A stretch of 64,000 nt of DNA from Mytilus californianus (Eukaryota): the NCBI RefSeq assembly GCF_021869535.1, contig NW_026262712.1, forward strand, positions 79,608,001-79,672,000, read 5' to 3'. Every line of letters begins with the position of its first letter. Position 1 is the first letter of the stretch. The notes below the pieces were generated by a model. The model ran no database searches, was not told where the DNA came from, and was given only the letters and a program-made list of their open reading frames with translations. The position numbers were made by a program, and so were the translations under genes. Shown piece after piece: positions 1-64,000 of this stretch.

Positions 1-1776
1 TTTCTAAATATTTGCCGTGGGTGGATTTTTTATATTTCTTTAAGCTATCATAGTAGTTCATTTTGATATATTCATCTTTTAATTACAGCTTCACCTTTTC
101 TATATTTTAGCATTTCTTCAGGTCCTAAATTTGGTAAAATAGCCAAATCCTCAAACACCTGTTTAATAAATATACAGGCCCTACTTAAAAAAAATCAAAT
201 ATATATTTATTACTTACATAATTTTATTTCCTTAATAATGCTTTATCACATGCATTGGGCAAAAGAGATATTTATCATGGCTAGAACTGTTTATTTGTTG
301 GATTAAAATTCATAAAAAAACCTTGAATTTGGAAATTTTCCCGTAAAAAAGGGAGAAAATAGATGGCGCTGTAAAACTCTGCTATCCGATAAAATTTAAG
401 CAAAAAATTTTGCAAGTGATATTGGCATGGCCTAAGTGTTGTGTGTACCAAATTTCAAGAGATTCCGCAAAATTCACTCCTGGACACTTTTGCATGGTTT
501 TCTGTGAGACAAGCTCTTTAAAATATAGTATTTGAGAAACATTTATTGAGTGTTGTGGAAAAAGCAGCTTCTATAGGTAATGTTGACGAATGCTCGTTGG
601 GCGGAATAACAGGCTCCCCTTATCAAAATCCTAGATCCGCATCTGTTTAGGATTAATTTTTGACAGCAGCTGAACTTTGCATAAGCATATTCAAAATTTA
701 CAAACTAAGCGCATTCTTTGCCAAGCTCAAATGGGTTATCTACCTTATAAAATAAGCGCCCGACTTAAGATGTGGAACGATACTGTTATTTTTTTATTGT
801 AACTCTAAAATTGATTTTTTCATCTTCTGCATATATATGTAATAGTTATAACTATTAAATATGGTTGCCGAATGGTTTTTTTTAAACAATTGTTAAACAA
901 AAACCCATGAATTTTCAAGCTGTCTTTTAGATTATAATCGAAAGTTGAACAGTATAAGAAGAACTTTTATAAAGTATTTGTTTTTGATTTTTTTCTGATT
1001 TTCTGAATTTACCTTATTATTAAAAAAGTATAATATGAAAATTATATGAAACATTGTATACAGGTCTCACTATAACTTCATAAAAACAACAATTTTGATT
1101 GCTATATAAACACCAAGCCAATCTATTGTTTAACACTTGTTGAATAAACGTGAATTGGATTTTTCATATGTTGGAGAACTGTGAATAAACCGTCAAAATG
1201 TATACTTGTTTTAATTCCTTTGTGTATTCAACTCGTCGACATCTCATAAAACATTCAAAATCACTATCACACCTGGAACGTTTTATGAAATGTTTGCAGA
1301 CCATGACTGAGTATGTACATTTACTGTCTACAAAACATCTGTTATATTTTGTTCAATATACCAGTCGGAAAACAGACAAGAAAATAAAATGTGTACAATC
1401 TATTCTTGGCATTACAATATATAAAAACAAAAATTTATACCTACAAACAACCTTTCAAATTAACGGATGTACAAAGTTGCATTTCTGTTCATTAATTTAA
1501 TATATTTTTATTGGATGATTTTTAGCTATTTAAACAGCCATCGGCGTTCTATTATTTAAAAAAATATAAGGGGATAAAAATATAAATGATTGTACTACCA
1601 ATCCCGGCATTCCATTGCAGCAGTTAACGTCATAAAAGAAATTATTAATTATTGATTTTCCACGTTATTAGCATCAATATATCGATAAACGTAGTAAATA
1701 TTTAATTAATGTTATAATGAACATATCTAGGCGAAATCTGAAATAATAGTCCTCCAACAGACATATACCGAATTTA

Positions 1777-2295
1777 AAAGAGAGGCGAAAGATACGAAAG
1801 GGACATTCAAACTCATTAGTCAAAAATAAACTGACAACGCCATAGCTAAAAATGAAAACGACCAACAGACAAACAATAGTACACAAAACACAACATAAAA
1901 AAACTAAAGACTGAGCAACACAAAACCCACCAAAAACTGGGGGTGATCTCAGATGCACCGGAAGGGTAAGCAGATCCTGCTTCACATGTGGCACCTGTCG
2001 TGTTGCTCATGTTAGTACAAACCCGTTAATAAGTCTTATTCGGTAAGTCACATTCGTAGAAAAAGGACGGGATTGTAGTAACGACATTCGGAACATATCC
2101 ATTATCATCTGTGAAACGGATATTCCATAACGGTCAACCAATTCCCGCTGCTGGAATGTTGCTACAAAGCAATGGAAAGTTCACAATTGGGAAGCTGAAA
2201 TCATCTCTTTTGTCGTAAAGTTTTGTTTCAACCGACTCTCATTTTCAATTTCTTGATGTAAGTCAAGATATGAGGCAGACTTAACTGTATATGTT
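1777..2295 (-). mobile_element. Penelope-like retroelement 3' fragment, internally deleted
   Basis: The - strand of about 2140-2290 encodes SASYLDL...KLYDKRDDFSFPIVNFPLLCSNIPAA (one frameshift), followed by the 3' tail shared with 26998-27447 and 49013-49417. Confidence 0.75.
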
Positions 2296-2685
2296 GTATT
2301 AAAAAGTTCGAATAGCATGAATAAACCGACGATTTTTCAATCCATTAGAATTCTTCCTTATCAACAAGTTCGGATTTGAGTTATCAATTGAAACAATTGT
2401 TAATGGGACTTTCTTCTGTTATGACTATATATACTATGATATTATGTTCATTAATAAATAAACGAAAGTCGACTTATGCGAACATTTATCTTTGTTTTAA
2501 TAAGCGACTATTACGCTCCCTGACATTACAGAAAAAAATCCTAATAAACTAATCAGTGCAACGAAAGCTATATTTAAGGTATTAACCACGTATAACATTT
2601 CTATTTTGATCAGATGGAAAGAATCACCGTTTTGGAGTCATTATAAAAAAGCTATGCTATGATAACATGATACAGTATTTTTCTC

Positions 2686-2922
2686 GTGGTAGCGTGTTCG
2701 CCTCGAGTGCGGGAAGTCATATTAGGTTCGAATCCTGGCCAGGTCAAACCAAAAATTTTAAAATTGGTATTTGCTGCTTTTACGCTAAGCATGTGGCAGC
2801 AAATACTTGTTAGCTCAGGGTCATATAAATGTGTCCGGGTAGGGTGAAATGTCTTCCTGCGGACTGTTACTTTGTGGACTAGCACGTCAAAAATCCGACT
2901 AAGCGTGTTGGTTTAGTACAAA
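2686..2922 (+). mobile_element. tRNA-derived SINE, 5'-truncated
   Basis: B-box GGTTCGAATCC in a tRNA-like head, followed by a body (GTATTTGCTGCTT...GCTAAGCA...AAAATCCGACTAAGCGTGTTGG) that I recall from bivalve SINEs; family assignment not verified. Confidence 0.65.
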
Positions 2923-2939
2923 ACAAATTTAATATTTAT

Positions 2940-3200
2940 GTCAGGAGCCTCTGGCCTTTGTTAGTATAGTATGTTTTTTAATTTTAGTTCATTTATATGT
3001 TTTGGAGTTTAGTGTGACGTCCATTTTCACTGAACTAGCACGCAATTTTAGTTAGGGGCTAGCTGAGGACCACCTCCGGGTGCGGGATTTTCTCGCTGCA
3101 TTGAAGACCCATTGGTGGCCTTCGGCTGTTGTCTGCTCTTTATTGATCTTTGGTCGGGTTGTTGTCGCTTTGACATATTCCCCATTTCTATTCTTAATTT
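2940..3200 (+). repeat. Interspersed repeat; its terminal part recurs at about 48486-48560
   Basis: Shared GGTCGGGTTGTTGTC(G/T)CTTTGACA(T/C)ATTCCC...ATT(T/C)...TTTT end in two places in the window. Confidence 0.65.
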
Positions 3201-3846
3201 TATCCATCATCATCATCATCATCATATTTTTAATTTCCAAAACATTTACCTGGATTTACCTTGGCTAATTAATGAAGTGTTGTTCCAACATAATCCACCA
3301 ATATCCCATTGGGTTCGCAATAATTATGCGAACTCTAACATGATGACTTTTTAATATTTTGCCAATAAAATTCAAAATTTTGGAAAAGCCAAAATAAACC
3401 AACTATATATTGAATACATCTGAATTACTAAAACAAAAAAATACAATTTTTGTTATTTGCTATGGAAATAGACGGAATATGTGTTTATAAAATGTAGAAA
3501 TAGCAGGAAATAATTAAAATGACAAATGTGAATAGCTGTAAACTTAATCAACTTTTTATACTTTCATCATGTATTTCTATCTACGGATGTTAAACAAGGA
3601 AATAAATAAGTAAAAGATTTATATTGTTATCAAACTTTAGCACCACTTGTAATGGTAACACTAATATAATATTTTCAAAGAGTTATTTTTTTTTGTATAT
3701 ATATACATGTGTTTCAAATGAGACCATTGCATTTGGAGATTGTAGTAGTAGTAACTCTTCGATAAATTAAGTGATTCCACTGTCACTTTATCTACACGTT
3801 GGTCAAGTTTGAGAAATTTAAATAATTCGTTATTTATTTCATCGTC

Positions 3847-6423
3847 ATGATACGGCCGTTATATATATTGGTTCTTACATTCGGAATACTTTACAGGTCT
3901 GCTTCAATAATTAAAAGGTATAATGGATTTAAACCGTGCGAGTTCTATCAGAGATGTGAGTGTAAAAGAGACCAGAGATCATCGCTTTACTTTGCAGATT
4001 GTTCAGGACTAAATATGACACAAATAAGGAGATTTCCGAATGTACTGTTAAAACTATCGCTACGAATAAATAGATTGGAAGTGATTAAAGATGGTATCTT
4101 TTTGGAAAACACACTTCTGAGATCGTTGGATCTTTCATTCAATAGAATCAAAACAATTTCATCATCTTCTTTCATTGGGTTAGAAAATTTGAAAGAACTC
4201 GACCTTCAACAAAACAACCTGAATAAGAAAAGTTTTACACATCAATGGTTTGCCAGTTTTAAAAGCTTGGTTTATTTAAATTTGAAGGAAAACTTTTATG
4301 ATGAATATCAACCAGACATATCATCTTTGGTGCGATTGGAAACTTTGAAAATGGATTTTGTGTATAATAAAACAACAATACTGAGTAAACAGTTTAGAAA
4401 TCTCAAACGCCTGAAGCTTCTGGATTTTTCTGGGTTTACAGGACATTGTTCAGTACCAGTTTTAACACCACATGCATTCCAGAATGTACCACATGTTCGA
4501 CATTTAAATTTGTCTATGTGCAAAATAAAATCAGTACAGATAGGGTCGTTTAATACAATGAAAAATATTACCTCCCTCGATTTATCAGGAAATACATGCT
4601 TAAAATTTCAGGTATTAGAAAACGTAACAGCCGACATTCAGTTTTCCGCAATCAAGATTTTAAAAGTTAACAAAATCCATAAAGTCTTTGATATGAATAC
4701 ATATTTGCATACTAATCAAATAAGGCATCTGAAAAACACATCCATACAAGAACTTCATATGGATAGCAATCGTCTGCAGCAAGTAGAACCTGGTGCTTTG
4801 AGATTTCTCCCCACAACATTGATCTATCTATCAGTAAGAGACAACATGTTTTCCTTAGGACCATACCTGAATGACTTGTTGGCCTTATCAGTAGAAACTG
4901 TAGATGCATCCGGCATGAATTCATTCCACAAGGAAGATAGACACCCTGAAACATGCAACTTAGACCTTGTGTGTACTTGGCACACTGATGTTAGACTTGA
5001 TGAATATTCGGATCCTCAATTTAACCATTTGTGGTTTCGAAGTGGAAAAAATGAACAGGGGAATTTTAGAAGAACGGTCATCCCCATACCTTACAACCTT
5101 ACGAAATTAAATTACCGTTCTTGTGGCTCACAATATAACATAACGGAAGTAGAGCTATCCAATAATAAGCTAGTAAGTGTTGACCTGAGCAACAATATTT
5201 TGACGCGTTGGATTGGCCCCTTAAGAAATGTAAAGAATTTGAAATACTTGGATCTATCTTCAAATATGTGCTCCAACCTTTCGACATTCTTCTTCAGTCC
5301 AGACTTCAACATATTGGAAGTTCTATCATTGAGTAATAATTTACTAGGACTTGTCTTACCGTCTGATATCCACGGAAACACATTCCAAAACTTGTTAAAT
5401 GTAATAAAACTGGATTTATCTAAAAACAAAATTTCAAAATTACCAAAACTGATTTTTAAGTCTCAGCGAAAAATGGCAGTACTAGATCTTAGTGACAATT
5501 GTATCGAAAATATTGATTTTCAAGTGTCACATTTGATAAATCTGTCATACCTAAATTTAAGAAATAACTTCATTACATTTATCGATAGTCATACGATTGT
5601 CGATATTAATTCCATAGTTGACAAAAGAAAAAATCTTGCTATCAACCTGTTGGAGAACAAACTGATATGCACATGTAGTTCCCAAAAATTTATAAATTGG
5701 ATGGGAAGTACAAGTGTACATATTGTTAATAAAACTCATTACTTTTGTCAATTATCAACAGGAGAACGTGTCCCGATGAAAAATATTCCAGAACTATTCA
5801 CAACATTAGAAAAGGAATGTACATCATATGTGGTTCTCATTTCTGGACTAGTTGTATCACTTTTATTGTTTATAATTGTTCTGATCATGGGTATTTGTTA
5901 CCGATTTCGATGGAAGCTAAGATACTTTTACTATATGGTGAAAATTAGATCTCGAAGTAAGATACCGCAAATCGACGAAGATGAAAATGAATATATGTAT
6001 GACGCCTTTGTGTCATATGCAGATGACGATCGATCATTTGTTCATACCCAGTTACTTCAAACACTGGAAAAAGAAAATGGTATTCACCTATGCTTACACA
6101 AGAGAAACTTTTTACCCGGAAATGATATAGCGACTAACGTTACTTCCGCTATTCACAATAGTCGTAAAACTATTGTCATTATGACTTACCATTATCTGAA
6201 GTCTTACTGGTGTATGTTCGAGTTTAATATGGCGAGAATGGAGAGCACCTACGAACGCAATAACGAAAATGTACTATTCCTTGTGGTCTTTGAGCAAATA
6301 TCTGCCCGTGATTTTCCTTTGCATATTTTAGAAGTCGTTCAATCCCAGTCGTACATAGAATTCCCAAACGATGAGCAAGGTGACGTAGTATTTTGGCGGC
6401 AGCTTGTTAAAGCACTGAAATAA
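3847..6423 (+). CDS. Toll-like receptor, copy 1 (type A), intact, single coding exon, 858 aa
   Basis: Hydrophobic N-terminus, Cys-capped LRRNT (CEFYQRCECK...ADCSG), many LxxLxLxxN repeats, LRRCT (NKLICTCSS...YFCQ...EC), TM segment (VVLISGLVVSLLLFIIVLIMGIC), TIR with box1 YDAFVSY, BB loop LHKRNFLPG and C-terminal FWRQL. Confidence 0.97.
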   Translation: MIRPLYILVLTFGILYRSASIIKRYNGFKPCEFYQRCECKRDQRSSLYFADCSGLNMTQIRRFPNVLLKLSLRINRLEVIKDGIFLENTLLRSLDLSFNRIKTISSSSFIGLENLKELDLQQNNLNKKSFTHQWFASFKSLVYLNLKENFYDEYQPDISSLVRLETLKMDFVYNKTTILSKQFRNLKRLKLLDFSGFTGHCSVPVLTPHAFQNVPHVRHLNLSMCKIKSVQIGSFNTMKNITSLDLSGNTCLKFQVLENVTADIQFSAIKILKVNKIHKVFDMNTYLHTNQIRHLKNTSIQELHMDSNRLQQVEPGALRFLPTTLIYLSVRDNMFSLGPYLNDLLALSVETVDASGMNSFHKEDRHPETCNLDLVCTWHTDVRLDEYSDPQFNHLWFRSGKNEQGNFRRTVIPIPYNLTKLNYRSCGSQYNITEVELSNNKLVSVDLSNNILTRWIGPLRNVKNLKYLDLSSNMCSNLSTFFFSPDFNILEVLSLSNNLLGLVLPSDIHGNTFQNLLNVIKLDLSKNKISKLPKLIFKSQRKMAVLDLSDNCIENIDFQVSHLINLSYLNLRNNFITFIDSHTIVDINSIVDKRKNLAINLLENKLICTCSSQKFINWMGSTSVHIVNKTHYFCQLSTGERVPMKNIPELFTTLEKECTSYVVLISGLVVSLLLFIIVLIMGICYRFRWKLRYFYYMVKIRSRSKIPQIDEDENEYMYDAFVSYADDDRSFVHTQLLQTLEKENGIHLCLHKRNFLPGNDIATNVTSAIHNSRKTIVIMTYHYLKSYWCMFEFNMARMESTYERNNENVLFLVVFEQISARDFPLHILEVVQSQSYIEFPNDEQGDVVFWRQLVKALK

Positions 6424-6556
6424 CATTGAAACTAAACATTTTAATATACAAGATTATTTCAAAGATGAACGCAGTTGTTAATACATACATGAATAACAGG
6501 GCCCAATCTTTGCTTTACTGTTATACAAAATGTTTAATATACATTTATATATATAT

Positions 6557-7855
6557 AGTCAGCAGGGTTAAAGAACATCCGTTGTTTGACCTGCTAGTCA
6601 AATGCGTTTTGTTAAAATATACTTTTTCACTTTTATGGTCATTTGGAAAATGTTGTTTGTGCTGTATTTAGACCCTTCTACCAAGAAAATTGTTTTGCAT
6701 GCACACGTATACAAATTGCGGTTTTTATCCAACGCAATCATAGGGTTTGAACGATGTTTTCAATTTAGACTTGTTTATATTTTTTTGTTTGAGCTTGTAT
6801 TATATTTGCCTTCGGGTTTATATGATCCGTTCATCCTATTTCGACTCTTCAAAATTCAAGTGTCTATCCTAAATTGAGGTAAAATATATGGCCTTCCAAA
6901 TACCGTTTCGATTCCTAACATCACTGAAGAAACATTAATTGTCGAAATCCGGATATGGTGTACTATTTTTGCACCTTTTGTTTGCGGTATACCATCTTTT
7001 CCGCAAGTTTATTGTTTTCTGTTTGGTATTGAATTATTAGTTAAGATCCATTTTGTTACATCTTGTGATCCGTTTATTAGGCAATCGCCAATGGCAGTCA
7101 GCAGGGTTTAAGAACATCCGTTGTTCGACCTGTTAGTCAAATGCGTTTTGTTAAAATATACTTTTTCACTCATTTGGTCTTTTGGAAAATGTTGTTTGTG
7201 CTGTATTTAGACCCCTCTACCAAGAAATTTGTTTTGCATGTACACGTATAAAATTGCGGTTTTTATCCAACGCAATCATAGGTTTGAACGGTGTTTTCAA
7301 TTTAGACTTGTTTATATTTTTTCGTTTGGGCTTGTATTATATTTGCCTTTGGGTTTATATGATCCGTTCATCCTATTTTGACTCTTTCAAAATTCAAGAG
7401 TCTATCCTAAATTGAGGTCAATTATATGGCCTTCCAAATACCGTTTCGATTCCTAACATCACTGAAGAGACATTAATTGTCGAAATCCGGATATGGTGTA
7501 CAAATTTTTGCACCTCGTGTTTGCGGTATACCATCTTTTCCGCAAGTTTTTTGTTTTCTGTTTAGTAATAATTTAATAATAAGATCTGTTTTGTTACATC
7601 TTGTGATCCGTTTATTTGGCAATCGCTAATGGCAGTCAGCAGGGTTTAAGAACATCCGTTGTTCGACCTGCTAGTCAAATGCGTTTTGTTAAAATATACT
7701 TTTTCACTCATTTGGTCTTTTGGAAAATGTTGTTTGTGCTGTATTTAGACCCCTCTACCAGAAATTTGTTTTGCATGCACACGTATAAAAATTGCGGTTT
7801 TTATCCAACGCAATCATAGGTTTGAACGTTGTTTTCAATTTAGACTTGTTTATAT
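6557..7855 (+). repeat. Tandem repeat, unit about 539 bp, about 2.4 copies
   Basis: AGTCAGCAGGGTT(A/T)AAGAACATCCGTTG starts at 6557, 7096 and 7634; units nearly identical. Confidence 0.95.
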
Positions 7856-8281
7856 ATATATACATATATAGTCATTTATTAAGCAGCAAAATTTGATGTA
7901 CAATAAGCTTTAAAATTTCTTGTCTGAATCCGATTTCACCTGGATAGATGCACGCCCGATGAAGCTAGTTTGTCATGCGAAATATTGCGTTAATTTTTTT
8001 ATCGCATTGTAAATATTTTTTAACATTTCTTAAAATGTGTGTTAAAATTACATTGCTTGGCAATTAATATATATCTATATATAAAGACAAGTCCTTCGCC
8101 CACAAATTCATTGTAAATGTTATTTTCGCTATTTTACGAAATTTTCCTTTGATCTTACTGACTGATAATTTCCTTTCTCAGCACAGTAGAGTGATATGAA
8201 AAATTATCGCTAGAAACTTAGGGTGCACGTGCTGTTGTCAATGAAATTAACAACGTCGTCATAGGTAAAATAGCGATAAAC

Positions 8282-8380
8282 AGATTATCATTGGTCATCT
8301 CAACTCGATTGCTTTTCTCACTTTCGCCGTACCGGCTCAAGCGAGAAAATCTATCTCGTTGAGATGACCAAAGATAATCT
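8282..8380. repeat. Short palindromic element
   Basis: AGATTATCATTGGTCATCTCAAC...GTTGAGATGACCAAAGATAATCT inverted arms with a GC-rich centre. Confidence 0.7.
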
Positions 8381-8699
8381 ATAAATGAAATTTGAAGAAA
8401 CAAATATGTATATAGTCAGGTAAAATGAACACACGGTGTTTAAAAGAGAGAAAAAAGACAAAGATACATCCACACTTTAGTGGATCTTTTACTTATCAGA
8501 AAGAAATAGCTATAGTAATTCATAGCTCACATGACATCTATGCACATAATAGTTGACACTGAGTAGGAGTAACGTTAACAGCAACAGTTAATAAAAAATG
8601 AAAACTAGAAATTTTTCGTTAAAAAAACCAATAACAGTCATTTGATTAAATTTGTTTGTGGTTGTAAGAGAAAGGTTCAAACCTTTATACAACGAATTA

Positions 8700-8960
8700 C
8701 TCATAGTAATCCTGATACCAGAATTTATGTTCAACAAGACGATTTTTCATTACCTATTGTCAATTTTACTTTTCTTGAGGATGATGTTCCGTTGGCTCCT
8801 TCTTATGGAGTGTAAAGTTCTCAACTTGTTCGATATTTGCGTTTTGCAGTGCTGTCTTGGATTTCAATGAATTTAATATTTTCATTATTCAAAAACTGTT
8901 ATAGCACGGATAAATATTCCGTAAATTAATCACAACTTTATATTTTCATCACAAATATAG
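8700..8960 (+). mobile_element. Degraded Penelope-like RT C-terminal fragment (duplicated at about 23600-23840)
   Basis: Reads TRIYVQQDDFSLPIVNFTFLEDDVPLAPSYGV*SSQLVRY, a decayed YDKRDDF...YGVYISQLIR motif. Confidence 0.7.
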
Positions 8961-9269
8961 GTATTTACTAGTGAAGTAGGATTTCACCAGCAGGAATGTA
9001 TTAACAAGAGGTATTTATTTACACCCTCCTATAACGATATATTATTAATGAAGCTAACAAGTGTAGGAATTAATGTCATTTTATTATTTGTCAATTTCAA
9101 AATATTCTGTTGTTTTTCAGATACTGTGTCTGATATTTCTGGGGATCAATTTTGAAGCAATTCTAAAATGTTTTTAATGGTTTTTTTTCTGCATTCTGTA
9201 TAGGCATTCTGTACATTTTTTTTGTAGGAATTACACACAATAATGTCTTCATGTACAGTTAATGAAGTA

Positions 9270-9790
9270 ACTGTATTTAATCTTCTATAAAGCACATCCA
9301 CCGATATAAGAGTGTATAATGGTATAATTGCATACGTGTAGGGTAAGTACATCGAGCTTGCTTTCAGTAACTGCGAGCGTTTCGTAAGGTATACAACCAC
9401 TAATATAGAATATTACCATAAAAGATTGGATGTGAAATATATGAATGTATAAAATGACTGCACGTTGATTTATATTTACGAATAATGTCCTTGTACCGAT
9501 GATAAAATTTAGTAAATGTTTTGACAAATGTTTGACATCGAAAACCCTGGTGTAATAATTTTTCAGTAATACATCGATTTCTTTCGTTAAAATCAAATAC
9601 GTTTTACATACACGAGCAAATCGAACAAGATGAGATATATAAACACCATAAGATGGTGACAAGGGAACGTCACCATCTAAAAATGGATAAGTAACAATAG
9701 GAAATGAAAAATCATCTCTTTCATCGTAAATTTTGGTATTAAGCTTCCCATTAAAGATATAGATATCAAGATCCAGGAAAGGGTGCATAG
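9270..9790 (-). mobile_element. Penelope-like RT C-terminal fragment (frameshifted)
   Basis: FLDLDIYIFNGKLNTKIYDERDDFSFPIVTYPFLDGDVPLSPSYGVYISHLVRFARVC, continuing after a frameshift as DFNERNRCITEKLLHQGFR...ISHPIFYGNILY. Confidence 0.8.
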
Positions 9791-11054
9791 TCCCACCTCC
9801 TCACATTTTTTCTTTCAAAGACTTATAATTAATGTGTTCATTTCTCAAATCCGTGCGAACTACAATCACAATATTTGATGTAAATATGCATTTAGGGGAG
9901 TTATAAAAGCACACCACTTCCACCCACTACCAAACACAAAATAAGTGAGTATACATCAACCTATTTTTTAACACTTCATTTATTAATATCCAGTTTTAAA
10001 TAATCATAGGTCTTCAACACAAAGCTACTAACATTCAGTTTTTACTAAAGTTAATGTTACTGCCATGCATGTATTCTGACCACTTATTTCCTTGTGATGC
10101 TAATTCATAGGGTTGCTGTTTCACTGACATATATCCACGATCTGCATAGAACGCGACTGTACCCCATACCGCATAGTAATCTTAAAGAGGCCTTGACATT
10201 ACACATGTTACATTCAATATGTGAACAACGCAAACAGAAAACAACAGCCTGATTTTGTAGCACTGTCCTTTCCTGATGAAACTGAACGATAAGTGTTCGT
10301 TCTAGTTTAAATTAGATGAATAAAAAACAATTAGGAAATCTACAATTTACGGTACAGTATAACGAAGTGCCTTTAGATATTAAGATGAACATTAAGACGA
10401 GTATCGCCACACCGTAGCTCAAATTTTTAAACCGTCTTAAGAGGTGTGGCCAATTTTTACTGATATTGTTAAACACCAGGGATTTAAAAAAAATCATATA
10501 AAACCTAGTGAAATTTATATCTAAAATAAAATTTACCTAAACAATGATACTATTTCCGCGTGATCAACGTGTGCCACTTGCATAAATGTAACCTTCATTC
10601 TGCACACTCTAGACCAAAATTTAAACACTAAAAACGAATATTGTTTGAGAAAGATTTTATAAATATAATAAGAGGCTTGCATTTTCGTTTAACTCCGCTA
10701 TTTACTAGAAGATGCCATCCTGTCACTTAATAATTCACAGTTTGGTGACTTTATTGAAAAAATCTATCTTATCGAAATTAAAATAAAGGATACCACAGAT
10801 GCATATGGTGGCCGGTTAATGCCATTTCGCGTTTTTGCGTTTTCGCCCTTCATATTCTATAGGGCGAAAACGAAAACGCGAAAACGCGAAGTCAAAAACG
10901 CAAAAATGCGAAGTCGAAAACGCGAAATCGGAAAGAAAAAATATTTCGCGTACAAAATAGATGATATAATCTTTCAAATTGTGAACTTTTCATTTATATG
11001 TAGCAGTGCCTGCATCTAAATTATACACACCTGGTTGATATGATATATTAGAGC

Positions 11055-11305
11055 TTGGGTTTCCTATCATGAGTCCTTTGAAAGTGAGTTGCTGCTTACA
11101 AGGAAGCCATTTAACCAAGGGTTCTGAATCAGAAAGTTGAAGCCATCTCTTCCGAATCAAACTTTACGGACGCCATCACGAGTTAATTGACCATTGTGTT
11201 TTGTAGACTGTTGATTATTTTTTCGTTTTTTGCCATGAAGTAATCAGTTTGCTTTCGACTTATGAGTTTGAATACCCCTTTGGTATCTTTCGCCTCTCGT
11301 TTAGA
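11055..11305 (+). mobile_element. Penelope-like 3' fragment, internally deleted
   Basis: Reverse-complement match to the 26998-27447 family (CTTACAAGGAAGC...TTTACGGACGCCATCACGAG...CCCTTTGGTATCTTTCGCCTCTC). Confidence 0.65.
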
Positions 11306-13477
11306 TCAAATTATATAAATCCATTAATTGCCTTTAATTTGGCATCAAAGGACACTACGGTCCAAATTATGTTTATCTATTTAGATTGATTGTATCATGA
11401 TTGAAATGCAGTTGCAAATACTTCACTTATATTCTATAGGGCGAAAACAAACTAACAACTATTTCAACGGGTAGGTTCTGAACGGTAGATAGAACGTTAC
11501 GGCATGTGGTCGGGAAATTAGAAGTGTATGGGAATAAACTTTGCTAATAAGTTAGCTCTTAAGTTCATGGCATGATTACAGATGTGAATTGATATGCATT
11601 AACAATGGCCGAAAGAACATCATAGATAAACACATGTACATAAAAACATACATATTAGTACAATAATTTGTAACATGTGTAATCAATCCTCAAATGAAAA
11701 TTGCCAAACACAAATATCATTAACATTTCATCCAAATATGCTAATCGAGGAAAGGGTAGAGAGGCAATACATTCTCCCACAAAATTATCTTATAACAAAA
11801 GAGAGCTACCACGACAGTGATTCCAGTCCGATATAAAATATATCTACTTCTGGCTTACCCCCCTAAAAAGCAAAGAAAAATTAGCTGCTACTTTAGACAA
11901 AGATTTCCGTAAACATTGCAGAAGTTTGGAAATTCAAAAGAAACTAAGGTTTCAAATCCCTCAGATCTTAGATGGTTTGGGCTATTTTTAAGTCCTTTTT
12001 AGGTTTATATAGCTCTTTAATTGTGTTGGCTCTTATGTATCATTGGCTTTCAAACACTCGCCTTTGATCGAAATTTTTTGAGTGTTGTTTTAATCTTTTT
12101 CGTGACAATTATCCAAAAACTAAGATTTTTTCATCTGAATAAAAGTGTTACATGTGGTTAAAACATTACATGTAGCTTTCATAACGCATATACTGATTAG
12201 GTTATTAGTAACTTTTCTGTGATGTCAGGGAGAATAATAGCTTTTTTTAAACAGAGATACATTAAAGTTGAGTCGTTTATTTATTTATGAATATACAATT
12301 TTACTACATATAATCACAATAATAGAAAGTCACATGAACTATTGTTTTAATTAACTACTCAAAACACTAACGTGATCATAAGGATAAGTTCTGATGACTT
12401 GAAATAATGACGGTTCATTCCTGCTATTCGATCATTAAAAAAACCAGTTGTGTCATACACACCTTTATATGTTTCATTCAAACAAAAAATACATAGTTAT
12501 AAAGTTTTATCAATATATTGATACTTATAACGAGGAAAATCAATAATTAATATTTCTTTTATTATTTTTTGCTCGATGTTTGTGACGTAAAACGTATGGA
12601 ATGCCGTAATTGGAAGAATTAATATTGAAAAGTTTTGTTCGCTGATTACAATCGAATAATTAGATATTAACACGAACAAATATGCAAATTGTACATCCTG
12701 TAATTGAAAAGTCGTATGTTGAATTATATTTTTTTATTCATTTACATGTTGAAATGCAGGGAATAGATTGTACCAATGTTGTTTTTTTCTTTTTTGAAGT
12801 AATATATTGAACACAATATAACAGATGTTCAATAGACAATAAATGTGCTTCCCAGGCATGTTCTTCAAATATTTCATAAGATGTTTCTCGTGTGATAGTA
12901 ATTTTGAATGTTTAAAAAATTTGAACGAGTTGAATAAACAACGATTGAAATATATATTTTTGTATATGTTGATATGGTGGCTAATACATAGATCGACGTT
13001 GAATATGTTAAATACTTTTGCTACAATGCAAATATTCACATGCATGTAAGAATAGATTGACACATACATTGTTTGTTTTCTAATTTAAATCATGGATCAA
13101 CTCAGCTATCCAACAATTTATCTTTTATAAAATACCCTCCTCCCCCACAAACACATACATAAAAATACAAACACACACAAAATGAACGGTGGATCTTCAA
13201 GTTTAAAGACTTTATTGTCATTAATGTCATTAACCTAATAAAAATTGAAATAGATTATTCTGTTTATTTTGCAACTGCGGCATCTACAAATATTTATTAT
13301 AAAAAAATCTAACTACTCTTAGCAAATATGCAAATGTTTTAGTTACGCCTCAATCAAGCCAAAACACGTAACTTGAGCACATTGACGAAGACTTTGTGAT
13401 TGCTCTGTGTGTTCAAATGAGAATTTAATGCTGAAGAAAAATTAAGGTTTTATTTCAATGACAATTTACTGAGACAA

Positions 13478-13745
13478 GGGGCCTCGGTGGTCGAATGGTC
13501 TAAGTATTCGAACTACTGCATCAATAGCCTGTCACGCTGAGGTTGTGCGTTCGAATTCCCGCACGTGGCAGCTGCGTTCGACTCCAATCTTAATGGTTTA
13601 GGATTGCTAGTTTTTTTGTCGAAGGGCTGTGGGCCTCTCTGGGCTCTCCGTCTTCCACCATCAATAAAAAAATTACCGTCACAAAATAAAGCTATAGTGC
13701 TAAAAGTAGCGTTAACACCAATCAATCAATCCATAAATTAATTAA
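13478..13745 (+). mobile_element. tRNA-derived SINE with (TCAA)n tail
   Basis: GGGGCCTCGGTGGTCGAATGG A-box, GTTCGAATTCC B-box, CTCCG...TTCC(T/A)CCA core resembling the V-SINE domain, CAATCAATCAAT tail; AATTTACTG on both flanks (13463-13471 and 13751-13759). Confidence 0.8.
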
Positions 13746-14569
13746 TCAGAAATTTACTGCTGTGGAAAATGTGGTATATTGTCATTTAATATATTATTTA
13801 TTCATATATCCTTAATGACTTTTGGTTATATATAACACTGTACGACATTGTATTTAATTTATGTAGTGCTTTATGTGCATAACATATGAATTATGCTATG
13901 AAATCAATAAAAAAAATGTTATAGGAAGTATTCGTCTCTTTAATATCCACATGTTTTACCTGGACTTACTTGGGTTAATTAATGAAGTGTTGTTACATTA
14001 TAACCTATCAATAGCCCATTGTTTACGCTATAATTCTATTATCTCCAAAATGAATTTATTAATAACAATAACATTCGTAATGTTTGAATAGCCAGAACGA
14101 GACTTTTATCTGTATATTAATTATATCAAAATTACTTATACAACAAATTACTTACAACAAAATTTACTTTTATTTGTAGGAAGTAGAGACGGAATGTTTA
14201 TTTCTAAAATGTAGCAAAAGCAGGAAGACATCATGTTTAAAAGTGTAAATAGCTGTAAATTTTAAGGAATTTCTGTACAATCATAACATATTTGATGTTT
14301 CTTTTTACGTGATTTATTGATGTTGAATAAATTTACAAGGAAATAAAGAAGATGAAGTTTTATTATTGCATTACAATCTTAGTATCACTTGTAGTGACTA
14401 CACATATTTTCAAAGAATGATTATTTGAATACACATGTGTTTCAGATGACTGCATTAAATTTATAGATTGAAGTATCTCTTTGATAACTCTAAATGATAT
14501 CACCGTCGCTTTCACTTCACGAAAGTCAACTTTGAGAATTATTATAAATACGCTATATAATTCATCGCC

Positions 14570-17128
14570 ATGATACGGTCGTTATATATATTTCTTACAT
14601 TCGAAACAATTTGTAGGTCAGTTTCAACGATTAAAATGCATTCAGGATTTCAACCGTGTGAGTTCTATCATAGATGTGAGTGTAAAAAAGACCAAGGATC
14701 ATTGCTTTACATTGCAGATTGCTCAGGACTAAATATAACACAAATACGGAGCTTTCCGAATATAATTTCAAAACTGTCCCTACGAATGAATAGATTGGAG
14801 GTGATTAAAGATGGTATCTTTTTTGATAACAGACTTCTGAGAATGTTGGATCTTTCATTCAATAAAATCAAAACAATTTCATCATCTTCTTTCATTGGGT
14901 TAGAAAAGTTAAAAGAACTCGACCTACAACATAATAATTTAAGTAAGACAAGTTTTACACACCAATGGTGTGCCAGTTTCCAAAACTTGATTTATTTGAA
15001 TTTGAAAGGAAATTTTTATGAGGAATATCAACCAGACATTTCATCTTTGGTGCGATTGGAAACTTTGAAAATGGATTTTGTGTATAACAAAACAACAATT
15101 CTGAATAAACAGTTCAGTAATCTCAAACGGCTAGAGCATCTGGATTTTTCTGGGTTAACAGGACATTGTTCAGTGCCATTTTTAACACCACATACATTCC
15201 AAACTGTACCACACGTTCGAAATTTAACTTTGGCTATGTGCAAAATAAGATCTTTGCAGAGAGGAACTTTTAATATGATGAAAAATATTACATTCCTTGA
15301 TTTATCAGGAAATACATGTTTAAAATTTCAGGTGTTAGAAAACGTAACAGCCGACATTCAGTTTTCCGCAATCAAAATTTTAAAAGTCAACAAAATCCAT
15401 AAAGTCTTCGACATGAATACATATTTGCAGACCACTCATATAAGGCATCTGCATAACACATCAATCCAAGAAGTTCATATGGACAGCAACCGTCTTCAGC
15501 AAGTAGAACCTGGTGCTTTGAGATTTCTCCCCAGGACATTGATCTATTTGTCAGTTAAAGACAACATGTTTTCTATAGGACCATACCTGTATGACTTACT
15601 AACTTTATCATTTGAAACTGTAGATGCATCCGGCATGTTTTCTTTTCACAAGGAAGATCGACATCCTGAAAGATGCAACTTAGACCTTGTGTGTACTTGG
15701 CACACTGATGTAAGATATAATGACTTTAATGATTCTAAATTTAAACAATTGTTTTTTGAACAGGGTGAATTTGGTAGAACGCTCATACCCATACCTTACA
15801 ACCTTAAGAAATTAATTTTCCGGGGTAGTGGATCAAAATATAACATAACGGAAGTAGACTTATCAAATAATAAGCTAGAAAGTGTTGATCTGAGCAACAA
15901 TATTTTGACACGTTGGATTGGCCCCTTAAAAAATGTAAAGGATTTGAGATACTTAGATCTTTCTTCAAATATGTGCTCGAACGTTTCGACATTCTTCTTC
16001 AGTCAAGACTTCATCATGTTGAAAGAGCTGTTATTGAGTAATAATTTACTAGGACTGGCTTTACCGTATGATATCCACGGAAACACATTCCAACACTTGT
16101 TAAATGTAATGAAACTTGATTTATCTCAAAATAGAATATCAAAATTACCTAAACTGATTTTTAAGTCTCAAATCAAAATGGAAATCTTAGATCTGAGTGA
16201 CAATTTTATCGAAAATATTGATTTTCAATTATCACATTTGATAAATCTGTCATACCTAGATTTAAGAAATAACTTAATCACATTTATCGATAGTCATACT
16301 ATTGTTGAGATTAATTCCTTAGCTGACAACAGAAAACATCTGTCTATAAACATGTTGGAGAACAAACTGGTTTGTACATGTAATTCCAAAAATTTTATAG
16401 ATTGGATGGGAAGTACGAGTGTTCATATTGTTAATAAAACTCATTACTTTTGTCAATTATCAACAGGAGAACGTGTCCTCATGGAAAATATTCCCGAACT
16501 CTACAAAACATTGGAAAAAGATTGTACATCGTATGAAGTTCTTATTTATGGATTAGTTGTAACAATTTTATTTTTTCTAATTGTTCTTATCATGGGTGTT
16601 TGTTACCGATTTCGATGGAAGCTAAGGTATTTCTATTATATGGTGAAAATTAGATCTCGAAGTAAGATACCACATATCGACGAAGATGAAAATGTATACA
16701 TGTATGACGCCTTCGTGTCTTATGCAGATGAAGATCGAACATTTGTTCATACACAGTTACTTCAAACACTGGAAAAAGAAAATGGTATTCGGCTATGCTT
16801 ACATAAGAGAAACTTTTTACCCGGAAATGATATAGCAACTAATATTACTTCCGCTATTCACAATAGTCGAAAAACTGTTGTCATTATGACTTACCATTAC
16901 CTGAAGTCTTACTGGTGTATGTTCGAATTTAATATGGCGAGAATGGAGAGTATTTACGAACGCAATAACGAAAATGTACTTTTCCTTGTGGTCTTTGAGC
17001 AAATATCCACTCGTGATTTTCCCATGCATATCTTAGAAGTCGTTCAATCCCAATCGTACATAGAATTCCCAAACGACGAGCAAGGTGACGTAGTATTTTG
17101 GCGGCAGCTTGTTACTGCATTGGAATAA
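14570..17128 (+). CDS. Toll-like receptor, copy 2 (type B), intact, 852 aa
   Basis: Same SP-LRR-LRRCT-TM-TIR layout as copy 1; open frame from ATG to TAA. Confidence 0.97.
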   Translation: MIRSLYIFLTFETICRSVSTIKMHSGFQPCEFYHRCECKKDQGSLLYIADCSGLNITQIRSFPNIISKLSLRMNRLEVIKDGIFFDNRLLRMLDLSFNKIKTISSSSFIGLEKLKELDLQHNNLSKTSFTHQWCASFQNLIYLNLKGNFYEEYQPDISSLVRLETLKMDFVYNKTTILNKQFSNLKRLEHLDFSGLTGHCSVPFLTPHTFQTVPHVRNLTLAMCKIRSLQRGTFNMMKNITFLDLSGNTCLKFQVLENVTADIQFSAIKILKVNKIHKVFDMNTYLQTTHIRHLHNTSIQEVHMDSNRLQQVEPGALRFLPRTLIYLSVKDNMFSIGPYLYDLLTLSFETVDASGMFSFHKEDRHPERCNLDLVCTWHTDVRYNDFNDSKFKQLFFEQGEFGRTLIPIPYNLKKLIFRGSGSKYNITEVDLSNNKLESVDLSNNILTRWIGPLKNVKDLRYLDLSSNMCSNVSTFFFSQDFIMLKELLLSNNLLGLALPYDIHGNTFQHLLNVMKLDLSQNRISKLPKLIFKSQIKMEILDLSDNFIENIDFQLSHLINLSYLDLRNNLITFIDSHTIVEINSLADNRKHLSINMLENKLVCTCNSKNFIDWMGSTSVHIVNKTHYFCQLSTGERVLMENIPELYKTLEKDCTSYEVLIYGLVVTILFFLIVLIMGVCYRFRWKLRYFYYMVKIRSRSKIPHIDEDENVYMYDAFVSYADEDRTFVHTQLLQTLEKENGIRLCLHKRNFLPGNDIATNITSAIHNSRKTVVIMTYHYLKSYWCMFEFNMARMESIYERNNENVLFLVVFEQISTRDFPMHILEVVQSQSYIEFPNDEQGDVVFWRQLVTALE

Positions 17129-18399
17129 CATTGTAGCGAAACATTTTAAAATATATGATTTGTGTAAAAGAGTTAAAAATCCCAAGATCCAACCACTTTC
17201 TGATATATCATTTTACTAATCGGAGAGAAACAGGTACAGACAGATATCTCTTACCTAGTATCTAAGTATGGGCTAGCGCGAACAGAGTAGTAGTAAATCT
17301 AAGTAACGATTTCAGGGACAGCAACATTTAATCAAATTTTGAAATTGAATATTATTTGCTATTAATAAATGAAAAACAAACATTTGATATAATTTGTTGT
17401 AGCTATGAATTGTGAGTCTGTGACCATCGTGATTAACCCTATTGCTTCTGGTTGCCCATTCTAAAACATTAACTTTCATATATGATACTATTGTTTTTGC
17501 ATAAGCTTTAAAAGATCTGCGACTTCTTACAAATTCTTTATTATATTTCTTGTTAAATCACTGCATACAAACGAAAAAAGTGCCGTTCGATGTCAAAAGA
17601 GAGCTACGTGAAACCAAACAACATTGATCATCTGGCTTGTATGAATGTTTATAAAAGATGTGTTGGCCTTTCCATTATGTGTGTCATATTTACTACTTTC
17701 TTAAGATGCGACATACATTGTGAATTGTGAAGTGTGAATTATGTAGCTGAGATTTATTCAAATAGGAATGACTTTTATATGAAAATACAAACGATAATTG
17801 TCATCGGCTTTAAATTGTATACGCTGTTTGAACTATTTATCTGTAATTAATGAATAGAAGAAATGGTGCTGTTGATTCCTTATTTTTATGCAGTAGAAAC
17901 ATTTCCTTTAAAATGTCGAATGACAATCATGAAGTGTTTGTGCTTTAAATCTGTACAAGATAAAGATGCAGGGAAGTGTACAGGTATTTCATAGGAAAAA
18001 CATATTTTGATAATACCATCACCTTGAAAATATACACAGAAGTTCATATTTCACTCACCGATAAACTTTACGTCCTGCTTCAGTTAGTAGCAGTGGTAAC
18101 TATAGAGGAAGAAAGATAAATAAGAAAAAGGATAATGGGACTTTTTTCACTTTTAAAAAGTTTAATCTTGATCATGTGAAACTTCGTAATATCTATATCA
18201 ATAGTCTCTATACTATAAATCTAAAAAGTGTCATTTTAATGTTTCCACAATCAATACTTATAAAATTGACAAAAAGGTAATCAAAATTACGTAATTATTT
18301 GAGAGCAAAATATATCACTAATCTCATTGAATATCTGAATTTTTCCCAGTTTTATTGGGTTTTGCATCGTTCAAACTTAATATATAATAATATGAAGAT

Positions 18400-18545
18400 A
18401 TATCATTATTGCCAATGAGACAAATCTCCATCAGAGACAAGTGACGTAGAAGTAAGCAACTATAGGTCACCGTACGGCCGTAAATAATTAAGCAAAACCA
18501 ATACCGTGCATATCAAGCTATAAAAAGACCCCAAAATGACTATTT
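18400..18545 (+). repeat. Interspersed repeat (TTGCCAATGAGACAA...ACTATAGGTCACCGTACGGCC family), absent from the paralogous site in unit 2
   Basis: Related copies at about 29410-29570 (+) and 30780-30900 / 31210-31260 (-); missing at about 41270. Confidence 0.65.
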
Positions 18546-19104
18546 ATTTTTAATGTCCAATATATATATATATGAGTAAATACGTTAACATAGGGCACAA
18601 AAACCATTGTTTGTATATTTATATATTTATCGGACAATCGTCACCAGCTGGGTTTTCTTCGTTTTAATATGATGCAAAATGTACACAAACAGACATTATT
18701 TTCTAATACAACGTAAAATTGAATTAAGAAATAAGAGTAAATCGATTTGATTGTATGTCTAAAAAAAAATCAATCTGCACTCGAAATCACTGGACCTATT
18801 CAGTCGAATAAACCACAGTCCCAACCGAACGCTTTACCTTCCGTGTACCATTTTTGTTAAATATATTTTCTAGCAAAATATATCTTTTGGTTACACTCTT
18901 AATGTTCCGAGCGACCTTAGCAACACAACATCAACAGAACCTTTCATTTATTAAATTTATTAAATGATCTTTTATATAAATTTAAGGTATATACGAATGT
19001 TTAATCTTTCTTACAACGCTACAGTAAAAAGTTAAGAGTCCATCAAAAACAAAAAAGCAATGACCCAATTATCCGTTCGAAGTAATGTACACATTTACAA
19101 TCTG

Positions 19105-19230
19105 GTCTCTTGTGTTCAGCATCGGGTATGGCCTCTGTTGTTCCATTGGACAGCTTCTTATCTTGATTGCATTGATTGACAAAGGTTTTTGACTGTTCTG
19201 CAAGGGATGTTTTGCCATGATTCCTTCTTT
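19105..19230 (-). mobile_element. Tc1-family transposase C-terminal remnant (unit 1 copy)
   Basis: Reads WQNIPCRTVKNLCQSMQSR*EAVQWNNRGHTRC*; homologous to 41812-41910. Confidence 0.55.
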
Positions 19231-19240
19231 ACTTTTCTTT

Positions 19241-19930
19241 AGTCTTTTGTAGACAAAACGCGCGTCTGGGGTACACAATGTTTATCCTCGTATCAACGAT
19301 ATTATTTACCTTTTGATATTGACTTTTTTCTGTTTGTCATTCAAGTTTCGAGAATTTAACTGTCAGATTTAAGGCATTTTTTTTAAATATCATACACGAG
19401 TTCTTGTTTATTTGAATTAAATTACTACACATATTTTTATCAAAGTGTCACCGATTAGTCTTTTGTAGACAAAACGCGCGTCTGGGGTACACAATGTTTA
19501 TCCTCGTACTAGTATCTATAATGAGTTTATTTACAACCACTGGTTCGATGCCACTGCTGGTGGAGGTTTCCTCCCTGATTGTATCATCAGCCAGTAATCA
19601 TTGATATGGTCATAATTAAAAATTAAATGTTAACAAAACTTTGAATTTTCGAAATTCTAACGTTTTTGTACCTCAAAAAATATACCATCTTAACTGTTTT
19701 TTATCAAACATTTCGTAATTTTTGATACTCAATGCTCTTCAACTTAGTATTTTATTTGGCCTTTTTAACTGCTTTTATAACCGACCGAGCAAGACCGTCA
19801 TGGGTAGTCAAGGTCGTTACCCCCACACCCTCGTCGCAGATTCGAGCGTTACAGTTAAGTCTTTTGTAGACAAAACGCGAGTCTGGAGTACACAATTTTA
19901 ATCCTGGTATTTATGACGAGTTTGAATACA
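19241..19930 (+). repeat. Interspersed repeat with recurring direct-repeat unit AGTCTTTTGTAGAC...AAACGCG(C/A)GTCTGG
   Basis: The motif occurs near 19241, 19458 and 19858. The intervening CACTGG..CGATGCCACTGCTGGTGG segment is related to 59098-59480. Confidence 0.65.
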
Positions 19931-20663
19931 CTATTCTTGCATTTGTTGAATGCAGTCTTGCTTTTACTGGAACGCTTTTTGTCAGAGTTTGTGGCAGTTT
20001 TGGCAGTCATTCATTCATACGGATTTCATAACGGCAGTTTTGCTACAGGGCCATTTAACTAAAATCTGATATTCCACTTCAAATTTTGCAACAATTTCAA
20101 CATGCACAATGAGGTCGTAATATTCTGTAATGTAAGAGGGTAACTTAACTTTATAAACAAAACAATATTCCATAAAGTAAAGTTTGTCTATTTTATTAAA
20201 ATAATATTTTCTAGTATATAATATCACAAAAAAGGAGAGTCATATTTAAATTACTAAAAACACTAACATGCTTGCAATTTCACGAAAAAAAGGTAATAGT
20301 GAATTGAAAAATAATTAACACATATGAATAGCTGTGAATTTAAAGGGAAAATTATAAATGTAATATTATTAGCTGTGAATGTTTATGGAACAATTCTACA
20401 TATATTTGAGATGTCTATCTTCTAACGTTAAACAAATGACAAGGAAGCATATAGATAAATGTTTAACTTTTGTGTTCCAAATTGTAATAAAAACTTCATA
20501 TTTTCTAAGAGCAGCAGAATGGGATATACATGTGTTAAAGATAAAAAAAGAGAACCTTTGGAGATTGAAGTGATTATTCGTTAAATCCAATTGTTGTTAT
20601 TACGGTCTACGTTCAGATGTTCTAGGTCTAGAAATAGTAACACTCATCATTGATGAACGTGGC

Positions 20664-23209
20664 ATGATGTGGCCGTTATATATATTTTTTGTAGCATTCG
20701 GAATACTTTGTACGCCATCAGCAACAACAAATAACAGTCATAAAAACTTTTCACCATGTGAATTCTATCATGATTGTAAGTGTAAAAAAGACAAGAAATC
20801 ATCGCTTTATAATGCAGATTGTTTAGGGCTTAATATGACACAAATACGGAGGTTTCCGGATATAATTGTAAAACTTACACTGCGAATGAATAGATTAAAG
20901 GAAGTAAAAGATGGTACTTTTGGGGAAAATAGACGCCTGAGACCGTTGGATCTTTCCTTCAATAGTATAAATACACTTTCGCCATCATCTTTCATCGGTT
21001 TGGAACAGTTGAAAGAACTCGACCTTCAACAAAATAGTCTTAGTAGGAAAAGTTTATCATACAATGTGTTTGTAATTTTTCAAAGCTTTGTTTATTTGAA
21101 TTTGAAAGGAAACTTTTATCAAGAATTTCAACCTGATATATCCTCCTTAGTGCGTTTGAAAACGTTGAAAAAGGATTTTGTATATGAAGAGACAACTATT
21201 CTAGGTAAACAGTTCAGTAATCTGAAACGGTTGATGCGTCTAGATTTTTCTGGGTTTTACAGGAAATTGTTCAATGATCCATTTGACACCACAAACTTTT
21301 CAGTTTGTACTACAAATTCGTCATTTAAATTTATCTGTGTGCAAAATAAAATCAGCATAGAAAGGTACATTTGATAAAATAAAAAACATTACCTCCCTTG
21401 ATTTATCAACAAAGACATGTTTTAAAATTTCAAGTCTTAGAAAATGTTACGAACGATCTTCAGTTTTCAGCAGTTAAAATTCTAAAATTAAACAAAATTC
21501 AAAAGGTTTTGATATGAACACATATTTACAGACATCTCATATCAGACATCTGAACAATACGGCCATCCAAGCAAATAGAATCTGGTGCTCTGAAATATTT
21601 CCCCAAAACATTGAAGTATGTATCAACAAGAGATAACATGTTTTCTATAGGACCGTACCTGTATGACCTAATGTCCATGTCAATAGAAACTTTTGACATT
21701 TCCGATATCTTTAAAGCTTACAAGGAAGATTGTCAACCCGAAACATGCAACATGAACTTTGTATGTACCTGGCACAGAGAGGCTCAATTTAATGAAAATC
21801 AGAATATACAGGTAAAAGAATTGTTTTATAAAAGTAGACAATATCTCCAAGAGGACAATGCTGTTACCATCATACCTATACCCTATAGACTAAAAGCATT
21901 GTGTTTTCGATCTAGTGACTCAAAATATAAGATAGCGACAGTAATTTTATCCAATAATAAACTAGAACATGTGAGCAACAATATTTTGTCACACTTGATT
22001 GGTCCTTTAAAAAATAAAAAGAATTTGAAATACTTAAACCTATCTCAAATGTGTCCTCCAACATTTCGACATTCTTCTTTAGTCCTGTTTTCAACATATT
22101 AGAGGAGCTACTGTTGTGAAATAATTTGTTAGGTCTTGTGTTACCGTCCGATACCCACGGACAAATATTCGAAAATTTGATCAATTTAAAAAAAAACTTG
22201 ATTTATCTGAAAACTGGATTTCTATTTTGCCTAATCTGATTTTCTAATCTCAGAGAAAACTTGAAATGTTAGATCTAAGTTCTAATATTTTTTTTTAAAT
22301 CGATTTCAAATTATCACATTTGACACATCTGTCATTCCTTAATTTAAGAAATAACATTATTACATTTATCGATAGCCATTCGATTCTAGAGATAAATTTT
22401 ATAGCTGATATGAGTAAAAATCGTTCTATGAACGTGTTAGAAAACAGACTGGTTTGCACATGTAGCTCTGAGAGTTTTATAAAATTGATTGGAAGTACAA
22501 GTGTGCAACTTGATAATAAAAATCATACCTTTTGTCAATTTTATCAACTAGAGAACGTACCCTCATGACAATTATCCCAGAAATTTTCAAAAGTTTAGAA
22601 AAAGATTGTATATCATATGAAGTTCTTATTTTTGGACAAGTTGTAACAATTCTTTTATTTTTCATTTTTCTCATCCTGGGTATTAGCTACCGATTTTGAT
22701 GGAAGCTATGATCTTTTACTATACGGTGAAAATTCGATCTTAAAGTAAGATACCCCAAACTGACGAAAATGAAAACGAATATCTGTATGACGCCTTTGTG
22801 TATTATGCAGATAAAGATCGATCATTTGTTCATACACAGTTACATCAAACACTGGAAAAAGAAAATAGTATTCGGCTGTGCTTACACAAGAAAAACTTTT
22901 TACCTGGAAATGATATAGCTACTACCATTTTTTCCGCTATTCACAATAGTCTTAAAACTGTTGTCATTATGACTTTCCATTTTCTGAAGTCTTACTGGTG
23001 TATGTTCGAATTTAATATGGCGAGAATGGAGAGCATTTACGAACGCAATAACGAAAATGTACTTTCCTTGTTTTCTTTGAGCAAATATCTGCTTGTGATT
23101 TTCCTTTGCATATTTTAGAAGTCCTTCAATCCCAATCGTACATAGAATTCCAAACGACGTGCAGGGTTACGTAGTATTTTGGCTGCAGCTTGTTAAAACA
23201 CTGAAATAA
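20664..23209 (+). pseudogene. Toll-like receptor pseudogene, copy 3 (C-type body, A-type 3' end)
   Basis: ORF fragments 20664-21374, 21611-22102, 22320-22568 and 22798-23118 align in order to copy 5. There is a +1 T near 21257, further homopolymer indels, deletions near 21570 and 21968, and premature stops. Confidence 0.95.
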
Positions 23210-24701
23210 CATTGAAACTAAACATTTTAATATACAAGATTATTTCAAAGGTGAACGCAGTTGTTAATACATACATTGTTAATGTCGATCAAATTTGAAG
23301 AAAAAATATGTATATCAGGTTTAATTAACACACGGCTTTTAAAAGAGAGAAAGACAAAGATACATCCACACTCTAATAGATCTTTAAAATAAGAAATGGC
23401 TATGCGAATTCATCGCTTACCTGACATATATGCGCTTAATAGCTGACACTGAGTAGGAGTAACGTTAACAGCAACAGTTAATTAAAAATAGAAATTAGAA
23501 ATGTTTCGATAAAAAAATTAAACAAAAACATACATTTGATTAAATTTGTTTGTGTTGAAACAGAAAGGTTCAAACCTTTGAACAACGAATTACTCATAGT
23601 AATCCTGATACCAGAATTTATGTTCAACAAGACGATTTTTCATTACCTATTGTCAATTTTACTTTCCTTGAGGATGATGTTCGGTTGGGTCCTTCTAATG
23701 GATTGTAAATGTCTCAACTTTTTGCAGTGCTGTCTTAGATTTCAATAAATTTAATATTTTTATTATTCATAAACTTTTAGAGCACGGATAAATAATCCGT
23801 ATATTAATCATAACTTTATATTTCCATCACAAATTTAGATATTTACTAGTGAAGTAGGATTTTTAGCTGCAGGAACATTTTAACTAGTGGGATTTATTTA
23901 CATCCTCATTTAACGGTTATATTATTAATAAAGCTAACAAGTGTAGGAATTAATGTCATTTTATTATATGCAAATTTCCAACTATTCTGTTGTTTTTCAA
24001 AAACTGTGTCTTATATTTCGGGTGAGAAATTTTGAAGCAATACTAAATGCTTAAATGTACAGAATTTAACATTGAAAGGATAGGAGCTTTGAATTAGTGG
24101 TTTCAATCCTTTAATGAAATGCATGTGAAATTCAAATTTAAGAAATCATACCCATTTGAATAACAATTAGTCACATTTGTTGTTAGTAATCATGTTACAT
24201 TTTTATTTATGTTACAATTATATTTGTTTCATATTACAGCCCTCAAATTGCTACAGCATGGTATTTCAGCCTTCTTTTTGTCATTTAGCATGCATACATA
24301 TTATGTACCATTAAATGATTGTAAAATAAGAAATATTGTGTTTTGTGAATTTCAGGACTTGTAAATATTTTGAGAAAGTCCCCGTACTTTTGCGGGATCG
24401 ACCTCACTTTAGACCAAATGTCTGTCAGTTTTGGGCTATGAAAGTCAAACTTTCTTATACACTTTCGACTTAAGTCAAATTGATTCATAGAATTTGCTTT
24501 TTTCCCATTGAAGGTTATTTATTTTGCTTTAAACCTGTCGATCTTCGTTTCTTTTGTAAATAGCATGTATCGCAACCCGTCATTACTTCAGAGAACAGAA
24601 TCAACTAGCACACACTCTTGTTTACTAAACAGTTATCCAAATTCTTATGATCTAATACGATATATATGGGTTAAGTTAATTCCATATTGCGTGAGAACGA
24701 A

Positions 24702-24791
24702 GTGCTAGTGACCTTATACGATATATATGGGGTCAGTAAATTCTATATGGAATTTACTGACCTCATATGTATCGTATCAGGTCACTAGCAC
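24702..24791. repeat. 90-bp near-perfect palindrome
   Basis: 42-bp arms with 3 mismatches and a 6-nt loop. Confidence 0.9.
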
Positions 24792-26997
24792 ACTGTGTAA
24801 CGAATTTATATTACCGACTATCTTAACATGTGTTATTTATTAGTGGCCTATCAAAGTGATCAAGTCATAAATATTAAGAACCTACTTCCATTGGTCTATA
24901 CAAAACAATGCACCAATAACAACTTGTTAGCTTTAAATGTGTTTAGAATTTATTTCAATCGTTCATTATCAATTTGTTCGTCTGTTGAAACCTTTCAGAT
25001 TATTTCTCAACACCGTGTTGTTTTTACAAAGGGACGTAACACCACTACTAATCGTGTATTGAAAAAAAACCACGCCTACTAACCCCAAATTGAAACATAC
25101 AAGTTCTCAACGCGGTTGTTTTTAACCAATCATATTCCTAGAAATGTATAGGAGGTAAGATAAAGTTGTATTCATATTTTTATAGTGAATTAGTAGATCT
25201 AATATAGTCAATTATATACTAGTACTAGGTATATTGAGAGTGAACACAATACTCTGTCAATAATAGAGTTACGAACTTGAATCAGTATTCCCTTCCTTGC
25301 ATACATTTGATTTAAACAAATCTTGCGAGAAAATATAGATTGCTTTTACGGTCAAGTTTTCTGGTACCTTGTGTCACTTCAGTTCGTTTTGATTTTGAAA
25401 TGTAGTCTTGTGTCAGAGTTATTAAGTACCTCATTGGTTGGAAGGTTGCTGACCACCTTTTTTACCATCTAGCTCTTGCGCTAGACTATAAATGTATATC
25501 GTAATTACAGAATTGTGTGCTTTTCCTGTACTGATTTGTATCTGTTGTACATGTCATTCCATATATCGAGATTAAAAATTGGGATGGATTAAATTGCATA
25601 AAATAAACTAGATTAACGTCGCCTTGTATGCATGTGCCTGTCCAAATTAAGAAACATCGTAAGTAGTTGTTGTATTTCTAAAAGATATGTATGTCATTTG
25701 GAGCATTTAGTGTCGGTGGCAGATTTTAAAGTTTGATAGTTTCTGTTTATTTTCTTTGCAAATATTAAAGACTCGTGACGATTTAAAGCTTCATACACTG
25801 TAAAGACACCTTTCTATTGTTGAAGACTGTGTTATATTCTCACTATATGCGTTTAAATTATTTGTGTAATGGGGTTGCTGTCTCATTCACGTATACCGTA
25901 CATCTTCATTTATGCACAATTCCACTTCATCACATTTTCAAAGACTGATATCAAATATGTTCATTTCTCACATCTGTGCGACCTACAGTCCTAATATTTT
26001 GTTGCAAATATGCATTTAGGGAAGTAAAACAGTCCATCCCCTCACTACCAAACAAAAAAATAAGAGAGTATACATCAACATATTTTTTACACTTCATTTA
26101 TTCATATCTAGTTTTAAATCATCAAATGTCTGTAACACAAAGCGAGTAACATAAAGTGTTGTAACTGAATATAATTTTACTGCCATACAAGTGTTTTGAC
26201 TATTTCCTTCGTTGAGTCACTGTTTCATTGACATCTATCAACGATCTATATAGCACGCGATTATACCCATACCGCATAATAATCTGATAGTAGACTTGGC
26301 ATTACATAATGAGAAACAACCCAAAGGAGAAAACAATTGCCTGATACTTTATGACTGTCCTTTCCTGTGTAAAATGAAAAAGACAAGTGTCTGTTCTAGG
26401 TTAAATTATTAGGATGTAAGAAATACATTTAAATTAGGAAAACATACACTTTACGATGCAGCATGACTAAGTGCCTTTAGATATTATAATGAAAATTAAG
26501 ACGAGTATCGCAACACCGTACATCGTTTGTTTTTTTTTCAACTTCAGAGGTATGGCCAGTTTTCACTGATATTCAGAAACTCCAGGGATTAAAGATAAAA
26601 AAAACAATCCTATAAATCCTAGTGGAATTTTATATCCAAAATGCCAAAAATATACCTCAAATAATGATAATATTTTTGCGAGATCAACTTATGCCACTTG
26701 CATATATATATGTGACTTCATTCTGTACGCTCTCGACCAAAAGTTTTGACACGCAAAACAACTATTGTTTGGGAGATTTTAAGAATAAAAAGAAACAAGT
26801 ATTTTTGTTTAACTTCACTTTTTGCTTTTTACCTAGATAGCAGTGTCTAGATATGCATTATATATCTCCCGGTTGGTATGCGATACTAGAGTCTTGGTTT
26901 CCTATCATGATTTCAGATGTCCCATAATTTTGCTTGACAGTGTGAGCAACTGAGTTTGTATTTGAAAATGTATCTTAAAGGAACACAAATATCATTA

Positions 26998-27447
26998 AAA
27001 AAGAGGGACGAAAGATACCAGAGGGACAGTCAAACTCATAGATCGAAAACAAACTGACAACGCCATGGCCAAAAATAAAAAGACAAACAGACAAATAATA
27101 GTACAGATGACACAACATAATAAACTAAAGACTAAGCAACACGAACCCTACCAAAAACTTGGGGTGATCTCAGGTGCTCCGGAAGGGTAAGCAGATCCTG
27201 CTCCACATGCGGCATCCGTCGTGTTGCTTATGTTATTACAAATCCGGTAAAAAGTCTAATTCGGTAGGTCACATTCGTGAAAAGGGAAGGGTATTGTAGT
27301 TACGACATAAGGAACATATCCGATATCATCTGTGAAACGGTTATTCTATAACGGTCAACCAACTCGTGATGGCGTCCGTAAAATTTACGAAGGGATGATT
27401 TCAACTTCACCATTTGGAACTCTTGGTTTAATAGCTTCCTTGTGAGC
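26998..27447 (-). mobile_element. Penelope-like 3' fragment, young family, inserted after the segmental duplication
   Basis: Encodes LTRKLLNQEFQMVKLKSSLRKFYGRHHELVDRY...QMISDMF* plus 3' UTR. It interrupts ATATCATTAACATTTC, which is contiguous at about 11713-11730, and is highly similar to 49013-49417. Confidence 0.8.
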
Positions 27448-28581
27448 ATCAACATTTCATCCAAATATACTAATGGAGGAAAGGGAAGAGAGGCAATACA
27501 TTCTTCCACAAAATTATCTGATTGTAATAGATAGCTCACACGACAGTGATTCCATGCCGATATGAAAAATATCTACTTCTGGTTTGCCCCCATAAGAAGC
27601 AAAGAAAAATCTGCTGGTACTTTAGAAAAAGATTTCCGTAAACATTGCAGAAGTTTGGAAATTCAAAAGAAACTAAGGTTACAAATCCCTCAGACCTTAG
27701 ATGGATTTGTGTATTTTTAAGTCTTTTTTAGGTTTATATAGCTCTTTAACTGTTTTGTCTCTTATATATCCTTAGCTTTCAAATACTCGGCTTTGAGCGA
27801 AAATTATTGAGTGTTGTTTTAATTTTTTTCATTACAATTATCCCAAAACTAAGATTTTTTATCACATTGTAATTCTTGTGTTTTTCTAATGTTGTCTCAT
27901 GCTCATCAACCCAAAATGCATACATATAATGCATATAACAAAATCTAAATATGGAAACCTATCCACATTTAGGTACTAATGGGTGGTAGAGGGGAAAATA
28001 TCAAAGACCACATCAACCCAAACAGTCAATATTCATTGCCTGACCAAATATAGCCCTTAAATCCACCACTTGGATGTTGAAAGAATGAGGATGTATCACA
28101 TCTACTTCCGCCAAACATATTAACCAATGAGGATTTACCCATTTCCTCAGTGATTGATATCATCTTGCATCCAGTTCAAGTTAAGTTATGGGCATAGAAA
28201 ACTCTGTTGTCCATACAGCATATTTGCAGGCCAATCTCAAATAACACCATTAACAAGGCTTCTCCTTAAGGAAAAGTATTCCCAAAACTCAAAACAAAAA
28301 TACCTTCAACACTTTTATTAAATATTATTCCTTTATTTCTTTACAATGCTGCTAACCATAGCTTGTAAGATACGTGCACACAATTATCGATAATTTTTTA
28401 ATTCAAATTAATCTTCCAATTCAATAAAATCTCATGAATTTGACCACATACAAACTTATCAGGGTAGAGTAAAGGCAATGCATTCGTATCAAAATGAACT
28501 TAATTTGAATCACATCTTTAGCATGTGGAAAGTTGTTGTAAGCAAAGGGGTTTCACTTCCAAGTGTCAACCATGCTCTATA

Positions 28582-31500
28582 ACTCAATATGGAATAGTCA
28601 TTACATAATGATATTTCGATATTACATGATATGGTTTCGTATTGACTTGATATATTTTTGTCATTACTTAATATGGTTCTGTCATTACTCGATATGTTTT
28701 CACCATTATTTGATGTGGTTGTGTCATTAGGCAATGTGGTTTTAACATTAATTGTTGTGTATGTTACATAACGTAATGTAGTTGTTTCATTACATGATGT
28801 GGTTTTGTTATTTCGTAATAATGATTTGTCAATTCTTTATATGGCGTTATTATTACGTACTGATGTTTCAAAATTTGACGATTTTACACTACATAATGTG
28901 TTTGTTTCAGTATTTGATTTTCATGTCATTCTTTGTTGTGGTTATCCCATTACTACTACGAGGTAAAACCACATGACCATTTTGGAAAAAATATGTTCTA
29001 TTTTTAGACCGATTTCCATATGTCGTTTGTGTAATGCGCTTTGGATGAGTACCGCTATTCATTAAGTTAAAGTTCAAATTAAAGTTCAAGTTGTTGTTCA
29101 TAGTTTTTTGGTATGAAGAAGGGGAACGACAGACAAAATTAAGAAAAAAAGTACTAAAACATTTACAGTAATTCGGACATCAGGGGGATATCCCAAAACC
29201 ACTTGCCGGTTTTTCCTTAGTTTTCAAATGAAAGCAGTATTATAATAAATTCGTAAATGATTCCAAGGAACACTGCTTTATCTTGGTCCTGAAGAATAAC
29301 TCCTATACAAGTTTTATAACAATTCATTGAGGTTTACAAATTTATCATGTCAAAACAGTTTAATTCGATAATATTCAATGCCAAAAAAAACCTTACATAG
29401 AAATAAAAAAAAATGTGGTATGATTGCCAACGTAGAAGTTAACATATATGTGTGACTGTATGGTCTTTAAGAATGAGCAAAATTCATACCACATAGTGAG
29501 TTTAAAAAGGTCTCGAAATGAAAAATATAAAAACAGTTCAAACTAGAAACCTAACAACCTAAATGATGAAGACGCCGACGATACTACCGACGACGGCATA
29601 TAGGTTTGTTGTATCTCACTGTCGAATGTAAACTACCAAAAAAAAAACCAAATCACTGGGTTTGTACTTTCAAAGCACCCAAGATCACGCTGATGGATTT
29701 ATGTTACCCAGTCATACTGATCTATTTAGTTGAGCCAATAAAAACTGTCTTTACATTTTCTTCTTATGCTGTTCTATGATACATTGGGTTAGGATAGGTA
29801 TTAGCGCTTACATACATGTTAAACTCCGCCGCGTGCACTTTCTTTAAATGCCTGTCCCAAGTCAGGAACCTGTAGTTCAATGGTTGTCGTTGTTTCATGT
29901 GTGTCATGTTTGTATTTTTACGCACGTCAAAATTTTGACGAGACGTATTATGGTATACAAATGTCGTCTGTCCGTCTGTCTGTCTGTCTGTCCAGCGTAA
30001 ACATGTCGCACCGTAACTTGAGAACGACTTATCCAAATTTCATGAAACTTAACATAGTGATTTCTAATGATGGTCAAACGATCTGTATACCTTTTGGTGA
30101 AAATAAGATTAAAACGTTTTGAGTTACGGGACGTAGTAACTAAAACAGGTGTGTGTATTTTTTTCACATGTCGCGTGGTATCCCAAAAACAATTGTGATT
30201 ATTGCTTTAAACTTTACACACTTCTTAGTTATATTAATCTTAAGATCTGTATACTTTTTGGTGATGATTCAAAATTTTATTTTTGAGTTATTGAGTATTT
30301 TGTAAAAAAAAAGGGGGAGGGGTTTTTCACATGTCGCGTCATATCTCAAAAACGATTTATGATTATTGCTTAAAATTTTATACACTTCTTAGTTATATTA
30401 ATCTAAAGATCTGTATACTTTTTGGTTTTGATTCCAAATGTTATTTTAGAGATATTGATATTTTGTTTTATTTTTTAACTTGAAGGGGGGTTTTCACATG
30501 TCGCGCCGTATCTCAAAAACGATTTATGATTATTGCTTAAAATTTTACACACTTCTTAGTTATATTAATCTTAAGATCTGTATACTTTTTGTTTTTGATT
30601 CAAAATTTTATTTTAGAGGTATTGATTTTTTTTTAAAAAGGGGGAGGAGGGGGAGGGGGGGGTTCGCATGTCGCGCCGTATGTCAGAAACTATTTATGAT
30701 TATTGAAAAAAAAATCACACACAAGACGACGGGCGTATCATGCGCTCATGGGGCAGCTGTTTATTCGTAGATTGTTTAGCTATAAACTAGACCATTAGTT
30801 TTCTCGTTTGAATTGTTTGACATTTTCATGTGGTGGTCTTTTGTAGCCGACTATACGGTGTGTTGAAGACTGTACGGTTGCCTATGATTGTTTGCATCCA
30901 CTGCATTTAAACTATGGTGGATAATTTTCTCAAATGCTGTAAAATTGTTTATCTTTTGTACGCATACCTACCCTGAACACTCTTTTCGGAAAACTCCAAG
31001 CAAAAGCCCTTGATCCACGATAAAAAAAATAGAACTCATATTAGATAACTTGAATTTCAACTCTTAATCTTAATCTAAATGAGACTCAAATAAGGATTTA
31101 CCTCGAACTCTACGCCAAAAGGTGGCTCAAATTTAAAGTTGAAGTGCAATTTTAATTCGGAACTCTATCTTTAAATGTGACTCAAACTCGAAGTTAAACT
31201 GGAAATTTGGTATGTGGTTGAGAGTTGTCTCATTGGCAATCATACCACATTTCTTTACTTCTATATAAGGTTTTTTTAATGCATTAAATATTACCGAATT
31301 AAACAGTTTTGACATGATAAATTTGTAAACCTCCATGAATTGTTATAAAACTTGTATAGGAGTTATTCTTCAAGATCAAGATAAAAGCATCTACAGAAAA
31401 ACATGTTTTCCTCCGTTAAGTGTACCGGTTAATGTACAGTCAGTCAACATTTAATTTACGCTTTTACACTGACAGCAGAATTATCCAGCGAGACATAGGG

Positions 31501-32207
31501 TTAATAAGAATCTTTACTTTATTTATTAATTTACAGCTTCCATTTGAGAACTAAGGAAAAAACGGCAGGACCAAATGGTTTGGGATATGTCCGAATTACT
31601 ATTAATTTTTTAGTACTTTTTTTCTTATTTTTGTCTGTCGTTCCTTTTTTTCATACAAAATAACTCTGAACAACAACTTTAACTTTAATTTGAACTTTAA
31701 CTTAATGAATAGCGGTACTCATCCTAAGTGCATTACACAAACGACATATGGAAATCGGTCTAAAAATAGAACATATTTTTTCCAAAATGGTCATGTGGTT
31801 TTACCTCGTAGTAGTAATGGGATAACTACATCAAAGAATGACATGACCACATCAAATACTGAAACAAACACATCATGTAGTGTAAAATCGTCAAATTTTG
31901 AAACATCATTACGAAATGTTAAAGCCCTATAAAGAATTGGCAAATCATCATCACGAATAAACAAAACCACATCATGTAATGAAACAACTACATTACGTCA
32001 AGTCACATACACATCAAGTAATGTTAAAACCGCATTGCCTAATGACACAACCACATTAAATAATGGTGAAACCACATCGAGTAATGGTGAAACAACATCG
32101 AGTAATGGCAAAACCATATTAAGTAATGACAAAACTATATCAAGTCAATACGAAACCATATCATGTAATATCGGATATAATTAAGTAATGACTTTTCCAT
32201 ATTGAGT
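28582..32207. repeat. Long inverted repeat, arms about 28582-29430 and 31235-32207, each with a 21-bp-period minisatellite
   Basis: ORF 28907-29101(-) and ORF 31690-31932(+) share the nearly identical string MNSGTHPKxITQTTYGNRSKNRTYFFQNGHVVLPRSSNGITT; the nucleotide match extends across the arms. Confidence 0.9.
29915..30762 (+). mobile_element. Helentron-associated non-autonomous element (HINE / pearl / DTC84-like)
   Basis: 5' subTIR TACGCACGTC with adjacent hairpin, GTCY microsatellite (GTCTGTCCGTCTGTCTGTC), about 167-bp internal tandem repeats (starts near 30161, 30325, 30492, 30663), 3' subTIR GACGGGCGTA and stem-loop TGCGCTCATGGGCA, T-rich flanks. Confidence 0.8.
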
Positions 32208-33275
32208 CATATCAAAACATCATTATGTAATGTCAAAATCATATTATGTAAAGACAAAGTATCATCAAGTAATAACAGAACAACATAACGTAATATCAGA
32301 GTTCCATATGAGACAGCTGTGGCGTTCCATAATTAGGTATATCCAACTTCAACTAATGTCTATTGACATGTCTTGCTAACTCCTCAAAAACATCTGCCTT
32401 CTCATGGTTCACTCTTCTGGAACACTTAGCAAGTTCTTTTAAATTAAGTAATATCAGAGATTCATATGGGTCATGTTGTATGCATAGCGTTTTCACCTTT
32501 TCTTTCAATTATTTCACTTACTCAATATTAGTAGTCTTTTCTAAAAAGGTATTGGATGTTCAAGGCTGTCACTATCAGCTGACCTTTTTTTGTTATTATT
32601 ATTATCAGCTGTACTACAGGTGGCAGAACTCGTACTAGGAGGCTACAAAATAACCACATAAATATCAATGCATATACATGCATGTATAAACCATATTACA
32701 TACATCATATGCAATCATAGTAAAATATACAATCAACCATTTTAAAACTACTAAACTAATTACTAACAGTAACTATATCAATAAACCATTTATTCAATCA
32801 CATGTATACATTGATTACACTACACAATTCAGTTATTTGATTATTATTTCCATGGAACACATTGTACCTTAAATACATGTACAAAAAGAAGTTTTGACTG
32901 GATCAACCTAGGTCCAATTTGACTAGTTTGTGCATAATAAACTCCTTAATGACAATGTAACATAAATCAAATAGAGTCCAATATAAGTATTAAGTCTTAA
33001 ACAACTTTTCGAAATTTCATTGTTTGACCTTGAACCTTATTATGAAATCGATAGGCTTCAATACTTTTAGAATTCAAAGAAACTAAAGTACAATTGAGAC
33101 CCATCAAACCTTTAAAACGTCTACATTGAACTAACAGACAGACAGACAATATATATTCATTGAAATCAGAAAAAAATTAAAACCAAATACCATGCATGTT
33201 AGCATATGATCTTGATTAAGAACGGTTAGGGTTATATCCATATTTACTCCAAATCAGGTTTTATTTATATTTCAT

Positions 33276-33685
33276 CAGGTTGGGGACAACCCATCAAATG
33301 GGGAGCTATTCCCCAAGTGAGTAACAATACCTAATTTGAGTAATCATTTGGTAGTGCTAAAAAACAAAATTTTCTTAACTCAGTCTTTTTACTTAAAATG
33401 GCACATATTCATGAAAACTACAGAAAATTTTCCAGTAGATGAATACCCCTATCTTGATTTACTGAGAAGTTACAAGCCTATGAAAACTTCGAAAAATTGA
33501 CTATTTTCAAGGCTACAAACTTTTTAAAAACCCATAATAAAAATATAGTTTTTTGTTGTGCTATTTTAAGTAAAAAGGCCAATTTTAAGAAAATTTAGTT
33601 TTTAGCACTATCAAATGATTACTCAAATGAGGGATTGTTACTCATTTGGGGAATAGTTCCCCATTTTTGGGTTGTCCCCAACCTG
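33276..33685. mobile_element. Foldback MITE, CAGG...CCTG termini, 5-bp TSD TTCAT
   Basis: About 130-bp TIRs (CAGGTTGGGGACAACCC...); TTCAT at 33271-33275 and 33686-33690. Confidence 0.85.
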
Positions 33686-34263
33686 TTCATGAAATTAAAA
33701 CATTACTTAAACTTGTACTAACAAGATTCTAATCAGAAATATCCTGTCCATTAGATTGATCGAACTCATTGTCATGAATTATCATGCAATGTCAAGAGCA
33801 TCTTGCGTCTCCTTCCTTAATCTGCTTGTCAGCTAATTCCAAAATTTCTGCTAGAGTTTCAACCGTCAATTCCCTTACACTCTTCACAATATCCTCCATG
33901 TTCATTTCATTGCTTTTCAAGTCTTTTTGTACCCTCGCATATTCCTTTGGCGATTTTGGTTGTCCCGATTTTATTTTTTTTAATCAATTGTATCCGTTTC
34001 ATACATTTTAGTGAATGTCGTTTCTTCAAAACTGTAGGTAACAACATCTGAAAACAAAAACATTCGATTAAATTCTATATATACAATCAAACAGACCGCT
34101 GAACGCGGACCTCGACGAAGACACCTTTTAATTCAATACACATCACTTCTCCGGCCAACAAAATGTAATTCCACACTAAATTCTTTCACTTTCTTAATCT
34201 TAGTAGTCTTTTCTAACAAAGTCTTGAGAAAAGCATTTTCTGCATTAGTATCTACGATATTAA

Positions 34264-34829
34264 GGTTCATCATAACCTTTTGGATAATATGGCCGTATTT
34301 ACAACACAAATTTTACTCTGAGTACAGACAAACCTGTGCACCTGGAAAAGTTTTAAGGCATGACAGGAACTAGATAATTTAATTTTAAATGCATTTTTAT
34401 GTTTCAGAAAATTATAAAGTTTTCTGGATTTTGCTATTATTTTTTTTTTCATTCCTGCAGAAGGTGCCAAAATAAACTAAGTTGGGAAAAAGGTTTGAGA
34501 AGCTCCCCTCATATAATACATGTTGTGAGTAGTATTGATTGAAATGGACAATAGAAGGACAATACACATCTGCAAACTGTGTAACGGAGTGTACCGTATC
34601 AAATGAAACTCATGTGTTTGTTTATTTTGCTCTTCTCTGCAGACTGGAAAAAAATGCACATCAAAATCCAGGTAAGTTTTTAATTTTCTGAAACATAGAC
34701 TACATATAACTTTTATATATCTAGGTCCTGCCATGCCTTAAAACTTTCCTAGGTATATCAGTTGTCTGTACTCATAGTAGATTTTGTGATGTAAACACGG
34801 CCATATTTTTCAATTCCTAATGATGAACC
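34264..34829. mobile_element. MITE with about 165-bp TIRs, GG...CC termini and TTAA TSD (Kolobok-type)
   Basis: TTAA at 34260-34263 and 34830-34833; arms 34264-34432 and 34663-34829 are reverse complements. Confidence 0.8.
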
Positions 34830-36862
34830 TTAATAATAAATAAAAATCCATTACACATTAGATACAAGAGAACTATATTACCCATATAAACAATTTATTA
34901 TTCTTCTTTAAAATGCATGTCTCCAAGGCAAGTCAAAATTTCTGACAATTTTTTTTGCCACAAAGGCAATTGTAAAAAATTACCACCTAGGTCTATTAAG
35001 AAGCCACCAAGGTCTTAAAGCCACCGAGGCTAGTATTTTCCATTTAATGTTGCCGCCAAGGCAAATGTAAGTTAAAGTTATAGAATATAATTACTTTGCC
35101 GACAACACGTGGAGCACGACCGTCCCACAGCTTGGATGTTGAAAGAATGAGGACGTATCACATGTACTTCCGCCAAACATATCAACCAATGAGGTTATGG
35201 CGGGATTACACATGACTGTTTAAATAGCCGATTACAATCCAATAATTAAATATTAATACGAACAAATATGCAAATTGTACATCCTCCAATTGAAGGGTCG
35301 TATGTTTAGTTATATTTTTTCTATTTATTTATATGTTGAGATGCAGAGAATAGATTGTACCAATGTTGTTGTTTGTTTGTTTTTCTTTTTTCTTTTTTCG
35401 AAGTAATGTATTTAACAAAATATTACAGATGTTCTATAGACAATAAATGTACATTCCAAGACATGTTCTGCAAACATTTCATAAGATGTGTCTTGTGTGA
35501 AAGTAATTTTGTATGTTTTTAGAATTTGGACGAGTTGAATAAACAACGATGAAAACTATATTTTTGTATATAACGAAATGGTGGGTAATACATAGACCGA
35601 CGTTGAATATGTTAAATACGTTTGCTATAATGCAAATATTCACATGCATGCAAGATTGATACATACACTGTTTGTTTTCTGAAATTAGAATCATGGATTT
35701 AGTCTGCTATCCACTATTTATCTATGATACCCTCCTCCCCCACATACTCATACACAAAAATACAAACACACTCACAAAATAAACGGTAGATTTTAAAATT
35801 TAAATACTTTATTGTCATTAATGTCATTAATCTATAAAACATTAAAGTAGATTGTTTTGTGTATTCTACAACTACGGCACATACAAATGATTTGTTTCAG
35901 ATAAATCATACTCATCTTAGTGAATATTAAATGTTTAAGTTACGCCTCAATTGAACCAAGCCATGTAACTTTGAGATCATAGTCGAAGACTTTGTGATTT
36001 CGCTGTGTGTTCAAATGACAATTTAATGCTTTCAAGCGCTTTCAATCAATCAATCAACAATTTGCTGCTGTGTAAAATTTGGTATATTGTCATTTGATAT
36101 ATTATTTATTCGTATATCTTTAATGACTTTTGATTATGTGTAACATTCTACTACATTGTATGCAATTTGTGTAGTGCTTTATGTGCATAATATGCCAATA
36201 ATGCTATGAAATCATAAAAAAAACATGTTTTACCTAGACTTACCTGGGTTAATAAAAAAATTTATTAATGAAGTGTTGTTACACTATAACCTATCAATAG
36301 CCCATTGCTTACGCAATAATTCTATTACCTCCGACATGAATTTATTAATACCAGTAAAATTCAAAATGTTGGAATAGTCAGAATAAGCCATTTACCTGTA
36401 TATTAATTAGATCAAAATTACTTATACAACAACTTAACTTACAACAACATTTACTTTTCTCTGTAGAAAATAGAGAAGGAATGTGTATTTATAAAATGCA
36501 GCAATAGCAGGCAGACATCATTATCAAAAATGTAAATAGCTGTAAATTTAAAGGAATTTCAATACAATCATAAGGTATTTGATATTTCTCTTTCCGTTAT
36601 TTATTGACGTTAAATTAATGACAAGGAAATAACGAAGTAAAAGTTTAAGTATTGCATCACAATCTTAATATCACTTGTAGTGACAACACTTATTTCATAT
36701 TTTCAAAGAGTGGACATTTGAATACACATGTGATTTAAATGACAGCATTTAATTTGGAGATTGAAGTAACTTTCTGATAACTCTATACGATATCCCCGTC
36801 ACTTTTTCTTCACCAAAGTCAACGTTGAGAAATCTAGTTAATACTTTATATATTGCATCGCC

Positions 36863-39424
36863 ATGATACGGTCGTTATATGTACTATTTCGTACATTCGG
36901 ATCACTTTGTAAGTCAGAATCAACAATTAAAATGCATACAGGATTTAAATCATGCGAGTTCTATCATATATGTGAGTGTAAAAGAGACCAAGGATCATCG
37001 CTTTACATTGCAGATTGTTCAGGACTAAATATAACAGAAATATGGAGGTTTCCGAATATAATTTCAAAACTATCGCTACGAATGAATAGATTGGAGGTGA
37101 TTAAAGATAGTATCTTTTTTAAAAACAGACTTCTGAGAACATTGAATCTTTCATTCAATAGAATCAAAACAATTTCATCATCTTCTTTCATCGGGTTAGA
37201 AAAGTTGAAAGAACTCGACCTTCAACAAAACAATTTGAGTAAGATTAGTTTTACACACCAATGGTGTGCCAGGTTACAAAACTTGGTCTATTTAAATTTG
37301 AAAGGAAATTTTTATGATGAATATCAACCAGACATATCATTTTTAGTGCAATTGGAAATTTTGAAAATGGATTTTGTGTATGAAAAAACAACAATACTGA
37401 ATAAAAAGTTCAGTAATCTCAAACGGCTAAAGAGTCTGGATTTTTCTGGGTTAACAGGACATTGTTCAGTGCCATTTTTAACACCACATACATTCAAAAA
37501 TGTACCACACGTTCGAAATTTAAGTTTGGCTATGTGCAAAATAAAATCCTTGCAGAGAGGAACTTTTGATATGATGAAAAATATTACCTTCCTTGATTTA
37601 TCAGGAAATACATGCCTAAAATTTCAGGTGTTAGAAAACGTAACAGCAGACCTTCAGTTTTCCGCAATCAAAATTTTAAAAGTCAACAAAATCCATAAAG
37701 TCTTCGACATGAATACATATTTGCAGACTACTCATATACGGCATCTCAGTAACACATCAATCCAAGAAGTTCATATGGACAGTAACCGTCTTCAGCAAGT
37801 AGAACTGGGTGCTTTGAAATTTTTACCCAGGACATTGATCTATTTGTCAGTAAAAGACAATATGTTTTCCATAGTACCATACCTGTTTGACTTACTTACG
37901 TTGTCATTAGAAACTGTAGATGCATCCGGCATGTTTTCATTTCACACGGAAGATCGACATCCTGAAAAATGCAACTTAGATCTTGTGTGTACTTGGCACA
38001 CTGATGTAAGATATAATGACTTTCATGATTCTAAATTTAAACAATTGTTGTTTAAACAGGGTGAATTTGGTGGAACGCTCATACCCATACCTTACAAATT
38101 TAAGAAATTAATTTTCAGGTCTAGTGGATATAAATATAACATAACGGAAGTAGACTTATCAAATAATGAATTAGAAATGGTTGACCTGAGCAACAATATT
38201 TTGACACGTTGGATTGGCCCCTTTAACAATGCAAGGAATTTGACATACTTAGATCTTTCTTCAAATATGTGCTCGAATATTTTGACATTCTTCTTCAGTC
38301 CAGACTTCATCATGTTGAAAGAGCTGTCATTGAGTAATAATTTACTAGGACTGGCTTTACCATATGATATCCACGGAAACACATTCCAACACTTGTTTAA
38401 TGTAATGAAACTTGATTTATCTCAAAACAGAATATCAAAATTACCTAAACTGATTTTTAAGTCTCAAAGCAAAATGGAAATTCTGGATCTGAGTGACAAT
38501 TTTATCGAAAATATTGACTTTCAATTATCACATTTGATAAAGCTGTCATACCTAAATTTAAGAAATAATTTTATAACATTTATCGATAGTCATACTATTG
38601 TCGAGATTAATTGTTTAGATGACAAGAGGAACAACCTGTCTATAAACATGTTGGAGAACAAACTGGTATGCACATGTAATTCCAAACGTTTTATAGATTG
38701 GGTGGGAAGTACAAGTGTTCATATTGTTCATAAAAATCATTATTAATGTCAATTATCAACAGGAAAACGTGTCCTCATGAAAAATATTCCTGACCTCTAC
38801 AAAAAATTGGAGAAAGATTGTACATCTTATGAAGTTCTTACTTATGGACTAGTTGTAACAATTTTATTTTTTTTAATTGTTCTTATCATGGGTGTTTGTT
38901 ACCGATTTCGATGGAAGCTAAGGTATTTGTATTATATGGTCAAAATAAGATCTCGAAGTAAGATACAACAAATCGACGAAAATAAAAATGAATATATGTA
39001 TGACGCCTTTGTGTCTTATGCAGATGACGATCGATCATTTGTTCATACACAGTTACTTCAAACACTGGAAAAAGAAAATGGTATTCGCCTATGCTTACAC
39101 AAGAGAAACTTTTTGCCCGGAAATGATATAACGACTAACATTACTTCCGCTATTCACAATAGTCGAAAAACTATTGTCACTATGACTTACCATTACCTAA
39201 AGTCTTACTGGTGTATGTTCGAGTTTAATATGGCGAGAATGTAGAGCATTTACGAACGCAATAACGAAAATGTACTTTTCCTTGTGGTCTTTGAGCAAAT
39301 ATCTCCTCGTGATTTTCCTTTGCATATTTTAGAAGTCGTTCAATCCCAATCGTACATAGAATTCCCAAACGATGAGCAAGGTGACGTAGTATTTTGGGAG
39401 CAGCTTGTTACTGCATTGGAATAA
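36863..39424 (+). pseudogene. Toll-like receptor copy 4 (type B'): two in-frame nonsense codons, no frameshift; first ORF encodes a 627-aa ectodomain
   Basis: Colinear with copy 2. TAA at 38744-38746 (copy 2 has TTT) and TAG at 39242-39244 (GAG in the other copies). ATG to ancestral stop is 2562 bp = 854 codons in one frame. Confidence 0.93.
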
Positions 39425-41811
39425 CATTGTAGCGAAACATTTTAAAATATTTGATTTGTGTAAAAGAGTGAAAAAGCCTAAGATCCATCCACTTTCTGAT
39501 AAATCATTTTATTTATCGGAGGGAAACAGGTACAGAAAGTTATCTCTCATCTACAATCCACGCATAGAATAGCGCGAACAGAGTAGTAGTACTGTTTGTC
39601 ATTGACAGCAACATTTAATCAAATTTTGAAAATTATTTGTAAATGATAAATAAAAACAAATCATTTGATTTGATTTGTTGTAGTTATGAATTGTGAGTCT
39701 GTGACCATCGTGATTAACCCTATTAATTCTATTTGCCAATTATAAGACAATCTTAAATGCAAAAGATTAATTTCATATATGCTACTATCAGTTTGTTCGT
39801 AAGCTTCAAAATATCTGCAGACTTAGTTCTTAAAAATATTTTATTATATTTCATGTTTAATCACTACAAACAAACGAAACAATAGTGCTGTTCGATATCA
39901 AAAGAGAGGTTTGTTAAACTAAACGCCATTGATCATCTAGCTTGTATGAATGTTTAATTAAACGTGTTGGCCTTCCTATTGTTTGTGTCAAATATATTAC
40001 TTTCTTATGATACGACATACATTGTGAATTGTCAAGTGTGAATTTTATAACGGAATTTTATTCAAATAGGAATGACTTTTATGAATTAGATGTAAGCTTC
40101 TCATATCTGAGTGGTGTTAGCCCCGAAGATATGAGACGATTACATCTAATTTACATAGAAGTATAAATAAATATTTTATTGTTCTTAAAAGAGCAATTAG
40201 TTTTGATAAAACAGGAAAAGTGTCATTATCTTAAATTTTCCAGATGCAGTAACACTTTAAGAAGATGTTATGTAGTTATGATTTGGAATGCGATCTTAAT
40301 TGTCTCTTTTTTGCTGTCATCAAATTGATACCTAATCACTGCTTTTGTTATGTTTGTAAAGCAATATGAATCGCTGTACTATCTTGTCTTTTTCCTGGTT
40401 TATAGCCAAAATGTTAACTTTTTGATGGTAAATGATAACACTTCTATGTAAGTATTTGATACATCTATGAGCGCATTAGTCCGAAGTGGTGTATCTTATT
40501 TACACCAAGATATTATTGTCATTGCAGAATTATAGTTTTCAATAATTAAGGAGGGGTCTTGCAGCGATTTGACCATGTGTTGTTGATAAGCATGATATAT
40601 GCAGGATATCCAAATTCATTTAACGACATTATATAACGTGTTGTTTTTCATTTTTTGGTGTAAATGAAAATGCAAGCAATAATTGTTAAATGTTTGAAAT
40701 CGTATATATGCTCTTTTAACTATTTGCTGAACAGTGCAAACATCTGTAAATAACATCCAGAGGAAATGGTTTGTAAATTATCAGTAGAATCCTAATCTTT
40801 ATGAAATAGAACCATTTCCTTTTCAATTTTTCATGACAACCATGGATTGTTTGTGCTGTAAATATGCACAAGGTAATTAAATAAGTAGGGAAGTATACAG
40901 GTATTTCATAGGAAAAACATATTTTGCTAATACTACCCCCATAAAAAATGCATATCCCACTCACCGATAAACTTTACGTCCTGCTCAGTTAGTAGCAGTG
41001 ATAACTATGGAGAAAGATAAATAAAGAAAAGGATAATTGGACGATTTCACCTTTAAAAAGTTTAATCTTGATATTGTGAAACTTCGTAATATCTATATCA
41101 ATAGTCTCCATACATGTACTTTAAATCTACAAAAGTGTTATTTTTATGTTTCAACAATCAATACTGATAAGATTGACAGAAAAATAATCAAAATTAATTA
41201 CAATATTTTGACAGCCAAATATATCACTCATCTCATTAAACATCTGCATTTTTCCCCATTTATTGGGGAAGTTTGTATGTCTAATATATATGTACGAGTA
41301 AATACGTTAACATGGGGCACACAAACCATTGTTTGTGTATTGCAGTTATTTTCAAAATAAAGTGAAAGAAAAGTTAACTGACACGCGTCACCAGCTGATT
41401 TTATCGATTAAATATGATGCAAAATGTACAATAACAGACTTTCTAATACGAAGTAAAACTGAATTGCGAAATAAGAATAAATCGATTTGATCGTATGTCA
41501 CTCGAAATCAGTGCCCTATTAAGTCGAATAAAACACAGCCCCAACCGGACGCTTTCCCTTACGTGTACCATGTTTTTAAATATATTTTGTAGCAAAATTT
41601 ATATTTTGGTTTAGTACTTAATTTACCGAGGGACATTAGCTACACGAAGCTTAACCGAAACTTTCAGTTATTAAATTTGATAAATGATCTATTAAATATA
41701 TTCATTGTATATACGAATATTTAATCTTGCTTACAAAACTACAAAACAGACGATCAAGAAACCAACGGCCCAACTTTCCGTTCGAAGTGATGTTGTACAC
41801 ATTTACAATCT

Positions 41812-42225
41812 TCAGTATCGGATATGGCCTCCGTTGTTCCATTTGACAGCTTCTGCCCTTGATTGCATTAATTGACAAAGGCTTTTGACTGTTCGCGAGC
41901 TTTGTTTTGCCATTTCAATTGTAATGCGACATCAAGTTCATCAGGTGTAGCAGGCACAATCTGCCAAAGTCATTCCACATGTGTTCAATGGGATTAAAGT
42001 TTGTTGAAAATGCTGGCAATTCAAGTATGTTCACTCAGTTAACATTCAGAAAACTAGGTACACGGTACACTGTTTTAGTATTTATTGCTCTGCCATACAC
42101 TGTTGTTATATTTATTGCTCTGCCATGGCGTCAATTAATTTGGTTTGTGGTTGACGTCACTGATGAGAATAGATTCTGCAAATGCCGTAGACGGTTTTTA
42201 TTTTGTTGGCGTGGCGTGGTACAAA
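41812..42225 (-). mobile_element. Tc1-family transposase remnant, internally deleted
   Basis: ILELPAFSTNFNPIEHMWNDFGR (decayed WPxxSPDLNPIExxW), ...SRAEAVKWNNGGHIRY* (Tc1 C-terminus), and upstream TTPRQ...RLRHLQNLF (DNA-binding region). Confidence 0.7.
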
Positions 42226-44349
42226 AATGTAACTTGCAGTTGGCCTTGCATTAGGGTTTTTTTTCGCAGTTCCTGTTAATATGCAGCGTTGAAATTAACG
42301 ACTTATTGTGAAGTTGATAACATTAAAACGTCTATAGCAACAACACATTGACTCCAACCTGACTGTAATATTTCAATAGCGTGATTGGGATTTTCATCGT
42401 TGAGTAGCTGCGTTGGGAATCCACAAACGTTTATTTGATTTAAAAAAGGTCACGAATGCAACACATGCTCCCTTCACTTCACTTTACAAGACTTGCTCAG
42501 GTTAGTAAATTATTAAGTTTTACTCTCCAGGAGGATGTACGCCTGGTATAAATAACCAAAAAAATCCTTTTTATATTATTGTTGAAATAAAAAACCAAGA
42601 AAAGGTGTTTCATATCTAAAGTCAATCAGTATATTAATGACAAGATATCTTTTTGGTAGTTTCTGATGTTTCGTTCTAAATGTAAGTTTGATGCCTTATT
42701 GCCAATACAAAATTCAAATTTGTAAACACATTTATCAGACAAACTTATGTCTTATGAACATCTGAAGGATGTGATTTGGTAGATTTAGTATGGTAATCCA
42801 TTTTCAAATTCAAGTGACCAAAACAGTAGCCTTATCATACCTTCTTCTTTGCTTTAACCAATTGTCGTGAAATTGTAACAAACCATTAGGATTGATTTCG
42901 ATATCGGCGATTTCATTTTTTTTATTCTAGAGTTATGACACTTAATTCATTGACAATTTTAAATTGTAAAACGCGTTCTACTACTCTCTTTGGTTTTTTT
43001 TTAGCAATGGTGTTGTCATTTATGAGTTTGGATGTCCCTTTGGTATCTTTCGACTCTCTTTTGTTGTGATACTTTTTCCTGAAATTTTATCACAGGGCTA
43101 GAATTGATCAAAATTAGCTCCCTTTTAATATTCACGATTTTCACATTTGTCATTTTTGAGAGTCGAGCGAATTTATCCATAAAAAAATCGACATATCACC
43201 CAATCACTCCAAGGTGCTTGTACTGATTTCTTCAAAACTTTAAATTGTCACAGAAAAGAGGCGAATGCTACAAAATACACATTTAAACTCAGATGTTGAA
43301 AACAACCTGACAACGTAATGGCACAAAACTGAATTCGATCAAAGGACAAAAAACAGTGTGAAATTAACTGCCAGATGTAAATAGATGTGTTCACATATTG
43401 TTCCATGGCTTGAATATGCTTTGACCGATTTATTTAAAGCTTTACACGATAGTTGAAATTGGTAAAGATGAATATTTTTTAATTTGAATTTCGTTTATTC
43501 ATTAAAAGTTGACAATTACCGTCAGATTTAAGATAATTATTTTACCTATAATGCACTACAGTACTGTAGGTCCAGTATACTTGCAAATTACTAAAACTTT
43601 ACACTTTTCTTATAATTGGTGAATGCATGATTGCTTTTTATTGTGAACTTTTTCGGGTTTGTCGTTTCAGCGTTTATTGACTTTTAACAGTTTTTTTTAC
43701 ACCAAAGTGTTAACTAACATCTGATATTCAACTACATATTTGTTGTGCAACAACTTCAACACGCAGAGGAAGATCGTAATATTCGTAAAGTAAGGATGAA
43801 AAGTATCAACTTTAAACACAAAAAAACACTTCTTACAAATACGTTTATTTACTTATTAAAATAATATTTTCTAGTATATACAATCACAATAAAGGGGAGT
43901 CAGATATCTTGTTTTTTTCTTCACCTAATTACTCAAAACACTTGCATGGTTGCATCTACACAAGAAAGACGTTCTAAAGAATTTAAAAAAGATGACACAT
44001 ATGAAAAGCAAGGGAAAATTTTACATGTAATATGAATAGCTGTGAATGTTATGGGACAATGTTACATATGTTTGAGATATATATCTTCTTAAGTGAAACA
44101 AATGACAAGGAAGTAAATAGGTAAATGTTTAAGTATTGTTTTCCAACACAAAGCGTCTTTTGAAATCATAAACTTAGAAAAACTTAAAGAGCGACAACGT
44201 TGGATATACACGTGTTAAAGAACAAAACATTTAGGACGTGAAGTTGTTATTTGTAAAATCCAATTGTTGTTATTACTGGTAATTCATCTACGTTTAGATG
44301 TTCTTCATTTTAAGAAGAAATAATAACGAATATCATTGAATAATTGAGC

Positions 44350-46925
44350 ATGATGCTGTCGTTATATATACTATTTCTAGTATTCGGAATACCTTGTATG
44401 TCAGCTACAACAATTAAAAGTCATAAAGGCTTTACACCATGTGAATTCTATCATAGATGTCAGTGTAAAAAAGACAAGGAATCATCGCTTTATAATGCAG
44501 ATTGTTCAGGGCTAAACATGACGCAAATACGGAGGTTTCCGAATATAATTGTGAAACTAACACTGCGAATGAATAGTTTGAACGAGGTAAAAGACGGTAT
44601 ATTTTTGGAAAACAGACTTCTGAGAACGTTGGATCTTTCCTTCAATAGAATAAACACACTTTCGCCATCATCTTTCATTGGATTAGAACAGTTGAAAGAA
44701 CTCGACCTTCAACAAAATAGTCTCAGTAGGAAAAGTCTAATATACAATGTGTTGCCATTTTCAAAAGCTTGGTTTATTTGAATTTGAAAGGAAACTTTTA
44801 TCAAGAATTTCAACCTAATATATCCTCCTTAGTGCGTTTGAAAACGTTGAAAATGGATTTTGCATATACGGAGACAACTGTTCTAGGTAAACAGTTCAGT
44901 AATCTGAAATGGTTGATGCGTCTAGATTTTTCTGGGTTTACAGGAAATTGTTCAATAATACATTTGACACCACAGACATTTCAGTATGTACTACAAATTC
45001 GTCATTTAAATTTATCTATGTGCAAAATAAAATCAGTGCAGAAAGGTACATTTGATAAAATGAAAAACATTACCTCCCTTGATTTATCAGCAAATACATG
45101 TTTAAAATTTCAAGTCTTAGAAAATGTTACGATCGATCTTCAGTTTTCAGCAGTTAAAATTCTAAAATTGAACAAAATCCATAAGGTTTTTGATATGAAC
45201 ACATATTTACAGACATCTCATATCAGATATCTGAACAACACGGCCATCCAAGAATTTCATTTGGACAGCAACCGTCTGCAGCAAAAAGAATCTGGTGCTC
45301 TGAAATATTTCCCCAAAACATTGAAATATGTAGCAACAAGAGATAACATGTTTTCCATAGGACCGTACCTGTATGACCTAATGTCCATGTCAATAGAAAT
45401 TTTTGACATTTCCGATATGTTTAAAGCTCACAAGGAAGATCGTCACCCCGAAACATGCAACATGAACTTTGTATGTACCTGGCACAGAGAGGCTCAATTT
45501 AATGAAAATCAGAATATTCAGGTAAAAGAATTGTTGTTTAAAAGTGCACAATATCACCAAGAGGACAATGCTGTTACCATCATACCTATACCCTATAGAC
45601 TAAAAACATTGCGTTTTCGATCTAGTGACGCAAAATATACGATAACGGCACTAACTTTATCCAATAATAAACTAGAACGTATTGATGCGAGCAACAATAT
45701 TTTGTCTCACTTGATTGGGCCTTTAAAAAATACAAAGAATTTGAAATACTTAAACCTATCTTCAAATGTGTGCTCCAACATTTCGACATTCTTCTTTAGC
45801 CCCGACTTCAACATATTAGAGGACCTACTGTTGGGAAATAATTTGTTAGGTCTTGTGTTACCGTCCGATACCCACGGACAAATATTCCAAAATTTGATCA
45901 ATTTAAAAAAACTTGATTTATCTGAAAACAGGATTTCTATTTTGCCTAATCAGATTTTCAAATCGCAGAGAAAGCTTGAAATGTTAGATCTTAGTTCTAA
46001 CTTTTTAGAAAAAATCGATTTCAAATTATCACATTTGACTCATCTGTCATACCTAAATTTAAGAAATAACCTTATTACATTAATCGATAGTCATACGATT
46101 CTGGAGATTAATTTTATAGCTGATATGAGAAAAAATCTTTCTATGAACCTGTTAGAAAACAGACTGGTATGCACATGTAGCTCTGAGCGTTTTATCAAAT
46201 GGATTGGAAGTACAAGTGTGAAACTTTTTAACAAAAATCATACCTTTTGTCAATTATCAACTGGAGAACGTATCCTCATGACAAACATCCAAGAAATTTA
46301 CAAAAGTTTAAAAAAAGATTGTACATCCTATGAAGTACTTATTTCTGGACTAGTTGTAACAATTCTTTTATTTTTCATTGTTCTTATCCTGGGTATTAGC
46401 TACCGATTTCGATGGAAACTAAGATACTTTTACTATATGGTGAAAATTCGATCTCGAAGTAAGATACCGCAAATTGACGAAAATGAAAATGAATATATGT
46501 ATGACACCTTTGTGTCTTATGCAGATGAAGATCGATCATTTGTTCATACACAGTTACTTCAGACACTGGAAAACAAAAATGGTATTCGTCTGTGCTTACA
46601 CAAGAGAAACTTTTTACCCGGAAATGATATAGCGACTAACATTACTTCCGCCATTCACAATAGTCGTAAAACTATTGTCATTATGACTTACCATTATCTG
46701 AAGTCTTACTGGTGTATGTTCGAATTTAATATGGCGAGAATGGAGAGCATCTACGAACGCAATAACGAAAATGTACTTTTCCTTGTGTTTTTTGAGCAAA
46801 TATCTGCTCGTGATTTTCCTTTGCATATTTTAGAAGTCGTTCAATCCCAATCGTACATAGAATTCCCAAACGACGAGCAAGGTGACGTAGTATTTTGGCG
46901 GCAGCTTGTTACTGCACTGAAATAA
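44350..46925 (+). pseudogene. Toll-like receptor copy 5 (type C) with one 1-bp frameshift (recent pseudogene, null allele or assembly error)
   Basis: ORF 44350-44781 (SP, LRRNT, first LRRs) and ORF 44769-46925 (rest through TIR) join if one T is restored at GTG-TT-GCC (44752-44753); copy 3 reads GTG TTT at this site. Confidence 0.85.
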
Positions 46926-47285
46926 TTTTTGAAAATAAGTGTTTACGAATATACGATTATGTCATAGGTGACTCTCTGATTTAATGAACAAAATTGAATA
47001 AAATATATATGAAGACAAGTATTTGTGTCCATAGTTTTATTGTTAATGTTTCGGAAATTTGAAAGAAAAACAAATATGCATGTATTTGGGTAAAAATAAA
47101 ATATCAGATACACTCACACTCAAATAGATCTTTTACTTTTAAGAAAGAAATAATTACTGGAAGTTATCCCTAACCTTTCATCTATGCATAAAAAAGCTCA
47201 AACTTAGTATGAGGAAAGAAAATATTCGTTTTCAGTAACAGCAAAATTGAATAAAATTTAGAAACTAAATATTCTACATTAATAA

Positions 47286-48320
47286 AGACAATATCGACAC
47301 GCTGAAATGTCTCGCCTTTTGTACTGACCATTGAATTTATTTTGAACGTCTAAGAGATAAAGGTACAGGTATCACATAATCTTAACATTTTTAAAAATCC
47401 ATGACAATAAGGTCAAAGTCAGATAAATCAAGCCAGCCAGACATGTACCCCTCACAATTATTCCATACACCAAGTATAGTTGACCTATTGATTAAGATAA
47501 TCAAAAAACAGTCAAAACCACAAAAACGTAACATTGGCCAATGAACCATAAAAATGAGATAAAAGTCAGATTATACTTGCCAGATAGAAATTTACACCGT
47601 ACAATCATTCCATATACGAAATATAGTTGACCTACTGCATATAGTATTTGAAAAACAAACCAAAGCACAAAAAACTGAACATTGACCAACGAACCATGAA
47701 AATGAGGTCAAGGTAAAATGATACCTACCAGACAGACGGTTCACCTTACAATCATTTCATACACCAACTTTATTTGACCTATTGCATAAAGTACTCGAAA
47801 AACAGACCAAAACACAAAACTTAACATTGACCAATGAATCATGAAAATGAGGTCAAGGTCAGATGAAACCTGCCAGACTGACATTTCCTACGCCACATAT
47901 AGCTGACCTTCTGCATTTGGTATCTGAGAAACGAACCTAATCACGTAACTTTATCCTCGATCAATGATCCATATAAAGAGGTCAATATCAGGTGTCTGAC
48001 GGACATGTAGACGTTCCAGGGAACACACATATCAAACAAACTTATCCTCTACTCATAATAAGTGAGAAATCCATATGACAAAAAAAAATATTATTTTTTT
48101 TCAAGCAGTCGTTGAACCTTTAAAATGAGGTAAAGGACAATGGATACATGACAGACGGAAACTTCGTAACATAATGTATCTGCAAACAAGGTATGAAGAA
48201 TCCAGATATTCAACTTTCTGAAATATAAAGCATTATAAAAATAGTTTACACAGCCGATGCCGCCGGAAAGTTATCGCTATGTCTCGCATACTCGGACTTT
48301 CGTCGCAGGCGAGACAAAAT
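47286..48320 (-). mobile_element. HINE-type element with about 145-bp internal tandem repeats
   Basis: Inverted subTIRs TGTCTCGCC (47308-47316) and GGCGAGACA (48308-48316), inner TGTCTCGC at 48280 forming a terminal hairpin, about six CATTGACCAATGAACCATGAAAATGAGGTCAAGG-type units. Confidence 0.8.
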
Positions 48321-49012
48321 CCACTCATTTGTTTTAAAGTGCGAGCTATAACCATCGTGCTTACTTATATTGTCTCTGGTTGCTGACTATAAGGCTATCA
48401 TAAATGCAATACTTCAATACGATATTAATAGTTTCTTCATACACTTTACATTAAATACAGATTGCGTTGACTTATTTCTTCTAGAAGTCTTCTGCTGTTG
48501 TCTGTTCTATGGTCGGGTTGTTGTCTCTTTGACACATTCCCTATTTCCATTCTCAATTTTATTGATTTATTATATAAATTTTGTACTTATTAGTAATTAC
48601 AAGTAAAAGTATGTGTAATAAAATCAATGGCATTCGTGTTGTACCGGCCATCCGTGAGGTTGTCGATATCAGTCACGGTTTCAAATGCTTTATAAAACCC
48701 CTATTCTGTTTGACGTCACATCATCGATTTCAATCACAATTGCAAAGAATTAATCAAACCCTTGTCTACATGACGCCCCGCCACGTGACACATCTTATAG
48801 AGGTATAAAATAAAATGTATATGGTACGAAAATTTAAAAACCCATTCTAAAATGTATTAATTCAGATTTATTTTTTTAAGGGCATATAAAACAGAAAAGA
48901 TCTCTCGTTGATTTTTTTCTATATAATTTTAACCAAATATTTAAATATTCACTATTGAAATATGCAAAGAAAAATATACCTTCATGACTTACATTTTAAC
49001 ATATTTCAGTTC

Positions 49013-49417
49013 AAAGGGGGACGAAAGATACCAGAGGGACAGTCAAACTCATAGATCGAAAACAAACTGACAACGCCATGGCCAAAAATAAAAAGACAAA
49101 CAGACAAATAATAGTACAGATGTTACAACATAGAAAACTAAAGACTAAGCAAGACGAACCCCACCAAAAACTGGGGGTAATCTCAGGTGCTCCGGAAGGG
49201 TAAGCAGATCCTGCTCCACATGTAGCACCCGTCGTGTTGCTAATGTTATTACAAATCCGGTAAATAGTCTAATTCGGTTGGTCACTTTCGTGAAAAGGGA
49301 AGGGTATTGTAGTTACGACATAAGGAACATATCCGATATCATCTGTGAAACGGTTATTCCATAACGGTCAACCAACTCGTCTGTAAAATTTACGAAGGGA
49401 TGATTTCAACTTCACCG
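49013..49417 (-). mobile_element. Penelope-like 3' fragment
   Basis: Near-identical to 26998-27420; encodes VKLKSSLRKFY. Confidence 0.8.
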
Positions 49418-50223
49418 TTTTGAAAATTTCAAAATGTTGCAGTTTTATTGCAAATAAAAAGCAATAAGCGTTTTTCTTGCTAAAAACCTCTTCTTGTTTC
49501 GATTTAACATTTCTGAAGTAGAACATAATCGAATGTAAAAAAAAATAAAACGGGGTGCATATGGTCATTTATAAGCTAGAAATAGAAAACCTAGTTTTTT
49601 AAATGCAGGAGATTCCATCGCCATTGTTTGCTCTTAATTATGTCGAAGTGTATTCTTAATGCATGTTTGGCGTAATGCTATTCACACCGTACTCAAAACC
49701 GTTATACCAATTACTGGTATATACGACTTTATTAATGATACAAAAGTAAACTGTTTCATTTGCATCGAATGACATGCCTTTGCAGGAGAGCTTGCAAACT
49801 TGAATACACACCTAGTTAGTTTTCACGTAACCAATTTGATGACGTTACTTAATTTACGCGAATATTGATGGATTGTCCACAGCAACGTTGTGGAAATAAC
49901 ACGTTAAAGGACGCATACGTATCTGTATTTTCTACTGTATGGTATGCCCTTTAGAGATGTATATGAAACAAAACGATATTCATCGATCGATACTTGCTTT
50001 TCAGATCCCTACTTTAATGTGTTAGCCTTTCCATTTGGTTTTCCATGATATATGTTTCTAAAAAAGGTGACATACATTGTAAAAATTGTCAAGTGGATAT
50101 TGTGTAGTTGAATTTTATCCAAATAAGAAAAAGAAGGATTTTGAAATTATACGATAAAAATCCTTGGACAAATCAATATATGAAAGTACAAGCAATTATT
50201 TCAATTTTAACAGGTTCCATGGT

Positions 50224-50247
50224 CTATTCGATGTACAGTGCAAACAT
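50224..50247 (-). CDS. Candidate terminal ALDH3 coding exon (MFALYIE-stop)
   Basis: Long pyrimidine tract plus TAG acceptor, phase 0, matching the AAG|GTATGA donor at 51538; short open frame ending in TAG. No transcript support. Confidence 0.4.
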   Translation of the reverse strand: MFALYIE

Positions 50248-50769
50248 CTACAATAGAAATGTAAATAGAAAAAGTTAAAGACATTTGCACAATCCTATTT
50301 TGTAAAAATAAATATTTCCTTTTAAATTTCTAATGTAAACCATGAATTGTTTAGGTGTACAGGTAAAACATGTCTCTTTTGATCGTATAGCGCCTCATGT
50401 GCTTAGGTCTTATTTATCTTTGGCTTTCAGATGTTTTGGTTTGAGCGTTCGTGATTAAGGTAAATCGGACGCAACGAGTTCATAGTGTTATTTACAATTA
50501 CAGGATCAACATTTTTGACTAGCATTGAAATCTATTGATTTCTGAAAACCATTTGCCCTTTAAATATTTATCATTAAAAAAAAGTTGTATTACGTTCATG
50601 CGCAGTTCTCGTGTTTCTGGGGAAAAAACATATATTGAGGTAAAGTGGACCTGACTATTTCTGTAAGTCCCTTTTTTGTTGCAGTTTCATGTATTTGTAA
50701 AATTTCAAGCGAATTCGTAGCGTTCTAAATAGAGAATAATTCGGAAAATTATATATCTCCATATTGATA

Positions 50770-51260
50770 CAATATTTTTCGGTCTGTGATTCCTATCACG
50801 ATTTCAATGATAGAGGATTGCTGCTTACAAGAAAGATATTGTACCAAGGGTTCATATGATAAGCTATGTTGTAATCATCCATCCAATTATTTACATGATG
50901 TGGTTGACCGTTATCAACTATCTGTTTCACAGATCCCTTCAGATTTTTTCGACGTCAGGCAACAATGCGGCCCTTCTTTCCTTAATTGTAACATAACCGA
51001 CGACTTATCACCAATTTTCACCTTTAATGAGTAACACGACGAGTGTCACTACTGCGGCTGGAACTGCTTATCCTTTCGAAGGATCTGCGTTCACTCCCTT
51101 TTTTACTTAGGTTGGTTTTGTGTTTCTTAACTTTATAGTTTTCTGTGTAGCTTTGTGTGGGCTGTTTGTTTGTTATTTTTCGTTTTTGATTTTTGACATG
51201 GTGTTGTTTGTTTGAATTCGATTTGTGATTTTAAATTACTCCTTGATATGTTCTCCCTTT
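50770..51260 (+). mobile_element. Older Penelope-like 3' fragment
   Basis: TCCTATCACGATTTC..TGATAGAGGATTGCTGCTTACAAG...GTTGACCGTTAT...GGAACTGCTTATCCTTTCG, diverged reverse complement of the same family. Confidence 0.6.
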
Positions 51261-51531
51261 GGGAGCATTTTTATGATTTATCAAATCAATAGCAATTTTC
51301 AATTTTCACAATACTTGGAATATGGAATAAAAAATAAATTGTGAATTAAAAAACAAACGATATTGGAAATCATGACATCATGATTAAGTTTCAATCTTAC
51401 TACATGAATAATAATAACAATCAGACAATAAGAACTTTTGCTCGGTTATAATGTAACGCAAACAAATATATTTGTCTCATAACACAATGAAATCATAAAA
51501 AAATCTAGTGTTCTTTTACAAGTCCTTATAT

Positions 51532-51676
51532 TCATACCTTAAGAAGAAATGCCGCTGCCATCATTCCTATGACAAGAAACAACCAAGTCGACATAAATGA
51601 TGACCGTTGTAGTTTCTTCTTTGTTACCATCTGAATAATGTTTATCTTCTTTTGTGTGTATGGAGGGTACCGTATC
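51532..51676 (-). CDS. ALDH3: ALDH3 exon with RYPPY and TM anchor ([16 protein letters not shown]); ends at the donor at 51538 or reads GTA TGA
   Basis: TTTCAG acceptor; RYPPY followed by a basic stretch and a hydrophobic segment, as in fatty aldehyde dehydrogenases. Confidence 0.9.
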
Positions 51677-54600
51677 CTGAAAGGATAAACATTTAATAAA
51701 AAAAACCAGGTTAATATATTTGGTCAAAGTTAACTCAAACTACTAAGGACTCCTACTATCTTCGTTGATTTTATAAATGATTTGGTCTCTTTTAATTTTG
51801 ATTACCGTTATGAAAAATGAATCGAATGATTTCGTTTTTTCGGGAATATGACGGCTATCACGAAAATATTTACGCTTTCGTTGAGTTTTTTAAACTAAAT
51901 ATTTGTCTCGCTTGCTGAAATATGTAAGACGTGGGACTAATTATCTGAGAGTGGTAATGAAGACAGCTTGTATTTACTTTTATATTTCAGAAGATAAACT
52001 ACGTTGATTATCCATGTCTTCTGAAACGTTCATCCAACATTTGTCCTAGACTTAGGTTAAGATTATTTTTTGATAACAGTATAAAAGCAGTTGATTATTT
52101 ATATCACGCTACATCTACTCCTTCGAACTATCTTTGGAGTGACATATGTTTTCATTTAAGATGCAAATAATGAATCATTTCATTTTTTTATTACAATTCT
52201 TATGGATTGTAGTTTTGTTTAGAAGTCATTGCATTATTTGTCATAAAAATTGTTGTATTTTTTGGTATCTGTCTCCGATATTTTCAATTCATCTGTAAAA
52301 AATAAAAATAGCTTATTTCTAGTAATAATAACCAACACGGTTTTACTAGGATAAAAACAGTCAGCATGACAAAATATATATCTTACACTGTGATTAATAA
52401 ATAAGTACAAAATGCACATTGCCCGGATCAAACTTACGATTGTAATCCTTCCAATATTAGTTCTCTCTCTAAGCAAGCTCTGTTATGACTAAATGTGTCA
52501 AAGGTCAACTTGCCATGATAAGCTCCCAAACCGCTGTTCCCAACACCTCCAAATGGTAAAGTCATCACTATATGTATGAAAAAATCATTTAGTATTCACC
52601 GAAACATGTGCCAGTTGATTAAAAACAATCAAGTGTAACAAACTGATGATTTTTTTTTCAGATGACAGTATAGTGTAACGGTTAGTTTTTACATTCCCCA
52701 AAAACAAGAAGGAATACATGTACATTTGATGTTTGAAGGGAGTATAAAACGATTTTGTTTATAATGTGACCCTATATTCATTTGACACTTCTTTTGTCTC
52801 GTGTATCTATAAAAGGTATACATCGACTTGTTACTTCCAAGCACAGTGGTGCCGAAGAATGATTTACGTCAGTATTAATCAAATATAAATTGCATACATT
52901 AATTCCAATTATAGTAAACAAAAGCACCAGAAAATGCCGTAAGTACGATAAATAATCTCTATGGATAATTAGGTGTATGCGTTTCCACAACAATATTACA
53001 AGGATTTCAACTGGCACGACATGTTCGCCTTACATCTTACTTAAATCTTAATTTAGTTCGCACGACAGCTAGGCCATTTTTTGCTGAATGATTTGAAACT
53101 GAAAATTTCGATTTGTATCTGAGAGGAAAAAAAAATAATTAAATTACTGACCTCCAGCATGTAACATTGTATCATTAATTACTAAACCGCCACTACTCGT
53201 AGAATTACTAAACTTTTCTTTCACTGTCTTATCATTTGAAAAGATATACATGGCCAGAGGTTTTTCACTGTAAAGATTATTTATTATTTATTAAATAATA
53301 ATTGATATGTTCAGTTCTTGATATTGAAATCACTTTTCATTTCTCAAATTTAATTCTGATTTTAACTCTTTTTCTATGTCACTTTACAGTGTGTAAGTCT
53401 TTACTCATATTTTTTTACTTTGTCTCAGTGAAATTAAACTTTCGTCAATTGCATTTTGGTGAATAATGTCCCATTGATAATTTACCATGCAGTTATCTAC
53501 GAATATATTCAACTGGTCGTAGCCATATTGTCGTCCTTTCTTCCATGTTTAATAGATTGTGACATCGGAGATTGTTTACTTGACACAATACGGGCTGCTC
53601 AAAATTCCGAAGCAACTTGGCTCAGACCGCGTTTATGAGGGGGCTTGTGTTTATCTTAAATTTCTGTTAGTTGTGTTGTTGTTGCCTGTTATTTATATAA
53701 GCCTCCTTCGTTTTGGCCATGGTGTTGTCTGTTAAAGTTAACATTGTTTTATAACCCACTTTGTATCTTCACCTATTGTATCTATTACCTTTTTTGATTA
53801 TCGACTTTCATTGCTTATTTGCATTATTAATATTCTAATAGTTCTATCAAGAACATATATTTCAGGCAAACAAGATTTTGAATATTCGTAAACCAAATGA
53901 AGGATTCTAAACAACCACAACAAAGAAAATGTAGAAACAAATTAATAAACTCTTTATGACAAACATGCGTTCTAAAATATTCGTTGTTGGAAAACGAAAA
54001 TTGACGATTTCAATGATTTATTAGGGGACGCATCATCTCTCAATGGAAGGATGAATGGTTGTTTAACACACAGTGTCAATTTAAATGCATATTCAGGACC
54101 ATCTCTCAGTAGAATAACACTGTTAATAAAGTACATCAAAATATAACTTCTGATTGTAGATCATTTAGTGATCCCATGACATTTAGTGCCGATTGTATAA
54201 ATACAACCCAAACAGTGGTCGTAACGAAAGAATTTTTATCTTATTTAGACCATGCAACAAATATCAAAACAGGAGTTATTTTGCCGTTGCTAATATTGTT
54301 TATCAGCATTTAATCAATTATATAAATAACACATAGCTGAAGGGTGATATGGCAGATTGTTACCCCGAGAAAACATTGTCAACTGAGGCAAAACCATGGT
54401 TGACAATGTTTTTTCGAGGGATAGCAATCTGCTCCATCACCCTCTCAGGTATGTGTTATTTAATTCAATATACTGAATGTTCTGTTATTACTGTCTATTA
54501 AATTTCAAATTCAAAGTAATAAACTATGTCGTCTTGTTCATAACAATTCTCCGTATTGATTAAAGCGCACACTTGAGCAAGCGTCTCCGTGAAGGTTAAT

Positions 54601-57600
54601 AGAGTATTTGCCATATGATAGAGTAAATTGTCTCCCTCGTATTAACCAATCAAAATCTGGCATTTTGACATGAAGAATAATAATATTGAATGTCCCTTTG
54701 GTATCTAGGTGCTCTTCTAGGGACATGATTACTGTGTGTAAATATATCATGTATGAATGTATTTGTACATGTAGATCCATAACGTGAGTATATATATTTA
54801 TCATAATCTAGTGATAATCTAGTATCCGTTCTGATTTGCATTTTGTACTATCCTAATAATGAACATCCATCAACTCACCCATTTACAATATAGTTTATAG
54901 CATCATCCTCGTTGTTCACTGGTACTATTGGCAGGACAGGTCCAAACATCTGCTTGAAAATGAATGTTGTAACATAAAAGATAACTGATACAGAATAATG
55001 ACAAGGGGAATAGCAAGATATGTACAACTTGAGTATGAAATACTGATATCTTTACTTTATGTTTTCTATTAAGTTCGGTACTGGCATATAAGTACAGCAT
55101 TTTTTTTAATTTTTTTTCAGAAAACTTCTGATATCCTTTGAAATTCAGAAATTCAGTAAGTTATCTCCCTTATATATAGCTCTGATTATGTTTTCTTTGG
55201 CTATACTTTTATTTTTATTTTTTTAATTCATATACAAACACTTCAGAGTTTCTTTTAGGTTATTGATTTTCGTTTAATTTGGACTCGAGCATCACTGAAT
55301 AGATATAATTTGTCGATATGCATATCAGATGCAATACAGTTGGTGTCGTTAATGTCATTTCTATAACTAGTTGTTGTCTTATTATTTCAACTTTACATTG
55401 ACTGTGAAAGAGTTAAAAAAGACAAATCGATATTCGTTGTATTTTTTAGATTACGAATTGCTGTTTTGTGACATGTAGAACCATTTAACATTTATTTGAT
55501 ATCACCTCTTCCTGCATAGCAGGATCTGTAAACTTGACATCTTTTAATATCGTCGGTGACACGTAATATTCCTTCTTATTTGTTGTCCCACCAATAGCTA
55601 TGTTGTCTTTACTGCTGTCAATTATCTTTTTCACTCGTCTTAAATGTAAACATTTAACTTGATATTAAAAGGCATTAGCTACAAATTAGACAAAAAATTC
55701 AAATATGATTTATTTTGTTTCAAACATTTATTAAAGCTGAATAGAGTGATACTGTTTCGCTATCAGCAGTCAGTTTAGTCAATTGAGTCAAAATTAGATT
55801 TAAAAAAAAATCGCTGATGTATTGGCTTACAAGTAAATAACTCAACTTATTTAAATCCGTATTCATGCACCTTTTTTCTACCTTAAGTGGAGATGGATTG
55901 TACATGTGTTCAGCATGTGGTTCATTCGTTAAAAAGACAAGAATGAATCACATGCTGAAATAAAACCATATTAATAACAGGAATAATCATGTTGTTGACT
56001 GATCCGGCCAACAACAAATCATTCTTATACAGGTAAAAAGATGATATCCATATACTTTATAGATAACATGAAATCGAACAGACATAGCAAAATCGTCATT
56101 ATACGATTGCACGTGCTTGTATGTTTACTTATATTAATATTTATGTTTATATCGGCTTATATGACCGTCAGCAGTCTTCAGAGATCATCTCGATGCATAA
56201 TTGGATGGCGTCTAGTCTAAAATACGCACGAAATGCTGATACATTGATACATTGTAACGAGTCCGTGCATTGTTAATTGTTTCTTTTGACTTTTTGTAAT
56301 GTAGATATACGTTTCAGTATGTTATAACTCAAATATGAGAATTTGGTCAAATCAGTATAAAGAATTTGACAGTTAATGCCCTTTTAACAAAATGTGTATG
56401 TTCATCGAAAACAATGTCAGTCCCGTGTGTCACTAAAATTGGTACCATAATTTGTTCACAATTTTAGTATTTTGCAATAAAATATTGTATACTTAAACCG
56501 AAATGTCTTGACACCAAAAAAACGACTTGGTGAAAAAAACCGCCTTTTGCTGCTAATGAAAATCAAAATAACAGTTTGATTCAGATTAGTAATCAATTCT
56601 TAAGGTTCAATTTTGAACATCTTAGTGTATCATTGTTTAATTTAAAGTAATCTTAATTATCTATTACATTTGTGTGAATACCGATCAAAGAATAGTGTCT
56701 GAACAATGTAATCATTTGCACAAAAATGGACGTAATGCCTTTAATGTTGGTATGTTTTAACTTCTAAACCAATTGAACATTCGCAATTATATATTGAAAA
56801 TAAGATATATGTAGCATTTTGTCTCCTGTTTAATTTATCAACAAATAATATGTCATTAGAATTGCGAAAAAAAATCATAATTACTGGAAGTTTCTGTCAT
56901 TGCCCAATCTGCCGTAACTGCCTGAGCTGTATGGGTCACCTTGATAGAATGCATTTATTGTTATCTTCATTGCCTGAATCAGTTCCTCCTGTATATGGAG
57001 AAAGAAGGGTGCAAATTAACAAAATCAACATTGTAAAAGATCCGTCTTACATTTTTTTATCTTGACAAGTCAGCCGAACGTGATCTTCCTATACATTTGA
57101 ATACATTTTTCCAAAATTAAATAATTTTATTTCTTTGCACTGAAAAACATTATCGTTAGCAAATATTTTTGAAAGAAATTCAACGTGTCTACATAAAGCG
57201 TCTGTTTGGCTGCTCTAAATCTTTACACCACGACTCATTTCGAAATTTTAAATCAAGGCATGTGTTTTAGAAATGCAACGCGCGTTAATAATATAGTTAA
57301 TTCGAGTACTTTGAAGATAACATCAAGTGGCAATAAAATTATTTTTCAAACTCAACAAACAACAATCCCGATTCTATGTAATCATGTGTCCGTGGTGACC
57401 CCACTTGTTGTTGTGTTGTCCCGAATATGCACATGCAAAGAATGGTTCTCAGACGACCTTAAGCAATACATAAATAACTTCAAATTCAACATCCGTATAA
57501 ATTCATTGATAATCAGTTCCTGTTGTTGCATTTCGCATTGATCTCATTTCCTGTCGAAACAGTTACCAATCCGTACCTGAATGTCTTTCGTGCACATGAC

Positions 57601-60600
57601 ATAATCAGGTGCTATACATGTCTGTCCAGCGTTTATTGTCTTCCCCCATAGAAGTCTGTTAGCTACTGCTTTGTAATCACAGTTTGTATCCACATACACC
57701 GGACTATAGAACAAGAAAATATGCATTTATTAAATAAGTAGTATTGATAACTAAAATGTCGTGTAAAAACTTACATTTTAGGGGGTATCAGGACTATCTG
57801 TAAATACAATGTCATTATTGTTATATTTTTTGTTTTGCATGCAACCAATTTCTTTTTGTTCCTCTGTTTGTTTCATTCGTGTATGGTGTATTTGGCATAT
57901 TGATATACCTTGCAACACGGTCGCTTATGTTCTTTAAATTTCTTTCATGATGGTCACTATTTTCAAATACAAGATTGATAAAAAAAAACTTTTAGATAGT
58001 TTTAGACTTGTGTACTATATTCCTCTCTTTTGTATCTCTTTAAACATATAATCTTTAGATGACACAATTATTTGGAAGAGTTTAGTTTTTTTTTTGTTGT
58101 ACCACGTATGAGGATAAATTTAAACCAGCCTAACTAAAATAGAATTTTTGGTTGGATTTTCAGATTTAAAAAGGTGTACTAGTGTGTTATTTTTAGTTGG
58201 TCTCTTTTGACATGAAGATCACCAATACCAATTGTACCTGAAGTAAAGCGTATTTGAAAGATAGAAGACAACTTTTTTATTACTTCCTTCATTTAAGTAA
58301 AAAAATTAAATTGTAGCAATATCAAGTACATGCTTTACAATTAGACCACTTGTAACATAATAATGCTTTCAAATGTCTTTTCAATGGGCACCTGTATATT
58401 TTTTTAAAGATATGCAATGGAACAACTGAACTGTACCCTCTGTCTTTGAATTAAACATCAGTTTTCTAAAGAAATCAGCTTACTCAATGTTCTTGCAAAC
58501 AGAAATATCAAATGCACGATTTAATGATGATGAGCTTTTCTTAAAAACAAGATAATAAGATTAAACCATAAAGTGTCTCCGAACAAAAAATACTTTTTGC
58601 CTCCTAGTTCTAGTGTGACCGGAGTGAGATATTGACTAGCAGCATTCATGACAATCTTCCCTACAGATGTATTTCCTGTATAGAAGATATAATCATATCT
58701 TTCATTCAGTAAGACTGTTGTTTCCCCAGTACCTCCATTTATAATTTTTATACAGTCCTGAAAATTGAAATAATAAAAAAATATTATCGAATAATGTGGA
58801 CAGGCAAAAAAATCACCCAAAAGCCCTTGCAAGTTGAAAGCGTTTGAAGACAATATTGAAAATAATATATAAAAATCCACAATATATGGACATAACAAAT
58901 AACAACATTTTATTCCATAAATGATAAAAAAAAGTACTTTCTGCGTATTTAATATTTGGTTTACATAATTTACCAATTTAAATCAGACGTTTCTATGGAA
59001 AATTATGTTATATTAATAGCATGTGTTGCGATATTATTTTGTCTTGTTTTTTGGATATATATCGCTTTTTGCATTTACAATTTAATTACAATGTTACAGA
59101 AAAGCGCTTCGGACGCATTAAATTTATAATGTGTTGTTTCATTTTTCACAGCACTGGGTCAATACCGCTGCTGGTGGACTATTAGTCCCCCGGGTGTATC
59201 ATCAGCTCAGTAGTCAGTACTTTGGTACTGACATGATTTATAACAAACCTTTGTAATATTGTCTGTTTTTTTTAATAAATTTTGAAATGATAAGAAACTT
59301 AGGTGTCAACTCCCTTAGGCAAAATTGACCTTAGATAAATTTGCCACTTTTTTTAAGGTTCTGTTGGTCATATAGCTCTTCAACTGTTTAGATTATCGGC
59401 TTTGAGCGTTCCTGATGAAGTTAAATCCAGAAAAGCGCTTCAGACACATGAAATTTACAATGTGTTGTTTTCATTTTTTACTGAAATGTTTCATTTTCCC
59501 TCTTTTAAATGAAATTGTTTTCACTAAAACTTTTTAACAATATGCTTGGCATTGGATTATTGTGTTTGAACTGAACTGTTTATTGTGTAGTTGCTGTGTG
59601 AAATCTACTCACAACTTAGCGGATCTTTATAGAGTGTAAAAAATCTTGGCTCGCTTCTATATAAGGTAGAGCTTCCTTTCAGTTATTACGATAATACTTT
59701 GTTTATTTTCAGTTTGGTATTTTTTCACATGTAGAAGTGTTTTCGTTGCTGTGTTGTTTTTTTTTTTTTTTTTTGTAATTTCTTTTGTCGATATGAAAGC
59801 GTTAAATGCTTTATCTGAACTGTTATTTATTTAACGTTCTTCCATGCTCATTTAGTTATTCCAATGATGAAGAAAAAAAGTGGATATGTTAAATACGGAA
59901 AAAAAGTAAAAATCACAAAATTACTGAACTTTGAGGAAAATTCAAAAAGGAAAGTCCCTAAAGCCAGTTTAAATTCCTGCACATAAAAAATAAGTCTATC
60001 ACAAGTAACGAAGCTGGTCAGGTGCTGTCTTACTGGGGCTCTGGCTCTTTGGTGCTTATGGTAGATCTGTTGTGGGCTAAATTAATAGACAACTTTGACG
60101 AGGCAAAGTTCGTCTTTTTCATTTCTCATAATCTGTCTCCAGCTTAATTTTTTGCTTGTTTTCTTTTTATAGAAATTCAATGGCAACCTACACAGTAGGA
60201 CAAAAATACCTTTTTAAACGCTGTTGTAATATCCACAGTGATTTATCTTACGCACGTACAATTATGTTACAGTGCACCATGTTGTGAATAATGAATGGTG
60301 AATTGGTGTTCTCAGAGAACAATAAACTGAGGGTTGTTGGTAATTATACGGATGCGTTAATAAGAACAACAAATCAACCAAATACACCGATAAAACATTT
60401 ATCAGTTTCCAAATCCAAACATTGAACAATAAAATACCAATATGGCACAACCTAGAAGTCTACAAATGGTACTTGCTTACCCTGTCCAGGTATTTAGGAA
60501 CTAATTTTTCCAGCACCTGTGAAGTACTCCTAGAAATTCTGGAGGTCTTCAGTAAAACACAATTTCCTTGATTAGAGAAAAGAATTGAAATAACATAACG

Positions 60601-63148
60601 CAATTAAAGTAATAACCAGATTTCACAAGTAAATCAATCACTTTTTTGTAAAACAGAATTTTCGTCTCCATTGATTGAAGTTTTTATTGCCTTCTTATAT
60701 CCATTGATAAATGTATAGATTCTACCATCGCATCGCGTGTGGTATGTGGGATAATTCAATTATAAACGCGAGACGATAGGTTGGTTAAATTTGTTTCTCC
60801 CATGGTCCATTGGTCATATGCAGGCAAATCATTTTTATTGATTTGTAATAGACAGATTTTTTTTCTGTTAAAATCATAGTCTATAATAAAAATTGAAATC
60901 ACGAACACTTCACGTTGATGATAAACACAACAGTAAACTTTTTTTTGAGCTTTCGTAACCTACAAATATTCAAATATGACTGTTGGTGCACGTGTTATCC
61001 CCGGGTGTGCAAAGAAATGTCATTGATACGGTCATTGATTTTTTTTCAATACCTATATTTTTCTATTTTAGCTATATTTCATACACCTTATACATTTTAT
61101 AAGAATTCTATTTTAGTAGAATGAATAAGACAAAATAAATCTAAAAATGCTATAATGTTTTCATATTCAAGAAGAGTAAATCCATTAAACTTGCAATACC
61201 TGCAGCTAAGGCACCAAACATTGGCATTAGTGTTAGCATTACTGGAAAATTCCACGTTCCTATGACAAGAACTACTCCATATGGTTGTTTCTGTATGAAA
61301 GCTTTGTCCATTATATTAGTTAGTGGTTTTTGAACCTTAAAAGTCGTAAAACATGTATAAAAGAGAGAGGATACCAAAAAGGCAATCAAGACGTTCAATA
61401 AAAACAGACACCTCCATAGATAAAAACTAAAAACAGGCATCACCGTAATAACAACTATTACATAGAAAACTAGCCTGAGCAACACGATCACCAAAAACAC
61501 CGGTTGATCCGGAAAGGTTCAGTAGTTCCTGCTCTACGTGTGGCACCCATTGTCTTACTCATTGCAAGTTAAAATACGAAGATAAGTCGCATTCAGTAAT
61601 GTCACCATCGAGGAAAAGAAGGCAGGATTGCGGAGACGACATGTGAAACTTATCTGTGGTCAGTTGAAGCACATTTATTCCTTATATTAACAGTTAACCA
61701 AATAATGAAAGCGTCCGTATAAAGAAAGAAGAAAGGAGTAAGACTTTTTTATTTGAAACCCTTGATGTAATAGCTTCCTTATCCAGCAGTCGTCCTCTAT
61801 CATGATAGGTTATAATAAATAATGGAATATAGAAGCATATTGACATTTACTCCATGTGGAGGCTCTGTCGGTTACTTCTACACAGATATGAAAAGCTTAC
61901 AATCGGAATTAAAACGTCAAGTTTACTTCTCAACATGCCCACATTGTCAATTTCTAGGTGTAATTCAAGAGAGGCGAAGGATACCAAAGGAACATTCAAA
62001 CTCATAAATCGAAAATAAACTGACAACATATGAAGCGTAAATGCTTTTGTGGTATCCTTTATTTCAATATCATTGGAAATGATGCATGCAACAACGTCAT
62101 TAACTAGGAATTAATCATTAAAAGGACATCATCTATATAACGGAACGTGTGAAGTTTAAGGTTAATGCCATTTACTTAAGAAGCCCTTGAATGAAGTCTG
62201 ATTCATAAGAATAAAGACTCAAGTCCTGCGTGTAATTAATGTAAATTAAGTTGTATTAGATAACTAAATGGTACTACGGGTATATTTGGCTTTCTGTGAA
62301 TATTTCAAAATGGTAAAATGTAACTGAACCTTAAACTGGTCATTTAAAATACAATCTAGCTTCAAAACGAAAAAATAATAATTTAAATCTTCAGCCATTA
62401 CATCACAATGAAGGTAAAAGTATCTTATGTTTACCTTAAATTATGCAGATCTTATACCTTTTGAGGTTTCATCCATTCCTTTAAATTATTCATCGTATCA
62501 ATCAAGTCATTTCTACACTGGTCAATTTCAAAAAATGCTTCCAAGAGAGGCTGCAAAATAGAATACAATATTTCGTTCTAAAATATAATAGTCCACACTT
62601 AGTGAGATGTGAAAATGTATGCAAAAAGATTGAATTTCAATTATAAAAAAAGATTAATCATAAAGTTTATCTTTAAAAGTATCTTAATGTAAAATACACT
62701 TATAACAACAACAGCACTATACCAATTAAAACGTTTTAATATTCAATGTCAAAAGATACCAAAGCAGTCCTCTCTCATACTCCGGTCGAATGTAAGCTGT
62801 TCTAAATTGCCATGAAAGTACGAACAAAGTTAGTACGCCTTTATGTCTTATTTTTACCCTATGTCAGTGCTTTTGGGTTATCTCGTGAGTAGGTGTCAAC
62901 ACTATTCATTAGTAATTCTTTGTTGTTTTGTTCATTTATGGACAGAGATTAATGAATCTTGGTCTTCATCTAATTACTAGTATTTATAAATGTATTGACC
63001 TGACCTTGTGCAGATCGTTCTTTAAAGATGTTACTATTTCTTCTTTGTTTTCGTCCAATAGTGTAAGAACTCCTTCTAACTGCTGTCTTCTCCATTCATA
63101 TGATTTTGTTTTACCAGTCCGGTATGCAGCTCTCAATTGTCCTACAAG
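51532..63148 (-). CDS. ALDH3: Class-3 aldehyde dehydrogenase (fatty aldehyde dehydrogenase-like, membrane-anchored), multi-exon; start-codon exon not located
   Basis: Twelve GT-AG exons with compatible phases give about 481 codons. They contain WNFP (oxyanion Asn), [17 protein letters not shown] (catalytic Glu), GQTCIAPDY (catalytic Cys), [28 protein letters not shown] and a C-terminal hydrophobic anchor. Confidence 0.95.
52438..52567 (-). CDS. ALDH3: ALDH3 exon ([27 protein letters not shown]...)
   Basis: 130 bp, phase 1/2, LPFGG motif, GTAAGT donor. Confidence 0.95.
53152..53267 (-). CDS. ALDH3: ALDH3 exon ([12 protein letters not shown]...[16 protein letters not shown])
   Basis: 116 bp, phase 2/1, KPLAxYxFS motif. 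Confidence 0.93.
54324..54461. repeat. About 138-bp palindromic element in an ALDH3 intron
   Basis: AAATAACACATAGCTGAAGGGTGAT...AAAACATTGTCAAC / GTTGACAATGTTTT...ATCACCCTCTCAGGTATGTGTTATTT. Confidence 0.85.
54879..54949 (-). CDS. ALDH3: ALDH3 exon ([23 protein letters not shown])
   Basis: CAG acceptor, GTGAG donor, 71 bp, phase 0/2, FGP motif. Confidence 0.92.
55506..55638 (-). CDS. ALDH3: ALDH3 exon (RVKKII...IGG...[10 protein letters not shown]...DPAMQEE)
   Basis: 133 bp, phase 2/0. Confidence 0.92.
56885..56988 (-). CDS. ALDH3: ALDH3 exon (EELIQAMK...[21 protein letters not shown])
   Basis: TACAG acceptor, GTAATT donor, 104 bp, phase 0/2. Confidence 0.88.
57577..57703 (-). CDS. ALDH3: ALDH3 exon (PVYVD...[19 protein letters not shown]...)
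   Basis: 127 bp, phase 2/0, catalytic Cys motif. Confidence 0.95.
58594..58757 (-). CDS. ALDH3: ALDH3 exon (DCIKIINGG...[10 protein letters not shown]...[10 protein letters not shown])
   Basis: 164 bp, phase 0/2, Rossmann motif and catalytic Glu motif. Confidence 0.95.
59098..59480 (+). repeat. About 330-bp repeat unit bounded by about 50-bp direct repeats
   Basis: AGAAAAGCGCTTC(G/A)GAC(G/A)CAT(T/G)AAATTTA(T/C)AATGTGTTGTTT at about 59098 and 59429. Confidence 0.7.
60481..60566 (-). CDS. ALDH3: ALDH3 exon ([29 protein letters not shown])
   Basis: CAG-type acceptor (TCAAG), GTAAGC donor, 86 bp, phase 1/0. Confidence 0.92.
61200..61335 (-). CDS. ALDH3: ALDH3 exon (VQKPL...[15 protein letters not shown]...ALAAG)
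   Basis: 136 bp, phase 0/1, PxGVVLVIGxWNxP motif. Confidence 0.95.
61360..62030 (-). mobile_element. Diverged Penelope-like 3' fragments in an ALDH3 intron
   Basis: GAGAGGATACCAAA..., CCGGAAAGGTTCAGTAGTTCCTGCTCTACGTGTGGCACCC, TAGCTTCCTT...CCTCTATCATG, and a second terminus at about 61965-62030. Confidence 0.55.
62458..62550 (-). CDS. ALDH3: ALDH3 exon ([16 protein letters not shown]...EWMKPQK)
   Basis: CAG acceptor, GTATAAG donor, 93 bp, phase 0/0. Confidence 0.9.
63005..63148 (-). CDS. ALDH3: ALDH3 exon ([26 protein letters not shown]...KNDLHK)
   Basis: AG acceptor, GT donor, 144 bp, phase 0/0, typical ALDH3 N-terminal helix. Confidence 0.9.
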
Positions 63149-64000
63149 CTAAGATTAATTTCCATTCAATTTCTAAATAATGATTTCATTTTCACTTTTC
63201 ATTTTTAGAAGCCATTGTTCACAAAAATGTACAAGTGGTATGTATGCCAGGAACATTTATCCCCTTTGAACATATATAAATACTTATTTTACGTTTTAAA
63301 AAAAATTTTCCGTACATAATTTTGCAGAAAATTCCTCAAGTAAGAACAGTGGATAGCAAGAGATCCTTTTGCATTTCTTAAATATTTTATATTACCTCTG
63401 TGTAAAAAGCCATTTAAGTGTATCTCTTTCGAAAAATAGTATGAATCCACACACGAATTCAAAGAGTGAAATTAATCAATGTTGAAGTCATTTGTTTGTC
63501 TATACTGGTCTGAATAACAAAATCGTCGTACTTTGATATCTATAAAACAAAATTAACTATCATACACAAAAGACTACGATCGTTTTAATTAGATAAATAT
63601 GTATTATAAACATATATTTTGACAATGAGAAACATTCACCAGAACATTTTTCTGATTAAGTTATAAAACCGTTAATAACTACATAGGTACGTAAATAAAG
63701 ATGTATTTGAAAGTTGCCCATCGATTGACAGAGACGCTTAAAATAAGGTTTAGACCAATCTACTACTATATACGTGATTACCTTTTCCATCGATATGACT
63801 CTATTGCATATCTAACTCGAGTAGCAAGGTGGGTGTTACCAGTGGAAGAGTTAATATTGCTCAATCTTTTGTTTTCTGTGTTTTTTATCTATTTTTGTCT
63901 TTTGGTTTTTTTTGTTTTTTTTTGTTGCTTTTCATTTAATGGTGTTGTTTGTTGTTATTCTACTTAAATTTGTAATGCCCCTCCCCTTTATTCAGTATCG

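What the first reader, a model, noticed from the sequence alone, without database searches (positions are those of the whole stretch)
6400..46925. TLR array reads A-B-(C/A)-B'-C: a single unequal crossover with the junction in the last codons of copy 3
Seen: copy 3's promoter and body match copy 5, while its last codons and 3' flank match copy 1 (GTTAAAxCACTGAAATAACATTGAAACTAAACATTTTAATATACAAG; copy 5 has GTTACTGCACTGAAATAATTTTTG). Copy 3 still carries non-A TIR variants up to about 23155 (AACGACG, TCCCAATCG) and switches to A-type by about 23195. The spacers after copies 1 and 3 are colinear, as are those after copies 2 and 4. Inference: misalignment of C with A in an ancestral A-B-C array, using the near-identical TIR ends as the crossover substrate, produced a duplication of about 17-24 kb and a chimeric gene. 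This is a readable record of how a TLR cluster grows.
Basis: partly seen in the sequence, partly recalled or inferred. Interest (0 to 1): 0.7.

Follow-up and report, generated by a model that had tools for sequence, protein, structure and literature searches.

The report
Old crossover-built mussel TLR gene array
Five Toll-like receptor genes in a row in the California mussel did grow from three by an unequal crossover that left a hybrid, now dead, middle copy, but the event is old, shared with a sister species, and was followed by at least one more block swap, so it is a good worked example of a known process and not a new one.

Summary
The window (Mytilus californianus) carries five intronless TLR copies. 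Region 8.4-23.25 kb is colinear with 23.29-46.97 kb. Copy 3 has a C-type promoter and body, then an A-type 3' flank that runs into a second copy of the A-B spacer.

A breakpoint test puts the switch at 23158|23196 (0 of 2000 shuffles). Type-diagnostic sites only bound it to 23074-23196, or 22815-23197 on the strictest reading.

M. coruscus has the same C/A junction and five copies. M. edulis and M. galloprovincialis have the predicted three-gene A-B-C array between the same flanking genes. Unitigs from four other individuals carry the copy-3 flank joined to X'. It is therefore not an assembly artefact.

Copy 3 is a pseudogene (ten frameshifts, seven stops). Two frameshifts are shared with M. 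coruscus, so it died before the species split.

"A single crossover" is too simple. From upstream of copy 4 (onset 36.0-36.4 kb) to about 630 bp into copy 5, unit 2 belongs to a lineage closer to the edulis complex. M. coruscus carries a unit-1-type block at that position.

The scan has already reported old chimeric TLRs in two other arrays of this genome.

The parts
3847..6423 (+). Copy 1 (type A), intact 858-aa TLR
   Evidence: ORF. Pfam LRR_8 and TIR. 92% identical to the M. coruscus A locus.
6424..6490 (+). A-type 3' flank, the stretch that copy 3 also carries
   Evidence: Also present behind A of M. edulis and M. galloprovincialis.
6491..8384 (.). Block behind copy 1 that is absent behind copy 3; holds two 540-bp repeats (6557-7855)
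   Evidence: Self-BLAST. Partly present behind M. edulis A. Absent behind M. coruscus A.
8385..13432 (.). Spacer X (A to B), colinear with X'
   Evidence: HSPs 8385-9167, 9784-10706, 11718-12131 and 12641-13432, with JC distance 0.12-0.21 to X'.
14570..17128 (+). Copy 2 (type B, alpha lineage), intact 852 aa
   Evidence: Sister to M. coruscus B (100% support).
17129..20663 (.). Spacer Y and the copy-3 promoter (alpha lineage)
   Evidence: Colinear with 39425-44349. Long private branch of 0.12-0.21. The promoter is 94-97% identical to the promoter of the last gene of M. coruscus.
20664..23209 (+). Copy 3, the C/A chimera, a pseudogene
   Evidence: Ten frameshifting indels (plus two in-frame ones) and seven in-frame stops. 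The 1-bp deletion at 22044 and the 2-bp insertion at 22188 are shared with M. coruscus.
23074..23196 (+). Interval that holds the C-to-A exchange point (22815-23197 on fixed diagnostic sites only)
   Evidence: The last C-lineage shared derived site is about 23074, and the last fixed C-type site is 22815. The first A-type sites are 23196-23197.
23288..27860 (.). Spacer X', the second copy of X; 24047-25913 is extra and holds a high-copy repeat (24674-25174)
   Evidence: M. coruscus L026 19403-21801 matches 22713-24597 at 90-94%. Repeat depth.
27861..35226 (.). Unit-2-only 7.4-kb block with inverted 670-bp arms
   Evidence: No counterpart in unit 1 or in other species.
36863..39424 (+). Copy 4 (type B, beta lineage), with premature stops at 38744 and 39242
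   Evidence: Groups with edulis-complex B (95-100% support).
36000..44976 (.). Beta block: copy-4 promoter, copy 4, Y', copy-5 promoter and about the first 630 bp of copy 5. The left edge is soft: asymmetry sets in somewhere between 36.0 and 36.4 kb.
   Evidence: Three-point distances, trees, and the right-hand break at 44975|44978.
44350..46925 (+). Copy 5 (type C), open apart from a 1-bp deletion at 44751
   Evidence: Its 3' flank is C-type and is shared with edulis-complex C.
50198..57006 (-). Aldehyde dehydrogenase gene that bounds the array in all species
   Evidence: Matches to the Aldedh-bearing stretches of L027 and L030.

Best explanation
In an ancestor of M. californianus and M. coruscus, a three-gene array (adh_short - A - X - B - Y - C - Z - Aldedh) misaligned so that C paired with A. 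Recombination took place inside the roughly 400-bp TIR-coding 3' end, where the two types have no fixed differences. This non-allelic homologous recombination (unequal crossover) gave A - X - B - Y - C/A - X' - B' - Y' - C.

The hybrid third copy acquired disabling frameshifts before the two species split and has decayed since.

The array did not then simply age. At least one further exchange moved a block of about 9 kb, running from the B' promoter into the first 630 bp or so of the last gene. As a result, M. californianus unit 2 now carries a 'beta' lineage that is nearest to the edulis-complex genes, while M. coruscus unit 2 carries an 'alpha' lineage like unit 1.

Shown: the architecture, the junction interval, its presence in a second species, the three-gene arrays in two other species, the pseudogene state, and the non-sisterhood of the two species' unit-2 blocks.

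Inferred: the recombination mechanism, and the order and direction of the later exchange(s).
For: - Colinear units.
- In-register switch with no indel apart from copy-3-private 1-bp deletions.
- Chi-square 121.7, reached by 0 of 2000 shuffles.
- A-type and C-type flanks are each conserved behind A and C of M. edulis and M. galloprovincialis, so both predate the event.
- M. coruscus contig CACVKT020004972.1 reads A-X-B-Y-C/A-X' and then B'-Y'-C-Z-Aldedh.
- (calCA, corCA) has 100% support, and the two share two frameshifts.
- M. edulis and M. galloprovincialis read adh_short-A-B-C-Aldedh.
- The junction sequence is unique in the genome, and the five copies are the whole clade.
- Unitigs of four other individuals from two studies bridge the A-type flank into X'.
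- For the later exchange: the (calB2, corB2) clade is rejected (p = 0.013 and 6e-6); ((calB, corB), corB2) has 100% support; (calU1, corU1, corU2) has 100% support for Bdown+Y; (calU1, corU2) has 98% support for the C promoter; corC is a mosaic with chi-square 185.7, reached by 0 of 2000 shuffles.
- X/X' branches are equal at 0.06 each, whereas from the B promoter to the C promoter unit 1 has 0.12-0.21 against unit 2's 0.02-0.06.
Against: - No single listed unitig spans 23012-23199, because the TIR is shared by the paralogues. Linkage across the exchange interval in M. californianus therefore rests on the assembly and on the M. coruscus contig.
- The M. coruscus evidence comes from one older long-read assembly, and 7.9 kb of its X' was not seen.
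- Rooted site patterns for B conflict: 10/20/5 with the A outgroup and 34/24/12 with the C outgroup. The C tree is an unresolved three-way split. 'All four cal/cor B copies form one clade' is not rejected (p = 0.063).
- In spacer Y, unit 1 of M. californianus is nearer to M. coruscus unit 2 than to M. coruscus unit 1. One extra exchange does not fully explain this.
- c1 and c3 differ at only 2 of 82 bp after the junction, against 11-12% in X. This hints at later conversion at the junction itself.
Confidence: 0.7

Rival explanations
1. One reading: one unequal crossover between identical A-B-C templates, and everything since is point decay and transposon insertion.
For: The architecture and junction fit. 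Unit-to-unit distances are of one order, JC 0.105-0.21.
Against: It predicts ((calB, corB), (calB2, corB2)). The (calB2, corB2) clade is rejected. It predicts equal unit-1 and unit-2 branches everywhere, but that holds only in X. It does not predict the mosaic last gene of M. coruscus.
Confidence: 0.1
2. The five-copy array is older than the split from the M. edulis complex. Unit 1 (alpha) and unit 2 (beta) are ancient paralogues. The edulis complex lost unit 1 by the reverse crossover. X/X' and the A and C/A 3' ends were later homogenised, and M. coruscus overwrote its beta block with alpha.
For: Copy 4 groups with edulis-complex B at 95-100% support. The clade (calB, corB, calB2) is rejected at p = 0.013. 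Spacers of unit 2 are far nearer to the edulis complex than those of unit 1.
Against: X and X' are mutually closer (0.117) than either is to edulis-complex X (0.23-0.26), with equal branches. The C coding region shows no deep split. The model needs three extra events. Holding all four B copies of M. californianus and M. coruscus (calB, corB, corB2, calB2) together as one clade is not rejected (p = 0.063).
Confidence: 0.13
3. Copy 3 was a plain duplicate of C, and its 3' end was later overwritten by gene conversion from copy 1. No crossover was involved.
For: Small conversion patches do exist in the TIR. For example, near 22860 corCA and calC share 'CA' while calCA has the 'AG' of the other types. 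c1 and c3 are 97.6% identical just after the switch.
Against: The A-type sequence does not return to C-type. It continues into at least 4.5 kb colinear with the A-B spacer, and then into B'. A conversion tract should be bounded on both sides.
Confidence: 0.04
4. Assembly artefact: two haplotypes of a three-gene array joined head to tail.
For: Mussel genomes are highly heterozygous. No listed unitig spans 23012-23199.
Against: The same junction is present in M. coruscus. The A-type flank to X' join is seen in four other individuals. The units differ by 10-27% and by kilobase-scale indels. The join lies in register inside a gene. No second copy exists elsewhere in the assembly.
Confidence: 0.02

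Closest known systems
Tandem-array growth by unequal crossing-over (non-allelic homologous recombination) giving a hybrid gene at the junction. Classical cases are haemoglobin Lepore/anti-Lepore and the red/green opsin arrays (from general knowledge).
   Same: Misaligned paralogues. The exchange lies in register inside the most conserved stretch. The result is a hybrid copy, duplication of everything between the partners, and a flank switch at the junction.
   Different: Here the product is fixed, or at least common, in two species. The hybrid is a long-dead pseudogene, and the partners were only about 80% identical outside the TIR.
Species-specific tandem duplication of TLRs in Mytilus (Saco et al. 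2023, PMC10279657).
   Same: That paper reports that orthologous TLR positions in M. edulis and M. coruscus often hold different numbers of tandem paralogues. This locus (3 against 5) is one such case.
   Different: The words 'unequal', 'chimer' and 'pseudogen' do not occur in that paper's main text, so it gives no junction-level reconstruction. The present locus adds the breakpoint, the dead hybrid and the later block swap.
Earlier scan findings s1-342914 and s1-342916: old chimeric TLRs in other arrays of the same genome.
   Same: Hybrid TLR paralogues that arose before Mytilus species diverged and are pseudogenes in M. californianus.
   Different: Those are at other loci (one 32.8 Mb away on this chromosome, the other on another piece of the genome). 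They concern ectodomain/TIR or promoter/ectodomain fusions and are not tied to a whole-unit duplication.

Membership tests
Toll-like receptor (single-exon LRR-TM-TIR type) | LRR ectodomain plus a C-terminal TIR domain in one open reading frame | tested here: met
   For copies 1 and 2, Pfam gives LRR_8 at E = 2e-36 and 5e-37, and TIR at 6e-18 and 3e-18. Public sources name the relatives 'toll-like receptor 4' in Mytilus.
Toll-like receptor (single-exon LRR-TM-TIR type) | Intact reading frame in every array member | tested here: not met
   Copy 3 has ten frameshifts and seven stops. Copy 4 has two stops. Copy 5 has one 1-bp deletion.
NAHR / unequal-crossover tandem duplication | Two colinear direct units | tested here: met
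   8385-23254 against 23288-46971.
NAHR / unequal-crossover tandem duplication | Hybrid copy at the unit boundary, with the switch in register inside paralogous sequence | tested here: met
   Chi-square 121.7, reached by 0 of 2000 shuffles. No indel at the switch.
NAHR / unequal-crossover tandem duplication | Flank behind the hybrid equals the flank of the 3' partner and continues into its spacer | tested here: met
   The A-type flank, then X', colinear with X for at least 4.5 kb.
NAHR / unequal-crossover tandem duplication | Unduplicated arrangement in relatives at the orthologous place | tested here: met
   adh_short-A-B-C-Aldedh in M. edulis and M. galloprovincialis. Whether that state is ancestral or a secondary loss is not settled.
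NAHR / unequal-crossover tandem duplication | Single event: uniform, symmetric divergence of the two units, with positional counterparts as sisters across species | tested here: not met
NAHR / unequal-crossover tandem duplication | Reciprocal deletion product (a single A/C hybrid) | tested here: inconclusive
   Not seen in the five species' assemblies examined. No population data were searched.
Gene conversion patch | Donor-type tract bounded on both sides by recipient-type sequence | tested here: not met
   There is no return to the C-type flank after the switch.

The most novel reading that the evidence does not exclude
The alpha and beta blocks (B promoter to the C 5' end) are long-lived haplotype lineages of this TLR locus, older than the split between M. 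californianus/M. coruscus and the M. edulis complex. They are kept in populations and are shuffled between array positions by repeated unequal and equal crossovers. On this reading the array is a store of old receptor alleles placed in tandem, and M. californianus unit 2 was captured from a three-gene beta haplotype.
Probability: 0.3. Interest if true: 0.55.

Novelty: new member of a known kind. Interest (0 to 1): 0.35.

Why it matters
It gives a base-level, cross-species checked example of how a bivalve TLR cluster gains copies. The exchange lies in the conserved TIR end, the hybrid copy dies early, and later block swaps blur the record.

It also warns that positional counterparts in such arrays need not be orthologues. 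That matters for TLR gene counts, orthology tables and selection scans in mussels.

The process itself is textbook, and tandem TLR duplication in Mytilus is already published.

Tried and rejected
- Three-point clock arguments to date the duplication against the edulis split. The edulis-complex branches are about 2.5 times longer in all three gene clades, so clock reasoning is unsafe.
- Outgroup-polarised site patterns for B and C. The counts conflict.
- AU tests on C. All three resolutions are allowed.
- A first multi-species alignment that kept the 1.46-kb M. coruscus insertion in place. It misaligned, so I redid it with that private insertion left out of the row. The two private insertions in M. 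coruscus B' were likewise left out, for alignment only.
- A global MAFFT run of the 9-kb blocks timed out and was redone with a faster setting, so that alignment is rough in the spacers.
- Tandem Repeats Finder did not report the 540-bp repeat behind copy 1, because the period exceeds its limit.
- I could not fetch 7.9 kb of M. coruscus X', because no gene is called there.
- The M. trossulus second B copy was tested as a possible relic of the same duplication and rejected. It is sister to troB1 (89/93 support).
- Absolute dates were not attempted.
Full report
**What is in the window.** The window has no N runs and is 32% G+C. It lies on a 120,330,192-base contig.

There are five intronless TLR copies on the + strand:
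- Copy 1 (3847-6423) and copy 2 (14570-17128) are open and carry LRR_8 and TIR.
- Copy 3 (20664-23209) has ten frameshifting indels and seven in-frame stops.
- Copy 4 (36863-39424) has stops at 38744 and 39242.
- Copy 5 (about 44350-46925) has one 1-bp deletion at 44751.

The five copies are a closed clade. The next paralogue in the genome is 52% identical in protein.

**The observation.** Self-BLAST shows 8385-23254 colinear with 23288-46971. The array therefore reads A, then two units of spacer X, B, spacer Y, C.
- Copy 3 matches copy 5 at 67-82% in the promoter and 87-96% in the body. It matches copy 1 at 45-60% and 57-81% over the same parts.
- After the stop codon the pattern reverses: 94% to copy 1 and 56-79% to copy 5.
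- A maximum chi-square test on the triplet gives 121.7, with the break between 23158 and 23196. No shuffle out of 2000 reached it.

**Where the exchange lies.** I used the orthologues to polarise the sites.
- A and C have no fixed difference between 22815 and 23197. All copies are 89-97% alike there. That stretch is the likely substrate for the recombination.
- One derived site shared by copy 3 and copy 5, at about 23074, narrows the interval to 23074-23196.
At 23135 the G is private to A of M. californianus and M. coruscus. Site 23158 is homoplastic.
- So "last codons" is only the 3' bound. The exchange lies somewhere in the last 45 codons, or 130 on the strict reading.

**It is real and old.**
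- The junction sequence is unique in the assembly.
- Unitigs from four other individuals in two other studies cover the copy-3 body up to 23012. They also carry a piece starting at 23199 or 23221 and running to 23473-23665, with 0-1 differences. That piece joins the A-type flank to X'.
- No listed unitig crosses 23012-23199, where all the paralogues share words.
- M. coruscus contig CACVKT020004972.1 reads A, X, B, Y, a C-type body, the same A-type flank, then X'-specific sequence. L026 19403-21801 matches window 22713-24597 at 90-94%.
- Further along the same contig come B', Y', C, Z and Aldedh. M. coruscus therefore also has five copies.
- The two C/A copies are sisters at 100% support. They share a 1-bp deletion (22044) and a 2-bp insertion (22188). 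The hybrid was already dead when the species split.
- The M. coruscus copy also carries a 1.46-kb hAT-like insertion.

**The predicted three-gene allele.**
- M. edulis and M. galloprovincialis read adh_short, A, B, C, Aldedh. The A-type flank follows A and the C-type flank follows C.
- The window has the same Aldedh gene from about 50.2 kb. The adh_short side lies about 20 kb before the window.
- M. trossulus has A and B, then C 244 kb away. It also has a second, dead B that is its own duplicate.

**Why one crossover is not the whole story.** Distances between the units range from 0.105 to 0.27.
- With the edulis complex as third taxon, X and X' have equal branches of 0.06 each.
- From the B promoter to the C promoter, unit 1 has 0.12-0.21 and unit 2 only 0.02-0.06.
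- Copy 4 groups with edulis-complex B at 95-100% support. Holding copy 2, M. coruscus B and copy 4 together is rejected at p = 0.013.
- The unit-2 B' of M. coruscus groups with the unit-1 B pair at 100% support. Making it sister to copy 4 is rejected at p = 0.013 on coding sequence and 6e-6 with flank.
- For the sequence downstream of B plus Y, the two M. coruscus units and M. californianus unit 1 form one clade at 100% support.
- The promoter of the last M. coruscus gene is only 0.04 from the promoter of copy 3.
- That last gene is a mosaic. To the left of copy-3 position 21295 (copy-5 position 44976) it matches copy 3 at 209 of 234 sites. To the right it matches copy 5 at 135 of 175 sites. 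Chi-square is 185.7, and no shuffle out of 2000 reached it.
- So a block from upstream of copy 4 (the asymmetry begins between 36.0 and 36.4 kb) to 44976 is of a different lineage in the two species. At least one more exchange is needed.

**What stays open.**
- Whether the duplication came before or after the split from the edulis complex is not resolved. Site patterns conflict, the C tree is a three-way split, and the edulis branches are about 2.5 times longer, so clock arguments fail.
- In spacer Y, unit 1 of M. californianus is nearer to M. coruscus unit 2 than to M. coruscus unit 1. This suggests more than one later exchange, or a haplotype-mosaic M. coruscus contig.
- Copy 1 and copy 3 differ at 2 of 82 bases just after the switch, while X and X' differ by 11-12%. 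Constraint on the 3' UTR or a later conversion could explain this.

**Comparison with what is known.** The mechanism is classical unequal crossing-over. Saco et al. 2023 (PMC10279657) already report that tandem duplication drives Mytilus TLR expansion, and that orthologous positions differ in copy number between M. edulis and M. coruscus. That paper's main text does not contain the words 'unequal', 'chimer' or 'pseudogen'. The scan has also reported old chimeric TLRs in two other arrays of this genome.

**Verdict.** The mechanism is supported for the junction, but the history is more complex than stated. It is an ordinary kind of event, well documented here.

Noticed in passing
L034/L032 and window 1-3270: About 18.6 kb lies directly in front of copy 1's promoter only in M. 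californianus. In M. coruscus, M. edulis, M. galloprovincialis and M. trossulus, the sequence that sits about 15.4 kb before the window start abuts the copy-1 promoter.
   Followed up: partly
L026 17947-19407: A 1.46-kb hAT-like element (16-bp terminal inverted repeat, 8-bp target duplication) sits inside the M. coruscus C/A pseudogene.
   Followed up: partly
L029 17074-19569 and L030 2-1851: M. trossulus has its own duplicate of B. The second copy is dead and lies next to C, 244 kb from the first in the assembly.
   Followed up: partly
window 44751; L035 8939-11507: Gene C is intact (857-858 aa) in the edulis complex. It carries one 1-bp deletion in M. californianus, and several frameshifts plus a stop in M. 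coruscus. Both species keep only A and B open. Whether the M. californianus lesion is fixed was not tested.
   Followed up: partly
A second stop follows at 39242. No public protein model was returned for this copy, and the M. coruscus counterpart is broken by insertions.
   Followed up: partly
window 1774-2144, 27000-27419, 49013-49424: A dispersed repeat of about 420 bp, also present in the spacers of M. edulis and M. trossulus.
   Followed up: no
window 24674-25174: A very high-copy repeat (unitig depth 1e4 to 1e5) inside the X'-only insert.
   Followed up: no
window 28578-29250 and 31521-32211: Inverted 670-bp arms (87% identical) inside the unit-2-only 7.4-kb block, with no long ORF between them.
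   Followed up: no
window 6557-7855: Two tandem 540-bp units (94% identical) behind copy 1. The stretch 6491-8384 has a variable counterpart behind A in other species.
   Followed up: partly
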